IMG/VR virus record: IMGVR_UViG_3300014152_000001
Coordinates: 32,001-96,000 of that record
Length of the DNA stretch: 64,000 nucleotides
Source of the DNA: a virus
Direction: 5' to 3' (one strand)
This document shows, one piece after another, positions 1-64,000 of this stretch (positions are counted from its first letter, which is position 1; the number at the start of each line of letters is the position of its first letter). The notes beneath the pieces were generated by a model. That model saw nothing but the letters and a program-made list of their open reading frames with translations, made no database searches and was not told the origin of the DNA. The position numbers were made by a program, and so were the translations under genes.

Positions 1-180
1 TCGCTCTTCTTTGATATAAGGCATACCAACCCCATACTTCTCAGTCTATTTAAAGATTCTCGGAAAGTGGAGAGGAATTCTTCGCTCTTCTTTGCTGGGT
101 GTCATATTCCTCTTGGCTCGTATTCTCTCCACTACCGCCCACCCTTGGTAAGCAGGTTATTTAAATGTTCAGTTCAGAAC

Positions 181-190
181 CTTTATATAG
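181..190 (+). promoter_or_regulatory. Archaeal TATA box (representative of dozens: CTTTATATAG / TTTAAATAG / CCTTAAATAC)
   Basis: CTTTATATAG ends about 22 nt before ATG 213; similar spacing recurs before 889, 3005, 5674, 6429, 6980, 17517, 36055, 36878 and many minus-strand genes, consistent with leaderless mRNAs. Confidence 0.8.
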
Positions 191-212
191 CCCCAGAGTC
201 TAAAGATTAGTA

Positions 213-404
213 ATGACTAAAGACTGGAAAAAACTAATCAGCACGGCCCATGCTTGCACCAGAATTGCCCACATCAATGCCGACCTCATCCGAGAGATTA
301 TCCCAAATGCCAACGCTAAAACCATAATCAGAGGAAGGTGGACTGTCGAACAGAGAGGAGATATGAAGGTTCTTATCCTAGAGATAAAGGAGACAACCGA
401 GTGA
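213..404 (+). CDS. Small hypothetical protein (possibly AbrB-like)
   Basis: ORF directly downstream of a TATA box. Confidence 0.55.
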   Translation: MTKDWKKLISTAHACTRIAHINADLIREIIPNANAKTIIRGRWTVEQRGDMKVLILEIKETTE

Positions 405-408
405 AAGC

Positions 409-717
409 ATGGCTCAAGAGCAAACTCCGCCTAAAAAGGGACGTAGAGAACAGCATCGGACATTGTTCGTGCAGATAGACGACTTGAACCTCAATACACC
501 AAAAGGTCAGGATGAGATGCTGGAACGGATGCAGACCCTTCTAGCGACCCATGACCACAACGGACTCGACCTTAATGCCTTCAAGATTCTACAAGCCACG
601 GTGAAGACCAAGACCGACCTGAACGTGCTGAGACTCTTCACTGAGATGAGGAAGGAGATGGATGAATGGAGAGCCAGACAAAAAGACCAAGAACACTTAA
701 ATACAAAGCCGCAGTAG
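409..717 (+). CDS. Hypothetical alpha-helical protein
   Basis: 102 aa ORF 4 nt after the previous stop. Confidence 0.6.
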   Translation: MAQEQTPPKKGRREQHRTLFVQIDDLNLNTPKGQDEMLERMQTLLATHDHNGLDLNAFKILQATVKTKTDLNVLRLFTEMRKEMDEWRARQKDQEHLNTKPQ

Positions 718-727
718 GGTAGTGGCT

Positions 728-838
728 ATGAATGGCGAAAGAGAGGAAAGAAGATACTACTTCTGGAGAACGGTGACAGGGACGATTTCAGCGGTAGGCA
801 CGGTGCTCGTTCTCTTGAAGGTCTTTGGAATCATATAG
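728..838 (+). CDS. 36 aa single-TM micro-protein
   Basis: MNGEREERRYYFWRTVTGTISAVGTVLVLLKVFGII; not in the ORF track. Confidence 0.45.
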   Translation: MNGEREERRYYFWRTVTGTISAVGTVLVLLKVFGII

Positions 839-888
839 GCTTCATTGCTCATGCTTTAAATAGTGGTATTGCTCATACTATCCTTAGA

Positions 889-1362
889 TTGAGCCAGAAT
901 ACACCGATTCCCTACTGTGACACTCAAGACCTAGTAAAGCAGTTGAATCTACAACAGTCGGCCACCGACCCCAATAAGTATGTCATCTATGCGATTCCGA
1001 CTTCAGTGGATGTAATCAATACCTTCGTGAAGCAGGCTAACGAGCAGACTACCATCCTCTTTGGAGACCTCACCAAGACCAATTCATATGGACTTGCCAA
1101 ACAATACGCGACTTGGAGAGCCGTTCTCAACATGATTGAAACGATGACTATCAGTTGGGTAATCTCTGGTATGCCTGTGACAGTAGGCGACATCAGCATC
1201 CAACGTCTCTCAGCCATGCAAGCGGCAACTGTCGAACTTAAGGAAAACACACTCAGAGAACTAGCGAGACTCTACATCATGCTATCCGATTTCAGTTACC
1301 CCAACAACTACCAGAGTCCAAGCCCGTTTGTGGATACGGGAGGTCAGATGTTCTTCAGTTAG
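889..1362 (+). CDS. Putative head-tail adaptor protein
   Basis: PYCDTQDL N-terminus, helical body and VTVGDISI motif typical of gp6/gp15-like adaptors; precedes a closure-like gene. Confidence 0.5.
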   Translation: MSQNTPIPYCDTQDLVKQLNLQQSATDPNKYVIYAIPTSVDVINTFVKQANEQTTILFGDLTKTNSYGLAKQYATWRAVLNMIETMTISWVISGMPVTVGDISIQRLSAMQAATVELKENTLRELARLYIMLSDFSYPNNYQSPSPFVDTGGQMFFS

Positions 1363-2957
1363 TGATAAAAATGGCTACAACAATAGATAATGGTTTCTTC
1401 GCTACAGTCAGTAATCAACAAAACGTCTTTTTTGTCAATGGACTTTATTGGGTTTTCTACTATGAGACAGGAAAACCACCCAATGAAGTAGGATACAAAA
1501 CAAGTTCAGATGGTGCATCATGGTCAGCCTATACAATGGCTATTGCCAATGTCGGTGGTGGCCAAGAAGAGGTAGATTTTGTCGTTGTTGGCACTACAAT
1601 TTATTACGCAACTTGCTTAGGCAATTACAGATATGGAAATCTTGATGTGGCTGGAACTATAACTTGGGCTATCCCAGAAACAAGTATAGGATTTCCTGCC
1701 TATGACTACCCAAGTATTGCGGTAGATAGTGGCGGCTTCATTTACATTGCCACACTTGGGACGAATGTGGTCAATGTTTACACAAACAGAACTGGAAGTT
1801 GGACACTAGATTTGACTGTTCCATTTGTTTCAGTGCCGGGAGCAAGATATAAGATTGTAGCCCTCACAGGTGGAAAGATGCTCCTTGTATATGGTGATTT
1901 CAACCCAAGCACTTGGTATACTCAAAGATTTGATGGAGCAAATTGGAGTGCTGGCTCAAACACTGTTTCTAATGAATACGATATGATATACAGTGAATTT
2001 ACGTCAAGCGGTGATGTAGCCTATGGTTCGGCTGTAAGAGAGAGTGGTGGCTCAATTGTAGGTATAGATTTTGTCAAGTATGATTACAATACCGATACTT
2101 GGAGTGCGACTGTGATTGATACCGGACAAACTTATCCATCTACAATTCTTATCAATTCTTCTAACACATTGCTAATAACCTATGCCACTACCTCTGGGCC
2201 TATCTCTTATACATTTTCTAACAATTATGGTGCATCATGGACACCCATTGCAACCATTGCTGTGTCACCAAGTCCATTTGACCTAACGGCTATCCTTACC
2301 AATGCTAATGAATTTTCTGTGGTCTTTGATGACCAAATTTCAATTTACATAACTCCCGACCCACCCATTCTCATAACAACAGCAATAATCATAACAGACT
2401 ATGCCTATGCCGAAGACAGCATCTCAATTAATAGAGGCACATTACCAGTCTGCGGAATGACCTCTGGAGCCTACCCTCTCTCGCCTATGGAGAAAGATTA
2501 CATAAATCTCGGCTACCAGCAGATAATAGACATAAGCGGGCTTCCTATCACCTATAAGACTATGAACATAATTGGTGAAGACGCATACGAGCATCCTATC
2601 ATCACATACACCAATAAAACCATCACAGCCTTCATCACCATCCTCAGAAACGATGAGTATGAGTATGTTGAACCGGGCTTCCTACCCAACCACTACGCCA
2701 GTATGTGGGTCTATTGCGTGACTCCACAAGTAGGAGACCATGTAGTATGGCAAGGCATTGAATGGGAAGTAAGGAACTCCATACCAAAGGTCATCGGTAA
2801 CGATACCGTTTACTATCAAACCGTCCTCAGAAGGGTGCTTGCTCGTGTGCCCCTCACAGGTGAAGTGGGAGATGGAACCGACTTAGGCGATACAACAGGG
2901 TCAGGCGGAACACTTCAGTCTGGCGGTGTCCAATACCCGCCAGAAGGAGACCCATAG
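1362..2957 (+). CDS. Fusion: BNR/Asp-box beta-propeller plus head-closure-like domain
   Basis: Asp-box motifs TSSDGASWS and SNNYGASWT; C-terminal PQVGDHVVWQGIEWEV...YYQTVLRR resembles SPP1 gp16-type closure proteins. Confidence 0.55.
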   Translation: MIKMATTIDNGFFATVSNQQNVFFVNGLYWVFYYETGKPPNEVGYKTSSDGASWSAYTMAIANVGGGQEEVDFVVVGTTIYYATCLGNYRYGNLDVAGTITWAIPETSIGFPAYDYPSIAVDSGGFIYIATLGTNVVNVYTNRTGSWTLDLTVPFVSVPGARYKIVALTGGKMLLVYGDFNPSTWYTQRFDGANWSAGSNTVSNEYDMIYSEFTSSGDVAYGSAVRESGGSIVGIDFVKYDYNTDTWSATVIDTGQTYPSTILINSSNTLLITYATTSGPISYTFSNNYGASWTPIATIAVSPSPFDLTAILTNANEFSVVFDDQISIYITPDPPILITTAIIITDYAYAEDSISINRGTLPVCGMTSGAYPLSPMEKDYINLGYQQIIDISGLPITYKTMNIIGEDAYEHPIITYTNKTITAFITILRNDEYEYVEPGFLPNHYASMWVYCVTPQVGDHVVWQGIEWEVRNSIPKVIGNDTVYYQTVLRRVLARVPLTGEVGDGTDLGDTTGSGGTLQSGGVQYPPEGDP

Positions 2958-3004
2958 AGGTCAATACCAATACATTTATATAGGAATAGACCTTATTAGA
3001 GAGT

Positions 3005-3415
3005 ATGCCATATAAGAATCCAGAAGATAAGAAGGCTTGGTTTCAACGAAACAAAACCAGAATGGAAGAGAAGTCTCGTATTTGGAAAAGGACTCACAAA
3101 TCGTCAATCAACAAAAGCAATAATAAGAGTCGAAAGAAGTTACGTCTTAAAGTATTGATTCATTATTCTGGAACAGACCCGCCCCAATGCGTTAATCCTT
3201 TCAATTTGCATCTTCCTAACGACCCATTTCTCACAGACCTCAGAGTTCTCTCTATTGACCATATTAATGGTGGTGGACGAAAGGACAGAAGAGAAGGCAA
3301 AAGCGGTTCCTTGTTCTACTATTGGCTTCAGAGAAACAACTTCCCAAAGGGCTTTCAAGTGCTCTGTATGAATTGCCAGTATGTGAAGAGAGAACTTAAT
3401 AAGGAGCACAACTAA
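3005..3415 (+). CDS. HNH (His-Me finger) endonuclease
   Basis: SIDHINGGG...FQVLCMNCQ; basic N-terminus; own TATA. Confidence 0.8.
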   Translation: MPYKNPEDKKAWFQRNKTRMEEKSRIWKRTHKSSINKSNNKSRKKLRLKVLIHYSGTDPPQCVNPFNLHLPNDPFLTDLRVLSIDHINGGGRKDRREGKSGSLFYYWLQRNNFPKGFQVLCMNCQYVKRELNKEHN

Positions 3416-3427
3416 AGACAATATGAT

Positions 3428-3889
3428 ATGGTGCTGATTTCCCAACCGCCTTCAGGGATAGACCCCATCCTCTTCCTAGAGAACTTGCTAGAAGGTTTCG
3501 TCAAAGATGAGAAAGGAAACGATGTTCCCTTAGGAACCGTCTTTCCAAAGTCCATAAACAAACTACCGAGAGTGATAATCAACCAAAAGACAGAAGAGAT
3601 GAAATTCATCAGCATCCCTGCTATCAGACGCAGATGGACTACGCCCTTCACCCTAGAATGTTGGGCCTTGAGCGTGGCCCAAAGATACGCCATAAAGCAA
3701 AGCCTGATGGCTAGACTGGATACTCTTACTGGCAACCCCGGAGTGCAACTTGCAGACAACTACATCTATATGTGGTTCAAGATTCACGAGCCGAAAGACC
3801 AACCAAGCAGATTTGGGCAACCCATATTCACGATAGGTTTCGAGATTACACTGGTTTACGATACCTTAACAGGAAGTGTGCCTCCATGA
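3428..3889 (+). CDS. Putative tail-terminator / neck protein
   Basis: 153 aa, LPRVII motif, beta/alpha pattern, position after adaptor and closure genes. Confidence 0.45.
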   Translation: MVLISQPPSGIDPILFLENLLEGFVKDEKGNDVPLGTVFPKSINKLPRVIINQKTEEMKFISIPAIRRRWTTPFTLECWALSVAQRYAIKQSLMARLDTLTGNPGVQLADNYIYMWFKIHEPKDQPSRFGQPIFTIGFEITLVYDTLTGSVPP

Positions 3890-3942
3890 TAACAATTAGA
3901 ATCATGGTAAACCTTATATAGTCAAGTAACCATTACTTCCAT

Positions 3943-4332
3943 GTGTCAGCACAAAAGAGATACTACCAAAATCACAAAACCGCAATGCTACAGAAGAGTA
4001 AAGACTACTATTGGAGCCACAAACCAAAAATACAAAGGGAACAAAAAGAGTATCGGGAGCAAGTTCGTATACAAGTTTTTACTCATTATGGCGGCAATCC
4101 ACCCAAATGCGCTTGTTGTGGGGAGAGCAGAATCGAGTTTCTCACTATAGACCACATCAACAACGATGGTGCAAATCAACGGAGACGTATATGGGGCCAG
4201 AAAGTATCTGGTTTTGGATTCTATGCGTGGTTAGTTAGAATGAACTTTCCTGAAGGCTATCAAGTTTTATGTTTCAACTGCAACTGTGGCAGAGCACATA
4301 CTTTAAATAAGGTATGCCCTCATAAACAGTAG
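3943..4332 (+). CDS. HNH endonuclease
   Basis: CACCGE...TIDHINNDG...YQVLCFNCN. Confidence 0.8.
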   Translation: MSAQKRYYQNHKTAMLQKSKDYYWSHKPKIQREQKEYREQVRIQVFTHYGGNPPKCACCGESRIEFLTIDHINNDGANQRRRIWGQKVSGFGFYAWLVRMNFPEGYQVLCFNCNCGRAHTLNKVCPHKQ

Positions 4333-4333
4333 A

Positions 4334-4399
4334 ATGGTCACGCGAGAACAGGTTCCTATCGTCAATACAGGAGCATTATTCTATCCCGGAGTAGGTTGA
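4334..4399 (+). pseudogene. Orphan recoded copy of the major capsid protein N-terminus (21 aa mini-ORF)
   Basis: MVTREQVPIVNTGALFYPGVG* versus MCP MAMTREQFPIVNTGALFYPAL. Confidence 0.85.
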
Positions 4400-4866
4400 G
4401 ATTTACGCTTTCGTAAGGCTTCTTTCTTGAATTGACAATTCATACATAACACTTGGTATCCTTCTGGGTATCCTCTAACAAAGAGCCACCAATAGATGTT
4501 AATACCACCCCAATTCTTGGTCTTAGCCACTAATCTTCGCTCCTTTGCTCCATCATCATTGATATGGTCTATCGTAAGACAATCTACATCTGTAAACGGT
4601 TCTTTGTGCATTCCAAAAGGATTGGCACATTGAGACGGGTTAGTGCCAGAGTAATGAATCAACGTCTTAACTTTCATCTGATATTTGGCCTTCTTCCGAT
4701 TTGCGTTATACTTCTTTCTATGTTTTCTATAATATCCTCGTTCTCTATTATTTTTTGCAGACTGTTTTTTGTCGCACTCTTTACAGACCCGACTGTTGAT
4801 TCGCTTATGACATGGATACCAATTTTCATCGGCTAACAATATTCCACAGACACGGCAATTGGTCAT
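4381..4866 (-). CDS. HNH endonuclease with N-terminal zinc finger
   Basis: CRVCG..CKEC N-terminus; CANPF; TIDHINDDG...YQVLCMNCQ. Confidence 0.8.
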   Translation of the reverse strand: MTNCRVCGILLADENWYPCHKRINSRVCKECDKKQSAKNNRERGYYRKHRKKYNANRKKAKYQMKVKTLIHYSGTNPSQCANPFGMHKEPFTDVDCLTIDHINDDGAKERRLVAKTKNWGGINIYWWLFVRGYPEGYQVLCMNCQFKKEALRKRKSQPTPG

Positions 4867-4901
4867 ATATCAAACATATAGCCTCTGCCCTATTTAAGTG
4901 T

Positions 4902-5243
4902 TTATTGGAGAAGTTGGAGGTCGGAAACATCCAAAACGGCTGTCGCAAATTTCTTGAAATAGGGAGACATAACAATATCGCCCATCAAACCAAAGCGTTC
5001 TCCAAGTTCTCCTATTAAGACTAAGACATCTTCTTCGCTCACTATCTCATCTCCGCAATAGATAGCCAATGGTTCTTGGGTCTCTTTGCAAAATACAAAC
5101 TGATAATCATTTACCCTAGCGATGTGCTTAGTGTGTTTGCAGTCTTCGTGCCCCCCTTCAAATAGTAAAACATAATGGCCATCACTGGCTCTCGCTCCGG
5201 TGAGTTGCATGGGTATATACTGTATCCTACCCTTAATAAACAT
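4902..5243 (-). CDS. Hypothetical protein
   Basis: ORF; divergent from 5274. Confidence 0.45.
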   Translation of the reverse strand: MFIKGRIQYIPMQLTGARASDGHYVLLFEGGHEDCKHTKHIARVNDYQFVFCKETQEPLAIYCGDEIVSEEDVLVLIGELGERFGLMGDIVMSPYFKKFATAVLDVSDLQLLQ

Positions 5244-5273
5244 TTAAGTAGGTCGCGGAGAGAGGCTGTGGCT

Positions 5274-5636
5274 ATGGTATACAATGAAGAAATCAATCAC
5301 GAATGGGGCACTGAGGTCTATCCGTTAGTCCTCAAGCCAACGATGAAAGACCTTACGACAAGCAAAGGTAAGGTTTGGATAAACACTGAGAAAGAACGAG
5401 TAGAGGAATGGCAAGGAAAGCCGTGGGTCGTTGAAAAGAGCGACATCGCAGACCGTCTTGCCCAGAAGACAGGCATCAAGTCAAAGGGCACTCACTTCAA
5501 GATGAACATAGGCCAGAAGAAGGTGGGCCTGAGTGAGTTACTGGTCATCCGAGCCAGAGAAGACAGCCTAAACGACTTCACCAAGAAAGTCGAACTGATG
5601 GCCATCTCTCTCAAGAGTGGCAGAAGCCGAAAGTAA
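5274..5636 (+). CDS. Hypothetical protein
   Basis: Start re-placed at ATG 5274, downstream of a TTTAAGTA box. Confidence 0.55.
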   Translation: MVYNEEINHEWGTEVYPLVLKPTMKDLTTSKGKVWINTEKERVEEWQGKPWVVEKSDIADRLAQKTGIKSKGTHFKMNIGQKKVGLSELLVIRAREDSLNDFTKKVELMAISLKSGRSRK

Positions 5637-5673
5637 GGAAGCCTTTAAATAGTCCAATCCCCCTATTTATCTC

Positions 5674-6396
5674 ATGCCAATGGGAGACTATACAGATTTC
5701 GCTGATTGTGTGTCTAAGAACAAATCGAAAGACGACCCGAAAGCCTACTGCGGTTATATCAAGAACCAGATAGAAGGGGGCAAAAAGAAAGAAGAGTGTC
5801 TGGAAGCCACAGAACACGAAGCCTACCATCTTGAAGAAGAGGTTAAGAAGTTGGAATCATTAGCAACCTGTCCAAATTGCGGTTCTTCAGTCGCTCCTTC
5901 ACCCGAAGCCCCCGGCCCCGGTGGATTCTACACTTGCGATAAGTGCGGCAAACTCTACAAGAAAACAGAAGAGACAGACCGCCAGACAAGACTACCAAAG
6001 GGTGTTCGCCATACCGTAGAAAGGATGGGTGGAGAAGACTGGACTCCAGAGAGCGAGATAGAGAAGGCCAAAGCAGAGTTCTTGAATACACTAAAGGCGA
6101 CCATTGATGAAATGACACTGATGGCAAAGGACGTTGGTTACAGCAACGTATCCGAGAAGACTTCACCAACTCCGTCAACCTATATGTATGAGGTCAAACA
6201 ACCGATGGCTGATGTCTTCGTAAAGCAGGCCAAGGGCTTCGGTGTAGAAGTCAATTGGTTCAACACAACTATGGACGAACTCCAAGACATCGTGAAGAGT
6301 GCCAACAAGTTCTTTACCGATGCTGGCTGGAACTCCAAAGAGACAGTCAAAGAGTATGAGAAGCACGCCAAGAAGTGGGGCAAGGACTTCACCTAA
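5674..6396 (+). CDS. Glu-rich modular protein with Zn ribbon
   Basis: DFADCV...KAYC N-terminal module; CPNC...CDKC. Confidence 0.65.
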   Translation: MPMGDYTDFADCVSKNKSKDDPKAYCGYIKNQIEGGKKKEECLEATEHEAYHLEEEVKKLESLATCPNCGSSVAPSPEAPGPGGFYTCDKCGKLYKKTEETDRQTRLPKGVRHTVERMGGEDWTPESEIEKAKAEFLNTLKATIDEMTLMAKDVGYSNVSEKTSPTPSTYMYEVKQPMADVFVKQAKGFGVEVNWFNTTMDELQDIVKSANKFFTDAGWNSKETVKEYEKHAKKWGKDFT

Positions 6397-6428
6397 ACTG
6401 TTAAATAGGACTCCTACGCAATAGACGT

Positions 6429-6857
6429 ATGGAATACAAAACTTCTGAAGAGAAGAGAGCCTACCAAGCAGACTACGCCAAAACACATAAGGAAGAGAAA
6501 CAGGCTTACGATAGGAAGTATTGGAAAATCCGTTATGCTAAAAATAGCAAGCAATACTTGGAAAACAGAGCGAAAGCGACAAGAGAACGGAAACTACTTG
6601 TCCTAAGTCATTACAGTAGTAATCCGCCCAAGTGTGCTTGTCCACCTTGCGGAGAGACCATTATCGAATTTCTCTCAATAGACCATATTATCCCTATTGG
6701 TAATAAAGCGAGAGACAATCAACTAGGCACGCGACACGGAAGCAATCTCTACGGCTGGCTCATTAGACACAACTTTCCAGAGGGCTTCCAAGTGCTCTGT
6801 ATGAATTGCAACTTCGCCAAAGGACACTACGATAAATGTCCTCACGAGAGACTGTAG
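6429..6857 (+). CDS. HNH endonuclease
   Basis: SIDHII...FQVLCMNCN..CPH. Confidence 0.8.
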   Translation: MEYKTSEEKRAYQADYAKTHKEEKQAYDRKYWKIRYAKNSKQYLENRAKATRERKLLVLSHYSSNPPKCACPPCGETIIEFLSIDHIIPIGNKARDNQLGTRHGSNLYGWLIRHNFPEGFQVLCMNCNFAKGHYDKCPHERL

Positions 6858-6979
6858 GTTTAAATAGTCCTAACCCCTATCTCTACTCATGGTAAAGGAC
6901 AGTCTCGGCCACGAAGTCGAGTTTCGTGACTATTGGGATTAGAAAAGCCCTTATATAGTCGGCTGTCCAATTAAGTCTC

Positions 6980-9325
6980 ATGAGCAGTGATGGTGCTAGA
7001 CGACCTGAAGAGGCTTTCGGCAAGACGACTCCATATGCCACCTGTCCAATCTGCCACGCCTTCATGCTAACTGAAGAGTATGACAAACACATGGCTCAAA
7101 ATCACTCACAAGAACAACGAAACAAATATACCCCAAAAGATGAAGAGAGTGGACCACAGGGCCACTTCTATGGTGATGTCTGGTCGAAGTATGAGGCCAC
7201 ACAAAGTCCGGCTTATCAACTCACCCAAGACGAGTTGGACAAGATTACTAATGAAGCGTGGGAAGGAGAAGGTTGTGAAGATTGTCGAAGCATAATTCAA
7301 AGCACCGAGATGGATAAGAAGGGCAACTATGCCATCTATCCTACATCAAGTCAAGTCGGACACATGAGCGACCTCTTCGGATACCAAACCGAGCCATCCA
7401 TGCCTACCACTGGTTATCTAGACCCAGAAGACCCCAAATGGCAACAGTCGGTTGAGCACATCCAAGAGCGACAGAAGACCCCGAAAGGGGTAGGAACCTT
7501 TGGGCCACAGTCTGGAATGACGAGAGACGAACCCACTCGTGATGAATGGCAAGTGACCAGTTATCTAGACAGCGTTGGTGTGACCTATATCCATAAGATG
7601 AAGTTAGGAGAACTAGACTCTACAACAGAGAAGCCAAAGGTTGAGTATGACCTCTATCTTCCAGACCTAGTTATGGCCATCGAAACCTCACCGGGTTGGC
7701 ATGAGGGTGGGCCACAAGCAGGAAGATTTCCACAAGTAATTGAGAATGACCACTTCAAAAAGAACTTTGCTGAAGAGCATGGAATAGACTTGGTGAGTTT
7801 CGACCCTGCTCAGGGAACGGAAAAGTTTATCAACGAAACCCTAGTGCCCAAGTTGAGGGCTGTGGGTGTGAATGCCTTTGAAGTGCCTACAACAAAGAAC
7901 GAAGAAAAGGAGAGGCTGGTATGGTGTATGGATTGTGGTGGTCTCTTTGATGACAAACCATCTCTGAACACACACTTCCAACAGACTGGACATAGTTCCG
8001 TAGGCGAAGGGACGGTAGAGAAGTATGAAGAGTTTGAGAAGGGCAATCCCTTCAATCAGCAATACATCTACCGAGAAGAAGACACGCTCCCAACATCTTG
8101 GCTTGCTCCGGTCTTCAAGTATGAGGGCTATGGGAAGGGCGAAGAGGAAGGTGGTGGAAGATTCCCAGACCCCGCTAACCATATAATGGGACCGGGAGTT
8201 GAGGTCAAGAAATGTCCTCATGGTAATGGTGTCTTCGCTACTCGTGACTTCAAAGAAGGAGAACTAATTTCAAGTTTCAAATCCCCATTTGTAAAGGAAC
8301 TTCCCGACCCTGCTCGTGGATGGGCCACTCTAAGAGTGGGAGACCTGTGGTGGGAAGAGCCAGCATCAGGAGAAGAGGACGAATGGGCCAACTTCTTAGA
8401 CCATGAGAAGTCGCCTAACTCTGTCTTTGTCAACTTCAACTTTGATGAAGGGACGGGAGACCTTATGACGACCCGACCTATCAAAACAGGAGAGGAAGTC
8501 TACATCGATTACGGTGCATACTCACCAGAGAACATAGGCGATGTCAGCGAAGACTTCGCCCCAGAAGACCTACCCCCAGAAGTTGTTCCTGCGGTCCCAG
8601 AGACGACAACTCTACCACCCACAGAGCCAGAAAAGGACTTAGGACAGGAAACAGCAGGATACGATTGGGATTACAACGTGAAGTATCGAGAAAAGCCTAT
8701 TCTTGAAGAGCAGTCTGGAATCAACCAGAATATTCCGACTGGAATATATTCCAGAGTGGAACCTCTTGCCTTTGACCAGTCCCAAAACGTGCCCAGATAC
8801 CCAGAGCGTGGGAAGGTCAATACCATAGAACAAGAGAGTGGTGGTGAAGAGTTGGCGGCTGATAGTCACCTGTTCCAAGAACAAGAGGAAGGTGGAGTCT
8901 ACCTAGCCTGTCCGAAATGCACTGGCGGTGGCGGCTTCTACAATAGGAGAGGCGATAAATGGATTACCTGCCCAATGTGTGGTGGAACGGGTAGCGGAGA
9001 GAAGCAGTTCGATTGGCCTGAAGACGAGAGAGACACCAAAAACGAGGGACGATGGGACGCACCAACACCAGACAAACAGAATGAAGCCGAGAAGATGGCC
9101 TACTATCAGTTGGCTGACGAAACAGGAGACTACATAATGAAAGCAAGAGAAGACGGCTCTCTCACAACACCAGAAGCCGATGCTCTAATGGCTCTACAAA
9201 CTCAAGCCAAAGAAGCAGTATTAGTAGACAATCTGGAGAAGGCACAAGAAATACTGGCTAAAATGGCAGAACTTGTTACGACTAAACTGGGAGTTCAAGA
9301 CCTAGACGTTGAAGGACAGCAGTGA
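6980..9325 (+). CDS. Multidomain protein: Zn fingers, Vsr/DUF559-like nuclease, SET methyltransferase domain, DnaJ-type Zn finger
   Basis: YDLYLPDLVMAIE..WH (PD-D/ExK); GNGVFATRDFKEGE, NFLDHEKSPN, PIKTGEEVYIDY (SET); CPKCTGGG / CPMCGGTG. Confidence 0.75.
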   Translation: MSSDGARRPEEAFGKTTPYATCPICHAFMLTEEYDKHMAQNHSQEQRNKYTPKDEESGPQGHFYGDVWSKYEATQSPAYQLTQDELDKITNEAWEGEGCEDCRSIIQSTEMDKKGNYAIYPTSSQVGHMSDLFGYQTEPSMPTTGYLDPEDPKWQQSVEHIQERQKTPKGVGTFGPQSGMTRDEPTRDEWQVTSYLDSVGVTYIHKMKLGELDSTTEKPKVEYDLYLPDLVMAIETSPGWHEGGPQAGRFPQVIENDHFKKNFAEEHGIDLVSFDPAQGTEKFINETLVPKLRAVGVNAFEVPTTKNEEKERLVWCMDCGGLFDDKPSLNTHFQQTGHSSVGEGTVEKYEEFEKGNPFNQQYIYREEDTLPTSWLAPVFKYEGYGKGEEEGGGRFPDPANHIMGPGVEVKKCPHGNGVFATRDFKEGELISSFKSPFVKELPDPARGWATLRVGDLWWEEPASGEEDEWANFLDHEKSPNSVFVNFNFDEGTGDLMTTRPIKTGEEVYIDYGAYSPENIGDVSEDFAPEDLPPEVVPAVPETTTLPPTEPEKDLGQETAGYDWDYNVKYREKPILEEQSGINQNIPTGIYSRVEPLAFDQSQNVPRYPERGKVNTIEQESGGEELAADSHLFQEQEEGGVYLACPKCTGGGGFYNRRGDKWITCPMCGGTGSGEKQFDWPEDERDTKNEGRWDAPTPDKQNEAEKMAYYQLADETGDYIMKAREDGSLTTPEADALMALQTQAKEAVLVDNLEKAQEILAKMAELVTTKLGVQDLDVEGQQ

Positions 9326-9488
9326 AATGCCAGCATTTCCGGTTATTGAAAAATCCCTCACAATCGCATGACCCTACCTTGTCAATCTTGTTGTAGAAGA
9401 CATTATGCCAAATGTTTGAGTATCGTTTAGACTTAACTCTGGCGAAGACCAAATCACCATCTTGTAAAATTTCAACTACCTCAGACAT
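9282..9488 (-). CDS. SWIM zinc-finger protein
   Basis: SCDCEGFFNNRKCWH (CxCx(n)CxH). Confidence 0.75.
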   Translation of the reverse strand: MSEVVEILQDGDLVFARVKSKRYSNIWHNVFYNKIDKVGSCDCEGFFNNRKCWHFTAVLQRLGLELPV

Positions 9489-9996
9489 TGTGCCATCTCC
9501 CATAATACTCTTCTAACAATGGTTCAATAACTTCTCTAAGATGTTTATACCATCGCCCAACCTTTGCCTCATAAGCCATTTGACAACTGCCACAACAAGT
9601 TTCCAAGTCATCTGTCTTTCTTGAGCCATTAATTATAGCCCTATACAAATCAGTTCCAACTCTATCTTTAGTTCCACCACCATTCTTGTGATTGATGGTG
9701 AGCACAATAGGATTGGTTTCTCCACAATAAACACAACTCTTTCCAACAATTTCAAGTGCTCTCATCTTCACTTTCCATGTATGTCTATCTTGATATTCGG
9801 GATGGTTCTTGTTGAAGTTCTTCACATAAATCTGTCGTTTAGGCCAATTTCGCTTTGTTCGATTCACAGTATCAACACTGGTGCACATTTTACACTCTTT
9901 ACGATACCAGATTTGACCTTTTACACCAATACCATTAATGTAAAAATCTTCAACATTCTTTGTTCTACCACACTTTGAGCAAACTCTAGAAGTCAT
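9481..9996 (-). CDS. HNH-type endonuclease (divergent)
   Basis: CSKCG..CKMC; CVYCGE..TINHKNGGG..CCGSCQ. Confidence 0.7.
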   Translation of the reverse strand: MTSRVCSKCGRTKNVEDFYINGIGVKGQIWYRKECKMCTSVDTVNRTKRNWPKRQIYVKNFNKNHPEYQDRHTWKVKMRALEIVGKSCVYCGETNPIVLTINHKNGGGTKDRVGTDLYRAIINGSRKTDDLETCCGSCQMAYEAKVGRWYKHLREVIEPLLEEYYGRWHNV

Positions 9997-10065
9997 CTAA
10001 CCATAGGTATAGTATTCACTACTATTTAAGGCTTTTTAGCCTTTTCCTGTAATACTTCGATGTCT

Positions 10066-10332
10066 TCACTTAGTCTCTGTCTTTTCTGGCTCTGGAATTC
10101 CAAGACCTTTTCGCCTCGCCTTCTTTTCCTCTTCGGTTTCAAAGGGCATGATGACTCCTGATTCATAGGTCAGCCCCTCTTCGGCATAACCGGATTCCGA
10201 AGTGACTGGGGTGATTTCGCCAAGTCCACCACCTGACTCTACGGTGATACACTCTGGTCCCATGTGCTTCAGGTCGTCTTCTGTGGTCTTGATAGCCACA
10301 TGATGCGTGAGACAGATTTTCTCTATTCCCAT
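10066..10332 (-). CDS. Hypothetical protein
   Basis: Start re-placed at MGIEKIC downstream of a TATA box. Confidence 0.5.
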   Translation of the reverse strand: MGIEKICLTHHVAIKTTEDDLKHMGPECITVESGGGLGEITPVTSESGYAEEGLTYESGVIMPFETEEEKKARRKGLGIPEPEKTETK

Positions 10333-10530
10333 ACTAGGACTACTTAATGGTATTGCCCTATATAAAGATTCGTTGTCAAGGGTATTCAAATATCCCTGTT
10401 GGTCCCATTCCTTGAGCCGCACACGCGGCTGTAGGAATGAGAGTATGGCAACTGCACCCACAACCGAAGTTCAACCTTGCATGACCGCAAGAGTCACAGA
10501 CCCCGCAACCACACTTAGAACAGAATCCCA

Positions 10531-10833
10531 TCACTTCAACCCCAGATTGCGTTTAATACCCGCGATATAGACATCCAACAGAGAAGAGAAGACATTAGTG
10601 AAGGCATAGACCTCATTAGTGAAGGCATAGACCTCATTCAACTCTTTATGTGACCAGAACTCGCACTCAGATTTATGGGCTATTGGAAAGAGATACCGCA
10701 AAAGAGTGGCGAGGGCTGGCCTTGGAATATACATTGTTTCCGTGTAAGTAGGGAGCATGATTTTGTCCTTCTCAAAGTCTCCTGTCTCAAGGTCTTTGAC
10801 GATTGCATCAATACACTTTTGGCAGAGTTTCAT
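10531..10833 (-). CDS. Hypothetical protein with an internal 7-aa duplication
   Basis: Coupled to the uS2 stop; NEVYAFT twice. Confidence 0.55.
   Translation of the reverse strand: MKLCQKCIDAIVKDLETGDFEKDKIMLPTYTETMYIPRPALATLLRYLFPIAHKSECEFWSHKELNEVYAFTNEVYAFTNVFSSLLDVYIAGIKRNLGLK
10593..10634. repeat. Perfect 21-bp tandem duplication
   Basis: CATTAGTGAAGGCATAGACCT x2. Confidence 0.95.
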
Positions 10834-11519
10834 TTTTCCTCATCCTCTTCCTCCTTCTCCGGCATCTTAGTCTCAAAGTCCTCAATAGTGAGGGGTGTTT
10901 TAGTCATGGCATCAAATATCTCCTCATCTGCCTTTATCTTCTCAGAGTGAAGCAAGATAGACCTAGCCAAGAGATAGAAGACCGTGGCTATGGCCTTTGC
11001 GCCAGTGTTGTTGGCCGGAATGCAGAGGTCCAAATCCTCGAAAGTGGCGTTGGTGTTGCAGATGGCAATAACGGGGATACCAACGCTTCCGGCCTCTTGC
11101 ATGGCCCTTCGGTCTCCTTTTATGGCTTCTCCTATCTTCTTCGGTATGCCATTGGTAGGGTCGGAGACAATCAACACATTTGCATCAATGTAGTATTTCG
11201 ATTGAGAGTTTGTAAGACAACCCGGCATGAAGCGATGAAAGACGGTGGGTATGAGAGTGGCCTTCTCAAATGCCGTAAGAGCGTTCTCAAATCTCGCATC
11301 AGTGGCATAGAGCACAGCACCTTCGGTCTTGACTATGAACTTACCAGCCGTGTCAAGCCGAGTAAGGATGGCGTTCACATCCAAAATGGGATTGCCACTT
11401 GGAGCGATGCTAGAGACATACTGAGCCATGTCTTTAGTAACTGCTCCCTTAATGCCTAAGTGTATACCAGTGGCCTTTAGTGGCTCTTCTGTAAGGGTTT
11501 TAGGTAGGATATGACTCAT
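10830..11519 (-). CDS. rps2: Ribosomal protein uS2 homologue (archaeal type, divergent)
   Basis: GIHLG...TKDM, RFMPGCLTN, LIVSDP, AMQEA..VGIPVIAICNT, DLCIPANN.G.KAIATVFYLLAR, IEDFETK; colinear with archaeal uS2. Confidence 0.9.
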   Translation of the reverse strand: MSHILPKTLTEEPLKATGIHLGIKGAVTKDMAQYVSSIAPSGNPILDVNAILTRLDTAGKFIVKTEGAVLYATDARFENALTAFEKATLIPTVFHRFMPGCLTNSQSKYYIDANVLIVSDPTNGIPKKIGEAIKGDRRAMQEAGSVGIPVIAICNTNATFEDLDLCIPANNTGAKAIATVFYLLARSILLHSEKIKADEEIFDAMTKTPLTIEDFETKMPEKEEEDEEK

Positions 11520-12745
11520 TGTTTGCTTACCCCTACACATCTAACCAACTCGTCCAGTATGGCCTCTACATCGTTGGTGTGAGTCTTAGCACTGCCAGCA
11601 GGTTTCAATCCACCCCCTTCCATGATGGCAGGATTGGCACTTCTGAAGGCCTTGCCAATGTGGATTGTGCTGTCCCTTCCGCCCCTACCAGAGACATGAA
11701 CCCCATACTTAGGAATGGTGTTAATGACGAACCAAGTCTTATGGTTGGTGTTGGTAAACTTACTGCATAGTGCAGAACCCATGTTCCATTTGCTACTGAT
11801 GATGGTCACACCGAAGTCTGGGTAGTCTAGTTGGGTGTAGTTGCCCCGCTTCTCTACATCTCCCTTGTCCTTTCTGTAGTTCACAGTGAGTTCCAGAAGC
11901 ATCTTAGTGTTGGAGTTCTTTGGTGTTGGAGTGGTCGTTGGAAATACAGTCGGCTCCCAGAAGAGGTCGCCCTCAATCTTTTCCTTGTTGACCATCGCAT
12001 AGAAGTCTAGCCAATTAGGAATCTTCTCCATCTCTTTCATGGCTTCATAGCAGATGGGCGGGGCTTTGTTGAATATCATCCTTCGAGGATTGTGAAGCAA
12101 TTGGGCGTAGAATGCAAGAATGCTCCAATCGTAACTACTGTTCAGACTCTTGGAAGCAAGCAATCCCCGCATAGAAGGATGCTTGTTGAGGAGTTCTTGG
12201 AAGAGAGGGCCACCTTCTTTGGTCCCAGTTGCTACATCTCCTTCTAACCCTAGCAAGGCCCACTTCTCCATGTTGACTACCGACCATCCCATCCTCTTGG
12301 CAAATGCGTAAGAGATGCCAGTAGTGCAATTCTCGGTGGATGACTCATAGTAGAAGAAGGGGAGATTGGGGAAAGGAAACTTCCCTTGGAGATTGGCTAA
12401 AGTCTTTGCATACTCTCCATAGGCTTCTGCGGTTTCAACCAAAAGGTCTGGCGGGTGGTTGTCCAAGATGATGACATTGATGCCACTGGCCAAAAATGCT
12501 ACTGCATAGTTCAGCATCTCTTGACCGCTTCCAAGGTCTAGAATGAAGACCGTTGCTGGCTTCAAGTCCATTATGTCTGAGACATTCTTATCCGTCATCC
12601 CGAAGACATCCCAATCTTGCCACATAATAGTGTGGGTAGCCTTGGGAGCATTCAGGGAGATGGCATTATGGATGATGCGACAGGCGCACATCCCATCGGT
12701 ATCTTCATCGCTGAAGATTACGGTATCCTGATTTGCTTTACTCAT
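11516..12745 (-). CDS. DHH/DHHA1 phosphoesterase (RecJ/GAN-like)
   Basis: DEDTDG, ILDLGS, ILDNH, GLEGDV, VSGRG, GGGLKPAG motifs. Confidence 0.8.
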   Translation of the reverse strand: MSKANQDTVIFSDEDTDGMCACRIIHNAISLNAPKATHTIMWQDWDVFGMTDKNVSDIMDLKPATVFILDLGSGQEMLNYAVAFLASGINVIILDNHPPDLLVETAEAYGEYAKTLANLQGKFPFPNLPFFYYESSTENCTTGISYAFAKRMGWSVVNMEKWALLGLEGDVATGTKEGGPLFQELLNKHPSMRGLLASKSLNSSYDWSILAFYAQLLHNPRRMIFNKAPPICYEAMKEMEKIPNWLDFYAMVNKEKIEGDLFWEPTVFPTTTPTPKNSNTKMLLELTVNYRKDKGDVEKRGNYTQLDYPDFGVTIISSKWNMGSALCSKFTNTNHKTWFVINTIPKYGVHVSGRGGRDSTIHIGKAFRSANPAIMEGGGLKPAGSAKTHTNDVEAILDELVRCVGVSKQ

Positions 12746-12911
12746 GACTATAGGTATCCTCTCTAACCTATATAAAGATTCTAATGGTTTAACCAGTAGA
12801 GGCAACATCTAATATGGACAAAGTGCCACGCCCAATTCCATTTGTCCCCAACCTTGCATCTAGTCAATTTACCACACTCTTTGTTCTTATAGAGACATCT
12901 CAGTGACTTCA

Positions 12912-13568
12912 TTAGATGCTCCTACGCAAACCTTTGATGTAAGGCAGTAGTCTTTCGTGGGCCTTCTCCAGAAGGATGACATCTCGCTTGTTGTGGTCTT
13001 GGATGTAGTCTCTAGCCTTCGGACTGAGCAAGGCTTGAGTCCAGATGTCGGGGTCTAGGTGCGTCTTAAGGTCTCCAAAGCCCAAGAGACTGCCTGCGTT
13101 CTCCAGTCTATTTCTGCTCATCTTCAGTTTGGACTTCACAACATAGTAGAGGTCGTGATGGATGATTGAGCCATACTCTGGGAATGGCACATTCCACTTC
13201 AGAGCACGAGTTCTCATGAAGGGGATGTCGTAACCTGTTCCGTAGTAGGTCACTACCATGTCGAATTTGAGCATATCCTCAATGCACTGAATCACTAGAG
13301 GCTTGTCCAACCTCAGTGCATCAATGTCCTTCTGTTGAATCACGTTTGAATAGATGATGTCTTTGCCTCTTACTTTGAAAGCGTAACTCAGAAGGATGCC
13401 AAAGTCTGCGTCAAGATTGGTCGCTTCGATGTCAAAGTAACCGATTCTGAAGTCGTTTTCGGTATTCGCCACAAACTCGTCCCAACATTGTGGGTGCTCC
13501 GTTCCACGATGACCGTGAACGCAATGCCAATGTTCGGCAACTATCAGTAATTTCTTTGGGTCTTTCAT
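12912..13568 (-). CDS. RNase H-fold 3'-5' exonuclease (DEDD, YprB/PolB-exo-like)
   Basis: YFDIEAT, YYGTGYDIPF, HHDLY, HNKRDV. Confidence 0.8.
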   Translation of the reverse strand: MKDPKKLLIVAEHWHCVHGHRGTEHPQCWDEFVANTENDFRIGYFDIEATNLDADFGILLSYAFKVRGKDIIYSNVIQQKDIDALRLDKPLVIQCIEDMLKFDMVVTYYGTGYDIPFMRTRALKWNVPFPEYGSIIHHDLYYVVKSKLKMSRNRLENAGSLLGFGDLKTHLDPDIWTQALLSPKARDYIQDHNKRDVILLEKAHERLLPYIKGLRRSI

Positions 13569-14290
13569 ATCACTACCATACCCTTCGTTTCTACTCCTAA
13601 TAAGTGTTTGGCTTTACCCAGTCTCTCTGGAGTTCCACAATCCATGTAAGGACATTTGGCCTTGACTACCTTGAAATCGGTTCCTTTCAACATCATCAAT
13701 GAAACAACATCTGCCATAGTTCCTCTTTGGAATTGGCCATACTTTGAGAGTTGTTTCACCGTAGTCTTCATCATATCTGTGAACACCCAACCTTCTGAAT
13801 GAACGTTAAGCGTCCCACAAACGTAGGGCGGAGTCTTGATTTTTCCTTTCCAATCGAGAGTTAGAGCAGGTCGTCCAAGCATATCACCCTTCGCCACCAC
13901 TATTGCGTGTTCTTGTTCCATCAACTCATCCATGAAGTTGAAGTTCTTGAAGTAGGAGTCGATGGCTGAGAAGACGACCTCAGTAATCACACTGTGCGTC
14001 AGATACACAGGAACGTTACTGGTTATCCAAAGGGCCGGATTGTTCACCTTCTGAGCGTCTACATAGATACCAAGATTCTTATCCTTGAAAGTAGTATCCA
14101 TGTTATCCAAACGCCACTTGGCCCACCAACCTTGATTCCACTTGCTATGGACTATCCACACCGTATCCGCAGGCACGGCATCGATAATCCTCTCAAAGAG
14201 AGGAAGTCCATCAACAGAGAGCAGATGCTTCTGCACTGCTTCGGCTGAATAGCCACCAGCCAACAAAACTAAGATTCTCTTCTCACTCAT
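13565..14290 (-). CDS. Sugar-phosphate nucleotidyltransferase-like (GT-A fold, degenerate)
   Basis: LLAGGY...KHLLSVDGLPL; YMDCGTPE. Confidence 0.65.
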   Translation of the reverse strand: MSEKRILVLLAGGYSAEAVQKHLLSVDGLPLFERIIDAVPADTVWIVHSKWNQGWWAKWRLDNMDTTFKDKNLGIYVDAQKVNNPALWITSNVPVYLTHSVITEVVFSAIDSYFKNFNFMDELMEQEHAIVVAKGDMLGRPALTLDWKGKIKTPPYVCGTLNVHSEGWVFTDMMKTTVKQLSKYGQFQRGTMADVVSLMMLKGTDFKVVKAKCPYMDCGTPERLGKAKHLLGVETKGMVVI

Positions 14291-14475
14291 CTCAGTTGAC
14301 CCTTTATGAATCGTGCCTTCTGAATTGCTCTGAATAAGACATTGTTGACTTCTTCATTAGCCGCTATTTGAGCCGTCCTTTCGTCTATTCCGTTTTTCAC
14401 CATATAGTCGTAGAGAAGACGAAATATTGTGTTGGCCTCTTCCTTGGTAGGATAACTTCCAACTGATTTTTCCAT
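14287..14475 (-). CDS. Hypothetical protein
   Basis: TATA upstream; coupled to the next gene. Confidence 0.5.
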   Translation of the reverse strand: MEKSVGSYPTKEEANTIFRLLYDYMVKNGIDERTAQIAANEEVNNVLFRAIQKARFIKGQLR

Positions 14476-14509
14476 ACCTACCCCTACTACCCTATCCTAT
14501 TTAAAGATT

Positions 14510-15406
14510 CTATGCTTCCTTGAGCATATTCATTCCTTTACGAACCGTCCAAAAGTCGCTGGCGAGAGTTGGGTCGGACAGATAGGCGTAAGGTATCGTG
14601 AAATACCCTTCTTGCCCCCAGTCTGTTCCCCAACTGTTACGGCAGATGAATCTCTGTGAGGCATCGTTATATCCGAGACACATGACAGCATGACCACCCA
14701 CTGTATAGTCATTCGACCCCGGCATCGGCACGACTCCTGTTACTTCAACTGAGAGACTCTCAAAACTGTTGTAGACGGTGAAACCATAGACGAAAGGAAA
14801 CCCCGCGTCTAAACACGCTTTCATGTCAGCCAGTGTGGTGATACTGAAGTATTGGGTAATCTCGTGATTCGTCCCTTCAGTATAGGCATTGGTTGGCGGC
14901 TGGACAGCGAACTTGCCGATGTCATATGCCCATGTTGCTTCGTAACACGACCCTTGCTGTGCAAGAGTCTTCGCCCCATCACGAAGTTCTGCCCCAGAAT
15001 CAGTGTTTACTGTTCCTTCGATAACCCTCTCATTATAGTAGATAAAGAGTCGACTGAAATTGAGTGCTCCCGTCTGCTCCTGAAGCCCGTCCTTAATCTC
15101 AAGGAAGGCTAGTGCCCCGGCCCAAGCATTCGCAGTGCAACTTCCTAAGTCTCCTTGGTCTACGATTGGTGAATCCAGACACCGCATATCCACTACACTA
15201 TTATCAGGCGGTGTTGGCGATGGATTCGGTTTTGGGTCGAAAATGCTCATGAGCCAATTCCAGAAGTCCTGCCATATTCCTTTCTCAACAGTCTCAACCT
15301 TCATAATGTCCTGTCCTGCGTGATAGATGAAATCATTAGGGTCGTAATGGTCTTTCTTCCAACCACTGAGATTATGTTTCTTGGGTTCTTTCTTAGTTTC
15401 TGACAT
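14510..15406 (-). CDS. Papain-family (C1A) cysteine peptidase
   Basis: DQGDLGSCTANA, GGHAV, RNSWGTDWG catalytic motifs. Confidence 0.92.
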   Translation of the reverse strand: MSETKKEPKKHNLSGWKKDHYDPNDFIYHAGQDIMKVETVEKGIWQDFWNWLMSIFDPKPNPSPTPPDNSVVDMRCLDSPIVDQGDLGSCTANAWAGALAFLEIKDGLQEQTGALNFSRLFIYYNERVIEGTVNTDSGAELRDGAKTLAQQGSCYEATWAYDIGKFAVQPPTNAYTEGTNHEITQYFSITTLADMKACLDAGFPFVYGFTVYNSFESLSVEVTGVVPMPGSNDYTVGGHAVMCLGYNDASQRFICRNSWGTDWGQEGYFTIPYAYLSDPTLASDFWTVRKGMNMLKEA

Positions 15407-15442
15407 CGGATGTTATTACGTTTTCTTCCTATTTAAGGATTC

Positions 15443-15745
15443 TCAAAGCCTTGGAACGTCTTTTTCTGTATAGGTCATGACAGTCCTTCCTTTCTCATGC
15501 TTGAGGGTGAAGACTACCGCCACCAGAACTAGAGTCTGATACTCGCTCTTGATGGTCTTGAAGAGTTGAGAAGCGTAGAGTTGGGGATTGGCCCTGCTCT
15601 CCTGTGAGATGTTCATCATAATCGTGTAGAGGTCGAGACGGGTCTTCCATACTGTCTTCGGAGCAACCTCTCCTTCTCGCGTCTTTGGAACATCCACTAT
15701 GAGAGCGACTTCCGGCTCTCCATCGAAGGTGTAAGTCAGTTGCAT
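15443..15745 (-). CDS. Hypothetical protein
   Basis: ORF from a divergent promoter. Confidence 0.5.
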   Translation of the reverse strand: MQLTYTFDGEPEVALIVDVPKTREGEVAPKTVWKTRLDLYTIMMNISQESRANPQLYASQLFKTIKSEYQTLVLVAVVFTLKHEKGRTVMTYTEKDVPRL

Positions 15746-15776
15746 AGCAAGTTTATATACGAGCAGAGGCTTATAA

Positions 15777-16244
15777 ATGTTCATGGCAGTAGGTTCCGCA
15801 TTCGGCACCACAGAAGCCCCAATGTTTTATCGCGTCTCAACAGACAAGAATCCGGCTCACAAGACCATCCAAATCCAGTCGGATACTGCTGTAGTCTATG
15901 TCTTCTCTACCCTAGAGGACGCACCGTTGGGCGCGGCATATACCCCAGACAACGTGTTCAGCCCTTTCATAGTAACGTGGGACTTCCCACAGTTGCCCTA
16001 TCCAGCCACCATAGAAGTGAACGTCCTAGACGCGGCCAGTCACCAGTCATTAGGAACGACCAACCTACAACTCTTTGGTCTAGATGTCTTCAAGATGAGA
16101 GTGACTTATTCGAGCAACAACCCTGCTTCACACGGTTACATTGACGCTATGATAAACGGGAACCGCCAAACCGTCTTCGGTCAGGACTATATACAACAGG
16201 ACTTCTACAATGACGACTGTTGGACAAGAGGAAGCGATGGGTAA
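15777..16244 (+). CDS. Hypothetical beta-rich protein
   Basis: ORF; its end (TRGSDG) is echoed at the end of the next gene. Confidence 0.55.
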   Translation: MFMAVGSAFGTTEAPMFYRVSTDKNPAHKTIQIQSDTAVVYVFSTLEDAPLGAAYTPDNVFSPFIVTWDFPQLPYPATIEVNVLDAASHQSLGTTNLQLFGLDVFKMRVTYSSNNPASHGYIDAMINGNRQTVFGQDYIQQDFYNDDCWTRGSDG

Positions 16245-16277
16245 AGGCTTATTAGTTACCACTTCCTATTATAGAGT

Positions 16278-16808
16278 ATGACAAAAGGACACGGATGGAA
16301 ATCAAAATATGAAAGAAACTGGTATGCTGAACATAGAGACGAGCAACTTTTGAAAATGAAAGCATGGCGAGAAGAAAATCCAGAGAAGATGAAAGTGGCT
16401 CATCAACGATGGAATGCTACTCATAAAGAACAGAACAAACAAACTCAAAAAGAGTATCGTCAAAAGAACAGAAGTCGTGTTCGCAAGTGGAAAGACGAAT
16501 GGTATCATAACAATCTAAATAAGGGAAGAGAGATGCACCGTAGATATTATTACAAGCGAAAGTATGGTATAACTCCTAATGATTATGAAAGAATGATACA
16601 AGAACGGGAAGGCAAATGCGACCTTTGTGGAAAGCCCATTGAAAGAACTAAATATCAGCCTTGTATAGACCATGACCACGAAACTGGAAAGATAAGGGGT
16701 CTTTTACATACTAATGAAAATAAGGCTCTTGGGTTGTTAGAAGACAACCCAGAACTATTAACTAAAGCATTAGACTACCTAAAGAGGACACGAGGCTCTG
16801 GTAATTAG
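16278..16808 (+). CDS. Endonuclease VII-family nuclease
   Basis: KYGIT...CDLCG...IDHDHETGKIRGLLH..N.ALGLLEDN...ALDYL. Confidence 0.85.
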   Translation: MTKGHGWKSKYERNWYAEHRDEQLLKMKAWREENPEKMKVAHQRWNATHKEQNKQTQKEYRQKNRSRVRKWKDEWYHNNLNKGREMHRRYYYKRKYGITPNDYERMIQEREGKCDLCGKPIERTKYQPCIDHDHETGKIRGLLHTNENKALGLLEDNPELLTKALDYLKRTRGSGN

Positions 16809-16992
16809 CATTATGTATAATTAGCATTTAGTCTCGTCTGGCGTATGCACCACGACTCTTGTAGAAGCACTCCATAGAGCAGAATACCGTTTTCAACACT
16901 CCATTGTCGTTGTCAAGGAACTGGATGTATGTCTGCCCCACCTTCAAGTGTTTGGGGTCTACCTCATTTCCACAGGCGCACTTCATAAGTGA

Positions 16993-17241
16993 CTACCCAA
17001 ACATACTGCTCATATCGTTTAAAGCCGCCTTTTCTTCCTTGGCAAACTGCTCGTTGAGTGTAGACTGGAAGAGGGTTCTCATCAAAAGAACCTTTGACGA
17101 TACCAACCAATGCTCCTTCTCTATTTGGTCGTAAAGTTCTATAACCTCTAGTGACCCCAAGTCTGGACGCAGGGTAGAGGCAAACTCCACAAGTTTCTTC
17201 TCCATCTCCTTATCCACTATTCCGTTGTATTTCGCTACCAT
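16993..17241 (-). CDS. Hypothetical protein
   Basis: ORF with upstream TATA. Confidence 0.5.
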   Translation of the reverse strand: MVAKYNGIVDKEMEKKLVEFASTLRPDLGSLEVIELYDQIEKEHWLVSSKVLLMRTLFQSTLNEQFAKEEKAALNDMSSMFG

Positions 17242-17516
17242 ACACTATCCTATCTCTGAATGCTATTTAAGTATTTTTGTGGTGTAGAATCCTTAATAAC
17301 TCTGCAATACATAGCGAGCCCTATGGCACGCCTCCCCTATATGCGAGCCGTCATCTCTTTGGGTTCTTCGGAAAAGAAGAACCTTAGAAAGGTCTGAAAT
17401 GGAAGAACAAATGTCAGCACTATGGCTCATTGGGGAATCATCCTTAATAGATGTATTTTGTGGGGCCGAGCCTTGGCTATAGAATCTTTATATAGGTTGC
17501 CGAGTATGGGGTTGGT

Positions 17517-17756
17517 ATGAGTTCAGTAACAATGCCGATAACAGCGCAGACGAGAGCCGAGTTCGAGACAAAGGTGAAGGACGCTCTCAAGAAGGACTAT
17601 CCCGCGGGTTCTGAGGTTAATGTGAACGAGTTCTCTATGAAGTATGGTGTGAGGACCGCTAACGTAAGGAAGATGGTAGATGCACTTGAGAAGGAAGGCT
17701 ATGTCCTGAAGGTGCCAGCAGTCGTGAAGATGCCAATACCAAGTGGTCAAAAATGA
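17517..17756 (+). CDS. Winged-HTH DNA-binding protein
   Basis: NVNEFSMKYGVRTANVRKMVDALEKEGYV (GntR-like HTH pattern). Confidence 0.65.
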   Translation: MSSVTMPITAQTRAEFETKVKDALKKDYPAGSEVNVNEFSMKYGVRTANVRKMVDALEKEGYVLKVPAVVKMPIPSGQK

Positions 17757-17853
17757 GTGAGAAACCATTAATCCTAGTCAAAGTAGAACGTCTTGATGGA
17801 AAACCAGTGAATAAGACACAATTCAAAAAGATTGTGAATGCGGTGAGACAAGC

Positions 17854-18219
17854 ATGAGCACAACAACTGATACTGTCTCTATAACAGGAGCAAATTTGCA
17901 ACCTACACCTGAGAAGGAACACTTTCCAGCCTTCGAGGACGCTGAAGGGAACATCCGAGTCATCGAGGGCAAGACTCTCAGTTGCAACAACGGATGGTGG
18001 AGCGCAGTCCTGCTTGTAGACACCTATGGCAAGATACAGGTCAAGTGGTATCTCTGGCAACAGAGAACCGATAAAACCACGGGAATTTCCACTTGGAAGC
18101 GTAAGCAGAGTTATACTATAAATCCTTTCAGTTGGCCAGACTCCAAGAAAGTAACGGATGAATATTTAGAGAAACGTAAGAGTGTCAAATCAACAACCGC
18201 AGGGTATGTAAGAAAATGA
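17854..18219 (+). CDS. Hypothetical protein (possible PC4-like nucleic-acid-binding fold)
   Basis: Aromatic beta strands WWSAVLLV..KWYLWQ. Confidence 0.4.
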   Translation: MSTTTDTVSITGANLQPTPEKEHFPAFEDAEGNIRVIEGKTLSCNNGWWSAVLLVDTYGKIQVKWYLWQQRTDKTTGISTWKRKQSYTINPFSWPDSKKVTDEYLEKRKSVKSTTAGYVRK

Positions 18220-18449
18220 GCGACATAGATGAGAGAGTTAAGATAGCCTTTACAGGCACCATCAGAGCCAATGATTCTGCTCTATCTACAGACCAAATTC
18301 GGGCTATCGCAATCATTTGTCAAAACATCGACTTTGCAAGGGCTGTGGGCAGAGAAATATTTAGGTTGGGAATACTCAATCCTCCGAAGGAACCCACTTC
18401 TGTCGAAACTGAAAAAACCGAACCAAGTTCTTCCGGTAAAGATTCATAG
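18216..18449 (+). CDS. Hypothetical protein
   Basis: ATGA-coupled ORF. Confidence 0.5.
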   Translation: MSDIDERVKIAFTGTIRANDSALSTDQIRAIAIICQNIDFARAVGREIFRLGILNPPKEPTSVETEKTEPSSSGKDS

Positions 18450-18590
18450 CCTGATGTTTCGTGTAGCCATTGGCGACTAGAGTGGCTATAATATCGTCTC
18501 TCCTCTTAAGTTCCATGAGACAAGTGTAGATATATCGAGACACTGTAGGATAGCCCAAGAACGGCTTGGAACCTAGATGTTTGGTGGGCA

Positions 18591-18971
18591 TTATGGTATA
18601 GGGTGGCGAGGTATGATGTTAAAGGAGAACGTCTCGGTGTCTTCTAAGAAGGTTGTAACAGGTGGAAGGATGGGTGGAGGAACGGGAGTGACCAGAGTAA
18701 TCATCTCTAGTTCGGCATCGAAGGTTCCTATCTGAGATAGATTGGTGCTTACCACCGAATAGGTGCATATACCAGTGGTGGGGGTGATAGAGTTACATGG
18801 CCCTGAGAAGAGAAGAGTAGGGGTCTGCTCTTGAGTGTAGACATAGAGGGTTGTAGTGCCATTTGGAGCAAAGAAGTCGGTGAGGTCTCTTATCGTTCCA
18901 TCAGCATTCTGAATCGTGAATGTGAGGTCAAATCCGAAATTATTTACTTTAACAACGAGTCCTGCTGGCAT
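18591..18971 (-). CDS. BppU N-terminal-like virion protein
   Basis: LTFTIQNADG..DLT...GICTY.....L...GTFDAELE pattern. Confidence 0.55.
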   Translation of the reverse strand: MPAGLVVKVNNFGFDLTFTIQNADGTIRDLTDFFAPNGTTTLYVYTQEQTPTLLFSGPCNSITPTTGICTYSVVSTNLSQIGTFDAELEMITLVTPVPPPILPPVTTFLEDTETFSFNIIPRHPIP

Positions 18972-19143
18972 AGGTTACATTGGGAGACGGGAGTATTTAA
19001 GTCTGTTTGCTGGCCATCTCAAACTCGGCTTCCTTGTTCGCAATCTTAGCAGTGAACTTCTTATTTGTGACCTTAAGTGTTATCTCACGCACTTCATCAG
19101 GTGGAGTGACCATAGGTTACATTGGGAGATGGAGGTATTTAGG
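18969..19143 (-). repeat. Duplicated promoter/start cassette flanking a 38 aa ORF (18997-19113)
   Basis: CATAGGTTACATTGGGAGA exact at 18969 and 19111, each followed by GTATTTA. Confidence 0.85.
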
Positions 19144-20692
19144 TATTTTCTTCTGGCTTTACCCTCAACTTCAGTGCTTTCTTAAAGGTCTTGACTATCA
19201 AGTCCTTAGATGAGAGTTCTCTCACCTTGATGGGTCTGAAGATGGGAAGTGTCCTTGTTCCAGATACTCTCACACCGATGGAACCCTTTACTGCTTGATG
19301 GAGTATCCGAGTAACACCAGAGAGATTCACACCTATCTCTCCTCGCACCACCTGACTAATCCTCACTACTCCTTGTAGTCTAGACCCTATCGTTCCTGTT
19401 GTTATCTGTCCTGTTCTGACCACACCATTCAATGCGCCACCTATACTACCACCTACCACCTGATGGAGTATCCTAGTGATACCAGTAAGATTGGCCCCTA
19501 TCTCACCCCGCACCACTTGGCTGATGACTTCCTTTTCTGTGACTCTGCTACCCACTTCACCCTTTACAACATCTTTAGTGACCACCTTTCCAGATGTCTT
19601 CTCACCGATTTTACCCTTTACAACATCGTGGGTTCTGGACTTCTTAGTCTCCTTGACTCCAATCTCTCCTTTGACCATATCACTGGTTATGACCTTTGCT
19701 CTGAAACTCACACCGATTGTGCCATACACATCCTCGCCCTCTCTCTTTACCTTCCCAGACTCTCCCGCACCTATCTCGCCTGATACCACATCGTTAGTGA
19801 TTACCACTCCACTTACAAGTGTTCCAATCTCACCTGAGACGACCTGATGGACTGCTACAACCCCATTTAGACTGTCTCCTATAGAACCAGCCACTACATC
19901 ACTGGTAATCGGCACACCAGACATAACGATACCAACTTCTCCTGTGACTTCTTGGTGGGTGATTTTCGTTACACCAGAGACTTGAGTTCCGATGCTTCCG
20001 GTTACCAAATCGTTAGTGATTGTTATTCCAGTTACATTGCCACCTACAACTCCATTCACCTTTTGGTTGACGACCTCTGCTCCTGAGAGTGTGGTCCCTA
20101 TGCTTCCGGCCACTGAGTCACTAACTACGACCTTTGCTGAAAGACTAACACCTATCACACCAGAAGCCTTTACTCCACCTGCATTTGCCTTTCCAGACTC
20201 TCCTGCACCTATTTCACCCGACACTACATCGTTGGTGATTACTACACCAGAGACGGCATCTCCTATAGTCCCGCTTACTGTTTGGTGAGGTATCTGAGTT
20301 GCACCAGACACCGAGACACCAATACTTCCAGACGCTACATCATTGGTGTTTGTCTTTTCAGACACACTGGTTCCAATCGAACCTGAAACTACCTCGTTAA
20401 CCACCACTTTTCCAGAGAGGTCTGCACCAGTGCCTATGTAGACATCAACGTGTTCACCAGTGGTGGCCACACCCTTCAGTGCGGCTCCAACCGAACCTGT
20501 TACCTTCTGGCTTATATTCACAGCACCAGACGCTCTCGCACCCACATAACCTTGAACCACTTGGCTAACCACAACCGTTGCCGAGAATCCGCTATGGACG
20601 GTCCCAGAGACAGAAATGGGCACGACTCCGCTATAAATCTCCTCTTCTTGAGGGAAGGGCGTAGTTAGGAAGTTAGCCTCTGGATATGACAT
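19139..20692 (-). CDS. Gly/Val-rich 18-19 aa repeat protein (probable beta-solenoid virion protein)
   Basis: More than 20 copies of V.G.IG..(V/L)SG...(T/V). Confidence 0.7.
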   Translation of the reverse strand: MSYPEANFLTTPFPQEEEIYSGVVPISVSGTVHSGFSATVVVSQVVQGYVGARASGAVNISQKVTGSVGAALKGVATTGEHVDVYIGTGADLSGKVVVNEVVSGSIGTSVSEKTNTNDVASGSIGVSVSGATQIPHQTVSGTIGDAVSGVVITNDVVSGEIGAGESGKANAGGVKASGVIGVSLSAKVVVSDSVAGSIGTTLSGAEVVNQKVNGVVGGNVTGITITNDLVTGSIGTQVSGVTKITHQEVTGEVGIVMSGVPITSDVVAGSIGDSLNGVVAVHQVVSGEIGTLVSGVVITNDVVSGEIGAGESGKVKREGEDVYGTIGVSFRAKVITSDMVKGEIGVKETKKSRTHDVVKGKIGEKTSGKVVTKDVVKGEVGSRVTEKEVISQVVRGEIGANLTGITRILHQVVGGSIGGALNGVVRTGQITTGTIGSRLQGVVRISQVVRGEIGVNLSGVTRILHQAVKGSIGVRVSGTRTLPIFRPIKVRELSSKDLIVKTFKKALKLRVKPEENT

Positions 20693-20731
20693 CCTACAGT
20701 AGATAAAGCAGTAGACCTATTTAAAGTCATT

Positions 20732-21106
20732 TTAGGCGTTGAAAATCTGAATAATCGAAGCGAGAGGATAGACTCTGGCTGTGCCGCCTGTCTGTTTAAC
20801 CGTGACCTTGTAGAGCATACCCAACTCAAGCAACTTGCCGTGAAGCCTCAAAAGCGGCTCTGTCTGAACATCTTTGAAGGTCTTTTGAAAGTAGATTCTT
20901 TGGTTGATTCCATCTACTGAGATATACTCAGTGACAATCGTAGTGTCTCCGGCTTGCATATTCCCAAGGTCGAGATACAACTCTGGAACGTAGTCAGCGG
21001 CTTGGGCGGCTATATTCACTACATCGGTTTCCACATTAAGGCTAGGGGAGATACTAGACTGAGCATCGGTCTTAGTCGTAATGGCGTAATTGGTCATCCC
21101 TACCAC
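20732..21106 (-). CDS. Hypothetical beta-sandwich virion protein
   Basis: ORF in the structural cluster. Confidence 0.5.
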   Translation of the reverse strand: MVGMTNYAITTKTDAQSSISPSLNVETDVVNIAAQAADYVPELYLDLGNMQAGDTTIVTEYISVDGINQRIYFQKTFKDVQTEPLLRLHGKLLELGMLYKVTVKQTGGTARVYPLASIIQIFNA

Positions 21107-21134
21107 CTAAAGGAGTGTGCCCCTATTTGAGTCT

Positions 21135-21410
21135 TTATGGTTGCCGCCTTACAGTAGATTCTTTCGGCTTCTCGTTAACCTTCTCTTTGCCCTTGTTTTC
21201 CTCGTTAATCCGTTTTTGAACCTCTGCGGCTTTCTCTCTTGCATCCTTCTGTTCTTTCTGTAACTGATTCACAGCAATGTAGATGAGGCCAGTGATGTCG
21301 TCATCCAACTGTCTCACGGTCTGTCGTATCTGAGCGAACTTCGTCAGAACGTCATTTGTGTCGTGAACATCGAACTCCTTCTGCGGCTGTTGGTTTTGAT
21401 TCTGAGCCAT
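21135..21410 (-). CDS. Coiled-coil hypothetical protein
   Basis: ORF with TATA. Confidence 0.55.
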   Translation of the reverse strand: MAQNQNQQPQKEFDVHDTNDVLTKFAQIRQTVRQLDDDITGLIYIAVNQLQKEQKDAREKAAEVQKRINEENKGKEKVNEKPKESTVRRQP

Positions 21411-21484
21411 ACCAGATAGAGGGGAATCAATCTATATAAAGATTCTGATGGAATGCTTTAAATAAGACGTTGCTCCTCTGTATC

Positions 21485-22732
21485 ATGAAGACAATGCCAG
21501 AACTCGTTCTTACAGCGGTAGTCAACCAACTTACCTCAACGGGTGGAACACTCACTCTCTCACCCACAACAGGGCTAGGAGTTGTAGATGTATCCATTGC
21601 TCTTGCCCATGCTAATACTTGGTCTGGGTCACAGACATTCTATAGTTCGGGCCTGCTTCTCAATAATCCTGCTAATACCTTTGCCTACACCTTTGTAGGG
21701 GCGGCTATTGCGGCAAGTCACAACATCACTCTTCCTCTCTTAACTGGAAGCGACACTATGGCTGTGCTAGGGTTTGCTCAAACTTGGACTGCGGCACAGA
21801 CCTTCTACAGTTCCGACTTCCTTATTAACAATCCTGCCAACACCTTTGCTTACACATTCGTAGGTGCGGCTATAGGCGCTTCACACGACATAACCCTACC
21901 ATTGCTTACTGGAAACGATACAATGGCCGTCTTAGGGTTTGCACAAACTTTCACTGCAACTCAGACCTTCCACGAGATAGACACTGCTACAGATGCTACC
22001 TATGCAATAGGAACGACAACCAATAGATGGACTTCAGTTCATGCTCAAAACTTCCAAGTAGAAGCCGCTTCAGGCGATGCCAACCCAACTGCCAAACTTA
22101 CTAATGGAGCACTCTACTTTGGTGCGGGTGGAGCAAGCGCATTGGACATTGAAATAAACCGCACAGGTTCGACAACCCTCACTATGACTGCTGGAACCTT
22201 TGCCTTTGGTAATACTGGTATCAGTATTGGTGGTGCGTCTTACGACATTACCAAAGTCACTGCATTAGCCACAGGAGACATTGTTTTCTATGACGGGACC
22301 AATTGGATTAACTTGGCGGTTGGAGTCAGCACCAGTTATGTGCTTGGAGTCAGTGCCGGAAAACCATCATGGGTAACTTTCTCAAGTCTTGGTGGTGTCT
22401 CTGCTCCTCAGAACATATACACTGAGTATGAACTTCCAGATGTGGCTTCACATAACATCGCCACCTACACGCCAAGTGCGGCAGGAAATCTTATGCTTAT
22501 GGTTTACTATAGAGTTACTGTGGGCGCAACTAATGTGACTCTTACTGCGACTTGGACAGACCAAGCAGGGGCGCAATCCTATTCATGGATGAGTGCCGTT
22601 TCAAACGCAACTGGTTCTTACTCAGTCCTGCCTTTGTTCATCAACAGTGCGGCTTCACAGCCAGTTACAATTGCGGCAACAGCCGGAACAGCAAACCAAG
22701 TCTACACAACTGCCTCAATAATGTTGATGTAA
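21485..22732 (+). CDS. Tail-fibre-like protein A
   Basis: Thr/Ala/Gly-rich; ANTW..QTF repeats, YAIGTTTNRW, GDIVFYDGTNWIN; two ~53 aa internal repeats. Confidence 0.7.
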   Translation: MKTMPELVLTAVVNQLTSTGGTLTLSPTTGLGVVDVSIALAHANTWSGSQTFYSSGLLLNNPANTFAYTFVGAAIAASHNITLPLLTGSDTMAVLGFAQTWTAAQTFYSSDFLINNPANTFAYTFVGAAIGASHDITLPLLTGNDTMAVLGFAQTFTATQTFHEIDTATDATYAIGTTTNRWTSVHAQNFQVEAASGDANPTAKLTNGALYFGAGGASALDIEINRTGSTTLTMTAGTFAFGNTGISIGGASYDITKVTALATGDIVFYDGTNWINLAVGVSTSYVLGVSAGKPSWVTFSSLGGVSAPQNIYTEYELPDVASHNIATYTPSAAGNLMLMVYYRVTVGATNVTLTATWTDQAGAQSYSWMSAVSNATGSYSVLPLFINSAASQPVTIAATAGTANQVYTTASIMLM

Positions 22733-22733
22733 A

Positions 22734-24176
22734 TTGGGTATTTTACATCGGAGGACCAAGAAGAAGGATGCTACGTTAGTGTTGCCCGTCCTTAAACATG
22801 AATATTACCCTACTGGTGGCCTCAGTGCTGAAGCCCTCTACGCAGTCACTCAACTTACTTCTACAGGTGGTTCTCTTACTCTCTCGCCTACAACCGGAAT
22901 AGGAGTAGTAGATGTTAGTCACAATCTCAGTCACGCCAACACTTGGATTGCTACCCAAGCCTTCGGGAATACCTACCTAAGTCTGGGTGGGGCCACATTC
23001 GATATAACCAAGAACACTGCGTTGGCTACAGGAGACATCATCATCTACGATGGAACCAACTGGATTAATCTGGCGGTGGGCACTGGAAGTCAAGTGCTTG
23101 GAGTAAGCGGTGGAATCCCAACATGGGAAGCCGTGCCAGCAACAGCAGGAGTCACATCATTGGGCGGTGTGACGGGGGCCATAACTCTGAGTTCTGGGCT
23201 TTCAATGGCGGCTTCTGTTCTAACAGTTACCTTCCCAACTGTTGTTACCTCTTTTGCGACAAAGACAGGAGCCATTACATTAGGTTCAGGACTCTCAATG
23301 TCCAGCAACGAATTAGACGTTACTTTTCCAACTGTAGTCACAAGTTTTGCTACTAAGACAGGAGCGATTACACTAGGCTCAGGTCTTTCAATGTCGAGCA
23401 ACGAATTAGATGTTACATTCCCAACTGTAGTGACCTCATTGGGCGCACAAACGGGAGCCATTACTCTAAGTTCGGGACTTTCAATGGTAGGGTCTGTTCT
23501 TACGGTGACATTTCCAACTGTTGTCACCTCAATAGATTCATTGACTGGAGCAGTGACTACATCAAGTCCAAACAGCACTCTATCTCTTAGCACGACATCT
23601 CAGAATAGGAACTTTGACATCAATCTTGGCAACGCCAACAGTTGGACTGGCGTTCAGTCTTTTGGTAATACCTACCTAAGTTTGGGCGGAAAAGCATTCG
23701 ACATCACTAAGAACACTGTGTTGGCTACAGGAGACATCATTTTCTATGATGGAACCAACTGGATTAACTTGGCGGTTGGGGCCAGTGCCAGTTATGTGCT
23801 TGGAGTCAGCGGTGGTCTACCAGCATGGGTTGTAGGTAGCAATCCTCTTGTAGCGAGTGCTAAAGAAACCAAGTTAACAACTACAGGTGCTACCAACGTA
23901 ATCAATTACACTACAGTCGCGGCTGGAAACTATGCCGTCAATGTATACTTCAGAGTCGTCACTGGGGCTACCGTAGTAACGCTTACTTACGTTTGGACAG
24001 ACGTTACCGGAGCGCAATCCTACACTTACCTCAGTGCCGTCTCAGAATCTACTGGCTCCTACACTATGCAACCACTCTTCTTCAATGCGACAAATAGCAG
24101 TGCCATCCAAGTCACTGCCACCGCTGGAACGGCCAACCAAGTGTATGTCTCAGCATCGGTGATATTAGAATCATGA
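22734..24176 (+). CDS. Tail-fibre-like protein B (paralogue of A)
   Basis: Shares N- and C-terminal domains with A; four ~31 aa VTS...TGAITL repeats. Confidence 0.7.
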   Translation: MGILHRRTKKKDATLVLPVLKHEYYPTGGLSAEALYAVTQLTSTGGSLTLSPTTGIGVVDVSHNLSHANTWIATQAFGNTYLSLGGATFDITKNTALATGDIIIYDGTNWINLAVGTGSQVLGVSGGIPTWEAVPATAGVTSLGGVTGAITLSSGLSMAASVLTVTFPTVVTSFATKTGAITLGSGLSMSSNELDVTFPTVVTSFATKTGAITLGSGLSMSSNELDVTFPTVVTSLGAQTGAITLSSGLSMVGSVLTVTFPTVVTSIDSLTGAVTTSSPNSTLSLSTTSQNRNFDINLGNANSWTGVQSFGNTYLSLGGKAFDITKNTVLATGDIIFYDGTNWINLAVGASASYVLGVSGGLPAWVVGSNPLVASAKETKLTTTGATNVINYTTVAAGNYAVNVYFRVVTGATVVTLTYVWTDVTGAQSYTYLSAVSESTGSYTMQPLFFNATNSSAIQVTATAGTANQVYVSASVILES

Positions 24177-26422
24177 CCAAGTTTGCTGATAACACTCTCT
24201 ATTATCTTCCTGTTACGCTGACTAACAGTGCAAGTGGGGCTACTTCGGCAAATCTTCAGGTTAAGATAACAGTCAACTCAAACACCTACAATTCTTATGA
24301 AGCCTCGAACCTAATTAATCTTAATTGGCAGGACGGTGCGGGAAACATCCTCAACTCTTGGCTCGAAAGCGGTTTGACGAATGCTTCGACTGCGAGTGTC
24401 TATTGGGTCAATCTCGGAAGCCTCACCATTGCAGGAAGCAATGGCACCTTAGTAATCTATCTGTGCTTTTACAACACATCAACAAACAATTTTAGTTCAG
24501 GAGGCACGACAGGCGCACAACCGAACTTCGATGGAACCTATGGTCATTATGATAACGGGTCTCAGGTCTTCGATTACTACACAGACTGGCCTAGCACAAG
24601 TCTTCCATCAGGATGGATTGTGGGCACAGGAACGGGCTCCAGCGTTAGCAATGGATTGATATTAACGTCTACCAGTGCAACTACTGAAGTATATTACAAC
24701 GTGGCAATCAACTCAAAAACTGAGATTCTTGAGGCTTACGAGTCAGCCATTGGGTCGGCCAACGCTGTCTATCCTCTTGGTCTAAGCACGACAGGTAACT
24801 CAGGCAACCCTTATGGTGCTTCCTCTGTTGCATGGGCCATGAGACTAAATGCTGTCAATGGAACTTGGGCTGAGTTCAATTGGAGTTCTGGTGCGTCAAA
24901 CGCAGTTGCCGATACAATTACAGGAGCCGTCAACACATACCATGTAATCTCTCTCTGGGAAAACGGCACGACTAACATCCAAGGACTCTACGATTACGCT
25001 AACGGGACGAGCAACGCTGTCGATTACGTTGCTGAAACCGTGCAATACATCTTCTTACAAATCAACGCCAATTCATCAACTGTGAATGTGGCATGGCTCA
25101 GATACCGTCAGGCTCCGCCTTCTTACACCGCACCAACATCAGCCTTTGGCTCAATAACAGTAGTTACTGTAATCCATTGGGTCGAACCAAGTCACACACA
25201 CGCAATAGCCGCACCCACGACAGGCTCAGGTCTATTAACACTGATTAACGGTGGCCTTGTTACAGGAGTATACATGGCTCTTGGTTCTCTCACCACCGCA
25301 CCCGGATTTACAAGTGTTGCGACTTCTGTAAGTGTAGGGTCTTCGATTCACACTCATACAATGAATGCGAGTGGAACGGCCTGTGCAAGTGGTGCTTGTA
25401 TAAGTAGCAATAACACTGCCGCGGCATCATCATCAACATCTGTTGCGGCCACAGCCAACTATACTAACTTTGTGACCGGAAGAAACTCAGATACAACTGG
25501 GACTTTTTGGTCAGGGGTTAACACCACAAGTGGAAGTCCAGTAACAGTCATACCTGTCAATACAGGTAACACCACTCAAACCTACGTTGCCTCTGTAACC
25601 TACGTTCTACCGATTCATACGCATTCAATAGCCGCGGCTACCACTGGAAGTATTCTAACTTCAGCAAGTGGAACTGGTAGTGCTACTGTTGTTACTGGCG
25701 GATGCGTATTTAACACCAATGGCTTTTTCACCACTTTCACAGGCACAACTGGAACGACCTCAACTCATACTCATACAGAAACGGGTGCTGGTAGTGCTTG
25801 CACCTTAGGAACTTGTGTTAATGCTGGAAACACAGGTTCTCCATCCGCCACAACAGCCATATTAGGCTCAAGTAACTCCACAAATTTTGTTACAACTATG
25901 ACCAGTGCTACCACTACAGGTGGTGTTAACACCGGAATATCAACAACCCCGGTAACGGTTGTAACAGCTATTCCTGCTTCAACAGGAAACAATACTCAGA
26001 CTGCCACTCTTCCTGTGCCCATCCACACTCATACGATAGGGGCGGCTGGCACTACCACATTCATTGCAACTGCAACCGCAGTCACTTCTACTGCTCTTAC
26101 ATCCGTTGGTTCCCTCGTCACTGGAACAGCCTGTGTAAACGGAATAAATAATACCGTAGTAGCAGGCAATAGTCATATTCATGCCCAAGGAGCCACTGGA
26201 AGCAGTTGCGTTGTAGGAACTTGTGTTAAAAATGGGGTAGATGTGACGGGTGCTCCATCTAACACGGTATCTGTTTGTTTTTCAGTCGCTACCACTTCTT
26301 CTACTCCCGCAACCAGTAGAAATTCAGATACTACTACCAGCGGCCTTACTAACACAAGTAATACTACTAAGAGTTGCGTTACCAGCATCCCTTCCACCAC
26401 AGGGGCGAATGTAACACCATGA
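24173..26422 (+). CDS. Receptor-binding/fibre protein: DUF2341-like N-terminus plus HxH repeats
   Basis: YYLPVTLTN...LNSWLES...VYWVNL; six H(T/I)H motifs in three ~138 aa repeats with Cys pairs. Confidence 0.65.
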   Translation: MTKFADNTLYYLPVTLTNSASGATSANLQVKITVNSNTYNSYEASNLINLNWQDGAGNILNSWLESGLTNASTASVYWVNLGSLTIAGSNGTLVIYLCFYNTSTNNFSSGGTTGAQPNFDGTYGHYDNGSQVFDYYTDWPSTSLPSGWIVGTGTGSSVSNGLILTSTSATTEVYYNVAINSKTEILEAYESAIGSANAVYPLGLSTTGNSGNPYGASSVAWAMRLNAVNGTWAEFNWSSGASNAVADTITGAVNTYHVISLWENGTTNIQGLYDYANGTSNAVDYVAETVQYIFLQINANSSTVNVAWLRYRQAPPSYTAPTSAFGSITVVTVIHWVEPSHTHAIAAPTTGSGLLTLINGGLVTGVYMALGSLTTAPGFTSVATSVSVGSSIHTHTMNASGTACASGACISSNNTAAASSSTSVAATANYTNFVTGRNSDTTGTFWSGVNTTSGSPVTVIPVNTGNTTQTYVASVTYVLPIHTHSIAAATTGSILTSASGTGSATVVTGGCVFNTNGFFTTFTGTTGTTSTHTHTETGAGSACTLGTCVNAGNTGSPSATTAILGSSNSTNFVTTMTSATTTGGVNTGISTTPVTVVTAIPASTGNNTQTATLPVPIHTHTIGAAGTTTFIATATAVTSTALTSVGSLVTGTACVNGINNTVVAGNSHIHAQGATGSSCVVGTCVKNGVDVTGAPSNTVSVCFSVATTSSTPATSRNSDTTTSGLTNTSNTTKSCVTSIPSTTGANVTP

Positions 26423-26661
26423 AAGTAGTCTTAGAAGGGAAGGACATCAAAGAATGCAGTTGCAAGACTGGCGGTGCTATCGCAGAGGAATTTATCTGGG
26501 CCTTGGAAAAGGGATGGATTGCCCTCTTTTGCGACATATGTAAACAGAGGATTGAACTGAAAGATATTGTCATTTTCGCGCCAAGAGCAGTGCAAGAAGA
26601 CCCAATCTTCTATCATTTGGATAAGAAGTGCTTCAAAGAGTGGTTGGCCAAAAATCCTTAA
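26419..26661 (+). CDS. Small Cys-rich protein
   Basis: CDIC..HLDKKC; ATGA-coupled. Confidence 0.5.
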   Translation: MKVVLEGKDIKECSCKTGGAIAEEFIWALEKGWIALFCDICKQRIELKDIVIFAPRAVQEDPIFYHLDKKCFKEWLAKNP

Positions 26662-26835
26662 ATAGCCTCAAATCGTAGATAGAACCATGATTCTGTGCGA
26701 CAAGTGTGGAAAGCCTATAGACATTGCTTCAGGTTACTATACTGCCACTGTAAATGTTATGATGGCAGGAGAAGTGCCAACAATCTATCAGTTCCACAAA
26801 GACTGTCTAAAAGCCATTGCTACTTCTACGACTGT

Positions 26836-27492
26836 CTAAGTAACGGTTATTGTGTAGGTTACTCCGACAGTTCCAGCAGGTGAGACAACGTATCCAGCCG
26901 CACCGTTGGTTTGGTCATGAGCGAGTAGGAAGTAAGTTGGTCCTGCAACGAGACTTGCAAGGATGACGTAGATGCCGATGTTGCCGTAGGTCTCGTTGGC
27001 TAGAGAAGTGTTGTTGAAGGTTCCAGTAATCGTGGTGATGCTACTTGTGTAAGGTGGTCCAATAACTGGAAGACGAGTGACGGTTCCTGTTATGAGGGCG
27101 GCAGTAGGACTATCAGGATTAGGAATACCTGTTACAATCTCACTCTCTATGATATAGTCATCAGCACTAGGAGCAGTTGTGCCAGTTCCAGCACCAATCT
27201 CGAAAGTGCCGGGAGTCATGAGGGCTGTTCCATCCCAAGCAGTTCCGGTTGAATCTGTCATGGGAGTGCCTGTAGTGGGTGTATTGAAAATCTGAGTGAT
27301 AATCATAGAAGTGAAGTTGCCTGTTCCCATGTCATACTCTTTATTGGTTATCCCAATCAACCCGCCTTGACATCCTGCATTCGAGTCGGGCTGGCCTCCT
27401 TTCAACCCGTCCCAATGGGCATAACTGTGTTCAGGACAGGGGTTCCTTGCTACAATCTTCAGCCCTATTCTTAGACCACCGAAACCAGACAT
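26836..27492 (-). CDS. Putative virion structural protein
   Basis: IGAGTGTTAPSADDY, YGNIGI motifs resembling tail-fibre N-terminal domains. Confidence 0.55.
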   Translation of the reverse strand: MSGFGGLRIGLKIVARNPCPEHSYAHWDGLKGGQPDSNAGCQGGLIGITNKEYDMGTGNFTSMIITQIFNTPTTGTPMTDSTGTAWDGTALMTPGTFEIGAGTGTTAPSADDYIIESEIVTGIPNPDSPTAALITGTVTRLPVIGPPYTSSITTITGTFNNTSLANETYGNIGIYVILASLVAGPTYFLLAHDQTNGAAGYVVSPAGTVGVTYTITVT

Positions 27493-27535
27493 ATCTAACC
27501 TATTATTGGGGAGAGGAGTATTTAAGGATGGTGGT

Positions 27536-28237
27536 CTAGTGCTGTTGGATATTCTGAGTCAAGACCCAAGTTTGCCCTGCCCCCTTCACGGCTTGGTTGC
27601 TTACATATCTGTTGTAGAGACCGATGTTTGGCGTTGCACTCCCCGTTCCTGAGTTTTCATAAGACGTAACGGCTGAAAAGTCGGAAGTAGGGAGAGTCCA
27701 CCCGTAACTTCCATCCCAATCAGGGGTTCCATCGTTGTCAACTCCAAAGGATTGCCATCCTGTGGCCCATTCAGCAATGCCGGGGCCAAAAGTCGCTTGC
27801 CATGTGACCGTATCCCCAGAAACCTGTGGATAGCCAGCATCTACATTCATTGCATAGAAGTTGTTGGTAGCGGAAGGATTGTTGCTAGGATTGGTGTAAC
27901 TCGTATCCACGAAATTCTGACTAGCATCGAAAGCGGTGGTGTCATCCGAAACACAAAGCCTTGAAATTGTAAGGGAATACGAAGGTGAGCCAGTGTTAGC
28001 AAGAGCACCAATTAGCAGATTCCATCCAAGTGTCTTACCAAAATTAGTCAAACCATTAGGCCCAGACTCGGACTTATTGATTAGTCTTTTGGGAAAATGT
28101 AGAGCCGCTTCTGCGGCAGAGTGCCCTGCCTTCGTGAACTTGGCAACCTCGCCATCTGGGTCTTTGAAGCGAGTGATACCCCATGTAATGCCTCTGGGTG
28201 AGGAAAGTCTTTGAATCGATACACTTTCTGTGGCCAT
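27536..28237 (-). CDS. Putative virion structural protein
   Basis: NGLTNFG, DAGYPQVSG.TVTWQATF...W; start re-placed at MATES below a TATA box. Confidence 0.55.
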   Translation of the reverse strand: MATESVSIQRLSSPRGITWGITRFKDPDGEVAKFTKAGHSAAEAALHFPKRLINKSESGPNGLTNFGKTLGWNLLIGALANTGSPSYSLTISRLCVSDDTTAFDASQNFVDTSYTNPSNNPSATNNFYAMNVDAGYPQVSGDTVTWQATFGPGIAEWATGWQSFGVDNDGTPDWDGSYGWTLPTSDFSAVTSYENSGTGSATPNIGLYNRYVSNQAVKGAGQTWVLTQNIQQH

Positions 28238-28277
28238 TCTAAGATATAATGGGCAGTAGGAGTATTTAAGTATGTTG

Positions 28278-28323
28278 AAAAATCGTGGGAAGAGGAGTGG
28301 TCCAGTAAAGGCGACCACGCCTC
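28278..28323 (-). terminator. Hairpin plus T-tract downstream of the MCP gene
   Basis: GAGGCGTGGTC...GACCACTCCTC followed by TTTTT on the minus strand. Confidence 0.5.
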
Positions 28324-28373
28324 AACTTTGTCAGTTAACCGTGCTTAGAGGTTCGATATTGGCTTTCCGGTGA

Positions 28374-29324
28374 CTACAATGACCTTAGACCTGTTAATTG
28401 CACGACACTCTCCGGGTATGTGATAACCGGGGCATAGCGAGCAGTGATAACAATGTCTATCGAATCGAAAGTAGGTTGAGGCCAGACATCCACACTGATG
28501 GGTCTCTTCGTTGCGAAGTAACCCAACGGTGCATATGAGGCTGAATAGTTGCTACCAGCCGCGGCAAGGACGTATGCGCGTCCATCGAAGCCGCTGTTTG
28601 GTAACAGTGGAGCCTGTGGGATGTTCGGGGTGACTATCTGCTTCAGTCCATACAACTGAGGTGCTGAAACCACTGTTCCAGTTCCCTGAGCGTATACGGG
28701 CTGTCCGTAGAAGAGTAGGGCGGCAAACTGAGGTATCCTTGACAGGTCTTGATGAGCCATTGGGTTCATCGCAATCGTGTCAGGTTCCAAAGCAAGGTTC
28801 TGTATCACTTGCTTCGCCTGAGTTATGTCGTTAATCCCTATTGTTCCACCATACGCAGTTGTCGTCCCATCCATGAACACTGAAGCCCCTGTAACGGGCT
28901 GTGCGATGCCGTGACCAGCCGGGGCATTGAGTGCTTTCTCAACGTCTTGGTCGATGGTCATAACGACCCGTCTCGCGGCTCGTTTCAGTTGGTCTTCTAC
29001 AATGTTCACTATTTGGTCTTCAATCAACTCTCTAGTGACTCGGACTCTCATACCCACCTTGTAAGGTGTAACGGTAATCGAGTCGTAAGGTGTGAAGTCA
29101 GCCATAATCTCGGCTCCCTCTGCCGTCTTTCCTATGACGGCTGTAGCACGAGCACCCTTCTGCTTCGGTATCGAAGCAGTCGCTCCAACCTTGATGAAGA
29201 AGTCCTGAAGTAGAGGCTTCAATGCCAAGTTAGGCATTGTGAGTTCTACTATCCTCTTCGCCAGTGCTGGATAGAATAGAGCACCTGTGTTAACTATTGG
29301 GAACTGTTCACGAGTCATAGCCAT
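28374..29324 (-). CDS. Major capsid protein (HK97 fold)
   Basis: 316 aa; TAEGAEI, YKVGMRVRVTRELIED, IAMNP, LYGLKQIVTPNIP; last gene of the protease-scaffold-decoration operon. Confidence 0.85.
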   Translation of the reverse strand: MAMTREQFPIVNTGALFYPALAKRIVELTMPNLALKPLLQDFFIKVGATASIPKQKGARATAVIGKTAEGAEIMADFTPYDSITVTPYKVGMRVRVTRELIEDQIVNIVEDQLKRAARRVVMTIDQDVEKALNAPAGHGIAQPVTGASVFMDGTTTAYGGTIGINDITQAKQVIQNLALEPDTIAMNPMAHQDLSRIPQFAALLFYGQPVYAQGTGTVVSAPQLYGLKQIVTPNIPQAPLLPNSGFDGRAYVLAAAGSNYSASYAPLGYFATKRPISVDVWPQPTFDSIDIVITARYAPVITYPESVVQLTGLRSL

Positions 29325-29339
29325 TCTCTTTCACCTGTT

Positions 29340-29771
29340 TTAGAACAGAAGTGCTACGATAGGCAAAGGCGTGGCAACATATGTGCCGCCCTGCAATGCG
29401 ATAAGTCTAGTTGGCCCTGCTATGGGTGCAACATAACCATCGGTGGTTGCAGAAACGTCAAGATACTGACCAGCCGTGACAGTAGCATCGCAAAGCACAG
29501 TTACCTCACCACGACAAATGACATCAATTGCCGCGTTGAGTTGACCAGAGGTTTGGGCAATTCCAAGTAGGAATCCGCCTGTTACCGTTGCGGCCACAAC
29601 TTCACAAGTGAAGTCTGCCGTAGTAGCCAACGTAACCAATGCTCCAATGTATATTGCTGTCCCGTTTACATTTGCTATCGCATTGAAAGAGAGAAGGAAT
29701 GAATCATTGTGGAAGGGTGCGCCTTCAAGAGTTCCGGGGAGCGAACTGCCGTGTGGAATTGGGATAGCCAT
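29340..29771 (-). CDS. Capsid decoration/cement protein (DUF2190-like)
   Basis: IYIGALV, LLGIA, VICRGEVTV, VTAGQYL; directly upstream of MCP. Confidence 0.6.
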   Translation of the reverse strand: MAIPIPHGSSLPGTLEGAPFHNDSFLLSFNAIANVNGTAIYIGALVTLATTADFTCEVVAATVTGGFLLGIAQTSGQLNAAIDVICRGEVTVLCDATVTAGQYLDVSATTDGYVAPIAGPTRLIALQGGTYVATPLPIVALLF

Positions 29772-29784
29772 TTTCTATCTCACT

Positions 29785-30300
29785 TTAACCCGACAGTAGA
29801 CCCAGTTCCTTGAAGCGGCTTGAAGCACCTGTAATCTCCTTCCAGTAGTCTGGGAACTCCGCAGAGGCACCAAAGCCAGCGAGTGGACTCGTCTCTTCCT
29901 TGACCGCCCCAACGTTACCCTTTCCGGTAACTTCGGGAGCCTTGGCAGACGCTTCCCTTGCTTTCTTGGCTTCCTCTACCTTGCTCTTGACTTCCTGAAG
30001 TCTCGACTTCAGTTCTTCAAGTTTCTTGCGCTTAACTTCCTCTTCTTCCTTCTTTTTCTTTTGGGCTTCCTCGTTTTCCTCGCTCTTTGCTTCAGATGCT
30101 CTCCTCAAGGCAATCCTCTGAGACAGCAACGCGGCTCTTTTACCGCGAAGGTCTTGCTGTTCCAGTTTTATGTTGACTTCCTTGATGATGGACATCAGAC
30201 CATCGAGTTTGGATTCGAGAGAACCCATCTGCTTCACAATTTGGTCATAACTGAGAGCCTTGCCCTCAGATATATCACCAGAAGGTGCGACAGTAGACAT
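29785..30300 (-). CDS. Scaffold-like coiled-coil protein
   Basis: Long E/K-rich helix between protease and MCP. Confidence 0.6.
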   Translation of the reverse strand: MSTVAPSGDISEGKALSYDQIVKQMGSLESKLDGLMSIIKEVNIKLEQQDLRGKRAALLSQRIALRRASEAKSEENEEAQKKKKEEEEVKRKKLEELKSRLQEVKSKVEEAKKAREASAKAPEVTGKGNVGAVKEETSPLAGFGASAEFPDYWKEITGASSRFKELGLLSG

Positions 30301-30422
30301 TTTAGTTAGTTTTTTCTGGGTAGTATAGCATCGCCTTAGCCATCAACACTACCATAAAAGTTGAAGGAGTCATAGGTAGTTTATATAGGAGTTTCGCCTT
30401 ATTTAAACTCTGCGGTCAGGCT

Positions 30423-31703
30423 TTAGAGCCCCTCTTCATGAGACCGTTCCCTTCGATAGAAGTCGTAACCACAATTGGTGCATTTGAATGTATCCATACC
30501 CGTCTCGTCTGCATAGGTAGTCTGATAGGGTGTGGCAGTGCTTCCGCAATTGGCACAACTCTTAAGAGCCTCGTCCTTTCCTTTTTCCTTTCCCCTCTCC
30601 ACCAAAGGAAAGTCTTCTATTGAGCCGCCCTTGCCTTCGTCCTTCCAAGTAAGTGGGTCGCAAGTGTCGCAAACCAGATACTCACCAATCGGATGGGTTC
30701 CGGTCCTCTTATGGCAGAAGTCGCAGGAGCCACCTTCCTCGTCCTCTGGTTTGCACGGTGGCAGAGAATCTAGAAAGGCTTGCTCATCGGGAGTGAATCC
30801 TTCATCCTCTATGGGCTTGGCCGAAGGCAGACCTCTCTCCTTTTGAGAGTAATGAATATCAACTCGGTCTTCTGGATAGCCTTCCATCTGTATCTTAGCC
30901 ACTCTAAGAGTGATTTCAGACACTCCAATGATGGCCATTGCGACTGCATCAAAGGCCGAGATAAGCACTGGTGTCAAGTCCGGCATAATCACTTTAGCCT
31001 TCTTCGGGGTCTGTTTAGGCTGTAGAATGCCATAAGACTTGTCTTGAGGCGCAAATCTCTTCTGAAGAGCCCTGTCTAGACTGGCTTTGAAGCCAATCGG
31101 GGTCACTTCAGCCTTCTCGTAAGCCGGAATTGCGACCATGCTTTGCTCCAAAACCATCGGATGTCGGATGAGCATATCGAGACTTCCGCACCTTGGGCAC
31201 GGCAAATCGAGGTCATCTATCCCCGCTTCCTCTTCTTTCTTGCCCATTGCGGCAATGCAATTATCGCAGTAGGCTTGTGGAACTGCAATCTGAATACTGT
31301 TAAACCTCACATAGCCTAACAGAATCTTCTGAATGAGGCTCTCGTCAACGGTTTGACCAGCCCACAAGACCTTTCCAGTCTTCTCATCCTGTTCATCCTT
31401 CTCTACCCAAGCGTCTTCGACCTTACCGATGATTGAATCTACATGGTCGATGTCGTGGTCTTTCATCAGAGGAGCACCCTTCAGTTGGTCAGCGATGGCC
31501 TGAAGGTCTTCGATTGGGACACGCCACTTGTTTCTGTTCCTTGAGGTATCAATTGCCATGCCACCAAGGTTCAGAATGTGCGGAAACTGACCTGTGGCTT
31601 TGTAGTTTTTAATGAGTTCTTGGTATTCTTTTCCTGTAATCAGTGGAGCGATACCAGAACTGTAGCGAAATTTGAAGCCCCTGCCGTCAAGAGGATTAGT
31701 CAT
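30423..31703 (-). CDS. Prohead maturation protease with Zn-ribbon C-terminal extension
   Basis: NRNKW, PLMKDH...IIGKV, FNSIQ, EQSMVAIPAYEKA (herpes/HK97-type protease motifs). Confidence 0.75.
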   Translation of the reverse strand: MTNPLDGRGFKFRYSSGIAPLITGKEYQELIKNYKATGQFPHILNLGGMAIDTSRNRNKWRVPIEDLQAIADQLKGAPLMKDHDIDHVDSIIGKVEDAWVEKDEQDEKTGKVLWAGQTVDESLIQKILLGYVRFNSIQIAVPQAYCDNCIAAMGKKEEEAGIDDLDLPCPRCGSLDMLIRHPMVLEQSMVAIPAYEKAEVTPIGFKASLDRALQKRFAPQDKSYGILQPKQTPKKAKVIMPDLTPVLISAFDAVAMAIIGVSEITLRVAKIQMEGYPEDRVDIHYSQKERGLPSAKPIEDEGFTPDEQAFLDSLPPCKPEDEEGGSCDFCHKRTGTHPIGEYLVCDTCDPLTWKDEGKGGSIEDFPLVERGKEKGKDEALKSCANCGSTATPYQTTYADETGMDTFKCTNCGYDFYRRERSHEEGL

Positions 31704-31855
31704 CCTAGTAGGTTTAGGGTCGTAGGACTATTTAAACCCTACCTAGAATGTTTAAATAGTGTGCTACTGTAGGGTATGAGCGATAGTAGAGAGAAACCTA
31801 TAATAAGATACCGAGCCAGACCAAAGATGATACCCCATGGGTATCTGCGTTCTCT

Positions 31856-32176
31856 CTACTTCTTCTTCTTCTCTACTGATTTGGCGAACACACATATCGC
31901 CTGCCCTTCAGCGTGAACTATCTTCACTATCTGAGCCTTTCGATTCCATAGATAGACTCTGGCAAAGTCAGCAGGTAAGGCTATAATGACTTGTCCATCT
32001 TTAACTGATACCGTTGCCTCGAACTTTCGAGCCGATGCGAACTCCAATGCTTTGTGCTTCTCTTGAGTGATGTAAAATTCATCAGAACTTGGACCGTAAA
32101 CGAAAGCCTTTGTGCCCCACTCCTCTGGCTTTACTAAATCTCCAAGCGGCAGGTTAATTGTGTCCATATTTGCCAT
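31856..32176 (-). CDS. Hypothetical protein (AbrB-like C-terminus possible)
   Basis: GQVIIALPADFAR. Confidence 0.45.
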   Translation of the reverse strand: MANMDTINLPLGDLVKPEEWGTKAFVYGPSSDEFYITQEKHKALEFASARKFEATVSVKDGQVIIALPADFARVYLWNRKAQIVKIVHAEGQAICVFAKSVEKKKK

Positions 32177-32632
32177 TTGCTCTCTCCTTTCGAGTAGGTT
32201 TCTTGTTACTAATAGGGATTCTGTCTACCCAACAGAGACAGGATTCGCTCTCCCAACCAAAGGTTTCCATACCATTAAGAGAAGGAAAGTCTGAGCCGTG
32301 GGCTCCTTTGGTGTGCGGTTTGGAGAAATCAGGTTCGGTCATTTTCTTGCACCATGTCCATATAAGATACAGGTAATGCAGTGGTAGGCTTGTCTAAGAC
32401 AATGCTTTCGTAACCCTCTTCCATCCATTCCATTGGGGTCGGATGAGAGGAATCTAGCAAGCCAGTAGATACAATCGTCTACATCTTCCTTAGTCATATA
32501 CGACATTTCTGTTCTCATTATGAATCACTATAACCGCAACAGAAACAATGACATCCCTTCTCGGTGCAATCTGTAACTATAACCTTTCCACTATGACAAA
32601 TGCAAGCAGGACAATAGATAGGGTCGGGATGA

Positions 32633-32929
32633 TTACTCAACCGCATCTACTTTGAGGGTTCCGTAGCGACCAATGTTTAATTGCAACACGCCCTTGTAAG
32701 TGCTTGTGTATCCGTTGGAGATGGCTACTAGAGAATCCACTGCGACCTTACCGATGTCATCGCCCCAGAGCACCAACTTAATCTCGCCTGTCGCATCCTT
32801 CAGTTGGGCGTTGGCTACTGTTGTCGTGCCGCCTGCTCTAAGGTTGACCGTCCTCGTATCTTCTTTGCTGACGATGAGGCCAGCAACGTCTACTTTCGTT
32901 ACCTTATCCTTCAAGTCTTTGATGTCCAT
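32633..32929 (-). CDS. ssb: Single OB-fold ssDNA-binding protein (TACK-type SSB)
   Basis: IKDLK...LKDATGEIKLVLWGD...ISNGYTSTYKGVLQLNIGRYG. Confidence 0.88.
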   Translation of the reverse strand: MDIKDLKDKVTKVDVAGLIVSKEDTRTVNLRAGGTTTVANAQLKDATGEIKLVLWGDDIGKVAVDSLVAISNGYTSTYKGVLQLNIGRYGTLKVDAVE

Positions 32930-32952
32930 ATACCAGTAGTATCTATTGTCGG

Positions 32953-33321
32953 CTATATAAAGGTTCTGGCTTTGGCGTTAATCTCATTCATACCTTTGCC
33001 AGTTTTGAGGTTATGTGAAATGCTTCTGTGTAACTTTGCAGGTATGTAGATGGCAACTGAAGGAGTTATATGATGGAGCACTGCGCCTCTAAAGTGTTTG
33101 TTGAGAATAGTAGTAGTTGGGAGTTCTCTGTTTCGTCTGTGTTGCTCAACCCGTACAATCGCTCTCACTTTCTCTGGATAGTCTGCTCGATATTGTCTCA
33201 TGTAGTTCCGCATATACGCTTTGGAGTTCTTGTGCTTCTCTGGATGAGCCTTATTCCATGCGGTGCTCCAAGCAATCTGCTTCTTTCGATACTTCAGATA
33301 CTTGGCTCTATTGTAACCCAC
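32953..33321 (-). CDS. HNH-like endonuclease (LHH.TP type)
   Basis: LHHITPSVAIYIPAKLHRSISH; paralogue of 34721. Confidence 0.6.
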   Translation of the reverse strand: MGYNRAKYLKYRKKQIAWSTAWNKAHPEKHKNSKAYMRNYMRQYRADYPEKVRAIVRVEQHRRNRELPTTTILNKHFRGAVLHHITPSVAIYIPAKLHRSISHNLKTGKGMNEINAKARTFI

Positions 33322-33554
33322 AGCCTATATAGGGAATCTCCCCTATATAAGCGTAAAGGTTTAGATACTTTTCATTGTTTCCCATGTCATCTTGTCTTCG
33401 GTGGTATAGCCGCATACTTGGCACAACTTTTGCTGGCCGTTGCTAGGGCTTTCATAGGGTTCTAACTCTCCCTCTTTGCACTTTGGGCACATCTCAACCA
33501 TATCTCATAGGTAAGGTAGGAATCCTTATTAAGTCTTCTCTACCAAGGGTGGGT

Positions 33555-33854
33555 ATGACCAATCTATTGGAACGTGAGAGACGGGTAAAAAGGATTCTGA
33601 AGAAGTTGGGACTGGATACTCGCTTAGACCTTGATGTTAGGCTCACAGACAAGATTAAGACTGGTCAAGCCCTTACCATCGTTGAGATTAATCCCGACCT
33701 TAGTGACAAAGAGTTTGACGAGACTTTTGCTCACGAACTACTTCATTACTTAGGTCTTGAACACAACGAAACCACTAGACAACTCAGTTACTCGTCAACC
33801 GACCCCAAGAAGGACATTCTAAGCAAGACGTTGGCTAAGATGGTGAATGAGTAA
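33555..33854 (+). CDS. Zincin-like HExxH protein
   Basis: INPDL...TFAHELLHYLG. Confidence 0.65.
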   Translation: MTNLLERERRVKRILKKLGLDTRLDLDVRLTDKIKTGQALTIVEINPDLSDKEFDETFAHELLHYLGLEHNETTRQLSYSSTDPKKDILSKTLAKMVNE

Positions 33855-34343
33855 ATGATTCTTGGTGTGGTGGGTTCGGGAGCAGACAAGTTTACGCCAG
33901 CAGGCGAGGTATTGGCTAGGAAATACATCCAAGCCCTTCTCATCGACAAAAGGATAGAGTCCAACCTACACGACCAACCTTTGGTCGTTAGAAGTGGGCA
34001 TTCGATAATGGGTGGCGTTGACATTTGGGCTGAAGAGACAGCACGAGGTATGGGTATCACTTTAGACATTAAAGCACCAAAACAAGAGCGTTGGGATGCT
34101 CCCTATGGTTACAAGGCTCGAAACTTGGACATTGCCAAGTCCGATGAAATCGAAGTCATCGTGGCAGACTCCTATCCCCTAGACTATAAAGGAGAGCGAT
34201 TCAAAGAATGCTATCATTGTCATACTTCAGACCATGTGAAATCAGGCGGGTGTTGGGCAGGACTTCAAGCCCTAAAGATGGGGAAGAAGGCAGTGTGGAT
34301 ACTTGTTCACAATGACGGTAGTGGGGCTAGTCGGATTCGGTAA
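33855..34343 (+). CDS. SLOG-superfamily (YspA/DprA-like) protein
   Basis: VVGSG, VRSGH..GGVDIWAE, GYKARN. Confidence 0.65.
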   Translation: MILGVVGSGADKFTPAGEVLARKYIQALLIDKRIESNLHDQPLVVRSGHSIMGGVDIWAEETARGMGITLDIKAPKQERWDAPYGYKARNLDIAKSDEIEVIVADSYPLDYKGERFKECYHCHTSDHVKSGGCWAGLQALKMGKKAVWILVHNDGSGASRIR

Positions 34344-34695
34344 GACCTAACTCTGCTACATTCGCAACCTTTGGTGCGGTCTTAACTACATCATACGATT
34401 CCGAACCATCAGCCCATGCTCCGGCCACTTCAACACCAAACGACCAATGCTCAGTAACAAGTTCAACACGAAGTCTGCCGCTGTCTGCATTGCCGCAGTT
34501 GACCGTCTCTCCGTTCTCTACTTGCATCGCCTGTTGGAAAACATCTTCAACGAGGATAGTGTATTGTTCTTCAATACGTTTGATTGTGGGTGGGTCAGGT
34601 GAACCAACCCATACCCAATGATAGGTATCAAATAGTAACTTGGCTCTCATTGAAGCCAATGAGATTGCGTGTTGAAGGTGCTCTGGTAACTCCAT
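34327..34695 (-). CDS. Hypothetical protein
   Basis: ORF with TATA. Confidence 0.5.
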   Translation of the reverse strand: MELPEHLQHAISLASMRAKLLFDTYHWVWVGSPDPPTIKRIEEQYTILVEDVFQQAMQVENGETVNCGNADSGRLRVELVTEHWSFGVEVAGAWADGSESYDVVKTAPKVANVAELGLTESD

Positions 34696-34720
34696 GCCAC
34701 TACCTCAGGTGGCTTTGTAT

Positions 34721-35173
34721 TTAAGGATTTGTTACCCATTCCATTACTTTGGCGTTAATCTCTCTCATGCCCTCTCCTGTCTTGAGGACATGGAAGACAG
34801 ACCTATGTAAGTCCTTTGGAATGTAGATAGCCACAGAAGGAGTCATATGGTGAAGATGTGCCCCCTTAAAGTGTTCATTGAGAATGGTATCGGTTGGAAG
34901 GTCTCTTGCCCTTCTATTCCTCTCAAGTCTACCAAGTTCTCGCATTCTCTCTAAGTGGTCTCTTCGATATTGCCTCATATAATCTCTCATATACTTTCTA
35001 TGAGTAAGATGAGTCTTGTGATAAGAAGCACGATATTCTTTTGGATGCTCCTTCCGCCATTTTTGCGTTCTCTTAACATCGCATGATTTACAAATGTGTT
35101 TCGGCCATCTGCGTTGAGCCTCAGACCAATTATCGTTGGTTAGTTCTATACCACAAACAATACAAGTAGACAC
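34721..35173 (-). CDS. HNH-like endonuclease (LHH.TP type) with N-terminal Zn finger
   Basis: CIVCG..NW..CKSC; LHHMTPSVAIYIPKDLH. Confidence 0.6.
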   Translation of the reverse strand: MSTCIVCGIELTNDNWSEAQRRWPKHICKSCDVKRTQKWRKEHPKEYRASYHKTHLTHRKYMRDYMRQYRRDHLERMRELGRLERNRRARDLPTDTILNEHFKGAHLHHMTPSVAIYIPKDLHRSVFHVLKTGEGMREINAKVMEWVTNP

Positions 35174-35324
35174 TATAGCCTATATAGGCATAGACCCCTA
35201 TTTAAACATAAGTGTTCTCCGAGCCAAATATTCATCCCACTTACACTGGGCCTTCAGAAGATGACAAATCCCACATAAGTTTCTTGTGCCCTTAGAAGGG
35301 AAGGACTGGCCGCAGTTGACGCAC

Positions 35325-35702
35325 TCAAGGAGCAACCGCCTCACCGCTTGGTAGTTTCATCTTATCCAAGATAATGGCCTTCATATTGGCCATGAAGAAC
35401 TTCCAGTTGAACTTGTTAACGTGAATGATTCTCCATCCCATTGCCGCAAGTTCGACATCTCGAATTTTGTCCCGCTTCTTTGCCTCTACCGAGAAGTGAT
35501 GCTTCAGTCCATCATACTCGACTCCGACTTTTAGATGTGGGATTCCTACATCCACCCATCGCTTCTTTCGTCTGCCCACAATCGGAACTGGATAATTTAG
35601 AATCGAAAGAGGATAAGGGTAAAGCATTCGGATATAGTGACACAATCTATTTTGCTGGATGCTTGTGGGCGGATGCCATCTTCGTCTCCATCTCCTTGGC
35701 AT
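35325..35702 (-). CDS. Vsr/DUF559-like PD-(D/E)xK endonuclease
   Basis: VDVGIPHLKVGVEYDGLKHH...DKIRDVELAAMGWRIIHV. Confidence 0.8.
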   Translation of the reverse strand: MPRRWRRRWHPPTSIQQNRLCHYIRMLYPYPLSILNYPVPIVGRRKKRWVDVGIPHLKVGVEYDGLKHHFSVEAKKRDKIRDVELAAMGWRIIHVNKFNWKFFMANMKAIILDKMKLPSGEAVAP

Positions 35703-35770
35703 AGATAGAAGATAGACTCCCATCTATATAAACCCTCAACTTTATAGGAAGGGCGTTACATAGTAAGGGC

Positions 35771-36004
35771 GTGTCCCTAGCAAACTTCAGAGAACTGGTA
35801 AGGGCTCGTCAGAACGAGTCAGAAGTGACTCGATGTAGTGCTACTCAAACCTACACTGATGTCTTTGGAGACTTCTCTAAGACTCAGTGCCGATTCTTTG
35901 AAGGACATGATGGAGAGCATTACTTCGACCCTTCAGATATTCCTGACCCAAATGTAATAGTTGATGAAGACGGCATCAAGTTCATCTTCAGGATTCCACT
36001 TTAG
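35771..36004 (+). CDS. Hypothetical protein
   Basis: C..C...GHDGEH motif. Confidence 0.5.
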   Translation: MSLANFRELVRARQNESEVTRCSATQTYTDVFGDFSKTQCRFFEGHDGEHYFDPSDIPDPNVIVDEDGIKFIFRIPL

Positions 36005-36054
36005 AAAGGTGGCCAGTAGGTTTAAATAGTCCCGATGTATTAGAAGGAGTAGAC

Positions 36055-36789
36055 ATGACAGCATCACTAGGTTTCAGTGCGACTTCTGGTATCGTAACAG
36101 AAAAGATTACTGTTTACGGAGTAGGATATACTCCCAGTTCAACAATAACTGTATCCACCTTCAATGGCGCACCGATAGTATTGACTCCAGCCATCCCTGC
36201 CACTGACGCAGTAACAGGTAATTGGACTGCCACATTTGTAGTTCCAGCCCTAGTAAGAGGAACTTACGCCTTTGTAGCCACTGATGCAGTCGCTCCTACT
36301 GCTACGCTAGGCTTTACTATTGTTCCGTCAATCACAGTCTCTCCAATCGCGGTTAATATGCTAACCGCAGGAGTCACTATCACTGGAAAAGGATTCACTT
36401 CTACCATACTCACCGGAGTCACCGTTGGTGGTGTTGTGCCCTCAGTTCATCAGGCATTTCCACTTCCTAATGTTGTCACCGGAGCATGGACTATGACATT
36501 CACCGTTCCACTGGTTCCAACCACAGGAGCCGTTGACATCATAATCACCGATGCTGACGAGACGGTTCAAACAACCTTCGCTGTTGCTGATTGGATAGTC
36601 GTTGACATAGGTGGACTAGCAGATACAGAATCAGGAGTCGCCATGTGGGGTATGCCAGTGATTACTGTCCTTAACTACACGGTAACATACGACAGGTCTA
36701 TGGGTCTGTCTCCCACAATCTCGACAACACACACCTGTAGAAACGACCCAAGAACCGCGGGTGTCGGAAGCAACGTGTGGGACTCCTAA
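36055..36789 (+). CDS. Ig-like (IPT/TIG) repeat virion protein, 2 domains
   Basis: ITVYGVGY, GNWTATFVVP repeats. Confidence 0.7.
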   Translation: MTASLGFSATSGIVTEKITVYGVGYTPSSTITVSTFNGAPIVLTPAIPATDAVTGNWTATFVVPALVRGTYAFVATDAVAPTATLGFTIVPSITVSPIAVNMLTAGVTITGKGFTSTILTGVTVGGVVPSVHQAFPLPNVVTGAWTMTFTVPLVPTTGAVDIIITDADETVQTTFAVADWIVVDIGGLADTESGVAMWGMPVITVLNYTVTYDRSMGLSPTISTTHTCRNDPRTAGVGSNVWDS

Positions 36790-36877
36790 GAAAGTCTGAA
36801 GCCCCAATCTTCCATTTTTGTATTCCATCGAGTAAGCATCATCCTTAAATACTCCCAAGTCTAAAATAAGAGTAGAC

Positions 36878-39529
36878 ATGGCTTCAATAACTCTTACTCC
36901 GGCTCTTGGCATTGTAGGAGCATCTATCACTGTGACGGGTTCAGGATTTGGTGATAATCTAACGCTGTCGGCTACTATCGGTGGCAATATACTAGCCTTA
37001 CTTCCAGCCTTAGTTCAAACTGATGCAAGCGGTAACATTCCTGTGGGAACCACCTTCGTAGTTCCGGCTATGGACGGAAACGCTGGAAATCCCTACACTG
37101 TTAACGTCTCTGATGGAAGTGTCAGTGCTAACGCAGACTTTAGTTTTGTTGCGGCAGTAAGCCTCAGTTCGAGTAGTGGTTATGTTGGAGACTCAGTTAC
37201 CATAACTGGTTCAGGATTCTCCTATGCAAGTGGATTCCAACCGATAACTTACCTTACATTCGATACTGGCGGTGCAGATATTGATATTCTAGCAACACCC
37301 GCACCTGTGGTTGCGTCAGATGGAAGTTGGAGCCAAGCCTTCATAGTTCCTCACGACACCAAAGGTCTCAAGGCTGTTACTGCTGATGATGCGTCTGGCG
37401 AGGGTTATCCCCATGCAGACTTCACCATCAACCCTGCGATAACTCTCAGCGATGGAGGTAACACACACGGTTTCGTTGGTGATACTGTCACCGCAACTGG
37501 AACAGGTTATACTACCACCATACTTTCAACAGCCACTTTCGCAACTGCGGCTGGTGCTCTAAGTCTCATCGGTGGGTTCCCCACTCCTAATGCTACTGGT
37601 GACTTCACCACATCATTCCTTGTCCCTGCTACTATCAAGGGTGCTCATGTTGTTACACTTGCCAGTGTCACTGCTACGGCTGGCACTAACTTCACCACAG
37701 ACCCACTACTCATACTTCAATACTTGGGCACTGGTTGGCCCGGAAGAGTAATCGGTGTCACTGGAACAGGCTTCAGCACAAGCAACGCTATGAGCACATT
37801 CACCTTCAATGGTCTTGTGCCCACAGTCCAAACTGTTACAACTGCTTCTACCGATGCACATGGTTCCTTCCCTAGTGCTGGCACTGCAACATTCACAGTT
37901 GATGCCTATCCTTGTGTTGTCGCTGGCTATCCTGTTGTCGCCACAGATGCAGGCGGAGCCAGTGATACCGAAACATTTAAGGTCGAACCACACATCAACT
38001 TCGTTGGCGCAAATAGCGGTGTTGTTGGAGACACCATCACTGTCGCTGGTGTAGGATGGACATACGCTTTGGGAGTGACTCTCAACTCCATTACTCTTGA
38101 GACTGTTGTGCCCGGAACTCAAACCGTCACTGGCACTGCCGTTGCTGTAGATGGTAGTTGGGCCGCACAAACCTTCGTCATTCCAGATGTGACGGGTGGT
38201 CCTGACCAACTCCTAATAGGAAGCACTATAAGCGATAGTGCTCAAGAACTTGTCACTGTCTCAGGGTCGATGACAACCTCTCTAGCCGATGCCATTGTTG
38301 GCACAGCCGCAGTCCATATCTATGGACATGGGTTTACCACTACTGCTACTCCGATACTTTCCGTCACCTACAATACTCATGCACTTACAGTAGCACCAGC
38401 CCATCCAGTCATAGGAGCAGATGGTCAGTGGACAGCCACATTCACCGTTCCACATGAGCCTGCTGGCTCTCATGCGATTGAAGCCAAGAGTCAGGCTTCG
38501 GTTGACGATGTGACCTGCAATTTCATTATCGATACAACCTTCACACTCAGTCCGAGCAGTGGTCATGTTGGAGCCGTAGTCACCGTTGCCGGAACTGGTT
38601 ACGATGCAACTTCAAACGTGAGTGTGTTCACTTTCAACGGTGTAGCACCCGCAGGTCAAACCGTTACTGGACATAACACTGCCGCGAATGGCAACTACTC
38701 ACAAGTCTCGCCAGCAGGTAAGTTCACTGTTCCAGCCATAGCCAAAGGCACTTACAATGTTATTATGACAGATGCGGGTGGTGCTACTAAGACTGTGACT
38801 TTCGCTGTCACTCCAGCAATAAGTCTTGCTCCTATCAGTGGCGATACCGGAGACACTGTTACTGTAACTGGCTCTGGCTTCTCCACCACAATACTCACTT
38901 CGGCAACCATCGGTGTTGCATTGACTTCTATACTTCCTCTTGCTCCTCCGACCCCTAGTGGAATTGGAGCGTTCACTTTCACATTCATAGTCCCAGACCT
39001 ACCCGATGGCACTCAGACTGTCACCGTTAGGAATGCCGCTTCCACTGCCACTGCTTCCTTTAATGAGATTGCATCAATGACCCTCACTCCAACCTACAGC
39101 GGTAATGCAACTGTAATCAGCATTGTTGGAACAGGATTCACTCACTTAGATGCTATACTCACGCTCACAATCAATGGCATCACGCCCCCGAACAACACCT
39201 GTATCGGTGCAGTCGTTGATGTGACTGGCACTTGGAAGGGCACAATCACAGTTCCTCTTCTAGACTTGGGTGTGTATACCATCGTAGTCACTGATACTCA
39301 CGATGGAACCGTCACTGCTACTCTCACCATCTTGGATTGGACAAGAATCATTGGAGGCGGAGATATGGGAAATGGTTCGGCCAACTATGGCATACCAAGC
39401 ATGATTGGTGAAAGTGGTCTTACAGTGTTAGTAGACGAGTCCGAAGGCGTGAGACCATTTAAGATAGAGAAGCACATCTCCAAGAGATACCCCGGCAACG
39501 AGGACGGAACGAATGTCTGGGAATCCTAG
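36878..39529 (+). CDS. Ig-like (IPT/TIG) repeat virion protein, about 9 domains
   Basis: Repeated G.VGD.VTVTGSGF...FTVP units. Confidence 0.75.
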   Translation: MASITLTPALGIVGASITVTGSGFGDNLTLSATIGGNILALLPALVQTDASGNIPVGTTFVVPAMDGNAGNPYTVNVSDGSVSANADFSFVAAVSLSSSSGYVGDSVTITGSGFSYASGFQPITYLTFDTGGADIDILATPAPVVASDGSWSQAFIVPHDTKGLKAVTADDASGEGYPHADFTINPAITLSDGGNTHGFVGDTVTATGTGYTTTILSTATFATAAGALSLIGGFPTPNATGDFTTSFLVPATIKGAHVVTLASVTATAGTNFTTDPLLILQYLGTGWPGRVIGVTGTGFSTSNAMSTFTFNGLVPTVQTVTTASTDAHGSFPSAGTATFTVDAYPCVVAGYPVVATDAGGASDTETFKVEPHINFVGANSGVVGDTITVAGVGWTYALGVTLNSITLETVVPGTQTVTGTAVAVDGSWAAQTFVIPDVTGGPDQLLIGSTISDSAQELVTVSGSMTTSLADAIVGTAAVHIYGHGFTTTATPILSVTYNTHALTVAPAHPVIGADGQWTATFTVPHEPAGSHAIEAKSQASVDDVTCNFIIDTTFTLSPSSGHVGAVVTVAGTGYDATSNVSVFTFNGVAPAGQTVTGHNTAANGNYSQVSPAGKFTVPAIAKGTYNVIMTDAGGATKTVTFAVTPAISLAPISGDTGDTVTVTGSGFSTTILTSATIGVALTSILPLAPPTPSGIGAFTFTFIVPDLPDGTQTVTVRNAASTATASFNEIASMTLTPTYSGNATVISIVGTGFTHLDAILTLTINGITPPNNTCIGAVVDVTGTWKGTITVPLLDLGVYTIVVTDTHDGTVTATLTILDWTRIIGGGDMGNGSANYGIPSMIGESGLTVLVDESEGVRPFKIEKHISKRYPGNEDGTNVWES

Positions 39530-39533
39530 AAGA

Positions 39534-39758
39534 CTAAGACTCTTCAGATGTAGAGCCTAATCTCTTCGCAATCATCCTTCCTATAGTCTCCACATTATCT
39601 GAATAGGTCTCTTCGGGTGTAAAGAAGGCCACCGCCTTACCTGCATGGACGACATGGGCTATCCCTTTGGTTATGGTTATCATGGAATCAGTCTCATCGT
39701 TCTCCCAATGCCCCAGAATGGCACCCCTTTCGACCTCTTTTATCCTTTTCCATGTCAT
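39534..39758 (-). CDS. Hypothetical protein
   Basis: ATGA-coupled ORF. Confidence 0.5.
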   Translation of the reverse strand: MTWKRIKEVERGAILGHWENDETDSMITITKGIAHVVHAGKAVAFFTPEETYSDNVETIGRMIAKRLGSTSEES

Positions 39759-40153
39759 ACTTTCTTTTCCACCTTCAAAAGAGACTCTAGTTGGTTACGT
39801 TTGTAGTTTGATTTTATAAAAGGTAACAAGAGATGTGCAACGTAAAGGGCTTTCCGTGCACTATACGATACCTTGTAGATTGGATTACAGTTCGGCTTCT
39901 TTGGAAAATAGGGCGGAGATACTCTTCCAAACCCAATAATCCTCACAACTTCATCTAACATATCCTTTTGTGTATTAGTAATGGACAATTGAGGTGCTTT
40001 TTGTCCTCGTTTACTTCCAGTGCTCCACATTCCGGCAGAACCTTCTCCTTCAAAGATGCCTGCTACCCAAGCCACTTCTTCGCTAGGTCTAATTCTTTCC
40101 AATTGTCCTGCTTTTGCCCACCCACTATTGCCTTTCCAACCCATTTCAATCAC
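39755..40153 (-). CDS. Single-motif LAGLIDADG endonuclease
   Basis: AWVAGIFEGEGS, LSITNT, GFGRV, LLPFIK..K. Confidence 0.85.
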   Translation of the reverse strand: MIEMGWKGNSGWAKAGQLERIRPSEEVAWVAGIFEGEGSAGMWSTGSKRGQKAPQLSITNTQKDMLDEVVRIIGFGRVSPPYFPKKPNCNPIYKVSYSARKALYVAHLLLPFIKSNYKRNQLESLLKVEKKV

Positions 40154-40175
40154 CTACCCCTAGTATCTAGGCTAC

Positions 40176-40511
40176 TTAAGGATTATCCTTAAGAGGGCTG
40201 AGTTGGGCTTCCAAACCGTCAATTATGGGCCTATAACCCTCTAATTTGGCCCTTAGAGCCGTATCCTTCCTACTCTCAGCCATACTTAGTCCCATAGTAA
40301 TCATGCTCCTTACGAACCTGATTCCATCCTTAGCCTTCTGTGTCTCATCGCTGTCCACAGCCACCTTAATAGAGGCAATCATGTCTAAGATTATGGCAAA
40401 CGGGTCTGTAAGTTGCTGTGGTTGGAGCTTGGGTTCGTCTCCTGTTGACTCTGGATTGATTCCCTCGTCTTCAAGGAGTTCGGCCTTATAGCGAGGATTG
40501 TCGTTGCTCAT
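40176..40511 (-). CDS. Hypothetical helical protein
   Basis: ORF. Confidence 0.5.
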   Translation of the reverse strand: MSNDNPRYKAELLEDEGINPESTGDEPKLQPQQLTDPFAIILDMIASIKVAVDSDETQKAKDGIRFVRSMITMGLSMAESRKDTALRAKLEGYRPIIDGLEAQLSPLKDNP

Positions 40512-40721
40512 GCGAAGAACACCAAGATGAGACCAAGGACCATCCTAAGGAACCTACCGAACTGCCAGTATAGGTTGTCCTTCACTCCACCACCCCATAC
40601 ATACCAGTAGAATAGGTTGGCCCCGCCTTCGATAGCGAAGAAGACTCCTACAAGTTCTGTCCATAGCATACCTACCCCTATGGCGACAACCTTTATAAGT
40701 GTTCTATACCATAGGTTGCGT

Positions 40722-40913
40722 ATGGCACTGGCAAATCAGAAGGAGTTGGCAAAGGTCAAAGGAACCGTAGAGTATAAGGCAGGCACAACCGTAGTGGCTT
40801 TCAATGCCACCATCACCGTCCAATTGGATGAGCCAGAACGACAGAAGATTCTAGACGCTCTTACTGGAGCCTTTCGTAAGGTCGCTGACGAACTGGGACT
40901 TAAGGTTGCATGA
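40722..40913 (+). CDS. Hypothetical protein
   Basis: Start re-placed below a TTTATAA box. Confidence 0.5.
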   Translation: MALANQKELAKVKGTVEYKAGTTVVAFNATITVQLDEPERQKILDALTGAFRKVADELGLKVA

Positions 40914-41082
40914 AGGATATGCACTGGTATTCTGTCTCCTTATTTATCTTCGCTGTGGGTCTGCTGTGTCGAGTTCAAAGTAACGAACCTCGGCCCATAC
41001 CGTGCTGTATCTTTGCCATCCCTTGGCTCATTGCTTACGCTCTAGGCTTCGGTCTCCTTGTTCGCTACGTTCAACGAAGTAA

Positions 41083-41199
41083 TCAAGTGCAACGACTGTA
41101 GCCGCATTCACGACAATATTCACAGCCGTTGTCATGAACCAAAGCATAAACGTTACATTCGGGACACTCCTCTCCTATTGGAGTTTCAATTTTTGACAT
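41083..41199 (-). CDS. 38 aa Zn-ribbon protein resembling the NrdJ C-terminal ribbon
   Basis: CPECNVYALVHDNGCEYCRECGYSRC. Confidence 0.55.
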   Translation of the reverse strand: MSKIETPIGEECPECNVYALVHDNGCEYCRECGYSRCT

Positions 41200-41289
41200 T
41201 GGTAGGACATCTCTAGATAAGAGACCTAATAAGTCTTTTCCTTTACCAAGTGTTCAAATCCTTAAATAACCTAACCTACATACTATATT

Positions 41290-41835
41290 GTGAGCAATAC
41301 CCAAAACGCCAAGCGCATTATTGACGAAGGCGAAAAGGTGGGCGTTCAACTTAGACTCTTCGGTGGTGTGGCTTTCAAGTTGCTTTGTCCCAGTGCCCTT
41401 CAGTCGCCCTTCTACAGAACGAACAGTGACATCGACCTCATGGCGAAGAGGGAGAACAGCAAGAAGATAGACGAACTTCTCAGGTCACTAGATTACAAGC
41501 CGAGAGAGATATTCAACAAACTCAACATAGGAGAGCGTTACATCTACACTGGCGAGACCAAGATTGACATCTTCTTCGATAAGTTCAGGATGTGCCACAC
41601 CTTCGACTTCAGAGACAGCCTGCTACCGGGGGTATATACCCTACCCCTCACCGACCTTATCCTTACCAAGTTGCAGGTGATAGAGATTGCTGAGAACGAG
41701 TATAAGGACTTGGGAGCCGCCTTCTCCAACTGTTCTCTCATGGCTCTAGTTTCAGATGCTCTTGTTAAATATTCGATTGCCTTCTTTAATGTCTCTTTGT
41801 TCTCATGTGCCATTCCAAGCATAGTATTACATTGA
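41290..41835 (+). pseudogene. Archaeal nucleotidyltransferase-like gene, apparently truncated by an EndoVII insertion
   Basis: LRLFGGVA, DIDL, IDIFFD, LTKLQ..E...KD; runs into the antisense EndoVII gene at about 41740. Confidence 0.65.
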
Positions 41836-42080
41836 CTACATAGCACTCCTCTTACTCTTCCAGTCTTTGAATCATGGTCAATGTGCTTGTTCTTTCCTTG
41901 GGTATGCTTTCCACAAATCTCGCACTCATCAGTGGACTCGTAGGTGACTTGGGCTTGGTCGGGATTCATACCTGCTTTTTTCCAACGGTTTCTACGAAGA
42001 ATCAATTTGGTTCTCTCAGGATGGTCTATCTGCCATTTTCGTGCTCTTTCAATACTACGTCTCTTATCCTTATCTGGCAT
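41544..42080 (-). CDS. Endonuclease VII-family nuclease
   Basis: CEICG...HIDHDSKTGRVRGVLCSQCNTMLG...AIEYL. Confidence 0.85.
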   Translation of the reverse strand: MPDKDKRRSIERARKWQIDHPERTKLILRRNRWKKAGMNPDQAQVTYESTDECEICGKHTQGKNKHIDHDSKTGRVRGVLCSQCNTMLGMAHENKETLKKAIEYLTRASETRAMREQLEKAAPKSLYSFSAISITCNLVRIRSVRGRVYTPGSRLSLKSKVWHILNLSKKMSILVSPV

Positions 42081-42191
42081 AGTTAGAAAGGTAGGATTAT
42101 CCACTACTTAAGGATTATCCTAAGGCATCTTCTTATGTGCAGACACTAGCGTAAGTAGCCTTCATCTAATAGGGGTAGGAGCAACTAATAC

Positions 42192-42590
42192 TCATATGAG
42201 TGTCCAGAGAGGGGTATTCCATGTTATTGTATGACCAGTTGGACCGAACTTCTTCTCAAGGTAAAGTTTGGCGTTGCAGATTCGACACGCTATCTCTATG
42301 TCTGAGAGGTCTACTCTGCCTTCTACAATACGAAGGGCCAGATTTCTGTTATGGTCTCCGCCTCTTTCCATGTGAGTAGTATGGAGATGGCTGAACTCTA
42401 GAAAGTCCACAACATTGCATCCGCAATGGACGCACTTCGGAACCTCAGAACCAGTCAACTTGGCCAAGCCGCCTGCCATAACTATTTGCATCGCCTTCAG
42501 TTTGTTCTTTCGATACTTATCACTATTGTAGGTCTTCTCTTCTGGAGTAGAGGGTCGTAAAGCGGCTACTCCCTTCTTTGGTCGTCCCAT
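42192..42590 (-). CDS. HNH-type endonuclease (divergent)
   Basis: CVHCG..LEFSH...IACRICN. Confidence 0.65.
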   Translation of the reverse strand: MGRPKKGVAALRPSTPEEKTYNSDKYRKNKLKAMQIVMAGGLAKLTGSEVPKCVHCGCNVVDFLEFSHLHTTHMERGGDHNRNLALRIVEGRVDLSDIEIACRICNAKLYLEKKFGPTGHTITWNTPLWTLI

Positions 42591-42699
42591 ACCAGTCTAG
42601 TGGTAAGGGGGCTTAATAAATGTTCATCTTTTCCATGTGCAGACGTTTGTGTAGGTAGGCTTAATAGGATTCCTATGTGCACGAACTTGGTGCGTTTGT

Positions 42700-43680
42700 G
42701 CTTTGCTATCCCACCGGGACTCCCTACCCCTTATAAGGCACTCCACATTTAACAATCCTTACTGCCTATATAAAGTTTGCAGTGGAAACATTGGTTGCCT
42801 ATATAAAGACTTGCGACTACCTTTATATAGACCATCTGGATGGGGCTTGCCGCGGGGCGCAAATGCAAACGGTGGCTTTATAAGGCCCACCTAGAGGGGA
42901 TACTGGAAGTGAGGTTGCCTATATAAAGGTGTCTGGGCGGCAGGGTGCTTCTATTGGAAACGCTCATTTACAATTTGCTCTGCCTTTGCTTTTTTGACAA
43001 TGAGATAGGGAAGCATAGCAATTAGTATACGTTTTATATCTCCTCGACTGTAAATTGTCAATTGATGCACAACTTTCCATTGTGGTTTCCAATCTTTTCT
43101 AATTGGTGAAGTGATATAACCTGCTCCTACAAATTCTTTGATAGTTTCTAGCACTTCTTTATTAGTAATGGACATATTGAGCCGAACATATCCCTTTTCT
43201 GTGCCTTTATAGTAGTTTGGATGAGAGTAGTTTGACTGAGCGATATATATGCTTCCTTCACCGTCAAAGAACCCCGAAACATATTGCCAAGATATAGGTG
43301 TGTTTGCCATATCCACTGAATACACTGCATCCTATATAAAGATTCTAGCATAGCGGCCTCACGAACCTCATAAGTCTTCCACTGCAAACTTACTGAGGCG
43401 CACTGGAAACGGGGCCGCAACAGCGGGCAATATGGCAGATGCTTCTATGCTCTTGTCTTATGTTGTGCAGGTGTTTCCATATAGAATAGAGGAGAGATAG
43501 TAAGACTACTACATGAGAGTGTCATCCCTACCCTTACCACATTACCGCAGTTGATAAGAATGCACGATTATGAGGTTCTTGGGGCTTGCTCTGTCGCGAC
43601 CTGCAAGAACTTCAAACCTTTATCCAGTCCTACTCTACTCTGTTTGCACTTCGTTTCCAGTGGAAGCATTGGTAAAGTTG
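42700..43680. other. Candidate replication origin with ORB-like boxes and repeated GCCTATATAAAG motifs
   Basis: GTTTGCAGTGGAAACATTGG (42775), GTTTCCAGTGGAAGCATTGG (43653), inverted copies at 43376 and 43401. Confidence 0.5.
42951..43310 (-). CDS. Single-motif LAGLIDADG endonuclease
   Basis: YVSGFFDGEGSI, SITNKEVL, MLPYLIVKK. Confidence 0.88.
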   Translation of the reverse strand: MANTPISWQYVSGFFDGEGSIYIAQSNYSHPNYYKGTEKGYVRLNMSITNKEVLETIKEFVGAGYITSPIRKDWKPQWKVVHQLTIYSRGDIKRILIAMLPYLIVKKAKAEQIVNERFQ

Positions 43681-44116
43681 GGGCTGTGGGCTGAGATTGA
43701 ACTGGATTAGAGGAAAGGGACTGAGGGGAAGAGGGATGGCCCTTAAACTCATGGTTTTCATACATCTTTATCCTGTTGCAGTTGAAACAGAGGGTTTGAT
43801 AGCCAACGGGGAAGCCATGACGCTTTAGCCATCTATAGATGGCCTTGCCTCTCGTCTTCTTGTCGCCACGCCTCTGTTCATTCCCATTTCCATTAATATG
43901 GTCAGCAAGAAGGCAACGATGGTCAGCACAGCCACATTTGACGCAAGCCAACCTACCATTACCGTAATAGGCCAACACTTCTAGTTTGAGGGCTAAGTCT
44001 CGTCTCTTTACGCCTTCAGAGAAACAACTTTTACATATGCGGTCTGAGCATTTCATACGGGAGCCTGCCCAAGTCTCAGGAGTCAATTCAGTCCCACAAT
44101 CACGACAGAAAGGCAT
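43568..44116 (-). CDS. HNH endonuclease with N-terminal Zn finger
   Basis: CRDCG..CKSC; ADHINGNG...YQTLCFNCN. Confidence 0.8.
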   Translation of the reverse strand: MPFCRDCGTELTPETWAGSRMKCSDRICKSCFSEGVKRRDLALKLEVLAYYGNGRLACVKCGCADHRCLLADHINGNGNEQRRGDKKTRGKAIYRWLKRHGFPVGYQTLCFNCNRIKMYENHEFKGHPSSPQSLSSNPVQSQPTAPTLPMLPLETKCKQSRVGLDKGLKFLQVATEQAPRTS

Positions 44117-44240
44117 ATCTTCCTCTCTTATACGGTGGGTTGTGTTATATAAAGGTTCTCGTCTTCTAGAGGCTAGAGCAAGCCAATCTTCTGGATTCTG
44201 GCAAGAAAACCTATAGGGTATACCGTATACCTACACACCA

Positions 44241-45664
44241 ATGACTAACATAATCCCAAAGGGAAGTAAGAGAGAACGACAAACCGCAATCGAGACAGCC
44301 CTAGCTTTTGATAAGGGCGTGTCGCGTGTATGGGTAGACGAAGGCGCAGACTATGCCATAATCCACAAGAAGAGCGAGATGGGGTATTATACCCTCTTCG
44401 GACTGAGCGCAGTCGGCCTTAAGGCAATGGCCGCACTAGGCTGGACTTACCTAGACTCCACCGTTATGTGGACAGAGGAAGCGACAGACCTAGAAATGTG
44501 CCAGCACTTCGGGAGGGCGACCTAGACATGGCGACTCCCCACATTTTCGTGGCCGTTCAAGAACTCGGCATTCACATCGGAGACTTCCCGACTGTCAGAC
44601 GGGAGATAATCGTGGATGTCGGCAACGCCAAGTCCTTCGCAGACGCGGAGACGAAGGCCAAGCAACGGGTCGCAAAGAAGTTCAAAACAAACGTGGTATG
44701 TCTCCAAGTCACAGAGGTCAGGAGCGAATAGACTTGGCTCTTCACTTCGACAAACGCGGGATGTATAAGGGAATCAATCCACTGGCATCAGCACTCCCCA
44801 TAATCACAGACCCAAGCCAATCCGCAACCGAAACCCAAACCTTTCAAGCCTTAAGGGAGAACGTGAACAGCATCCGATTCAAAGGAATCAAGTTCGTTCA
44901 ATACAAACCTAAGAAGGTCAAGACTTTCACGCCCAAGATTGAGCGCAAGACAGAGGATTCTTAGCATGAACCCCGCAAAAACCAATCGCCACCTTTATCT
45001 AGGTCGCGGAGAGAGCAGAGCCATGAGCAAAATTAAGACGAATCAAAAAGTGCTAGTGGACAATTTCAGTGACTCAGACCTTCAAGTCAGAGTCTCAACG
45101 GATAAGAAGGGAAGCGTCCTAGTAGTTTCCCTTTACTCCACCAAAATAGGCCAAGTCGGGAGTCACACAACCGTAAAGGACGCGATGAAAGGCGAGAGAT
45201 ACTTCCCCGTTCCCTTCGACATTTCGGAGTCTGACTGAATTGCCTCACTTCTACCAGAACCTAGTTAATGAGACATTAGGCGAGACCGTTCCAGAAAAGG
45301 ACGCGAATGAAATTCTGGACATAGTTAGGCAAGACATCTTCCACTCAACCTTAGACTGGCAGACTAAGGCCATGTTGCAAAGAGGCATTCGACAAGCATA
45401 CGAAATCTACCTTTATCTTGAGGCAGAGACATCACCACCTTATCCCGAATATGTGAGGGAGACTTAGACTTGCCCAAATTCTTGTCTATCTTGGGAGCGA
45501 GTTACAGATACATTGAGGAAACACAGTTAAGGGGTAAGGACATGATAGGGGCTAAGATAGTGGACTTATCGGGTGACTTCTTTATCTTGGAACTGAACGG
45601 GAGATATTATTCGACTCCTTACGACAACCACAACCCAATTTCACTAAGGGAACGGAGCGAATAG
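44241..45664 (+). CDS. Cluster of six small early-type hypothetical genes (44241, 44528, 44734, 45023, 45240, 45470)
   Basis: Tightly packed + strand ORFs with SD-like GGAG/GAGG and TAGAC-start junctions. Confidence 0.55.
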
Positions 45665-46131
45665 ACTTGGACAAAATCCTAGAGTTCCACCTGAAGATAG
45701 AGAAATTGGATAAGGCCATAGTCTACCAGCCCGAAGGAAGGATAAGCATCTTCTCAACTCCGAAAATCCTAGACATCTTGACGGATAAGGTTCTAGTCAC
45801 ACCCCACGAAGTTAAACAACTTATGAGGCGACTTACGGCATGAATCCCTATTACACATTACTTAGGAAACCGATTGCCATCTACATTCTAACCGACTTCC
45901 ATAAGGGCATTGTGATTTACTATGGCAATGGATTTATGAAAGGGATAGAGATTTGTCTTCATGGCATCCGAAGGTTTGAGGTAAGCGACCCATGAGACTC
46001 CCTGATTTGCCAGTGAATTATATACTTGAAGAGATAGCGGAGACGAAGTTAGGACTCACCTTCAAGCAAGTAAAGAAGGGAGAAGAGGACGACTTCAAGA
46101 ACGCAAGCCAAGCACTTCGCAACTATGAAGA

Positions 46132-47268
46132 TTGGGTGATTTTGGCGTGAGTCACACCAATCCCTTCATGACACTGGATTCATTCCTAGACTGTGACTGT
46201 GTGCAACCTAACCAGAGCCAGAGCCACCCGACTGAGAGAGAGGGCTGGATTATAGACAAGAGCCAGAGAACCCATGAAGACTTCACAGAGTATCTGACCA
46301 GTCACCTAGTTGTCTGCCTAGAAATGGAACTGAATTACAAGACAGGGATTAGAAGTTCTCTCATTGACTCGGTTGCCGTAGACGAGTTCGGGGTTTCTAC
46401 CGATTGGATGTCGGCCTGTCCAGTGTGTGGTTTTGACGGTTGCACAAGTCACGACCCACCGAAGACCATTCGCAAGATAAAGTGCGACCCAACGATAAGA
46501 GGGAAGGAAATACTAATTTGGGGAAGTCCGATTCCAAGTGAAGAGTTTGTGCGGAGACTTCCATTAGAGAACATTAAGAAGTATTTTGTCCCTAGACCAC
46601 AGGATTCACTCCACACCCACACTCTAATTCCGCAACAGCAAAGGAGTATTCCGATTCAGATAGCACAGAACGCATGGGAGTTTTTCAGGGCATATTATCC
46701 CGCGTGGGTTCACATCTTCGGCAACTACAGACGACACTACCTTAGAAGTTGGTGGGCGCAATTCCGGTCTTACGAAACCAACCTTCTCGATTTAGACAAC
46801 TGGCCGGAAGTGTCTCAAAAGTTTCAGGGTGGACTTCACTTTGAAAATTGCAGTCGAGACAACTTCGGAGACATCACACATTTCGATGCAGAAATTCGCA
46901 CACAGGATGCCAGCACAGACCTAGAGCAAGTGGTTTCAGCCAGAGCATTGAGTAAGGCCATCTTCTTGAAGTCTGCACAACTAGCAACTGAGGGAGTTAT
47001 CGAGATGCCCGTAAAGAAGAAGGCGATAATTCTTCCACTAATAGAGGAACTTAACAGAGGGTGTGTGAATCACCGAAGGCCAGACTTTTACGGCCACACA
47101 AAACAGTCGTTTGACCTCACCCTAGAAGAGAGGCACGGTTCATTCATGAGAGGACTGGCCGAAGAGTTCTTTAGCCAAGTCAAACCCTTTCTCTCGGAGT
47201 TTGAGGCAAGATGTGTGACTAATTGCATTGTTAATCCTATTCGACATAGAAGGCCAAAGTTCGCATGA
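46132..47268 (+). CDS. Putative amidoligase (COOH-NH2 ligase, GS/GCS fold), paralogue 1
   Basis: CLEMELNY, KCDPTIRGKE, SLHTH, AEIRTQD. Confidence 0.7.
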   Translation: MGDFGVSHTNPFMTLDSFLDCDCVQPNQSQSHPTEREGWIIDKSQRTHEDFTEYLTSHLVVCLEMELNYKTGIRSSLIDSVAVDEFGVSTDWMSACPVCGFDGCTSHDPPKTIRKIKCDPTIRGKEILIWGSPIPSEEFVRRLPLENIKKYFVPRPQDSLHTHTLIPQQQRSIPIQIAQNAWEFFRAYYPAWVHIFGNYRRHYLRSWWAQFRSYETNLLDLDNWPEVSQKFQGGLHFENCSRDNFGDITHFDAEIRTQDASTDLEQVVSARALSKAIFLKSAQLATEGVIEMPVKKKAIILPLIEELNRGCVNHRRPDFYGHTKQSFDLTLEERHGSFMRGLAEEFFSQVKPFLSEFEARCVTNCIVNPIRHRRPKFA

Positions 47269-47321
47269 AACCCGCAACTTCTCATCACTACCCTTTTATA
47301 CTTCGCGGAGAAGGCAGACCT

Positions 47322-47567
47322 ATGAGTAAACGCAAACCGAGTCAGTCGATGCCTCTAAAGGTCAAGAACGAAGGTCGAGTCTTCGCCATCACCCTAGCGG
47401 TCAGCAAGAATCGGATGATTGACTTGATAAAGGGCGAAGGGGTAGCAATGGGCATTATCTCGGTGAGACGCATAACGGAAGACGAAAAGGACGCACTTGT
47501 TTCAGCAAAAGAAGACGAAGAGTTCACAATAACAAACGCTCAAGACTTCAACGGGGTTATGGAGTAA
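47322..47567 (+). CDS. Hypothetical protein
   Basis: ATG below a promoter cassette. Confidence 0.5.
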   Translation: MSKRKPSQSMPLKVKNEGRVFAITLAVSKNRMIDLIKGEGVAMGIISVRRITEDEKDALVSAKEDEEFTITNAQDFNGVME

Positions 47568-47568
47568 A

Positions 47569-49149
47569 ATGTTGCCCACCGAGACGATTGAGTTCTCGGA
47601 AGACCCGATAAGGGTAGAAGACTTACACGTTCATTCAACGAGTTCTAATGCCAGTCAATCCGCTTGCCCCTATTGTGGAGCGAAGATTATTGGACACATT
47701 CAGCCAACCGAGCCAGACACAATAGAGCATGAGCATCGATTGATTGACGGCCTAGAAATTTGTCGTAGACTTTACGAATGCAGTTCTCTAGGACTGACTA
47801 GCCAGTTTTACACTTATCAGGACTTAGCCAGCCTTCCCCACTGGACTATTGCACAAGTCACACAGGGGAAGGCCGAAAAAGCAGACGACACCGAGAGGAT
47901 TCAATTCGGAAGGAAGAAATTGGCCGAAAATATCAAACCCACTTGGCGATTCAAGACTAAGTTAGCAACAGAGAACGACTTCACGGATTATCTAGCCAAG
48001 AACCTAGTGTTGGGGCTGGAATTGGAATACGACTTCATCGACCCTAATCGCCCAACATCGGAATCTCAGATTCGCAGAGCCTTCGGGGTCAATCCTACAG
48101 AGTATCACCACGCTCCCGACTGCCCAGTTTGTGGGAGCGATATATGTTGGAATCATCTGCCCGACAATCTCATCAGAGGCATTGAAAGAGATGCTTCAAT
48201 TGCGGGATGGGAGTTCTTGATTTACGGGAGTCACATTTCAAGCGAAGAGTTTGCCAAGCGTCTGCCACTGGCTAAGTTCAGAGAACACTTCATAGTCAAT
48301 GAGAGAGACGGACTCCACGTTCACGCGATGCTTAAGCACGACATCCTTCGGCTTCCTTCCGTTATCGTCAAGAACCTCTGGCAACTCTTCCGCTATTACT
48401 ACCCCGCTTGGGTAAACTTATTCGGCAACTATTCACAGTCTCAGGGATTCCTAAGACATTCAACCTATTCCGGCCACGATTATGTGACGTTTACTTCATT
48501 CTCAAAGTCTCCCTTCTTGGCTCGATGGGCGCAAGACGTTAAGATGCAACGATGTGCTCTCTACCTAAAGGAAACTCCGATTGAATGTGACGACATGGAC
48601 ACCTTCGATATTGAGATTCGGACTTGCGATGCTTCGATGGACTTAGAGCAGATTATCGCGGTGAGAGCAATTACTAAGGCCATGATTCTCAGAGCATCAC
48701 AACTCAGCACTTTCGGCCTAGTCAGCGTTGAAACCAACGAAGAGGTCTGGAACAGGGTAAAGGACGTAGTGGGTAAAATCAATCTAAGGACTGGATTCAA
48801 GCCAGAGGACATTGAGTTCATGAACAATCACACCGTAAACATGATTAAAGAGTTCGCTCCGTTCCTCTCGGAGTTCGAGAGGACTTGCCTTAAGCATCTG
48901 ATTGAGAAGCCAGTGAGAGAGCGAGAAGTTCATCCGACATCTACAGACTTAGGCTTAGACATGAGCGAGAACGCCAAACATCTTAAGAAATTAATCGCCA
49001 TCGGTGACATTGAGGCCGACAATGAAGAGGCGTGGTTCAAGAAGGTCGCCCACATAATGGGACTACAGATTGAGGAAGTCAAGACAGCACTTCGCCAACT
49101 AAAGGCTTACTTCGATGGGGAAACTCATCAGATGCTAGTGGTGGGATAG
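47569..49149 (+). CDS. Putative amidoligase (COOH-NH2 ligase), paralogue 2
   Basis: LGLELEY, ERDASIAGWEF, GLHVH, IEIRTCD. Confidence 0.75.
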   Translation: MLPTETIEFSEDPIRVEDLHVHSTSSNASQSACPYCGAKIIGHIQPTEPDTIEHEHRLIDGLEICRRLYECSSLGLTSQFYTYQDLASLPHWTIAQVTQGKAEKADDTERIQFGRKKLAENIKPTWRFKTKLATENDFTDYLAKNLVLGLELEYDFIDPNRPTSESQIRRAFGVNPTEYHHAPDCPVCGSDICWNHLPDNLIRGIERDASIAGWEFLIYGSHISSEEFAKRLPLAKFREHFIVNERDGLHVHAMLKHDILRLPSVIVKNLWQLFRYYYPAWVNLFGNYSQSQGFLRHSTYSGHDYVTFTSFSKSPFLARWAQDVKMQRCALYLKETPIECDDMDTFDIEIRTCDASMDLEQIIAVRAITKAMILRASQLSTFGLVSVETNEEVWNRVKDVVGKINLRTGFKPEDIEFMNNHTVNMIKEFAPFLSEFERTCLKHLIEKPVREREVHPTSTDLGLDMSENAKHLKKLIAIGDIEADNEEAWFKKVAHIMGLQIEEVKTALRQLKAYFDGETHQMLVVG

Positions 49150-49255
49150 ATGCAAACCAAGACAGTGAACGGTTGCAAATACTGGTTCGAGTCTCATGTT
49201 CACCATATAACCGAAAAGGGCGAAGAATGCCCCAATTCACAGAGGGATTGAGACA

Positions 49256-50929
49256 ATCTGTAGAATGGCCTTAGTTCTCTCGAAGAGCCAAGTCGATAGA
49301 TTCGAGACAGCATTCAAGTCGGCATGGGCAAACGCAAACGATGATGGTTGCGGCATCTACTGGCGAGACATGAAAGGAGAACGACATTTGGCTAGGTTCC
49401 CTAAGAGCGAAGACTTAGCAAAGGTCGGGACAACTTACGACAGGATGCTAATCCATTTCCGCAAGTCTACGAAGGGCGAAGGAACTCATCCCTTCACTTG
49501 TAAACACAGACCCAAACTTAACAGTGGAAACTGGCTCTTAGTTCACAACGGGTGTGTTCAAGACGAAGAGGCTAGGAAGGAACTAATCAAGACTCACACG
49601 TTCTCAACCGAGATAGACAGCGAAGTATTTGTCCATATATGGGGAGAGATTAAGGAGAAGAACCTACTTAAGAGAGCCAAGAAGTTCAATGAGGCCAGAG
49701 AGAAGGCCAACATCACAGGATGGGCGAATCTTATCTTCTACAACGTGGTCACAGATGAATGGGTTGCACTTAGCGATGGCTCGTTAAGTCTAGTTTGCAC
49801 GAAGGACACCCTAGTTATATGCTCAGACGACACTTGGCTCGACATGACAGAGGCTAACAGACGGAAGATTCCTAATGCCAGTCTACCCACTGGCGCAATT
49901 GCTTACGGAAAAGGACTCGTCTTCAAGACGAAGGCAGACATTTGGAAGATTCACTATTCCTCTTCTCAGACAACTCTTCCAACCGTGGTGAATGGGAAGA
50001 TGCTTTACTCTGGATGCAGAGACTACACAGAAACGTGGAAACCACAAAACATTCCGAGAGGTCGGCCTGAATGGAGTGCTTCGGCCAAGTCATTCGTAGA
50101 TGAAAAGGGCAACCCGTTGGAGTGGGATTCGGGCAAGAGGGCATTCGTAGACAGCAAAGGATTCCCAATAGACAACAATTCCACACAATATGGCAACCCC
50201 AATGGACATTACTTCCAAGACTCAGAGTATGAGGATGCAAACGGTGAACCCTACTGTGACATTTGTTTCATGCCTAGAGAATACCATAGTCTTGACGCTG
50301 AACTTGACGAACTTGAAAAGGAAGATAAGGAAAGGGAAGCACGACAAAAGGAGACAACCGCCATTGACAGAATCGCGAGCAGTCGCATTGACGAGAGCGT
50401 TTGGAATAAGGCTCACCCCTTCACTCGCAACTTCAATGCTCAGACCATCACTTGTATGTGTGGCTCGACTACGGGATACGGAATTCTGCATAAGGCACAC
50501 GACTTCTATCCTCTTATGACTAAGCAAAACAAACCAACAGGATATTGCCAAGTCTGTGGAAACGAGAGAGCAGTTGGAAACCATAAGGAAATGTCGTATG
50601 AGGGACACTTCTTTACTCCACTTAGGATTGAGGAAAATAAAGGAGATGGCAAGATATTCTACTCAGAGTCTACAATTTGTGGGCGATGTGGATTCAGAGA
50701 ATCAATTCATCCCATGAGTTATGACATTCAAACCAAGCAAATCACCACAATAGAAGATGCAACGACAATGAGAATAAAACCACCGATGGATTGCGGTTGC
50801 AAACCTAGCGAGAGGCCGAAACCCATAATCTGTAGTTATCATTGGGGATGTGGATTCCATGAAGCAGACAACTACGGGTTCATAATTAAGAGGATTGCTT
50901 ACGACAGCGGAAGGGTGGAACCAAATTGA
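49256..50929 (+). CDS. Class II (Ntn) glutamine amidotransferase with C-terminal Zn-finger repeats
   Basis: NDDGCG, HFRKST, THPF, VHNG, IDSE; in-frame ATC-TGT-AGA-ATG upstream restores the (M)CRM N-terminal nucleophile. Confidence 0.8.
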   Translation: MCRMALVLSKSQVDRFETAFKSAWANANDDGCGIYWRDMKGERHLARFPKSEDLAKVGTTYDRMLIHFRKSTKGEGTHPFTCKHRPKLNSGNWLLVHNGCVQDEEARKELIKTHTFSTEIDSEVFVHIWGEIKEKNLLKRAKKFNEAREKANITGWANLIFYNVVTDEWVALSDGSLSLVCTKDTLVICSDDTWLDMTEANRRKIPNASLPTGAIAYGKGLVFKTKADIWKIHYSSSQTTLPTVVNGKMLYSGCRDYTETWKPQNIPRGRPEWSASAKSFVDEKGNPLEWDSGKRAFVDSKGFPIDNNSTQYGNPNGHYFQDSEYEDANGEPYCDICFMPREYHSLDAELDELEKEDKEREARQKETTAIDRIASSRIDESVWNKAHPFTRNFNAQTITCMCGSTTGYGILHKAHDFYPLMTKQNKPTGYCQVCGNERAVGNHKEMSYEGHFFTPLRIEENKGDGKIFYSESTICGRCGFRESIHPMSYDIQTKQITTIEDATTMRIKPPMDCGCKPSERPKPIICSYHWGCGFHEADNYGFIIKRIAYDSGRVEPN

Positions 50930-51507
50930 CCGAAGTTAAAGTCCACAAGTCGGGAGAAGACCTTAGCACAATTACAAAGGGTGTCAAGATAAAGGACAAC
51001 GACCACAAGATTCGGATTGCGGGAGCCGTCCTTCGCATTGTAGTCACACCACAAAAGTATAGCAACGACTACAAACTTTCGATTTGGCTTCCGAATAAAA
51101 CACAGATTGAAGTCAATAACACAGATGGATTTGTCCAGTGGTCTGAGTTCATGGCATCACTTGTTGAGGCCGCGACTGGAAGCAAGCCAGACGTTCCTTC
51201 GGATAAAAAGGTTATCGACATCAACGGATTCCCTGTGAAGGTTAGCGAAGGGGAAGACAAGAAGACTCTGACAATTGAGTCTTCAATAGACCCACTAAAA
51301 GAAGACTACAAGATAGAGTCTAAGAAGGTAGAGACACCCACACCCCAAGTCCAGCCCACGCCAAGCCTACCTGAAAGAGTTAATTCAGAAATGACAACTA
51401 AAGAAAAAGAGGATATGCAAGACGGGATTGAGAAGGTTGAAGACTGGATTGCCCGACTACAGGGAAGAGTGAAAGACGATGATGGAACACTAGGGGGCTA
51501 TTGGTAA
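50926..51507 (+). CDS. Hypothetical protein
   Basis: Coupled ORF. Confidence 0.55.
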   Translation: MTEVKVHKSGEDLSTITKGVKIKDNDHKIRIAGAVLRIVVTPQKYSNDYKLSIWLPNKTQIEVNNTDGFVQWSEFMASLVEAATGSKPDVPSDKKVIDINGFPVKVSEGEDKKTLTIESSIDPLKEDYKIESKKVETPTPQVQPTPSLPERVNSEMTTKEKEDMQDGIEKVEDWIARLQGRVKDDDGTLGGYW

Positions 51508-51933
51508 ATGCCAAACGATGTCCCTACTCCTGCACAAGCCAGACGGTCTTTCAATGCCGAGCAACGACATTGGGCAAGTGTGATAACAGACTATAGGCGT
51601 GATGTGAGAAAGATGATAACCAACTACAAGAAACTCGCTCCCAAGATAGACAAGATGTGCAGATACATGGAAGGCTACAGCCTTCTCTACATGGCAAAGA
51701 AGTGGGGCAACTCCACACAGCAAGCCGAAGTCGTGAGGCTGTTCAAACTTCCCAAGTTAGGACTCTTGCTTCAATGTAGATGCATAAATACCGAATGCGA
51801 TTGGGCAAATTACGATAAAGAGGCAGACCAGATGGAATGCACTTGCATAGAGAATAAAACATTGACTTGCAACGGTCTTTATGTGATGGCCTTTGCTGAG
51901 AATGGAACGATAATCAGGGATGAGATAACATGA
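51508..51933 (+). CDS. Cys-rich hypothetical protein
   Basis: Coupled ORF. Confidence 0.55.
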   Translation: MPNDVPTPAQARRSFNAEQRHWASVITDYRRDVRKMITNYKKLAPKIDKMCRYMEGYSLLYMAKKWGNSTQQAEVVRLFKLPKLGLLLQCRCINTECDWANYDKEADQMECTCIENKTLTCNGLYVMAFAENGTIIRDEIT

Positions 51934-52955
51934 TACTCGACCTAGAGTTCGGAGATATGTGTGCCATAAAGGAACTTGAACTTGTCCATGCAGAATTAGT
52001 CTCAGGGTCAAGTCACAGAACAGGGAGTATGAACGACCACATGGCTTTAGCGTTAGGTGAGACAGTCAGAATACTAGACTACAGAATCCATTGTCTGTGC
52101 CATGATGTGAGATGCAGATGGTGGGACATTGGCAGATGCAGATGTGACGGAGCCGTGAACTGTCTCCATATAGGATTCACAATAAGAGGGGAAGAGGAAG
52201 GAACTATCAAACCCACAAACGCGGAGAAGGCAATGGCAAAGGCACAGATTCCATCGGAAGACTTTGCACAAAAGGAGAACGAGCCTTTCATAGTCTGGAA
52301 GGTCAGGGTTGCTGGCAAAATCTACAACCTAGCAATGAACATTCACAATCAGCTAGAGGACGGAATGGTCTACTACAAATACGAAAATTGGAGACGAGAA
52401 TCCGAACTTGACAGACGAACCAACTTCATGAGAACGATTAGGGATGTGAGGGGATTGAATCCGGCAGATGGAAGCAATTTGGCTAATGCGGTGGGTTGTC
52501 TCGCTTGCGGTAAAATCTTCCTTAACACAGACTTCCTCAATGCCCATGTAGACTTACACAGGAATCGTGGAGAGGCAGACCACTATACAACACAGATGGT
52601 TTCAACTACAGAAGTCACTCCAATTCGACCACTCTCAATCACCTACAGACCACCACCCACACACATAGTTCAACCCACACCAACCCCAAGACCTTCAAGA
52701 CCAACTCAACATCGAAGACCCATAAGACTTGAACGTTATGAGCGAGAGCCAGACGAAAGCTATGAGCATTATGAAGAGAATCTTACCGTATACGTCAATG
52801 ATATAAGGGAAGGGAACGGTGGACAATATCAAGATGCGATAGGTTGCACAATATGTGGGAACATCTATACAAACGTTTCCGACTTCATGACCCATGCGAT
52901 AGATGAACACAGTCTCCCTATCACAGAGACAGAAGAACATGGAGTTCCACATTGA
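51930..52955 (+). CDS. Protein with two C2H2 zinc fingers
   Basis: CLACG...HVDLH; CTICG...HAIDEH. Confidence 0.65.
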   Translation: MILDLEFGDMCAIKELELVHAELVSGSSHRTGSMNDHMALALGETVRILDYRIHCLCHDVRCRWWDIGRCRCDGAVNCLHIGFTIRGEEEGTIKPTNAEKAMAKAQIPSEDFAQKENEPFIVWKVRVAGKIYNLAMNIHNQLEDGMVYYKYENWRRESELDRRTNFMRTIRDVRGLNPADGSNLANAVGCLACGKIFLNTDFLNAHVDLHRNRGEADHYTTQMVSTTEVTPIRPLSITYRPPPTHIVQPTPTPRPSRPTQHRRPIRLERYEREPDESYEHYEENLTVYVNDIREGNGGQYQDAIGCTICGNIYTNVSDFMTHAIDEHSLPITETEEHGVPH

Positions 52956-53782
52956 CCAACAACAAGCCTCTTATTGTCTTCATAGATTGTGGTGTCTCAC
53001 TCTCTGAAACGCCAGACCGTCTTATCTCACGACTCGAAGAGAGGGGCTTACGAGTTGTGAGAAATCCGCGAACTAGGCCAGATGAAGACTACGTTGTGAT
53101 TCGATGGGGTTCGGCCAGATTCCCTGAGTTGGATGAGACAGCGAAAGCCGTCCTCAATTCTGCCGAATCCATCGAAGGAAATCTCCACAAGAACGTGGCT
53201 CATGGCCGGATGTTAGAGGCCGGAGTCAGCACACCCCAATTCTGGACGACCTTTAGAGAGGCCAGAACAAAATCCAGAGAGTTGGGGTGTGACTTCTTGC
53301 GGAGACGCAAGCATCACATTCAGGGACGGGACATCCTTCGCCTAAGTCCGACAGACCACCTTCCACACAATAAGAGGCATGGGTATTATGTCCAATATCT
53401 TGAGAAGGACGCAGAGTTCCGACTCCACATCTTTGGAGACGAGTGCATCGGTCTGGCCGAAAAGAAACCAAAGGAGAATCCCAATCAGACTATCTGGAAC
53501 TTCGAGAACGGGTGGGACTTGGTGTATTACGCGAGAGAGGACAGAGAGCAGAACGTCCCTCACTATGCTGAGATGGTGGCTGAGTCAGTGAAAGCACTCA
53601 AGTCTCTAGGACTAGACTTCGGGGCAGTGGACTTGATAATGTGCGGGGGCAAGCCTTACATTCTTGAAGCAAACACAAGTCCTAAACTCTACCAGACTAA
53701 ACGCTACAGTAAGCACTTCGAGAAGTGGTTTGACGAAACGGCAAGAAACCTTATAAACCATGTGGAGAGAGGTAGCCCATGA
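52952..53782 (+). CDS. ATP-grasp ligase (RimK/phiEco32-like)
   Basis: VIRWGS, VQYLEK..EFRLHI, IWN..NGW, GLDFGAVD, YILEANTSP. Confidence 0.85.
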   Translation: MTNNKPLIVFIDCGVSLSETPDRLISRLEERGLRVVRNPRTRPDEDYVVIRWGSARFPELDETAKAVLNSAESIEGNLHKNVAHGRMLEAGVSTPQFWTTFREARTKSRELGCDFLRRRKHHIQGRDILRLSPTDHLPHNKRHGYYVQYLEKDAEFRLHIFGDECIGLAEKKPKENPNQTIWNFENGWDLVYYAREDREQNVPHYAEMVAESVKALKSLGLDFGAVDLIMCGGKPYILEANTSPKLYQTKRYSKHFEKWFDETARNLINHVERGSP

Positions 53783-54073
53783 AAATCTACCACGTTTACC
53801 GTCATTATGGGTCATATACAGACCGCTACGGGATAGACGAGTATGGTTATTTTCTTTCTAAGTCAAGAGCAGAGAAAATCAAATACGATGCCAAACACGA
53901 AAAGGACAGCAGAGGCTATATTTCTCTTGACGAAATCGAAGTGGACGAAACACCATGACATCTGACCTGACAAGACGATGCAAGTCCTTCGCACACATAA
54001 AGATGAGGACTCAGAATTGGTGGTTCGTAAGTATGTCAGACCACTACATGATAACGAAGTGGGTAGCAGACCC

Positions 54074-54415
54074 ATGAAACGAGTCCACACGATTCACTTT
54101 GACAAAAGAGGGGGGAGAGGAGCATTGGCTTTCGCCAGACTAGAATCAAGAACGAATCCCATCTCCATCTCAGGGTGGGATAACTGGCGTTATAATGTGG
54201 CTCCTCACTTCCCGATTGAGACTTACCTACCCAAGATTATAGACCACGAATCCGTCCACATCGCCTTAGACGATATTGAAGAACGAAAGGCAAGCATAAA
54301 GTTGGATGGCTTATTTTTCAATCTTAAATGCTATGACATCACACAAAACGGAAACTACTTCAAGAACACAGGTCTACCATCCAAACTACCAATCCTTAAG
54401 AGAAGAAGAGTATGA
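54074..54415 (+). CDS. HExxH-motif hypothetical protein
   Basis: IDHESVHIAL. Confidence 0.5.
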   Translation: MKRVHTIHFDKRGGRGALAFARLESRTNPISISGWDNWRYNVAPHFPIETYLPKIIDHESVHIALDDIEERKASIKLDGLFFNLKCYDITQNGNYFKNTGLPSKLPILKRRRV

Positions 54416-54969
54416 GCAACACTAGAGAGCAAGACGACTTCATGGCCGCACTTCATGCCCTTATGGATAGTCTGTCCTTAGACGACTTAGAGGAAGACAA
54501 CTGCGATGGATGTGGAGTTGCCACTAGCGACCTTACTGGCCGACATCCCTTTGCCCTCTGCCCCCTTTGCAACTGGAAAGGATATGGTCTCAATGACTAA
54601 GAATTATGGATTTCGGCAAGAACCTTTATATAGGTTGGGGAGAGGGATATAGGATATGGCAACGAACAAAGAACTAGCAGAGCGACTTCGCAAGGCGCGT
54701 GACCCTCTTGGGCCATTTGGCCCTTTCGCCTACTACAAGATAGAAGAGATTGAGGCAGTAGCCAAAGAGTTGGAGAACCGAGCATGACTCCCAAGTTCCC
54801 TATGATAATCGTGGACGCGGCAAAAGGGATTCATGTAGTGAAGAAGACCCCTGCTGGCTATTACACTTGCGACCAGTGCCATAACAGTTTCACCCTAGAG
54901 GAACTAATGAAGGCACACGATTTCGTCAATCCAAATGTTTATAAAGGATGGGGCTTAGGGGTATAGGAT

Positions 54970-55329
54970 ATGAGCAAACTCGGAACCTTCGCGTCCTACC
55001 TTATTTGGACAAGCGTAGTGGGAATCATCGGATGGGGTCTTTCAGCACTGATAAGCCTCAATCCAACGGCTCAAGCAATCAACACTTTCGCTGGCGGCAC
55101 ATGGTTAGGATACGTCTTTCTGGGCATAAACTTTGCTTTCTACCCTCTCCAACTTGGGTTGGGAATCCTTCTGACCGATATCCTTAACATTGGCAACGCT
55201 ACAGGATTCTACATACAGGTGACTATCGCAAGCATAATCCTACTTCTAGTGGGGCTTCTTCTAAGAGTCGAAGACAATGAGAGAGAGAGCAGACCACTCG
55301 GAATGAAGTGGAAAAGATGGTATACATAG
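54970..55329 (+). CDS. Membrane protein (about 3 TM)
   Basis: Hydrophobic segments; own TATA. Confidence 0.65.
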   Translation: MSKLGTFASYLIWTSVVGIIGWGLSALISLNPTAQAINTFAGGTWLGYVFLGINFAFYPLQLGLGILLTDILNIGNATGFYIQVTIASIILLLVGLLLRVEDNERESRPLGMKWKRWYT

Positions 55330-55518
55330 CCACCTACAAGACGAAGGATGGAATCAGTCCAGAGATACTAGGAGAGCGATTCTACAACGGAGAACTATGC
55401 TCTAATTGTGACGATGGTTGTCTCAAGGCCAAGCGTTGTGATGGGTGTGATGAAGTGCTTTGCGTCAAGTGTTGGGAAGAGCATCAGAACGATGCTCCAT
55501 GCCATGTGGGAAGATAAC

Positions 55519-55695
55519 ATGACAGGTCTATATTGTGTGACCTATCTCATTGGCGAAGCACAGAGGCCAGAGACTCAGATGAAGATAAGCGAGATGTTTC
55601 CACCCGATAGTTCGAAAGAGGCAATTGCCTTAGTCAAGACCAAACACCCCACCGACTTGGTGAGGATAACAAGTGTGGCGATGCTAAAGAAATGA
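55519..55695 (+). CDS. Small hypothetical protein whose 3' end is duplicated at 55976
   Basis: EAIALVKTKHPTDLVRITSVAMLKK. Confidence 0.6.
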   Translation: MTGLYCVTYLIGEAQRPETQMKISEMFPPDSSKEAIALVKTKHPTDLVRITSVAMLKK

Positions 55696-55991
55696 TGTCC
55701 GAGAGGGAACTCAAAGCGGAAGTAATCAGGGAGACAGTAGACGAGTGGGTTAGACTGTCAGACCCTGAGCGAGTGGAGGAGAAGGTTCACAAGTGGGTAG
55801 GTAAGGTGGGGAAGCCTACCGTCTTCCTGAAGCCGAAGTCAGCGACTATCGAGAATCTGACGACAGGAGCCATGTTCCTAGTCGTGGACAACAAGGGATG
55901 GACGCACACCTTCTACACCTATGTAGACTCGATTTCCAGATGTGAACGAACAGACATCTCACACAAAGTCAAGAAGAGGCCATTGCCTTAG
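55692..55991 (+). CDS. Hypothetical protein between diverged direct repeats
   Basis: ATGA-coupled; flanked by repeats 55618-55695 and 55976-56050. Confidence 0.6.
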   Translation: MMSERELKAEVIRETVDEWVRLSDPERVEEKVHKWVGKVGKPTVFLKPKSATIENLTTGAMFLVVDNKGWTHTFYTYVDSISRCERTDISHKVKKRPLP

Positions 55992-57051
55992 TCAAAGCCA
56001 AACACCCCACAGACTTGGGGAAAATAACATCGGTGGCTATGCTCAGATGAAACGCTTTCAGATAGGATACGAGTGCGGTTGTTGGTTTGCATTCGATGTG
56101 GCAGACCCCATGCACTGGAAGATACTAGACTTCGTGATATGCACTGACCACGTTAAGAGGAGCCATCTCCAATGAAGACCAGAGAAGCAGTTGAACAACT
56201 TGAGAGGGAGAAAAAGATATGAGAGTCTGGATTCGAGAGGGCTACGGCAACCACGACCTCATCGCTCTCGACATTGAGATAGGTAGTGGAAGCGACAGTC
56301 GGTTCCTTTCCCAAGTCGGTCTTCTAATCCATGCGTCAGGACATAAGTGTGACCACACACCACCCCATGACCCATCATGAGCGAGACATCCGATTCCAAA
56401 CATCTGAGAGCATGGTGTCCCAAACACCGGAAGCGGTGTTGCATGATTCACGGAAAACACAAGAGAGGACGCTAAATGCCTAGTGTTAGTGTAGAATACT
56501 GGCTCAACGGTAGAAGGGAGCCACCCATAAGCGTAGGGGTCGCTGATGAGTTTGAGGCCATCGCAAGAAGACTAGGGCAAAACGTAGAGAGAACGCCCCT
56601 ATGTTTGAAGATAGTCATGGGAAGTGGGAGACGCTATTGACCTGCCCTAAGTGCGGCAAAGAAATGATGCTATACCAATGTGGTTATATGCACTGCATCA
56701 ATCTAGATTGCGACTACGATGGGAGCAATAGACTATGACCTGTCCTAAGTGCGGCTATCCTTACGTCTACGAGAGGCGTGTTGCTTGTGGATTGAAAGAG
56801 GACATAGCAGTTATGTGTCCTAATTGTGGGTATCAATCATGATAATCAAAAAGTGTAAGGATTGCGGAGCCATCATAGAAACAAAGGAAGGGGCGATAGG
56901 AGAGAGAATCGTGTGGAGTCTATGCGACAGATGTAGAGCCAAACGGAATGGTTTTATAGGGGCAAAGACTTTGAGAGAGGTAGGAATAGCATGAGCAAGG
57001 GATACGACAGAGATGATTGTGGGATGATTTGTTGCCCACCGCATTGCAACT

Positions 57052-57612
57052 GTGGCGATTGTGTGGGGTGTGCTTCTGACTTTTAAGAGGACGGACCATT
57101 TCAGTTGCGGCCACTCTTATGTTGTTCAATCCGATTATAGACTTCAACTTGAGAAGTGTCCTGAGTGTCTTAGTGGAGACTATGATGGGTCACTGGTCGA
57201 GTCAGATGAGAAAGAAGAACTAGGGGCTAGGATAGTTCAAGAGCCTAACTCTTTCGTTGAAAGGATTGACAGCAGTGGATTCTATGGGGCATCCGTCTTT
57301 CTACCAAGTGCGACAGTCGCCACTGGCGTTTGGAATAACATTTGGGGAGCCTCTTCATCTGCAAACATATCACCACAACCTTACATTGAACGGCACTTTC
57401 CACCACAGACAGTAAGCAATGGACAGACATTCACAATACCAGACAATGAACTAGAGGATTGGGCAAGAGAGGAACCCAGACGACTAGAACTAAATTGGAA
57501 CGGCCATCATACCGAAGCCGAGTATAACGCTTGTGAGTCCTGTCAGCATGAACTGAGAGTCGGGATGGCAAGAGACTACAACGAGCAACATGGGATTGAG
57601 ACTGAGCTTTGA
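57052..57612 (+). CDS. Hypothetical protein with Cys motifs
   Basis: ORF. Confidence 0.5.
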   Translation: MAIVWGVLLTFKRTDHFSCGHSYVVQSDYRLQLEKCPECLSGDYDGSLVESDEKEELGARIVQEPNSFVERIDSSGFYGASVFLPSATVATGVWNNIWGASSSANISPQPYIERHFPPQTVSNGQTFTIPDNELEDWAREEPRRLELNWNGHHTEAEYNACESCQHELRVGMARDYNEQHGIETEL

Positions 57613-57650
57613 CCGCAATGCTTATAAACCCTACAAACGTAGGGGTGTCC

Positions 57651-57758
57651 ATGTCGCAAGAAGATAACGAACTCGAAGAGGATGAGGACATGGATTCGGA
57701 CTTCGATGGAGAAAGTGAGGACATCGGACAAGATAACAAAACGGATGAGGAATTATAA
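57651..57758 (+). CDS. 35 aa hyper-acidic peptide
   Basis: 18 of 35 residues are D/E; own CTTATAAA promoter; TAATG-coupled to the HNH gene. Confidence 0.6.
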   Translation: MSQEDNELEEDEDMDSDFDGESEDIGQDNKTDEEL

Positions 57759-58240
57759 TGCCTAGTGAATACAAGTATCGCTGTTGCATCCGTTGTGGCG
57801 TTAAACTAACGCCAAGCACTTGGTTTCCTAGTTTCAAACCTAGATACCTATATGTTTGCAAATCTTGTTCCAGTAAAGAGCGTGTAGTATACTATAGAAA
57901 GTGGGCCACTACACACAAATCTATAGCAAAAGAACGAACCAAAAAAACTAGAGATACTCTCAAACTTGAGACATTGCTCAACTATTCGCTAACTTGGCCA
58001 CCGCAATGTGCCAATCCATTCAGAGAGCATCCAGTTTGTGTGCCATACACAACCATTGAGGCTCTTTCCATTGACCATATCAATGGTGGTGGAGATAGAG
58101 AAAGAAGACTGTTGGTTGGGAGAAGAGGGGGCGGAGTCAATTTCTATTGGAAATTGAAACAACGTGGGTATCCAAAGGGATACCAAATCTTATGTATGAA
58201 TTGTCAATTCATCAAAAGTTATAGGGTGAACGGCTCTTGA
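57758..58240 (+). CDS. HNH endonuclease with N-terminal Zn finger
   Basis: CIRCG..CKSC; CANPF; SIDHINGGG...YQILCMNCQ. Confidence 0.8.
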   Translation: MPSEYKYRCCIRCGVKLTPSTWFPSFKPRYLYVCKSCSSKERVVYYRKWATTHKSIAKERTKKTRDTLKLETLLNYSLTWPPQCANPFREHPVCVPYTTIEALSIDHINGGGDRERRLLVGRRGGGVNFYWKLKQRGYPKGYQILCMNCQFIKSYRVNGS

Positions 58241-58369
58241 TTGAAGTCAAATGGAGATGCACGAGTTGTGGCATCATCATCATAGAGAAGACCAGAGACG
58301 CAGATGAAGAGACTAAGAAGCATCTGCTCGTCTGTGAAGGACAAGGATTTCACCTAGAATCGTGAGACT

Positions 58370-58930
58370 ATGGTTAGCGAATATGACGTAATCTTCCACA
58401 CCATTACACCTGAGATGAGGCTAGAGGCCAGACCATTAGCCAGCCGACTGGCCGAACTTAACCATCACCAACCCATAGCCGAAGACACTCCACTAGGCGC
58501 GGCTATGTCTCAGATAGATATGGCTAAGTATCTAGGCGCAGTCCACGTTGATGTTCCAGACTACGATATGACTCTAGGCAAAGGCACTATCGACAACAAG
58601 AACATCACCACCACAGTTGGCCGAGTCCTTCCTCACTATGATGCCCAAGTCTTCAGTTATAACCCTGACCAGAAGTGCGAGTTCTACACCTTTAGCAGAG
58701 TGCGGAAGTTAGTGCCACAAGAAGAGTTGGTCGGCATCTTCCTCATAGGTTGGATTTCCAAGGCCGACTTCCAGACCCTAAGGCATCACTACAACGAAGG
58801 AGAAGTGCGGAATGATAACACTCACTACAAGTATACTTGTAAAGGCGGGACTGATGTAGTGCTAGTTCAAGTCCTTCACCCGTTGATTGAGTTGAAGAGA
58901 ACACTTATTAACACGGAAGGACAGGGGTAA
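58370..58930 (+). CDS. Phage protein, possible PD-(D/E)xK fold
   Basis: DYD...IDNK, YTFSRV, LIGWISK..F. Confidence 0.45.
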   Translation: MVSEYDVIFHTITPEMRLEARPLASRLAELNHHQPIAEDTPLGAAMSQIDMAKYLGAVHVDVPDYDMTLGKGTIDNKNITTTVGRVLPHYDAQVFSYNPDQKCEFYTFSRVRKLVPQEELVGIFLIGWISKADFQTLRHHYNEGEVRNDNTHYKYTCKGGTDVVLVQVLHPLIELKRTLINTEGQG

Positions 58931-58934
58931 GGAT

Positions 58935-60963
58935 ATGAGCAAACTCTTCGGGTTGATAGGGCTTGGCTTCTTGGCCCTCGTTGGAGCATTCGACTGGTGG
59001 GTATGGTTCAACCTTCTTACTTCTGGATTTGTCGAATGCTCTGGACATATGGGCGCACTCATAGGTTTCACTCTTTTAGCGATTATCTCTATTCCAGCGA
59101 CCATCTTTGGCTTCATAACTGGTCTGTCGATTATGGTGGCTGACTAATGCCAGAAGACCATCCAGACGAAGGATACTCGGACATCCTAAAGGAACTAGAC
59201 AAAGAAGAGAAGGACAGGAAACTCCGTATGAAGATAAGAAGGGGTGAAGACTTAGGGCCGGCCATGTGTGTGACTCCCTTCGCTGTCGCTCCTACACAAG
59301 AGGAAGACATTGCAGAAGACAAAGCGTTCCAAGAGTTCATGAAGGGATACACTAGAGACGTTCACATGATGGCAAAGGTCTTGTCGGCATTAGCCAAAGC
59401 GATGGACAAATATCCTCACCTAAGACTAGGGCAGTTGCTCTATGTCGTCATACAGAACCTAGACTCGAAGAATGGGAAGATAGGAGACGAGTTGTCTTAC
59501 ATGAGGAACTTCCATCTGAGGCTCTTCAACATCTATGACGAAGAAGTCATAAGGGCGATTGAAGCGTTTGACTGAACACTGCAAGTGGTGTGCAAACGAC
59601 ATCGTGAAAGAGGACAATAGCCTAGAGGTAAGAGAGTTCCACACTAGCGGTAAGACTTGCTACTACTTCTGTGACTACGATTGTCTGGTGTTCTGGGCAA
59701 AAGCCAATTGCAAAACAAACATCATTGGTGTGTTGAATGAGTCATGAACCGTCACATCTCAATCTCTCTACCAGTATCTACGTTGATGGTAGACTCGCGG
59801 CAGAAGTCACCAAAGAAGACAAGCCCCTCTTCATTGAAGCCTACACCAAACTCTTTCCCACGGCCACCATTGAGGCATTTACCGTGCTACAATTGGTTAA
59901 GAGAAAGAAGGCCGAAAGGGAAGCACAGGAAGCCACACAAGAAGGAGTGGACGTAGAATGATTGGAAGATGCGACTGTTGCGATTTGGAAGGGTGCGTAT
60001 GCGAAGATTGTCTCTATTGTGGTGGAGAAGAGGAAGAAGTGATTGTCACCAATACCGCAGAAGGTAGAGATGAACGTTGGGAAGCAGAGAACAAGGCCAT
60101 AAAAGAGAGGAACTTCTCTAAATGAAAACCAGTAGAGTGAAGAAACTCAAAGGCCGGATAGAGTTCGGTTGTGAATCTGGAGAATATCCTTTTTCAAGAG
60201 AACAGATGGAGAAATTGGCCAAGGACTTCGTAGGCAAGTCCGTTACCATCTATACCAAAGACGACTTCAAGGGAGAGAGAAAGGTAGTGGGCAAGGTCAT
60301 TGAAGCCCATGTTGTCGGAGTATCTTGGCTCCAAGACCATATAGACTATGAGGTCGAGGTAGCATGAGAACCTCTACCAAGTTTTTGGTAGTCGCAATAG
60401 TAATGGGTCTTCTTGACATCCTTTCAAATTCCCCTCTCCTTCTTATAGTGTCAACCGTAATGCTCTATGGGTTTTTCTACTACAGCGGCAAAGAGGTAAC
60501 AAAGAAAGAGGTAACGGATACCATTGACAAGACCCTGTTGCAGATGAACAGCAACTTGAAGTGCGACCTCTGCGACCAGACTCTACACCTGACAGAACTG
60601 GAAGGGAAGTGGGCGTGTGACAGTTGCATCATAAAGAATTGGGCGAAGCACTGTCCAGTGTGTGGAAAGGATATGCCACTCGCTGACACCAAAATGAGGG
60701 TAGACCACATAGCCGAGCATGAGAGAAGGGGAGAACTATAAGTGAGAGAGACCAACATAGAGTATAGTTGTAAGAAATGTGGCAAACAATTCAGACTATT
60801 CTCTGACGATGGTATGGGAGACCAGACAATCTGTTGGAACTACTGTCCTCATTGTGGGGCAAGGAACGACATTTGGATACGATTCCTCAACGAGAAACAG
60901 TTGAAAGATGTGCCTCTAGGCATTAGCCCTCTCCCGTCAGGAACCAAGAAGGGGCAACTATAG
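58935..60963 (+). CDS. Run of small hypothetical, membrane and Zn-finger genes (58935, 59147, 59737, 60122, 60364, 60742)
   Basis: Overlapping stop/start coupling; CxxC pairs; TM segments. Confidence 0.5.
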
Positions 60964-61880
60964 GCATGAATCCTTATAAGCCTCGCAAGCAAGAAGTAAA
61001 CTATGGACAGTCTCGGTATATGGTGGGGCTTCAAGTGGAAGATAGCGGTGGCCGCAATTCTCATCCTTCTAATCATAGCCATACTTCCTCTCTTCTCATG
61101 GTGAAATAGACATGAGCGAACTTCAAAGATACACAATACTGATTTTTCTGATGCTACTCGCCATAGCCGTCATCATTGTGGTGGGGAACATCTACTCTTG
61201 AGCCTAGCCAAGTTCGATATGACATCGCCCAAGCCTAAGCCAGTAGAAGAGAAGATGGTTGAAGTCCGATGCTCTATATGCACCAAGAGGTTCATGACCC
61301 CAGAGTGGACTCTTGAGACAGGAGAGCCACAAGTCTGCTCTAAGAAGTGTGCATGGGAGATGGGACATTGACATACTCCTACCACTTGTATATTCTACCG
61401 AAGAAGACCGAATCTGAGTCTGCCAAAGAGGAACCAAAAGAACCTATAGAAGACTTATTAAGGGCACTACAAAAGGGTAATGGGCATGAGTAATAGCAAA
61501 GCACGAAGCATGAGTGAGGATGATTGGGACTTGATGGAATATCTCTGGCGTTTGGGGCTTCAAAACCCCGTAGCGTTATGGAAATGGTGGGACTATGGAA
61601 GTGGACAGTAAGGCTCTCCAAGCTAGAGACGCGGAGACTAAAGAGGCCGAGCCAGAGCCAGTCACACAATCTGTCTATGAGATAGAACTGACTAAGATAG
61701 ATGAAGAATACAATCGGAACCCAAGCCCGAAACTTCTGAAACAAAGATTCGACCTTCTGGTAAAGTTGATGCGGAAATGACTTTAGCCAATGTTGACAAA
61801 CTGGCCGCGGCCAAAAAGAACTATGTTGTTCTTGAACCCTCAATCATGAAATACATCAATAAGGTTCCACGCTTGCCGAG

Positions 61881-62387
61881 TTGGATAGTAGTATCTTGAT
61901 AATCTGTCATGTAGATGGACTGTGCGAACCTAATCGGTATGGAGGGGTTGCCACCTATGGAGTGGTTATCCGAAAGGAAGACGGAGAACTCGTCTTCATG
62001 GGTAGTGGAATGATAGGAGAGGGCAAAGGTATGTCCAATCAGGTCGCGGAATACTATGCTGTAATAGGTGCGCTCAAGAGTTTGATTGACCACTATCTGG
62101 CCAATGAAGAGGTCATAATCTACACCGACTCCAAACTGGTAGCGGAGCAGATGAATGGCCATTGGAAGGCCGTAAGCGGAGTCTACTTGCCCTACTTCCT
62201 TAAGACCAGAGACTATCAAACCCAGTTCAGCAATCTGAAATTCCAATGGATAAGCCGAAACCTTAATAAAGAAGCAGATTCTCTTACTAGGCAAGTATAT
62301 GAAGAGTATTGCAAAGCAACTGGAAGACCTGTCATATATGGAGAGCATGAAAAAATGCCGAGATTGTGGAACAGAACTCACAAATGA
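61881..62387 (+). CDS. rnhA: Ribonuclease HI
   Basis: HVDG, SNQVAEYYA, YTDSKLV..QMNG.W, WISRNLNKEAD. Confidence 0.9.
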   Translation: MDSSILIICHVDGLCEPNRYGGVATYGVVIRKEDGELVFMGSGMIGEGKGMSNQVAEYYAVIGALKSLIDHYLANEEVIIYTDSKLVAEQMNGHWKAVSGVYLPYFLKTRDYQTQFSNLKFQWISRNLNKEADSLTRQVYEEYCKATGRPVIYGEHEKMPRLWNRTHK

Positions 62388-62850
62388 AAATTGGTCTTTC
62401 TCTCGACAAAGGAATAAATCTTTCTATTGTCGAAACTGTTGCAAAGTTCGCCAACATCAATGGCGCATCAAAAACACTACTCACGAAAGAGAATACGGAA
62501 AGAAATGGAGAGCAACACATAAGCAACAGAGAAGAGATTATGCTAAAACCATTGGACAAGAGAATAAATTGGAAGTTCTTCGCCATTACTCTGGCAATGT
62601 CGTCATCCCATTTTGTGCTTGTTGCAAAGAGAATCGGATTGAGTTCCTCACACTTGACCATATCAAAGATAACGGCTATCAAGAGACTGTTTCCCATCGA
62701 AAGACTCTCTATTTTTACCTCATTAAACAAGCCTTTCCAGAGGGCTATCAAGTTCTTTGTTGGAATTGCAATGAAGCAAAGGCGCACTACGGATACTGCC
62801 CACACCAAACACATAAATATACCCAGAGGCGAGAACTCCGAGGCAGATAG
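62347..62850 (+). CDS. HNH endonuclease with N-terminal Zn finger
   Basis: MKKCRDCG..CRNC; TLDHIKDNG...YQVLCWNCN..CPH. Confidence 0.8.
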   Translation: MKKCRDCGTELTNENWSFSRQRNKSFYCRNCCKVRQHQWRIKNTTHEREYGKKWRATHKQQRRDYAKTIGQENKLEVLRHYSGNVVIPFCACCKENRIEFLTLDHIKDNGYQETVSHRKTLYFYLIKQAFPEGYQVLCWNCNEAKAHYGYCPHQTHKYTQRRELRGR

Positions 62851-62959
62851 AATGTCTCGCATGGCTTATGAAACGTGGATGTTGGCCAATGGTCGCAAGC
62901 CTCTGTATGGGAAACGACAGAATGTTTATAAAGGTCGCAAACAGAGGGGTGTGCTATGA
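62819..62959 (+). pseudogene. Displaced second copy of the RNase HI C-terminus
   Basis: IPRGENSEADRMSRMAYETWMLANGRKPLYG aligns with ISRNLNKEADSLTRQVYEEYCKATGRPVIYG. Confidence 0.85.
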
Positions 62960-63804
62960 GCAAGAACAAAAGATTCAAGAAGGTAGACAGATTCTTCAAA
63001 GCGATAAGAATCGTCTTCATAGGTGATATGCACGTTGGGTCAATCTACTCTGTGGCCTCTCCATTCGTTACCTTGACTTCAAACGATGCTCCCACTACGC
63101 TTGAAACAACGAAGAAGCAACACGCTTTGTTTGAGGTATTTTCAGAGTGTGCGAAGAAGTTCTCCCAACCTGACCTTCTAATGGTAGTTGGAGAGCCGAT
63201 TGATGGCCCTAACCCTAAAAGCCCACAAGACGCTTGGACGCTGAATACAACAGACCAGATAAATGAGGCCGAAAAACTGGTCAAGATGTTCGGAGCCAAG
63301 AAGATTAAAATGGTCAGAGGGTCTGGCTATCACGGAAGCAACATGAGAGGGCAGAATGCGGAAATGACCTTTGCGGAACAGGTGGGCGTTAGTCCCAATT
63401 CCGATGGCGAGTTGGTTCCAGCAGAGCACCTATTAAACGTCAATGGCACACGCATTCTCGTTGCTCATCACCAACCCAATTATACGGTGTATAGGGCAAC
63501 TGGCTTAAACAAACAAGTCAAAAATATGTATGTAAACGCGGGAGTCAGAGAAACGAAACCTTACAATTGTATGGTGTTCGGCCATGTCCACTTCTACGAT
63601 TGTGTAGACATATACAAGTGCAAAGTCATCTCATTGCCAAGTTGGAAACTGAACGATTGGTTCAGCAAAAAGACCGGAATTGGTGACGATTCCAGCATCG
63701 GTGCAGTTCAACTCACAATCCAGCCCAACGGAAAAATGACCGTAGAAGCACTCATCTACGACCTACCACATGAAAGAGAACCAGAAGAGGAAGTCGTCTC
63801 ATGA
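62956..63804 (+). CDS. Calcineurin-like metallophosphoesterase
   Basis: GDMHVG, GEPIDG, GSGYH, AHH, FGHVH. Confidence 0.85.
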   Translation: MSKNKRFKKVDRFFKAIRIVFIGDMHVGSIYSVASPFVTLTSNDAPTTLETTKKQHALFEVFSECAKKFSQPDLLMVVGEPIDGPNPKSPQDAWTLNTTDQINEAEKLVKMFGAKKIKMVRGSGYHGSNMRGQNAEMTFAEQVGVSPNSDGELVPAEHLLNVNGTRILVAHHQPNYTVYRATGLNKQVKNMYVNAGVRETKPYNCMVFGHVHFYDCVDIYKCKVISLPSWKLNDWFSKKTGIGDDSSIGAVQLTIQPNGKMTVEALIYDLPHEREPEEEVVS

Positions 63805-64000
63805 AGACTCCAAAGTTAGTTCGTAGAGAACCCCCTCAGACCACCGAGCCAGAGCATCCTGAACTGGTCTTGCCAGAGGAAGACGTTCCCGAAGAACTGC
63901 TTCCTTACAGTATGACCATTGACGGCTTCTATCAAGAAGTGAAACGAGCACCTGCTGACAAACCACTGAGACGGAGAAATCTCATCTTCTTGGTGAAGTC

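Follow-up and report, generated by a model that had tools for sequence, protein, structure and literature searches.

Putative homing endonuclease genes accompanied by diverged copies of gene ends in an archaeal virus

The mORF 'gene hybrids' of fungal mitochondria have been described in atp6 of Allomyces macrogynus and in atp6, atp9, cox2 and nad3 of Glomus sp. (PMC3630166). In these hybrids an endonuclease ORF lies near the end of a gene, a foreign and diverged terminus continues the reading frame of the gene core, and the native terminus is left downstream, where it matches relatives lacking the element; some of the inserts have no stop codon of their own and run in phase into the native sequence (PMC3630166). 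The cassettes reported here share each of these features, and by analogy their layout is one already described for fungal mitochondria, its design matching that of the mORF hybrids. A literature search found no description of such a layout for archaeal viruses. The present cases differ in that the host is an archaeal virus rather than a mitochondrion, the predicted nucleases are of HNH and Endonuclease VII types rather than LAGLIDADG or GIY-YIG, and some duplications span just ~3-9 codons. Two of them replace the 5' end of a gene, whereas only carboxy-terminal cases are given in PMC3630166.

The seg and mob genes of T-even phages are free-standing homing endonucleases (PMC2988022), as is the Endonuclease VII-motif enzyme F-CphI of cyanophage S-PM2 (PMC6083498). 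Such enzymes come from stand-alone genes that carry expression signals of their own; they cleave a conserved neighbouring gene where the genome lacks them and spread through repair with co-conversion. Their genes lie between other genes, whereas the cassettes here lie within a reading frame and bring a replacement end. The T4-like MobA element, comprising mobA and the gene 60 bypass cassette (bioRxiv 10.1101/2022.08.31.505936), and the 'genes-in-pieces' nrdA of phage Aeh1, with mobE, resemble the present cassettes in placing a homing endonuclease cassette inside a phage gene whose function is kept without RNA or protein splicing. The solutions there are ribosomal bypassing or a gene split into two polypeptides, whereas here the gene would remain in one piece by means of a substitute end.

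Gene-end cassettes and their nuclease-free alleles

The window analysed is a 64,000-nt stretch of a virus record that is 105,748 bp long and has terminal repeats. Archaeal-type genes on the virus include uS2_euk_arch (E 1e-38), a match to archaeal RecJ and a methanogen Cys-rich peptide family; the source is a virus of a wetland archaeon, of ~106 kb. This virus (G000) was compared with three related virus genomes (G001, G002 and G006) and one metagenome fragment (L062), and the closest relative, G006, served as identity reference at the RNase HI and 55519-gene loci. Significance of duplicates within the window was scored against shuffles or as z, and weak loci were judged by comparison with the relatives. 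Endonuclease-like loci number 20 in this virus and 11, 9 and 3 in the other three genomes, and the presence of the elements is patchy across related viruses. The HNH-type nucleases form a 9-member family whose alignment shows an invariant His in an (I)DH motif and paired Cys; the family matches PHROG HNH (E 3.4e-5) and was not recognised by Pfam. Two of the window's HNH genes (3005-3415 and 6429-6857) are clean intergenic insertions with no duplicates, fitting the seg, mob and F-CphI type.

Three clear cassettes were found, at the 3' end of the RNase HI gene, the 3' end of the 15777 gene and the 5' end of a SWIM-like gene, and a fourth, minimal case at the start of a mini-ORF (Table 1). Each clear cassette places a nuclease gene and a diverged copy of the gene end inside the gene, with the original end stranded alongside. 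The order is supplied end, nuclease gene and stranded original end in the 3' type, and stranded original start, nuclease gene and supplied start in the 5' type.

Table 1 Features of the cassettes and related duplicates in the window.
Positions	Strand	Feature	Basis or remark
3886..3895	+	Original start (ATGATAACAA) of capsid-N-terminus-like mini-ORF	Overlaps stop of gene 3428-3889
3943..4332	+	HNH-type endonuclease gene	PHROG HNH E 3.4e-5; inserted just after mini-ORF start
4334..4399	+	Mini-ORF (MVTREQVPIVNTGALFYPGVG, then stop), new start supplied behind HNH	Resident gene
9459..9488	-	Cassette-supplied new 5' end MSEVVEILQD of SWIM-like gene 9282-9503	
9481..9996	-	HNH-type endonuclease gene at SWIM locus	HNH family alignment; stop codon within new SWIM start
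10026..10103	-	Remnant of original SWIM-like 5' end (...SEDIEVLQE, then 5 junk codons and stop)	
15777..16223	+	15777 gene, resident body to ...W	Orthologues in relatives
16224..16244	+	Cassette-supplied 15777 end TRGSDG-stop	Same end in nuclease-bearing G006, 19/21 nt
16278..16808	+	Endonuclease VII-type homing endonuclease gene (putative)	Pfam PF02945 E 1.1e-19; PHROG endonuclease VII E 4e-29
16788..16808	+	Stranded original 15777 end TRGSGN-stop	Fused in frame to nuclease ORF, provides its stop
42192..42590	-	HNH-like gene with diverged direct repeat flanks (42135-42165, 42635-42665)	HNH family alignment
55609..55695	+	3' end of working 58-aa gene 55519-55695, more diverged copy	78% nt, 74% aa to G006 over 27 codons
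55692..55991	+	99-aa ORF between the 55519 copies	Conserved neighbour gene, no recognisable nuclease
55967..56050	+	Stranded copy of the 58-aa gene's 3' end	94% nt, 93% aa to G006; stop overlaps next ATG (56047)
61881..62249	+	RNase HI gene, resident part to ...FQW	Pfam RVT_3 E 1.9e-17, RNase_H E 2.1e-8
62250..62387	+	Cassette-supplied RNase HI 3' end (ISRNLNKEAD...)	In frame, completes working gene
62299..62850	+	HNH-type endonuclease gene at RNase HI	HNH family alignment; PHROG HNH E 3.4e-5
62819..62959	+	Stranded original RNase HI 3' end (IPRGENSEAD...)	Stop overlaps next gene's ATG (62956)

At the RNase HI locus, identity to G006 is 83% (nt) and 87% (aa) over 114 codons of the resident part and falls abruptly at one codon, after FQWI, to 48% (nt and aa) over 33 codons of the supplied end. 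The stranded end (80% nt, 79% aa over 33 codons) stands at the level of the resident 5' part and retains the IPRxEN motif, as do all three relatives. The two copies are 42% identical as protein, and the duplicate (62220-62357 vs 62789-62926; 46 aa, score 75) has z=9.6 by within-window statistics. Neither cassette junction rebuilds the uninterrupted G006 sequence, no closer source or donor of the supplied end was found in a 5.8-billion-protein set, and no HNH orthologue adjoins RNase HI in G001, G002 or G006. The ORF first assigned to this HNH gene was not the real one, positions 62366-62959 being another frame that closes with the stranded RNase HI end; the probable start, from the family alignment, is the ATG at 62347, and the last ~12 codons run into the stranded end.

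Orthologues of the 15777 gene are present in G006 (77% aa), L062 (68%), G001 (54%) and G002 (41%). An Endonuclease VII orthologue (66-68% aa) occupies the same site in G006, and none is there in G001 or L062. In the nuclease-bearing alleles (G000, G006) the gene ends in TRGSDG-stop and the nuclease tail is TRGSGN-stop, and in the nuclease-free alleles (G001, L062) the gene itself ends in TRGSGN-stop. All 7 codons of the stranded end translate as in G001 and L062. The stranded ends of G000 and G006 are closest to different nuclease-free alleles, L062 (17/21 nt) and G001 (18/21), and agree with each other at 12/21, vs 19/21 for the supplied ends. A tract of 88-97% identity (16090-16460; background 50-75%) crosses the left junction. 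The nuclease gene has a TATA-like box in the 33-nt spacer and lacks a stop codon of its own. Within the window this duplicate alone is not significant (p ~0.6), and comparison with the relatives confirms it.

The SWIM-like gene has a CxCx10CxH motif; its Pfam SWIM match reaches only E 0.062, below cutoff. Its duplicate, with p ~0.08 alone within the window, is confirmed by the nuclease-free relatives: at the position of the remnant, G006 reads ...LLDRIEVLQE followed by GDLIF, and G002 ...PEVDILQD followed by GDLVF. The HNH orthologue, absent from these two, lies at the same site in the more distant G001 (50% aa over 176 aa), where the remnant reads NEVEVLQD. In both G000 and G001 the HNH gene is present, the remnant occupies the ancestral position and a new start follows the HNH gene; in G000 the remnant starts at a TTG within the 3' end of the upstream gene 10066-10461. 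Similarity of the cassette between the two is no higher than in the flanks, and an old insertion followed by loss fits this locus as well as recent homing.

The mini-ORF was initially annotated as an orphan recoded capsid 5' end following HNH 3943. It is instead a resident gene that the HNH did not bring, found uninterrupted and directly 3' of the same gene in G006 (69469), G001 (54503) and G002 (82824, minus strand), all three lacking HNH 3943 at this site. In G000 the HNH gene falls after nt 10 of the mini-ORF, and these first 10 nt are identical in G006 and G001. The capsid N-terminus and positions 4337-4393 agree at 15/16 aa, 10 of them with different codons. The duplicates at the SWIM, 15777 and mini-ORF loci are very short (~3, 7 and 9 codons among them) and significant only through synteny with the four other sequences.

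Alignment with the related genomes yielded the nuclease-free alleles that had been sought, in G001, G002, G006 or L062 depending on the locus. In a test set beforehand, these alleles matched the displaced and not the element-carried copy at RNase HI and the 15777 gene, with the same pattern at the 55519 gene. The description of the ends as 'conserved as protein, recoded as DNA' holds only in part, given the protein identity of the RNase HI copies and the 78% nucleotide identity of the 55519 copies. 'Recoded' here is divergence between lineages rather than demonstrated design.

Duplicates at the 55519 gene and HNH 42192

The 55519 duplicate (55609-55689 vs 55967-56047) covers 27 aa at 78% aa identity (z=15). 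The ORF between its copies has orthologues after the 58-aa gene in G006 (17494-17694) and G001 (1973-2260; 82% over 55 aa) and is therefore no obvious mobile insert; it is not a nuclease cassette, it had no family match in Pfam and PHROG searches, and its Atlas model is of low confidence. The repeats flanking HNH 42192 agree at 24/31 nt (DNA score 19 vs a maximum of 14 in 500 shuffles), and the 31-mer occurs nowhere else in the four genomes. The gene may interrupt a 40-43-aa ORF (42624-42755) at its 3' end.

The duplicates reported by the initial annotation at five loci are borne out, by window statistics at RNase HI, 55519 and 42192 and by the relatives at 15777 and SWIM, although the 55519 insert is an ordinary conserved gene. 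The annotated pairing of a nuclease with a substitute gene end, 3' as well as 5', stands at three loci and, minimally, at one more; it fails for 55519 and the capsid fragment.

Origin of the duplicated ends

We consider it probable that the elements are independent selfish units: free-standing putative homing endonuclease genes inside the terminal codons of host genes, each with a diverged copy of the cut-off end. They would belong to the HNH and Endonuclease VII families and would lie neither between genes nor in introns or inteins. The single 'system' of the virus first proposed gives way to independent elements with at least two nuclease families. Counting against this reading, none of the four sequencing runs showed a nuclease-free variant.

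It is unlikely, though the best of the alternatives, that ordinary illegitimate recombination between diverged relatives in co-infection left the duplicates as scars, the nuclease genes occupying the same variable spots without having caused the duplicated ends or relying on them. The 58-aa gene shows the same layout around a conserved gene with no recognisable nuclease, and illegitimate recombination between relatives can therefore make such a duplication without a local nuclease. A 3-kb accessory block absent from all relatives lies 3' of the stranded RNase HI end, and several of the window's nuclease genes are inserted cleanly between genes, with no duplicates. Against scars, four loci have a nuclease ORF that sits flush against the duplicate and is tied to it, two nuclease ORFs borrowing their stop from the stranded end and one ending inside the supplied start; at the 15777 gene, moreover, supplied end and nuclease occur together in G000 and G006 and are both missing in G001 and L062.

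A local tandem duplication of the gene end in this lineage, followed by nuclease insertion between the copies and fast evolution of the working copy, is very improbable. Some ~41 nt of the supplied RNase HI end are also read by the HNH gene in another frame, which could speed change, but most of that end is not dual-coding, and its identity drops at a single codon to 48%, vs 80-83% in the body and stranded end. The 15777 end shared by G000 and G006 before two different stranded ends also argues against this history.

Still less probable is splicing, with the inserts as introns (group I/II or archaeal bulge-helix-bulge) or inteins whose removal would put the downstream copy to use. Excision of 62250-62818 would place the stranded end in frame behind the RNase HI body; however, the upstream copies are complete ORFs with stops, keeping the catalytic Asp motif, and the nuclease ORFs start on their own, that at RNase HI being out of frame with its host gene and therefore not an intein. 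Nothing in the window matched Rfam at the gathering threshold. Intron families were absent up to E 10 from the RNase HI, 15777 and SWIM loci and up to E 1 from 41000-45000, and bulge-helix-bulge candidates did not exceed chance. An assembly artefact, in which misjoined reads of co-occurring strains give false duplicates, has a negligible chance of being correct: the record was assembled from a metagenome and the 58-aa gene's stranded end is close to G006, but the junctions recur at >=99% identity in contigs assembled independently from four wetland samples, and the same architecture occurs independently in G006 and G001.

A model for formation and spread

In the independent-element reading, a nuclease would cut a nuclease-free genome inside a gene end during co-infection, and repair of the break from a relative that bears the nuclease would use homology on the gene side but non-homologous joining on the far side. 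Such one-sided repair would leave the gene sequence past the cut where it was. In T4, illegitimate, one-sided repair of double-strand breaks during homing has been demonstrated experimentally, with homology on one side only and junctions at microhomology, as envisaged for the cassettes here, in a laboratory intron system for which natural gene-end duplicates are not described (PMC2988022). The supplied copy is much more diverged than the stranded copy, which matches element-free relatives; it would have to differ, because with an identical copy the junction would again contain the recognition site and be recut.

Synthetic cleave-and-rescue (ClvR) drives pair a nuclease that cuts the wild-type allele with a linked, recoded and uncuttable rescue copy; they are engineered, Cas9-based and carry a full rescue gene. 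The viral cassettes would follow the same logic with just the gene end replaced, a function read from their layout. With the supplied end or start adjoining the gene body, the host gene would stay whole without splicing, and the whole unit could spread by ordinary homing, the gene body and the stranded end serving as homology arms.

Related viruses and the comparison set

The complete IMG/VR record spans 105,748 bp with direct terminal repeats, and its bases 32001-96000, the window, have a GC content of ~46%. Scanning the window revealed no tRNA genes, and zero Rfam families were matched over its whole length at the gathering threshold. Its archaeal affinity rests on three matches: ribosomal protein uS2, whose gene is kept in all three related genomes (G001, G002 and G006), a weak match to RecJ_archaeal, and a methanogen Cys-rich peptide family. 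Many start codons are preceded, at a distance of ~25 nt, by TTTATATA-like boxes. Four wetland metagenome runs contain near-identical contigs. Reads and contigs from these runs placed on 44001-64000 were all near-identical, with no join bypassing any insert, in a check that rests on contigs and that rare nuclease-free variants could escape.

A megablast search with 20 kb against a phage collection gave no match. Scanning IMG/VR with the capsid protein identified 25 related loci, including two complete genomes, G001 and G002, and a closer relative, G006 (91 kb), emerged when IMG/VR was subsequently scanned using the 15777 gene (the ORF from 15777). A metagenome scan with the same gene recovered G006 and G002 a second time and added a single short contig, the nuclease-free L062, and a 15777-gene profile search of IMG/VR gave no matches besides G001, G002 and G006. 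The comparison set thus consisted of four sequences: G001, G002, G006 and L062. A DNA search of the RNase HI region against the relatives returned only short weak matches, and synteny was therefore compared at the protein level. This revealed long collinear stretches, with amino acid identities to the window of 60-90% for G006 and 40-70% for G001 and G002 in the synteny tables, so that uninterrupted alleles were on hand for most nuclease genes. Endonuclease-like loci number 20 in the whole record, compared with 11, 9 and 3 in the three relatives, and nuclease presence among the relatives is patchy. The features discussed are collected in the table.

Coordinates of endonuclease genes, their associated gene ends and neighbouring features (window positions unless stated)
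Feature	Position	Strand	Remarks
HNH	3005-3415		clean intergenic insertion relative to relatives; own TATA-like box; no duplicated gene end
HNH 3943	3943-4332		mini-ORF locus
Mini-ORF	4334-4399 (G006 69469-69528; G001 from 54503; G002 from 82824, -)		19-30 codons in the four genomes
Second HNH	4381-4866	-	far side of mini-ORF
HNH	6429-6857		clean intergenic insertion relative to relatives; own TATA-like box; no duplicated gene end
SWIM-like gene	9282-9503	-	
HNH of SWIM-like locus	9481-9996		
Ribosomal protein uS2, archaeal/eukaryotic type	10830-11540	-	TIGR01012, E 1.3e-38, under the curated cutoff
15777 gene	from 15777	+	
Endonuclease VII-type ORF	16278-16808		PF02945, E 1.1e-19
ORF	32953-33321	-	
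ORF	34721-35173	-	clean intergenic insertion relative to relatives; no duplicated gene end
Nucleotidyltransferase ORF	41290-41835	+	
Endonuclease VII-type ORF	41544-42104	-	PF02945, E 1.9e-18
58-aa gene	55519-55695	+	
RNase HI insert	62250-62818		569 bp, working end (62250-387) plus HNH
HNH of RNase HI locus	62299-62850		core ends ...CPHQ like its paralogues, then 12 codons into the stranded end
HNH-type family			ORFs of 130-180 aa; PHROG HNH match for one member, E 3.4e-5
LAGLIDADG ORF			one in window
Vsr-like ORF			one in window; conserved across all relatives

Replaced gene ends at nuclease insertions

At the RNase HI, 15777, SWIM-like and mini-ORF loci, an endonuclease ORF lies inside a protein gene near its terminus. 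A diverged copy of that terminus stands beside the nuclease, in frame with the gene core, as in a 'gene hybrid'; this supplied end completes the working gene. The native terminus is kept as a stranded end, which at the RNase HI, 15777 and SWIM-like genes is closer to the element-free relatives than the supplied one, weakly so at the last of these. In the 3' type the order is supplied end, nuclease, stranded end; in the 5' type it is stranded start, nuclease, supplied start.

Comparison with uninterrupted relatives placed the RNase HI insertion point after FQW, and none of G001, G002 and G006 carries a nuclease gene behind RNase HI. The gene body is 83% identical to G006 at the nucleotide level and 87% at the amino acid level over 114 codons, through ...FQW, and from the next codon the supplied end drops to 48% for both. 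The stranded copy behind the HNH gene shows 80% nucleotide and 79% amino acid identity, a body-like level that identifies it as the original RNase HI end. The uninterrupted G006 sequence is rebuilt at neither junction. The initial annotation had placed the HNH ORF at 62366-62959, which is a different frame from that of the true gene, and only the tail of that ORF is the second RNase HI end. Searching IMG/VR with the HNH protein gave only paralogue-level matches, in viruses that neither the RNase HI nor the 15777-gene query matched, and a donor search for the supplied end recovered only the RNase HI protein itself. A metallophosphoesterase gene, whose start is overlapped by the stranded end, had no relatives in IMG/VR and only a self-match in the protein database. 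This gene, followed by an ORF from 63801, belongs to a ~3-kb accessory block (62956-64000 and beyond) that is missing from G001, G002 and G006 and is a separate genome difference.

The insertion point in the 15777 gene, relative to uninterrupted relatives, is 7 codons before the stop. In both the window and G006 the gene ends ...WTRGSDG, and an orthologous Endo VII-type gene (66-68% amino acid identity) lies directly behind it. In both genomes the nuclease ORF is without a stop of its own and terminates ...R-TRGSGN, and the nuclease-free alleles of G001 and L062 end ...WTRGSGN; the probability that six residues and a stop match by chance at the exact place is negligible. Compared as protein with the nuclease-free alleles, the stranded end agrees at 7/7 codons and the supplied end at 5/7. 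Uninterrupted alleles at the RNase HI and 15777 loci thus match the stranded rather than the element-carried copy, as the initial annotation had anticipated. The peptide encoded by the stranded end is the same in the window as in G006, with 7/7 codons spelled differently (12/21 nt identical), and the two ends match different nuclease-free alleles, that of the window agreeing with L062 at 17/21 nt and that of G006 with G001 at 18/21. The supplied ends are identical at 19/21 nt. They lie in a tract (window 16090-16460, G006 81130-81520) of 88-97% nucleotide identity, against 50-75% around it, that spans the left junction and comprises the 15777-gene end and the nuclease gene's first half, with the nuclease domain outside. 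The different stranded ends and the high-identity tract suggest, from small samples, that the cassette was exchanged between diverged backgrounds.

At the SWIM-like gene, the insertion point relative to uninterrupted relatives is after ...LQE/D on the minus strand. In G006 and G002 the gene lies directly behind its upstream gene and starts within the last codons of that gene, reading ...IEVLQE-GDLIF and ...VDILQD-GDLVF, respectively (the hyphen marks the insertion point). At this position the window reads ...SEDIEVLQE, five unrelated codons and a stop, followed by the HNH gene and a new start, MSEVVEILQD-GDLVF, within which the HNH stop codon falls. An identical layout with an orthologous HNH (50% amino acid identity) was found in G001. 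Relative to G006, the remnant agrees at 6/9 residues and the supplied start at 3/9, a weak difference. The element is patchily distributed at this locus, as G006 is nearer to the window than the HNH-bearing G001. Conservation of the cassette between the window and G001 is no higher than that of its flanks, consistent with an old insertion followed by loss, which is as likely as recent homing.

The mini-ORF (21 codons in the window) resembles the capsid N-terminus. In G006, G001 and G002 this mini-ORF likewise stands behind the orthologue of gene 3428-3889, joined to it in G006 and G001 via an ATGA overlap, and HNH 3943 is present in none of them. It is therefore a resident conserved mini-gene, which rules out a capsid fragment captured and carried by HNH 3943. 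Of the orphan, recoded capsid 5' end described in the initial annotation, the likeness to the capsid N-terminus stands and the orphan status does not. Relative to the uninterrupted relatives the insertion point is after nt 10: the original start keeps its first 10 nt at 3886-3895, followed by HNH 3943 and then a new ATG and two codons, with which the mini-ORF begins anew. The locus is thus a minimal version of the 5'-type layout. The capsid-like stretch of the mini-ORF, …TREQVPIVNTGALFYP…, uses codons that mostly differ from those of the capsid gene, and its position is constant across four diverged genomes; from these features the mini-ORF looks like a selected micro-gene and not debris.

Duplicates inside the window were assessed by comparing it with itself in six frames, a check proposed with the initial annotation, and by testing flanks against shuffled controls. 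These analyses recovered the RNase HI 3' end (62220-62357 and 62789-62926, z = 9.6), the 58-aa gene 3' end (55609-55689 and 55967-56047, z = 15) and, as a third clear signal, the capsid N-terminus against 4337-4393. The flanks of the HNH gene at 42192 share a DNA repeat of 24/31 nt, a value reached in 0/500 shuffles, with no further occurrence across the four genomes. Statistics thus bore out four of the duplicates listed initially. Those of the 15777 gene (p ~0.6) and SWIM-like gene (p ~0.08) are too short to be significant by the shuffle test alone. Three of the duplicates are tiny, and the flank test is blind to duplicates under ~10 codons, for which relatives are required.

The 58-aa gene was also listed as a cassette at first. 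Its duplicate is real, the stranded copy being 94% identical to G006 at the nucleotide level and the working copy 78%, but the 99-aa ORF between the copies is a conserved neighbour gene with orthologues behind the same gene in G006 and G001. This ORF has no match in Pfam, PHROG or NCBIfam and no nuclease signature, and its Atlas model has a pLDDT of 0.43 and gives meaningless structural matches. We read the locus, from its sequence, as a probable recombination scar of the same general kind and not a nuclease cassette. This locus is the chief ground for keeping alive the alternative that general illegitimate recombination produced the duplicates.

The nucleases do not appear to be borne by introns or inteins. 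At the RNase HI, 15777 and SWIM loci no intron family was found at E <=10, nor was any in 41000-45000 at E <=1, and bulge-helix-bulge candidates (0, 0 and 2, with 0.7, 0.5 and 1.5 expected) show no excess over chance; each nuclease ORF has a start of its own, and none is an in-frame intein. A transposon with target-site duplication is rejected, the repeats ranging from ~10 to ~140 nt with 45-78% identity and one copy alone tracking the relatives. Assembly error is dismissed, as the junctions occur in separately assembled contigs from four samples and the layout recurs independently in G006 and G001.

Endonuclease families and other insertions

An alignment of nine HNH-type members revealed an invariant His of (I)DH, one Gly and three Cys, including the CxxC of ...LCxNCN; the catalytic His in a DH motif, the downstream Asn and the zinc Cys pairs of HNH nucleases are all present. 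The family has no match in Pfam, and its profile matched PacI in the PDB at E 0.16. For its AF2 model (pLDDT 84), Foldseek gave nothing at E <=0.001 and VIA-align gave Z <=3.5, HNH domains appearing only at Foldseek E >1 and Z ~3. The Endonuclease VII catalytic domain of F-CphI-like homing endonucleases is present in the Endo VII-type proteins.

Three insertions without duplicated ends (3005-3415, 6429-6857 and 34721-35173) indicate that the end-replacement design is not universal in this genome. ORF 34721-35173 is a paralogue of ORF 32953-33321 (56% amino acid identity), with an N-terminal zinc ribbon like that of HNH-family members but a ...LHH...H tail that lacks Cys. G001 and G002 do not have ORF 34721-35173 at this site, and it is found elsewhere in G001 and G006; these site-to-site differences mark it as mobile. 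An HNH gene in G001 (2555-3026, locus L033) has no in-frame start codon before codon ~85, and may be a decaying copy or frameshift-joined to the preceding ORF.

A run of four nuclease genes from three families (Endo VII, HNH-like, LAGLIDADG, HNH) occupies 41544-44116 on the minus strand, with no counterpart region in the relatives. Its Endo VII-type ORF converges with a nucleotidyltransferase ORF, overlapping it by ~290 nt, and each continues past its own domain as the antisense of the other. The nuclease was probably inserted into the transferase gene and truncated it, judging from this arrangement; the transferase gene has no counterpart in any relative. Between the LAGLIDADG gene and the HNH gene at 42192, a 180-nt non-coding stretch (42750-42930) contains four or five copies of a promoter-like motif, (C)TTTATATAGGCAACC, in both orientations.

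Proposed origin and significance of the cassettes

We infer that the cassettes arose by co-infection, cutting and one-sided repair. A nuclease-bearing virus and a nuclease-free relative would infect one cell together, and the nuclease would cut the relative within a gene end. The gene-side broken end would invade the homologous gene of the nuclease-bearing genome, copying the gene end and the nuclease gene, and the other side of the break, without homology, would be joined non-homologously, so that the gene portion past the cut is kept. Later, the whole unit may spread by normal homing, one of its homology arms being the stranded end. If the supplied end were identical to the original, the junction would carry the site again, so only diverged ends should persist, which would explain their 'recoded' look without design. 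One-sided homing with illegitimate repair has been demonstrated in T4 (PMC2988022).

The layout is like that of fungal mitochondrial mORF 'gene hybrids', in which inserted and native C-termini share 64-81% identity and it is the native one that matches relatives (PMC3630166). Unlike the mORFs, the cassettes described here reside in an archaeal virus, carry nucleases of HNH and Endo VII types, include some very short duplicates and occur in 5'-end versions. Literature keyword searches, the broader one covering titles and abstracts of the best 12 of 33 matches, found the layout only for fungal mitochondria and not for phages or archaeal viruses.

Tentatively, and with more doubt than confidence, end-replacement cassettes may be viewed as natural cleave-and-rescue drives and as a general, hitherto undescribed way of homing within genes of archaeal and bacterial viruses. 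The nuclease would break a useful gene of competing genomes when viruses co-infect a cell, and the gene would be recovered only by genomes acquiring the nuclease and an uncuttable substitute end. Divergence of the supplied end would then be selected, not incidental, and gene starts and ends would both be targetable.

Homing endonucleases are usually said to spare their hosts by occupying intergenic sites or self-splicing introns and inteins. Gene-end replacement would constitute a third way of sparing the host, in a virus of archaea. Each duplication boundary is a candidate site at which the HNH and Endo VII nucleases, as yet uncharacterised, may cut or insert, making these enzymes directly testable. 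The cassettes also account for two features that annotation pipelines misread: short orphan fragments of genes and odd C-terminal tails on nucleases. They would be natural analogues of engineered cleave-and-rescue drives, and the layout may be widespread.

Follow-up and report, generated by a model that had tools for sequence, protein, structure and literature searches.

The window, the whole 64,000-nucleotide stretch of viral DNA that was analyzed, contains at positions 4334–4399 (+) an open reading frame of 21 codons, running from ATG to TGA, which is a paralogue of the tip of the N-terminal arm (N-arm) of the major capsid protein (MCP) and is referred to here as the micro-gene. When the window was searched with the MCP by tblastn, the micro-gene was the sole second match (20 aa, E 4.9e-5) and no other MCP-like piece was returned. 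Residues 3–18 equal MCP residues 4–19 at 15 of 16 positions, with one V/F mismatch, confirming the resemblance to the capsid N-terminus on which the first-pass annotation was built. In the full genome, which comprises 105,748 bp with a 124-bp terminal overlap, the motif occurs only twice, in the micro-gene and in the MCP gene. The micro-gene is not a full HK97-fold MCP (N-arm, E-loop, spine helix, P and A domains), as it matches MCP residues 3–22 only; both the significant similarity and the constraint on the same residues identify it as a paralogue of the N-arm tip. The MCP segment encoding residues 4–19 (29268–29315, −) and the micro-gene are alike at 36 of 48 bases, and 10 of the 15 identical residues are specified by different codons, so the synonymous recoding noticed earlier was also borne out. 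The pS between the micro-gene and the MCP of its own genome was 0.90, indicating that recent gene conversion does not account for the common residues.

The MCP gene (28374–29324, −) encodes a 316-aa protein of the HK97 type (Pfam PF25209, E 1.8e-10; PF05065, E 2.8e-9). It is located in the head module, downstream of the genes for a prohead protease, a coiled-coil scaffold and a 143-aa protein, and it starts 24.9 kb from the micro-gene on the other strand, matching the distance of about 25 kb given by the first pass. Alignment of 15 relatives revealed that R5, E6, F8, G14, A15, F17 and P19 of the MCP N-terminus are invariant. The AF2 model of the MCP made from 15 close relatives was unusable (pLDDT 33), and a profile search of the PDB produced only a marginal HK97-like match (E 0.5). 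There was no match to the MCP in the phage collection, and the MCP profile search of genome contigs found no relative. Degenerate DNA scans of viral contigs recovered only MCP genes, known mini-ORFs and chance matches, with no Rosetta-stone fusion of the motif among them. By hhalign against the MCP, the genes at 4902–5243 and 5175–5636 obtained probabilities of 0.1% and 0.6%, respectively, and no relation of the former, a 113-aa gene, to the MCP was detected.

The ATG of the micro-gene lies 1 nt past the TAG of an HNH ORF (3943–4332, +), as had been reported for this start, and its 3' end overlaps the end of a convergent HNH ORF (4381–4866, −). A Shine-Dalgarno motif is absent at the micro-gene. 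Further upstream is a tail terminator gene (3428–3889, +; 153 aa), the AF2 model of which (pLDDT 77) matched T5 p142, lambda gpU and the HFTV1 tail (9fkb_Pa, TM 0.68) in Foldseek. Orthologues of the terminator gene, taken from viral and metagenome contigs, were present in L026, L028, L113, L119, L120 and L122. We found seven distinct mini-ORFs of 19–36 codons directly after the terminator gene (window, L028/L112, L026/L117, L113, L120, L119/L123 and L122), and the terminator proteins of these relatives are 55–93% identical to that of the window. Five of the lineages (L026/L117, L113, L119/L123, L120 and L122) have no upstream HNH gene.

In most relatives the start of the mini-ORF overlaps the terminator stop. 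L026, which has no HNH gene at all, contains this overlap as ATGA, and its mini-ORF ends at the 3' end of a convergent gene of 105 aa. L028 contains one HNH gene downstream of the mini-ORF, which is in the opposite orientation and different from that of the window. All seven lineages have an intact start and frame. Between the conserved FYP and the stop there are 1 to 13 codons, and the similarity to the MCP extends by two more residues in the two lineages that are most distant. The mini-ORF is absent from L118 and from the distant G007 lineage and is, given these two, not universally required. A programmed frameshift from the terminator gene into the mini-ORF was rejected, as the relative frame varies among lineages and the window contains no slippery site.

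Several other genes in this part of the window were also noted. The gene at 1362–2957 (+) encodes a 531-aa protein whose conserved C-terminal part weakly resembles head-closure protein Hc1 (PHROG 161, E 0.007). Its N-terminal part is fully different among relatives (the protein has 459 aa in L028 and 687 aa in L026), and the product may be a neck protein with exchangeable appendage domains. A 17-codon ORF at 6890–6943 (+) contains an EFxDYW motif that also occurs in the C-terminal region of the scaffold; the ORF is conserved in neither L028 nor L026, suggesting that the resemblance is probably due to chance. A virus-encoded ribosomal protein uS2 was identified at 10830–11540 (−) (Pfam Ribosomal_S2, E 2e-16).

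HNH cassettes flanking the micro-gene

The upstream HNH ORF (3943–4332, +) encodes a putative endonuclease of 129 aa that is HNH-like by its similarity to PHROG 2255 (E 3.4e-5). It does not reach the Pfam HNH cut-off, and its DH...N...CxxC motif is common to 12 paralogues. Viral contigs contain 117 relatives of it, and among the 80 matches listed the identity is 36–57%. Comparison with the empty sites of L026 and L028 showed that homology breaks at 3895|3896 and resumes at 4344, the empty site in L026 being 8474|8475. Directly before the break lies ATGATAACAA (3886–3895, +), the stranded original start of the micro-gene, which is identical to the micro-gene start in L026 and L028 and still gives the terminator gene its TGA stop. 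Positions 4334–4343 are a recoded second copy of these start bases. The stranded start indicates that the cassette was inserted into a pre-existing mini-ORF.

We found that the cassette site is empty in L026, L028, L113, L119, L120 and L122 and filled in the window, in L114–L116 and in contigs of runs X6 and X10. The segment 3886–4350 is 100% identical to L115 (465 nt), whose adjoining terminator gene is only 73.6% identical to that of the window. Other peat metagenome contigs contain the same cassette in an L026-type background, identical up to 4350; past this point they contain an L026-type mini-ORF and no second HNH gene. Since identity extends to 4350 and is then replaced by host background, the mobile unit was delimited to about 3896–4350 (+), containing its own TATA box (~3917–3925), the HNH ORF and the recoded codons 1–6 of the micro-gene (4334–4350). 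The unit has the HNH motif, is present or absent at a precise site and is far more alike between genomes than are its flanks, as is typical of a homing cassette. It is laterally mobile and has spread recently.

The second HNH ORF (4381–4866, −; 161 aa) is a paralogue of the other HNH genes and separates the micro-gene from the convergent gene, and its last codons overlap the micro-gene 3' end. It is absent at this site in L026, has a TATA-like box 32 nt upstream and is part of a second cassette of the same design that spans about 4400–4901. The native downstream neighbor of the micro-gene, the convergent 113-aa gene (4902–5243, −), has orthologues at 8524–8841 in L026 and at 9076–9384 in L028, and its functional 3' end, at about 4902–4916, is recoded. 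Insertion of the second HNH gene left AGTAGGTTGA (4390–4399), a 10-nt remnant of the old 3' end of this gene, which is shared with L026 (8535–8544), where it codes for the C-terminal residues of the 105-aa gene product. Both the mini-ORF and the HNH gene now end in codons provided by the remnant. The micro-gene is thus composed of codons 1–6 from the upstream cassette, codons 7–18 from the resident mini-ORF, and a last three codons and stop from the remnant of its neighbor's old 3' end. Its frame and start were kept through two independent HNH insertions.

Recoded duplicated termini were observed at two further sites, in L028 and at window positions 9481–10070. The HNH gene of L028 (8591–9118) left the former C-terminal codons of the convergent 102-aa gene stranded as a remnant beside the mini-ORF (8518–8560) and supplies a new C-terminus. 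The ORF at 9481–10070 (−) encodes a 171-aa HNH-like protein with a CxxC...NH...CxxC motif and no Pfam match; it is absent at this site in L028 and is flanked by a stranded old 5' end (~10026–10070) and by a new, recoded 5' end that belongs to the downstream gene. The whole genome contains 12 paralogous HNH genes of 129–183 aa, an unusually heavy load, each of which is preceded by a TATA-like box; those in the window lie at 3005–3415, 3943–4332, 4381–4866, 6429–6857, 43568–44116, 57758–58240 and 62299–62850. The comparison of these sites suggests that the HNH cassettes of this lineage act as "polite" invaders, which would insert into gene termini and supply recoded termini and promoters, and this proposal is better supported than the portal-vertex role considered below.

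We also inspected the MCP loci of relatives for HNH genes, which the first-pass annotation had expected to adjoin MCP genes. No HNH gene adjoined or lay inside the MCP gene in any of 25 loci, and the nearest was located between the genes for the protease and the scaffold. The 5' end of the cassette-free mini-ORF and the MCP 5' end of several relatives (L012 10001–10040 vs. L028 8459–8500) share a core of 16 of 18 bases at the HNH insertion point, suggesting that an endonuclease targeting the mini-ORF might also cut some MCP genes.

Selection and expression signals

Selection on the mini-ORF was analyzed over the 15–16 codons that align unambiguously among the seven distinct sequences; the variable middle part aligns uncertainly. 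For individual pairs, pS was 0.42–0.96, which is largely saturated, and pN was 0.06–0.36. Three phylogenetically independent pairs together contained 22.5 synonymous differences at 33.3 sites vs. 14.5 non-synonymous differences at 101.7 sites (pS 0.67 vs. pN 0.14; Fisher P 1.9e-8). Between the window and L028 alone there were 11 synonymous differences at 11.5 sites and 2 non-synonymous differences at 33.5 sites. The numbers of variable columns at the first, second and third codon positions were 9, 6 and 15, respectively. The residues invariant among the mini-ORFs are R, E, a V, G, A, F and P, of which R, E, G, A, F and P coincide with the invariant MCP residues R5, E6, G14, A15, F17 and P19. 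In genome G004 (L016 3836–3859, L123 1376–1486), both the MCP N-terminus and the mini-ORF have RESF, and most relatives have REQF or REQV; this is a possible single case of covariation, too little for a test.

By this substitution pattern, purifying selection acts on the coding sequence of the mini-ORF in this lineage of archaeal-type tailed viruses, and the comparison of synonymous and non-synonymous changes across relatives, which had been put forward as a check on the first-pass reading, thus came out in favor of conservation. We hold the anatomy of the micro-gene and its status as a selected coding gene to be very probable. Micro-genes of fewer than 30 codons are routinely missed by gene callers, and the comparative evidence by itself gives this one unusually good support.

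A TATA-like octamer occurs 81 times in the genome, with a peak at 31–34 nt upstream of gene starts. Judged by this distribution, the pattern is that of archaeal promoters with leaderless mRNAs. The octamer of the micro-gene (4301–4308, +) is embedded in the 3'-terminal part of the HNH gene, 33 nt upstream of the ATG; this is the modal offset of the genome's genes, and the probability of an octamer at that offset by chance is about 0.0015. The cassette of the HNH gene at 3005–3415, which lies between the Hc1-like gene and the tail terminator gene, presents the same arrangement, with an octamer inside the HNH 3' end (3395–3402) that is 33 nt before the terminator ATG; this HNH gene seems to supply a putative promoter to the gene it uncouples.

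No TATA box precedes the mini-ORF in the HNH-free relatives, which would then rely on the start-stop overlap for mini-ORF expression. This overlap of the mini-ORF start with the terminator stop suggests that in most relatives the mini-ORF is probably translated by termination-reinitiation. Given a TATA box at 33 nt in the cassette and none in the HNH-free relatives, the cassette appears to compensate for the coupling that it destroys. Taken with the selection analysis, these signals point to a genuine translated micro-gene.

Candidate roles of the peptide

In the explanation that we favor, the micro-gene would be an old partial duplicate of the 5' end of an HK97-type capsid gene, native to the locus downstream of the tail terminator gene, and the HNH genes would be newcomers. 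Two free-standing HNH cassettes would have invaded both junctions flanking it, the upstream one landing within codons 1–3 and bringing recoded codons 1–6 and a TATA box at the canonical distance, so that in the window genome the micro-gene is predicted to be intact and independently transcribed. The peptide would be a free N-arm tip with exactly the invariant residues of the MCP, and it may bind the partner on which that tip docks. In well-characterized tailed phages, this partner is the scaffolding protein in procapsids and the adjacent capsid subunit or its N-arm in mature shells. By occupying or competing for N-arm docking sites in head assembly or maturation, a free N-arm tip could cap sites, modulate assembly or modulate scaffold release. 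We consider this composite account, the micro-gene together with the N-arm mechanism, to be evenly balanced between right and wrong.

For the mechanistic part, the argument is that constraint on the same residues as in the MCP suggests that the peptide probably binds what the N-arm tip binds. Action through such a shared partner is a tentative proposal, to which we give rather less than even weight. The location of the micro-gene in the neck/tail module is not accounted for by a role in head assembly, and tight dosing would be needed for a peptide in competition with the capsid protein of its own virus. A complex prediction with the G004 MCP, the scaffold and the 36-aa peptide of that genome scored 0.00, a result that was counted neither way. 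The expressed capsid-mimic peptide, one of the two readings offered by the first-pass annotation, gains support from the conservation of the mini-ORF, the purifying selection, the survival of two HNH insertions and the promoter-like TATA box.

One variant that would fit the position in the neck/tail module is that the peptide is a stoichiometric virion component, made with the terminator, which would fill the N-arm docking sites left vacant at the portal vertex, where a penton is missing. We consider this role unlikely, although it fares better than the alternatives that follow.

In bacteria, several abortive-infection systems are activated by capsid proteins or by short peptides of the capsid, an example being the Gol peptide of T4 gp23 with Lit. 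The peptide, which reproduces the most conserved N-terminal residues of the MCP, could thus be a defense decoy that mimics the capsid part read by a host immune sensor and soaks up or desensitizes that sensor. However, such a sensor would be expected to be set off, not blocked, by a free copy of the epitope that activates it, and coupling of translation to a late structural gene is more in line with a structural role than with early counter-defense. The host is uncultured and probably archaeal, and we know of no capsid-sensing system in it. A decoy is therefore improbable in our view.

The overlap of the mini-ORF start with the terminator stop in most relatives, and the convergent overlap with the downstream 3' end in L026, raise the possibility of a cis-regulatory peptide, in which mini-ORF translation or a nascent-chain effect would tune the neighboring genes and the free peptide would have no role. 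This reading is disfavored by the constrained residues, which are those of the MCP N-arm and point to a common binding partner, by the variable FYP-to-stop distance (1 to 13 codons) and by retention of the ORF after HNH insertions uncoupled both neighbors, and we regard it as quite improbable. Even less probable is an untranslated relic, an old partial duplication of the capsid 5' end that decays slowly and is conserved by chance or by overlapping signals. The ORF is indeed very short and without a Shine-Dalgarno motif, was lost in L118, and varies by lineage in length and C-terminal tail; however, a slowly decaying relic does not fit the difference between pS and pN (0.67 vs. 0.14, P 1.9e-8), the variability of nearly all third positions, a start and frame that are intact in all seven lineages, restoration of the start after HNH insertion and a TATA box at the canonical offset. 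The decoy, cis-regulatory and relic readings are each less likely than N-arm mimicry.

The other reading of the first-pass annotation, that an HNH cassette targeting the 5' end of a related virus's capsid gene moved ectopically and dragged its first codons here as a rescue fragment, is very improbable: the mini-ORF does lie between two HNH genes with codons unlike those of the resident MCP, and the HNH cassettes of this virus do carry recoded gene termini, but five lineages that lack the upstream HNH gene have the mini-ORF at the same site, only codons 1–6 belong to the mobile tract, with host background from 4351, none of the 25 MCP loci has an HNH gene adjoining or inside the MCP gene, and the stranded start at 3886–3895 marks insertion into a pre-existing mini-ORF. 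What stands of this reading is the recoded piece carried by the cassette, which replaces codons 1–6 of the resident mini-ORF and not of the MCP. The first-pass annotation had also named a pair of findings that would speak against its readings, HNH genes never adjoining MCP genes together with a mini-ORF that is not conserved; the former was observed (0 of 25 MCP loci), and the latter was not, the mini-ORF being conserved in seven lineages.

Comparison with known systems

We know of no description of recoded termini and downstream promoters as a regular feature of homing cassettes. By their sequence features, the HNH cassettes appear ordinary in kind, that is, free-standing homing endonuclease genes with putative cleavage specificity (PMC2988022, PMC10448857). 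Free-standing homing endonucleases of T4-like phages include mobE and the seg genes (PMC2988022, PMC2790892), and nuclease genes are found at exchange boundaries (PMC10448857). Like the T4-type mobE and seg cassettes, the HNH genes of this virus are located between conserved genes or at their ends, are present or absent at fixed sites and have flanks that are less alike. Unlike the T4-type cassettes, they lie inside the terminal codons of overlapping genes and bring a recoded substitute terminus, in two cases with a TATA box for the downstream gene. The locus offers a natural experiment on homing endonucleases in archaeal-type viruses, with the same cassette in diverged genomes, borders defined to the base pair, a recoded target and a built-in promoter, and it permits direct tests of target-site immunity and of what insertion into overlapping genes costs.

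For the micro-gene itself, no described counterpart was found, and the nearest analogue is CpmB of SaPI1. To our knowledge, CpmB is the only well-studied case of a copied assembly motif; it is encoded by a parasite, and the side of the contact that it copies is the opposite one. If the proposed role is true, a virus that keeps a free copy of the N-arm tip of its own capsid protein would be a new player in HK97-type head assembly.

In SPP1, the MCP N-terminus (residues 2–28) binds the scaffold in the procapsid, and it then stretches out as the N-arm, in antiparallel pairing with an N-arm of the next capsomer (PMC6813328). Like the N-arm of SPP1 gp13 (PMC6813328), the micro-gene product is predicted to be extended and is rich in proline and aromatic residues, and it is paralogous to the first ~18–19 residues of its own MCP, with the same invariant residues. 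Unlike an HK97-fold MCP, it lacks the rest of the fold and cannot be a capsid subunit, and its gene is part of the neck/tail module, 25 kb from that of the MCP.

In phage 80alpha, the capsid N-arm is bound by the C-terminus of the scaffold, and CpmB of SaPI1 competes by means of a C-terminal motif that it has in common with the scaffold (PMC5644958). CpmB is a 72-residue dimer from a parasitic island that copies the scaffold side, whereas the micro-gene product has 19–36 residues, copies the capsid side, is encoded by the virus at its own conserved locus rather than by a parasite or competitor, and is conserved in the lineage; it is known from sequence, and its CpmB-like binding is only predicted. 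The two have in common a terminal docking motif: in both SaPI1 CpmB (PMC5644958) and the micro-gene product, a terminal head-assembly motif is repeated in a separately encoded polypeptide, which can address the same docking site in the former and may do so in the latter.

Follow-up and report, generated by a model that had tools for sequence, protein, structure and literature searches.

The question raised by the gene at positions 6980 to 9325 of the window, by which we mean the whole 64,000-nucleotide stretch of viral DNA that was analysed (positions 32,001 to 96,000 of IMG/VR record IMGVR_UViG_3300014152_000001), is what a SET domain does in the middle of a viral nuclease and zinc-finger protein, and upon which protein it might act. 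SET domains methylate lysines, and vSET of chlorovirus PBCV-1 (A612L; PDB 1n3j, 3kma), a minimal viral SET, is a histone H3K27 methyltransferase. Archaeal chromatin proteins are also known to be methylated on lysines, and to our knowledge no archaeal virus has been shown to manipulate this. Literature searches turned up no account of SET domains from archaeal viruses and no study of their function in phages; a Foldseek search of viral models (UniProt/BFVD) returned four entries named 'SET domain containing protein [uncultured Caudovirales phage]' (E 5e-8 to 8e-5), so that SET in tailed viruses is already on record as annotation. Those phage proteins are 128-263 aa long and 11-24% identical to the present domain, and none among the matches listed has the architecture described here.

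The window belongs to a genome of 105,748 bp, the viral origin of which was borne out by direct terminal repeats and by genes for an HK97-type capsid protein, TerL, and a portal. The best matches of TerL were Bacillus phage terminases at only ~26% identity, which indicates that the virus has no cultured relative, and a tblastn search of 50,697 GenBank phage records with the 781-aa protein encoded by the gene gave no match. An archaeal host had been suggested earlier, and the signals do favour archaea, with Bathyarchaeia or Nitrososphaerota as candidates; the virus is probably a head-tailed virus of an archaeon. The window contains 58 copies of the motif TTWWATA where 26 would be expected, its usual spot being 22-27 nt before start codons.

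The gene is one intact ORF that joins a nuclease fold, a SET domain, and zinc motifs (Table 1), in keeping with the sequence-only reading of it as a viral multidomain protein. The TATA-like box upstream is probably the archaeal promoter of a leaderless mRNA, and since TTWWATA occurs nowhere inside the gene on the + strand, the gene can be read as one transcription unit. An identical 781-aa protein is found on two contigs, the longest of which has 107,074 bp, and a third contig of 5,258 bp carries the protein as a call of 653 aa. An assembly chimera was considered and rejected because the fused gene is present in three assemblies, in frame, and with an even GC content. No NCBIfam family covers the protein, and its whole-protein AlphaFold model returned only weak rows in Foldseek, the nuclease structures discussed below among them, for which reason VIA-align was used instead.

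Table 1. Features of the gene and the slot of the SET gene of related viruses, with nucleotide positions in the window and residue numbers (aa) of the protein
Feature	Position	Strand	Evidence
TATA-like box TTATATA, 23 nt upstream of ATG	6951..6957	+	sequence read
Complete gene P0001, 781 aa	6980..9325	+	uninterrupted ORF
C2H2-pattern zinc finger 1 (C22, C25, H37, H42)	7043..7105	+	pattern C22-x2-C25-x11-H37-x4-H42
Family-conserved small alpha/beta domain aa 78-135 (C99/C102/H128) and highly conserved segment aa 136-183	7211..7528	+	model, conservation
Vsr/DUF559-like PD-(D/E)xK-type endonuclease fold (predicted), aa 184-300	7529..7879	+	PHROG 9084, VIA
C2H2-pattern zinc finger 2 (C316, C319, H332, H338)	7925..7993	+	pattern C316-x2-C319-x12-H332-x5-H338
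SET cassette, aa 390-535	8147..8584	+	end-to-end homology to stand-alone SET gene of related viruses (tblastn to L005-L012)
SET core, aa 405-523	8192-8548	+	Pfam, AlphaFold model, Foldseek
Family-conserved peptide aa 573-636 in predicted disordered acidic linker	8696..8887	+	conservation
Zinc ribbon, two CxxCxGxG motifs (C644, C647, C664, C667)	8909..8980	+	sequence
C-terminal three-helix bundle aa 699-770, EGRWD motif before it	9074..9289	+	model pLDDT 84-93
Slot of the SET gene in related viruses	32930..33854	-	synteny in 8 related contigs; no SET here

The protein is strongly acidic, with a net charge of -73 and a pI of 4.5 against a median pI of 7.8 for the viral proteome, and the acidic linkers that had been noticed at the outset were located at aa 341-404 (net charge -7) and aa 524-640 (-18). 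Adaptation to a halophilic host was rejected as an explanation of the acidity on the basis of that proteome median. The acidity is peculiar to this protein and so would fit the binding of a basic partner.

The SET domain, which had been placed at about 8190-8525, is matched by Pfam PF00856 over aa 415-512 along the full model (positions 1-105; 42.5 bits against a cut-off of 22.4, E 9.3e-11), and in a genome-wide search (46.3 bits) it was the only SET in the source genome. Prediction of the fold, set beforehand as a refuting check, gave a high-confidence model (pLDDT 84.6, with the core above 90) that retrieved 344 matches from the PDB at E<=0.001 with Foldseek, all of them SET methyltransferases among the matches listed, and with a probability of 1.00 to MLL1, SETD8, vSET, NSD1, and SET7/9. 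By sequence, the best PDB match was vSET (E 0.012), which also ranks among the best by fold (TM 0.81, rmsd 2.8, 112 columns); both are virus-encoded, with a SET core of ~115 aa and without pre-SET or post-SET zinc clusters. They differ in that identity is only ~25%, in that the present domain has additional conserved Trp residues and, ahead of GxG, a CPH motif, in having DH in place of NH, and in that vSET is a free protein of 119 aa from a giant virus of algae, whereas the present domain is embedded in a protein of 781 aa from a head-tailed virus that probably infects archaea.

The core residues of the domain are G415/G417, W457/W458, W469, D474-H475-E476, P479-N480, and Y511. Relative to the canonical NH(S/C)xxPN site, H475, P479, and N480 are kept, Asn is replaced by Asp474, and Ser is replaced by Glu476. 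The earlier remark that NHS was altered to DHE was accurate as to the residues; it did not hold as a change private to this virus, since DH is a conserved hallmark of a clade. Sequence searching gave 62 relatives of the domain, the genomic contexts of the metagenomic ones being taken from IMG/VR loci and one GTDB genome. A scan of the viral contigs with the single sequence found nothing, whereas a six-sequence alignment did find loci. In the motif table of 63 relatives, D is present in 28/63, H in 58/63, N of the PN motif in 60/63, and the catalytic Y in 60/63, with G in the G415 column of 59/63 and in the G417 column of 55/63. The tree gave a supported DH clade (99/93) of 25 sequences, in which Asp predominates at this site, and the viral sub-clade holding this SET was supported at 100/99. 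This pattern of conservation marks DH in place of NH as a trait apparently under selection in a well-supported SET clade rather than a sign of decay. Because GxG, WW/W, DH..PN, and Tyr511 are all kept, protein-lysine methyltransferase activity is the most likely property of the domain, and it is most likely an active, SAM-dependent enzyme.

The DH clade also contains cellular mini-SETs of Nitrososphaerota, which are stand-alone proteins of 120-140 aa with 35-45% identity to the viral domain and the same signature as it, read in the nearest cellular sequences as CPHGxG...WSNF(L/I)DH..PN...Y. Unlike the viral fusion, these archaeal proteins are single-domain. At least one of them is encoded on the chromosome in a Nitrososphaerota MAG, amid housekeeping genes; a provirus origin was rejected for it given these neighbours and the lack of viral homologues nearby. 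SETs of the DH type are rare, being found in two of the 301 genomes sampled in the phylum of one MAG that was searched.

N-terminal to the SET, aa 78-305 were modelled with confidence by AlphaFold (pLDDT 80-91 over aa 80-135), and the PD-(D/E)xK domain that had been proposed at about 7530-7870 was recovered at almost the same position. PHROG 9084 ('homing endonuclease') matches the nuclease region at E 2.3e-8, with further matches to the homing/HNH endonuclease families PHROG 559 and 3339. Structural comparison with VIA gave Z 8.8 to I-Bth0305I (3r3p, 95/98 residues), Z 8.2 to the endonuclease-like 3hrl (88/94 residues), and Z 8.0 to Vsr (1cw0, 114 residues), which are middling scores, the other matches at that level being helical bundles and one ribosomal-protein chain. 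The likeness to Vsr that had been claimed thereby finds support at the level of the model, in which aa 184-297 would have the same core fold as these three structures (88-114 residues aligned). Structural look-alikes of the nuclease in the atlas are small phage nucleases, some of them annotated as DUF559 or AbaSI-like. Pfam Vsr, DUF559, and MTES_1575 had no match to the nuclease domain at E<=10, and a profile of the 21-member family had none among PDB sequences at E<=10.

Residues T186, E189, W190, E222, D224, E235, S237, W240, H241, D257, and K260 are invariant in the 21 homologues, and the stretch from F133 to R187 is nearly so. By comparison of motifs, E222/D224/E235/H241/D257/K260 may include the equivalents of Vsr D51/H69, 'GWH' stands here where Vsr has 'FWH', and the T..E helix start is as in DUF559. 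The domain differs from Vsr and DUF559 in having Ser, not Asp or Lys, after E235-x, and in its conserved 100-aa N-terminal extension and its fusion to the fingers and the SET. The nuclease domain, too, is acidic (pI 4.8), an unexpected property in a protein that binds DNA. A small DUF559/MTES_1575-like nuclease is encoded elsewhere in the window (35325-35723) and showed no pairwise similarity to it.

Of the C2H2-like fingers reported in the sequence-only reading, the pattern stands and occurs twice, while Pfam scores stay below cut-off. Finger 1 is matched by PHROG 10717 (E 0.0036) and is conserved in the orthologue of the complete relative G001; finger 2 reaches 17.6 bits with Pfam zf-C2H2_2 against a cut-off of 26.9 (E 0.0047), and is a module that recurs in other proteins of related viruses, since its region (aa 306-351) matches the C-terminal end of a HerA-like protein of G001 that is not the orthologue. 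Model confidence is low for both fingers. Similarly, the two CxxCxGxG motifs (at C644 and C664) are present as claimed, and the DnaJ label given to them fell away, as the DnaJ cysteine-rich domain model had no match at E<=10 and there are two repeats here versus four in the DnaJ domain. The pair appears better described as a single zinc ribbon, with weak Pfam Lar/Zn-ribbon and PHROG matches and beta-hairpins modelled at pLDDT ~60. The family-conserved peptide in the second linker is 72% identical to that of G001 amid neighbouring sequence that is unalignable, and has a pLDDT below 50; its core, aa 599-622, with D599, Q602, P605, P608, G611, V613, and N614 invariant, is probably a binding or processing motif. 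The three-helix tail recurs after the SET in P0026 and in the SET-less family members P0003, P0009, and P0020, and as it gives only generic helical-bundle matches, no function was drawn for it.

The 21 homologues align over aa 10-310 at 50-68% identity, and a SET domain is present in 0/21. Sequence comparison places the nuclease/zinc-finger protein among the core genes of a clade of head-tailed archaeal viruses with genomes of ~105 kb, and this virus is the only one among the family members to carry a SET inside it. The relative G001 is syntenic and has an orthologue without SET, together with a stand-alone SET gene at 80018-80533, 22 kb away. Eight related contigs have the SET as a gene of its own, either free-standing or joined to a SAM decarboxylase, and in all eight it stands at the head of a co-directional cluster of SSB, protease, scaffold, and capsid genes. 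One such fusion with SAM decarboxylase lies at 7150-7941 of L007. The same slot in the present genome holds a multi-copy ORF of 122 aa (32953-33321) upstream of the SSB-like OB-fold gene (32633-32929, - strand); the scaffold gene is at 29785-30300 and the capsid gene at 28374-29324. The synteny and the end-to-end homology of the cassette indicate that the clade's own SET gene moved in frame into the middle of the nuclease/zinc-finger protein. The viral SET has four architectures, namely free, SAM-decarboxylase-fused, helical-tail-fused, and embedded in the nuclease/zinc-finger protein.

Our preferred reading, to which we give an even chance, is that of a modular core protein with an inserted SET that methylates a DNA-bound protein. 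The constant part (aa 1-310) would consist of a C2H2 finger, the small conserved domain, and a Vsr/DUF559-like endonuclease, and would be followed after aa 310 by exchangeable modules linked by acidic disordered stretches. The nuclease part may bind or cut DNA, and the tethering of the SET to zinc fingers and a DNA nuclease suggests action at DNA. We infer that the SET would catalyse there the methylation of a basic DNA-bound protein, whether host chromatin or a viral DNA-binding protein. Counting against this reading, the fusion occurs in a single virus, so that the SET of the clade does not need to cooperate with the nuclease in order to function. PRDM proteins, with a PR/SET domain and arrays of C2H2 fingers, offer an architectural analogy in which SET is tied to C2H2 fingers for DNA. 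SETMAR, a fusion of SET and a transposase nuclease that is the subject of a review (PMC8704517), ties SET to a nuclease fold in the same manner; homology to both is limited to the SET fold, and the nuclease type, domain order, and origin are all distinct. For archaeal chromatin as a target there is a cellular precedent, as Go1-SET of Methanosarcina mazei methylates the DNA-associated chromatin protein MC1-alpha (PMC3980110).

The position of the SET next to head genes in the eight related contigs makes viral proteins or packaging as plausible an object as host chromatin. One alternative is accordingly that the SET methylates viral proteins (SSB-like, scaffold, or capsid) and not host chromatin, the fusion to the nuclease being incidental; it accounts for the placement of the SET directly upstream of the SSB-like OB-fold and head-assembly genes in 8/8 contigs, whatever its fusion state. 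Gene adjacency is weak functional evidence in viruses, however, and in the present virus the SET has left the head-gene position and has nonetheless been kept, while the closest cellular mini-SET sits among housekeeping genes with no viral partners. We regard viral rather than host targets as unlikely.

We consider it unlikely that the protein is a packaged and injected effector, a 'polyvalent protein' (cf. T4 Alt, chlorovirus vSET), the linkers of which are perhaps cut by the prohead protease and which targets proteins of the host as infection begins. The union of two enzyme domains and long acidic disordered linkers in one polypeptide would suit such a role, as would the conserved peptide at aa 599-622 as a possible targeting or cleavage motif, the head-cluster position of the SET in the related contigs, and the polyvalent-protein concept and Alt packaging already on record (PMC5512222). 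The protein also resembles polyvalent proteins in combining unrelated enzymatic and zinc-ribbon modules that are shuffled among relatives. Against this, the gene lies ~20 kb from the HK97-type head genes of its genome, with what appears to be its own promoter, and this archaeal-virus genome offers no packaging context; MuF, portal, peptidase (including zincin peptidase), ArdC-N, and other hub domains were not found in the protein with Pfam and PHROG, and SET is missing from the domains listed in PMC5512222, which mentions neither SET nor Vsr. At E<=0.05 the genome encodes no paralogue of any part of the protein, which leaves a targeting tail shared with other proteins of this genome unsupported. 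The packaged-effector reading is compatible with our preferred one. A bolder proposal, that the protein is an archaeal-virus chromatin 'writer', anchored to DNA by its nuclease and zinc fingers and perhaps delivered by the capsid, that methylates histones or nucleoid proteins of the host and so silences or reprograms its genome as a counterpart of vSET, or a variant of this in which the DH-type clade, with its repeated SAM-decarboxylase fusions in sister viruses, carries out a non-canonical SAM or decarboxylated-SAM reaction, seems to us doubtful.

Similarly improbable in our judgement is that rearrangement driven by endonucleases produced the fusion as a side effect without joint function, in which case the Vsr-like N-terminal part is or was a homing endonuclease, the SET was displaced from its own locus by a mobile ORF and came to rest in the variable region of that protein, and the SET would keep working as it did when free-standing. 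HNH endonuclease genes do flank the gene on both sides, the multi-copy ORF now occupies the old SET slot, modules such as the C2H2 fingers and the three-helix tail have been exchanged between proteins within the clade, and the closest structure is that of a homing endonuclease, with small phage nucleases as look-alikes. The N-terminal 300 aa are, however, syntenic and 62% identical to the relative, against 50-53% for the two flanking genes (TerL and PolB reach 73%); they are thus conserved about like their neighbours and lack the sporadic pattern of a homing gene. The insertion moreover preserves the reading frame exactly, falls at a junction of conserved modules, and persists in three assemblies.

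That the SET is not a methyltransferase at all, and is instead a pseudo-enzyme or binding module or a user of SAM in a non-canonical manner (sequestration against host defences; decarboxylated SAM), is quite improbable: the change of Asn to Asp in the NH motif with Ser to Glu here, the fusion of relatives on six viral contigs to a SAM decarboxylase (TIGR03330, above the NCBIfam cut-off, E 9e-24), and a stop codon at the invariant Trp of one abundant relative, in which the SET gene must then be dispensable, stand against a catalytic Tyr, GxG, His, and PN kept clade-wide, free-standing cellular members included, in the pattern of an active lysine methyltransferase, against the ability that Asp would have to accept a hydrogen bond as Asn does, and against the absence of a SAM decarboxylase from genomes G000 and G001, both of which were searched.

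Returning to the preferred reading of a modular core protein with an inserted SET, what is new here is the DH trait of a SET clade, the status of the nuclease/zinc-finger protein as a core gene with a single SET carrier, and the relocation of the SET from the head cluster. A DH-type SET clade is common to archaeal cells and archaeal viruses, and comparison of two sister genomes dates the fusion event. Should the enzyme methylate histones or nucleoid proteins of the host, epigenetic takeover would extend from giant eukaryotic viruses to archaeal viruses; if the viral SSB or capsid is methylated, the SET would represent a new kind of virion maturation step. In either case, the modular nuclease family is a core gene, so far uncharacterised, in a large clade of archaeal viruses that has yet to be described.

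The 781-aa viral protein P0001 had been read as containing a SET domain, and Pfam PF00856 matched its aa 415-512 over the whole length of the model (E 9.3e-11, beyond the curated cut-off), with chlorovirus vSET as the top PDB match by sequence. An AlphaFold model of aa 390-545, for which 62 relatives drawn from 1.84 billion representatives served as input, had a mean pLDDT of 84.6 and a core above 90. Foldseek comparison of this model with the PDB returned 344 matches at E ≤ 0.001; all matches listed were SET methyltransferases at a probability of 1.00 (MLL1, SETD8, SET7/9, NSD1, and vSET), vSET aligning with a TM of 0.81 and an rmsd of 2.8. With a SET fold predicted, the claim stands; the fold is intact and the catalytic motifs conserved in its clade are present.

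The alteration of the NHS motif to DHE was confirmed, but DH proved to be the signature of a clade and not an oddity of P0001. In an alignment of 63 SETs, the first residue of the NH motif was Asp in 28 and Asn in 32, and the other motifs were largely retained (His, 58/63; Asn of PN, 60/63; catalytic Tyr, 60/63; first Gly of GxG, 59/63). The Asp-bearing SETs, which also share a CPH before the GxG, a WW pair, and a Trp preceding the motif, formed one split in a maximum-likelihood tree (support 99/93; 24 DH and one NH sequences). P0001 fell within a group of six sequences (support 100/99; 50-66% identity to P0001), of which three match SET ORFs of related viral contigs in IMG/VR and three come from short metagenomic contigs, and the rest of the DH clade comprised stand-alone proteins of 120-140 aa. 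Glu next to the Asp-His, where Ser is usual, was found in P0001 and one other sequence only. Because Asp and all other catalytic motifs have been kept over the long term, the alignment argues for a DH active site that works and has not decayed. The two clade members that carry a name are encoded on a 73-kb and a 613-kb contig of Nitrososphaerota (Thaumarchaeota) MAGs, and DH-type SETs are rare in cells (2/301 genomes sampled from the phylum of the Nitrososphaerota MAG). One of these mini-SETs sits among genes for cysteine/methionine metabolism, the mevalonate pathway, and dehydrogenases, and no viral genes are close by. In the MAG (locus L021), the mini-SET lies ~2 kb from homocysteine/SAM-cycle genes, which may or may not be meaningful.

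The SET has moved in-frame into the P0001 gene, a lineage-specific relocation. The complete sister virus genome G001 (105,335 bp, terminal repeats) is collinear with the present genome, G000, at identities of 62% (N-terminal part of P0001), 73% (TerL and PolB), and 85% (capsid protein). Its P0001 ortholog (671 aa, same neighbors) aligns to aa 11-304 and 549-636 and then ends, without SET, zinc ribbon, or helical tail, and a stand-alone SET gene of 171 aa is located 22 kb away. The SET cassette recovered eight related viral contigs, and in 8/8 the SET occupied an identical place, with a homolog of G000 65855-66343 on one side and an SSB-like OB-fold gene on the other; the cluster downstream, which runs in the same direction, comprises a small gene, protease, scaffold, second small gene, and capsid protein. 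The SET stands alone in two of these contigs and in six follows an N-terminal S-adenosylmethionine decarboxylase that scores over the NCBIfam equivalog cut-off. In G000 the ancestral slot lacks a SET and is occupied by a 122-aa ORF from a multi-copy family; the sole SET of G000 is inside the P0001 gene, where homology to the free SET gene spans aa 390 to ~535, the full length of the free-standing gene. The EGRWD motif and helical tail of P0001 recur behind the SET in a further metagenomic relative, P0026. Misassembly of the fused gene is very unlikely, since it occurs on three contigs (letter-for-letter on two, as a shorter gene call on the third) and its GC content is uniform.

The multi-copy ORF family had no Pfam match; since one copy sits where the sister viruses keep their SET, the SET may have been displaced by this ORF acting as a mobile gene. 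The SSB-like gene, between the (former) slot and the prohead protease-scaffold-capsid genes, is in an unusual place for an SSB gene. In the SAM decarboxylase-SET fusions (contigs L007-L012), the self-cleavage site is Gln-Ser where Glu-Ser is usual; we know of no described fusion of this kind. The stand-alone SET of contig L006 has a TAG stop at an otherwise invariant Trp (TGG to TAG), and half-proteins of 77-79 aa that match it are recorded from as many as 43 contigs, which means that a widespread population has a SET that is broken or recoded. The HNH/endonuclease VII-like genes on both sides of P0001 have many paralogs dispersed over both G000 and G001, a sign that homing-type endonuclease genes have colonized the genome heavily.

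Features of the viral window and of related sequences
Sequence	Coordinates	Strand	Feature
Window	6429-6857	+	HNH/endonuclease VII-like gene
Window	6951-6957		TTWWATA box before P0001 ATG
Window	6980-9325	+	P0001 ORF, 781 aa, no interruption
Window	7895-8032		Second C2H2 module of P0001 (aa 306-351)
Window	8774-8845	+	Conserved peptide of P0001 (aa 599-622)
Window	9481-9996	-	HNH/endonuclease VII-like gene
Window	10830-11540	-	Ribosomal protein uS2, archaeal/eukaryotic type
Window	28374-29324		HK97-type major head protein
Window	32633-32929	-	SSB/RPA-like OB-fold gene, 98 aa
Window	~32930-33854		Ancestral SET slot
Window	32953-33321	-	Multi-copy family ORF
Window	34721-35173	-	Multi-copy family ORF
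Window	35325-35723	-	Small nuclease-like gene
G001 (L025)	11916-14342	-	HerA-like ATPase ortholog, C2H2 module at C-terminus
G001	14328-14771		Multi-copy family homolog
L006	7235-7771		Stand-alone SET
L007	7150-7941	+	SAM decarboxylase-SET fusion
L009	7563-8384		SAM decarboxylase-SET fusion
L021	18-2109	+	Cystathionine-beta-synthase-like, Cys/Met-metabolism PLP enzyme, and class I methyltransferase genes
L021	4001-4393		Nitrososphaerota mini-SET

The Vsr-like nuclease of the sequence-only reading held as a fold. A whole-protein model built on 21 homologs was confident over aa 78-305 and 699-770, and VIA-align matched aa 184-297 to the catalytic domain of the homing endonuclease I-Bth0305I (Z 8.8), the endonuclease-like protein 3hrl (8.2), and DNA-bound Vsr (8.0), the Foldseek matches being weaker. 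PHROG families labelled homing endonuclease matched the region (E 2e-8), but the Pfam Vsr and DUF559 models did not match P0001 and the family profile found no match among PDB sequences; "Vsr-like" thus rests on resemblance of fold and motif, not on family membership. The fold is intact and conserved, and E222, D224, E235, H241, D257, and K260 are invariant in 21/21 homologs, a pattern that an active metal-dependent nuclease would show. The small nuclease-like gene at window 35325-35723 (Pfam MTES_1575, E 1e-7; DUF559, E 0.0016) is conserved in sister viruses, where it lies close to their SET locus (53-71% identity); it has no pairwise similarity to the P0001 nuclease domain.

The 21 homologs (507-1011 aa, on contigs up to 110 kb), found in a search of 5.8 billion clustered proteins, have in common aa ~10-310 at 50-68% identity and a peptide at aa 573-636, with the C-terminal region in some and a SET in none (0/21). 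Contigs matching those of the homologs in length (105,335, 110,754, 103,081, 40,196 bp, and others) also bear viral uS2, which suggests that the family is a core gene within a single clade of viruses of ~105 kb. The zinc-ribbon modules between the conserved parts differ among homologs, module order also varies, and the N-terminal finger of P0001 follows the nuclease in the SET-less homologs P0013, P0016, and P0018. Two C2H2 patterns and two CxxCxGxG motifs are in the sequence as first read, but their profile matches are not significant, and Pfam gave P0001 no match to the DnaJ cysteine-rich domain. The linkers are acidic, as proposed, and so is the whole protein (net charge -73; pI 4.5 vs. a proteome median of 7.8). 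In the peptide at aa 599-622 (D-Q-S-Q-N-x-P-R-F/Y-P-E-R-G-K-V-N-T-I), seven positions are invariant in all 21 family members despite predicted disorder, and it may serve as a binding (docking) or processing (cleavage) motif. Ahead of modules, G000 and G001 alike have the recurring short motifs Y-R-E-E/K and P-I-L-E-E. The second C2H2 module is also present, at 54% identity, on the HerA-like ATPase of G001; in this clade, then, unrelated proteins exchange zinc-finger modules.

The window spans bases 32001-96000 of an IMG/VR virus record (105,748 bp, direct terminal repeats) that is rated complete. Besides the HK97-type head protein, the genome encodes a large terminase, family-B DNA polymerase, portal (a weak match), scaffold-like protein, and protease (weakly supported), which makes it a head-tailed virus. 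Against GenBank phages, the terminase reached ~26% identity at most and P0001 had no match. The viral uS2 matched TIGR01012 (eukaryote/archaeal) at E 1e-38 vs. 6e-13 for the bacterial model, has counterparts with 48-80% identity on numerous contigs from the same clade of viruses, and has its nearest named relatives outside that clade in Nitrososphaerota and Bathyarchaeia MAGs (35-39% identity); an archaeal model was also the best match of the RecJ-like DHH protein. TTWWATA boxes occur in the window at twice expectation (58 vs. 26), typically 22-27 nt 5' of start codons, the archaeal promoter layout for leaderless mRNAs. The host is very likely an archaeon, probably a member of the Thermoproteota. 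The P0001 gene is a single transcription unit; no TTWWATA box lies within it on the same strand, and the 781-aa protein is therefore presumably made as one unit.

SET domains are well known in giant viruses, and four BFVD entries from uncultured tailed phages, already annotated as SET, were among the top structural matches of the P0001 SET; the mere occurrence of a SET in a tailed virus is therefore no novelty. For archaeal viruses we came across no publication dealing with SET domains, and for phages none that studied the function of a SET. The DH clade, shared by Nitrososphaerota cells and this virus clade, appears to be undescribed, as do the four SET architectures and the nuclease-finger-SET fusion.

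We lean toward the SET part being an active SAM-dependent lysine methyltransferase. The fingers and nuclease would bring the SET to DNA, and the SET would modify a basic, DNA-bound protein. The chlorovirus vSET is a viral precedent for chromatin methylation, an archaeal SET methylates the chromatin protein MC1-alpha (PMC3980110), and host chromatin proteins are one candidate target. P0001 resembles the polyvalent proteins (Iyer et al., PMC5512222) in its modular, shuffled, multi-enzyme design, but the hub/packaging domains of that class are absent from it, and SET is not listed there. The SAM-decarboxylase fusions found in sister viruses link the clade with SAM chemistry and leave a small chance of a non-canonical reaction. 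Because the free SET gene keeps its place beside the genes for the SSB-like protein and the head, targets of viral origin or delivery by the virion are as defensible as host chromatin.

Follow-up and report, generated by a model that had tools for sequence, protein, structure and literature searches.

A divergent uS2 ribosomal protein with a conserved loop insertion encoded by tailed viruses of archaea

Why should a tailed virus of archaea carry a gene for uS2, a universal protein that is positioned on the side of the small ribosomal subunit where mRNA exits and is among those that join it late? The rule that viruses have no parts of the ribosome is made less clear-cut by those that encode ribosomal proteins. 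The gene considered here lies in a 64,000-nt stretch of DNA (the window), which corresponds to bases 32001-96000 of a 105,748-bp IMG/VR record that has direct terminal repeats and is rated 100% complete by CheckV. Open reading frame analysis, family matches, an AF2 model and Foldseek comparisons all identified a uS2 of 229 aa (P0001) at 10830..11519 on the minus strand, in agreement with the initial annotation, which had recognized there a full-length archaeal-type uS2. That annotation had also described the gene as ATGA-coupled on both sides, as we found it to be: its ATG (11519-11517) shares bases with the TGA that ends the upstream gene (11518-11516), and its stop codon (10832-10830) in turn shares bases with the start of the downstream gene (ATG, 10833-10831), placing the two overlaps at 11519-11516 and 10833-10830. 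A longer open reading frame starting at 11540 was rejected as the gene because the orthologues begin with MSHILPK or MSLILPK.

[quoted passage not shown] It is a complete tailed virus of archaea of ~106 kb. No tRNA gene was found in the 64,000-nt window, no eS26 gene was found in the viral genome, and a Pfam scan of part of the proteome revealed no further translation gene. Neither the capsid protein nor uS2 had a match among 50,697 GenBank phage records. Elsewhere in the window, there is a metabolic-type gene at 49265-50929 (+), whose product of 554 aa contains a class II glutamine amidotransferase domain (GATase_6/7).

The same gene, with the same surroundings, is present in five independent assemblies from different samples. 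Four other IMG/VR contigs (L003 to L006) carry a uS2 that is 83, 66, 63 and 52% identical to ours, on 91, 105, 37 and 107 kb, respectively; two of the four are rated complete, one of 105,335 bp with terminal repeats and one of 106,907 bp. IMG/VR classes one record, G918, with a 110,754-bp contig behind it, as a provirus. All four contigs share a gene order consisting of a 241-aa gene, a PolB-exonuclease-like gene, a RecJ-like DHH gene and uS2; the opposite strand bears a large SET-domain gene. In L003 and L006 this block is preceded by a papain-like protease gene. About 20 clusters of viral-type uS2 were found in the protein database, several of them on contigs of 77-110 kb. If the locus were a chimeric assembly, or cellular DNA binned with a virus, this recurrence would need explaining, and so would the flat GC content across the locus, the ATGA-coupled viral genes on both sides and the neighbourhood itself. 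In a Bathyarchaeota, the cellular gene is embedded in the set uL13-uS9-RpoN-enolase-uS2-Memo-mevalonate kinase, and none of the neighbours in this set occurs at the viral locus, bearing out the earlier remark that cellular neighbours are lacking. Moreover, searches of 151 Thermoproteota, 401 Bathyarchaeia and 401 Nitrososphaeria genomes (~950 in all) yielded no uS2 that bears the insertion (see below) or is otherwise closely similar, and there was none either among the best 80 matches of a pattern scan over a collection of 185,579 species with one genome each. We therefore give hardly any credence to an artefact. Second uS2 copies seen in five Bathyarchaeia metagenome-assembled genomes (MAGs) were set aside as contig-end fragments or cellular-type duplicates.

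Within these viruses the gene is maintained by selection. Nei-Gojobori estimates of dN/dS for uS2 were 0.13 (window versus L003, dS = 0.79) and 0.14 (L004 versus L005, dS = 0.92), and these two unsaturated pairs, all others being saturated, indicate that uS2 is under purifying selection in the related viruses. The protein is also more conserved than the products of most neighbouring genes (in L004, for example, 66% compared to a median near 53%). The capsid protein, at 85-86% identity in the same genomes, is conserved better still. One related complete virus contains a second capsid-like stretch (G917:C1:87536-88273, L220) that matches capsid residues 9-130 (53%) and 251-309 (63%).

How far has the viral protein moved from its cellular counterparts? 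It exceeded the cut-off of the Pfam family PF00318 (Ribosomal_S2) with 60.5 bits compared to 26.1, and did so too when the whole genome was searched. The match to TIGR01012 (uS2_euk_arch) reached 132.6 bits (E = 1.2e-38) and covered nearly the entire profile (protein residues 14-201, profile positions 9-185 of 196), yet fell far under the curated equivalog cut-off of 211.5, indicating a clear homologue that has diverged. Identity with cellular Thermoproteota uS2 is 38-42%. The AF2 model was nevertheless confident (pLDDT 91.1, pTM 0.88), and its top Foldseek matches were archaeal uS2 chains, including 1vi5, 9fhl, 9qf4 and 6tmf (E from 1e-19 to 1e-16), on which it superposed with a target TM of 0.82-0.92 and an rmsd of 1.6-2.3 Å (about 0.9 and 1.6-2.0 Å for the top matches). 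The fold of uS2 is thus kept. In 394 cellular-type homologues, a set weighted to Thermoproteota, 54 positions reach a conservation of 80% or more; taken together irrespective of rRNA contact, 34 of them are kept in the viral clade and 20 are changed, at an overall identity of ~38%. The motifs GIHxG, SDP, GIPVIA and IPANN and the C-terminal IEDFETK with its acidic tail are all present. Radical changes include R74 to D, G95 to H, L43 to N and N158 to A, and the core sites that switched to a single fixed viral residue include L43N, R74D, Q138R, N158A and W182Y.

The most conspicuous departure is an insertion of 12 residues, T122-I133 (TNGIPKKIGEAI), encoded at 11121..11156 on the minus strand and placed between SDP and KGDRRAM. 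The initial annotation had proposed an insertion of about this length, and three comparisons establish that it is genuine and specific to the viral clade. First, the solved archaeal uS2 chains 6tmf, 6skf and 4v4n show a 12-residue alignment gap opposite residues 122-133. Second, among 434 homologues of at least 150 aa each, drawn from protein searches, 80 named genomes and 80 metagenome loci, the spacing of the invariant P121 and A139 is exactly 5 residues in 394, compared to 17 in the viral clade. Third, the insertion is carried by every member of the viral clade and by no cellular member, and its motif DPTNG[IV]PxK[IV]G is kept across the clade. The AF2 model gives the loop a pLDDT of ~92 without regular secondary structure. 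Since the loop comes after the strand ending in SDP, it would be sited where strand ends meet in the alpha/beta domain, along one edge of the parallel sheet and beside the ends of the GIHxG, CNTN and PANN loops. The equivalent pocket in E. coli (His18, Asp188, Asp204 and Asp205) binds zinc and docks S1, and the topology described there suggests that the viral insertion adjoins the counterpart of this docking pocket (PMC4288201).

The conservation of the loop bears on the simplest functional explanation, in which the viral copy is equivalent to host uS2 and merely replenishes a late-assembling, exchangeable protein during host shutdown, the insertion being neutral. Purifying selection and retention of the core would be expected of such a supply, and a preprint reports that the uS2 cluster is needed for late maturation of the small subunit in eukaryotes (bioRxiv 10.1101/2023.01.18.524556). 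Against it, both length and sequence of the insertion are strongly conserved: G124, P126 and K128 are 96-100% conserved in proteins that are otherwise only ~50% identical, which argues against neutrality. The divergence from any cellular uS2 is, in addition, extreme for a spare part. On balance we hold a plain supply role to be decidedly improbable.

Other insertions occur at the same loop. HMMER searches retrieved ten very divergent uS2 homologues (P0121-P0125, P0128, P0133, P0136, P0160 and P0166) in which the stretch from the P to the A anchor spans 13-31 residues instead of the usual 5, an excess of 8 to 26. These homologues group with the viral clade even without the loop columns (SH-aLRT 93), possibly as a result of long-branch attraction. 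They are absent from IMG/VR, and a metagenome scan for insertion-bearing homologues with a generic pattern returned only ordinary cellular loci among the matches listed. One of the ten, P0124, lies on a 161,867-bp JGI contig. That the loop might mark a whole radiation of virus-borne uS2 variants building virus-specialised 30S subunits in Thermoproteota is a bold extension of these alignments, and in our estimation an improbable one.

In phylogenetic reconstructions the viral uS2 proteins form a single branch inside Thermoproteota (SH-aLRT 98-100), and its stem, at 2.5 substitutions/site, is very long. The trees nest this branch in Nitrososphaerota (SH-aLRT 98-99), beside six 'Thaumarchaeota' MAGs and one other archaeon, in a sampling of named archaeal phyla where Asgard, DPANN and Poseidoniales are not represented by name. 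The donor of uS2 thus appears to be a Thermoproteota lineage. While the trees favour Nitrososphaerota, an AU test did not reject a tree joining the viral clade to Bathyarchaeia (p = 0.093), and because long branches are involved as well we leave the donor class unnamed. Profile searches and phylogeny, from which the initial annotation had hoped to learn the host too, accordingly placed a diverged homologue, under the equivalog cut-off, within Thermoproteota.

The structural genes hint in the opposite direction to the uS2 tree, toward Bathyarchaeia as host. Collinear portal-protease/scaffold-capsid homologues (31, 35 and 41% identical) are found in Bathyarchaeia, and relatives of the capsid module occur in 17 of the 401 Bathyarchaeia genomes, about ten of them strong, compared to 2 of the 401 Nitrososphaeria genomes, both weak. 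One such module sits on a 2.35-Mb chromosome (G001:C1:2056309-2063147, L211 and L212); others are L214/L215 and L216/L217. Within ±40 kb these modules share only portal, protease and major capsid protein with the virus, and they are probably proviruses or remnants. We place the host within Thermoproteota, probably in either Bathyarchaeia or Nitrososphaerota.

Regulatory signals in the window define the unit to which uS2 belongs. The archaeal promoter box YTTAWATAG occurs 33 times compared to 1.7 expected in a pattern scan (examples are 6950-6958 (+), 10022-10030 (-), 12768-12776 (-) and 14497-14505 (-)), and TATA hexamers cluster from -33 to -29 relative to the ATG, where 43 of 149 genes have one (background 1%). 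As a TATA box ~30 nt before the ATG leaves essentially no 5′ leader, the first genes of units are leaderless, a feature that the initial annotation had read correctly for many genes here. SD-like tetramers are enriched as well (49 of 149 genes, background 15%), mostly ahead of internal genes with tight coupling, 20 of 42 of which have one; the enriched forms in internal genes are GGAG, GAGG and GGTG.

In a combined pattern scan and position profile, the box TTTATATAG at 12768..12776 (-) starts 31 nt before the ATG at 12745 and is the likely promoter of a unit comprising the RecJ-like gene, uS2 and a 100-codon gene (orf100). The first of these, at 11516..12745 (-), is uS2's upstream partner and codes for a divergent archaeal RecJ-family DHH nuclease of 409 aa, according to profile matches that remain under their cut-offs (NF053576, RecJ_archaeal, 49.9 bits and far under; Pfam DHH, 22.9 bits); its start was assigned to 12745 because of the TATA box 31 nt upstream and because the orthologues measure 392-407 aa. 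The gene downstream of uS2, at 10531..10833 (-), was defined as an open reading frame of 100 aa to which profile searches assigned no family, and is weakly conserved, its sole match in the relatives being a weak one in L004 (35%). The only SD-like run before it is the GGAGG within GGAGAAGGAGGAAGAGGATGAGG (window 10834-10870 (-)), formed by glutamate codons of the acidic tail of uS2, which may therefore double as its ribosome-binding site. The pattern scan placed the next TATA box, again TTTATATAG, at 10358..10366 (-); it would be the promoter of the gene at 10332..10066 and marks the end of the uS2 unit. Hence uS2 is operon-internal and not itself leaderless.

The preceding unit, at 12912..14475 (-), has a TATA box at 14497-14505, is syntenic in all relatives and contains a 62-aa gene, a 241-aa gene and a stand-alone PolB-exonuclease-like protein of the RNase H fold (218 aa; Pfam RNase_H_2, 47.8 bits, also DNA_pol_B_exo2). 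PolB and its proofreading exonuclease are separate genes in this virus, at genome 9115-11169 (+) and window 12912-13568 (-), respectively. A homologue of papain-family (C1) cysteine proteases is encoded at 14510-15406 (-) and is 76% identical in L003 and 65% in L006. At 6980-9325 (+), on the strand opposite to uS2, lies the gene for a protein of 781 aa that combines a SET (lysine methyltransferase) domain with zinc-finger-like motifs and is partly conserved in all four relatives.

This setting of replication and nuclease genes raises the possibility that the uS2 fold has been exapted for a role off the ribosome, for instance as a decoy for a host factor of assembly, hibernation or quality control whose usual target is uS2, or in partnership with the co-transcribed RecJ-like nuclease. 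Several observations that count against incorporation into ribosomes speak for such a role, namely the TIGR01012 score of 132.6 where 211.5 is demanded, the 20 changed sites among 54, the insertion in a loop that is of fixed length in cellular uS2 and the genomic surroundings; the long stem fits a change of function as well as it fits adaptation. In all four relatives uS2 lies downstream of the RecJ-like gene, always nearby. This link is not strict, however: other genes or gaps of 94-174 nt intervene in L003, L005 and L006. Nor would a decoy or a new partner obviously need the whole fold and most of the universal motifs, including IEDFETK and the acidic tail, all of which are kept. Exaptation is for these reasons a serious competitor that we consider rather unlikely. 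The idea that the RecJ-like gene and uS2 had been acquired jointly was examined separately and rejected: no homologues of the viral neighbours were found around 194 cellular uS2 loci except for one marginal match, a RecJ-like sequence (L081:877-1290, 27% over 164 aa, E = 4e-5) ~3 kb upstream of uS2 in a Bathyarchaeota.

We judge the chances slightly better than even that the gene codes for a functional, virus-adapted uS2 that enters the 30S subunits of the host. According to this incorporation model, an ancestor of the ~100-kb tailed virus family would have taken uS2 from a Thermoproteota archaeon and kept it since then in an early or replication-type gene block, where it would be transcribed from a leaderless-type promoter together with the RecJ-like nuclease gene. 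The viral protein would enter host 30S subunits, either on newly made subunits or by exchange, and the conserved loop together with the clade-specific substitutions would change what that face of the 30S binds, thereby aiding viral translation. Entry into ribosomes, the orientation of the loop and any influence on which mRNAs are chosen are inferred.

One attractive idea is that viral uS2 could bias ribosomes toward leaderless mRNAs. Its appeal comes from the leaderless first genes of the virus and from eS26, a loosely bound factor that favours leaderless mRNAs in Saccharolobus solfataricus (Bourgeois et al. 2025, PMC11698992). The bacterial precedent depends on S1, and to our knowledge archaea have none. 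The preference of S2-deficient E. coli ribosomes for leaderless mRNAs is largely due to loss of S1, which is docked on S2 (PMC4288201, PMC7531240).

No earlier report of a virus-encoded uS2 was found in the literature searched, which misses most subscription-journal papers, and in the same mostly open literature we found no paper that treats uS2 together with either archaeal viruses or ribosomal proteins of viruses. The survey of Mizuno et al. (2019) used 106 profiles, PF00318 among them, and uS2 is absent from both the text and the detection table; the same study noted a tendency of viruses to carry genes for those ribosomal proteins that exchange readily between ribosomes, and demonstrated entry into ribosomes for bS21 and bL12 only (PMC6375957). 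The ribosomal set of cyanophage PhiMa05 comprises bS1, bL21, bL27, bL33, uL11 and uL1, and not uS2 (PMC13157829). For archaeal viruses, Liu et al. (2021) called eL21 the first ribosomal protein (PMC8651126), and Duan et al. (2023) added bL19, stating eL21 to be the sole earlier case (PMC10541130); uS2 is mentioned in neither paper. These two are the only archaeal-virus ribosomal proteins in the literature searched, and uS2 is a universal protein; the viral uS2 described here is an addition to a known class of virus-encoded ribosomal proteins.

A long-kept uS2 with a conserved extra loop, in complete viral genomes of ~105-107 kb, amounts to a natural experiment in ribosome specialisation. Bathyarchaeia and Nitrososphaerota are environmentally abundant and not yet genetically tractable. 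The viral protein nonetheless offers a concrete reagent, as a single peripheral protein that could be added to archaeal 30S subunits, such as those of Saccharolobus (PMC11698992), for probing the bias between leaderless and SD-led mRNAs.

Set beside known systems, viral uS2 most closely resembles the cellular uS2 of Thermoproteota (Nitrososphaerota and Bathyarchaeia; structures solved in the 30S of Saccharolobus, Pyrococcus and Thermococcus), with which it shares fold, length class, core motifs and the acidic C-terminal tail. It differs from these proteins in its 38-42% identity, a score under the equivalog cut-off, the 12-residue insertion and the 20 changed conserved sites, and its gene lies beside a RecJ-like gene instead of in the uL13-uS9-RpoN-enolase-uS2 cluster. 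Phage ribosomal proteins provide a parallel in being host-derived and under purifying selection, with a mean pN/pS of 0.10 in phages (Mizuno et al. 2019) compared to a dN/dS of 0.13 for uS2, although those proteins (bS21, bL12, bL9, bL31, bL33 and others) occur in bacterial viruses and are mostly small and bacterial-specific. The likeness to eS26 of S. solfataricus is one of functional analogy only: both would be small-subunit proteins located, in a TACK archaeon, at the channel through which mRNA exits, with a possible bearing on the balance between SD-led and leaderless mRNAs, whereas the two proteins are unrelated and the virus has no eS26 gene. Viral counterparts are the eL21 of haloarchaeal Hafunaviridae and the bL19 of Kunpengvirus, a virus of Bathyarchaeia, in that each is a ribosomal protein gene in a tailed archaeal virus; they are different proteins at different subunit sites. 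With Kunpengvirus our virus further shares the encoding of PolB and its proofreading exonuclease as separate genes, an arrangement that was reported there as unusual (PMC10541130).
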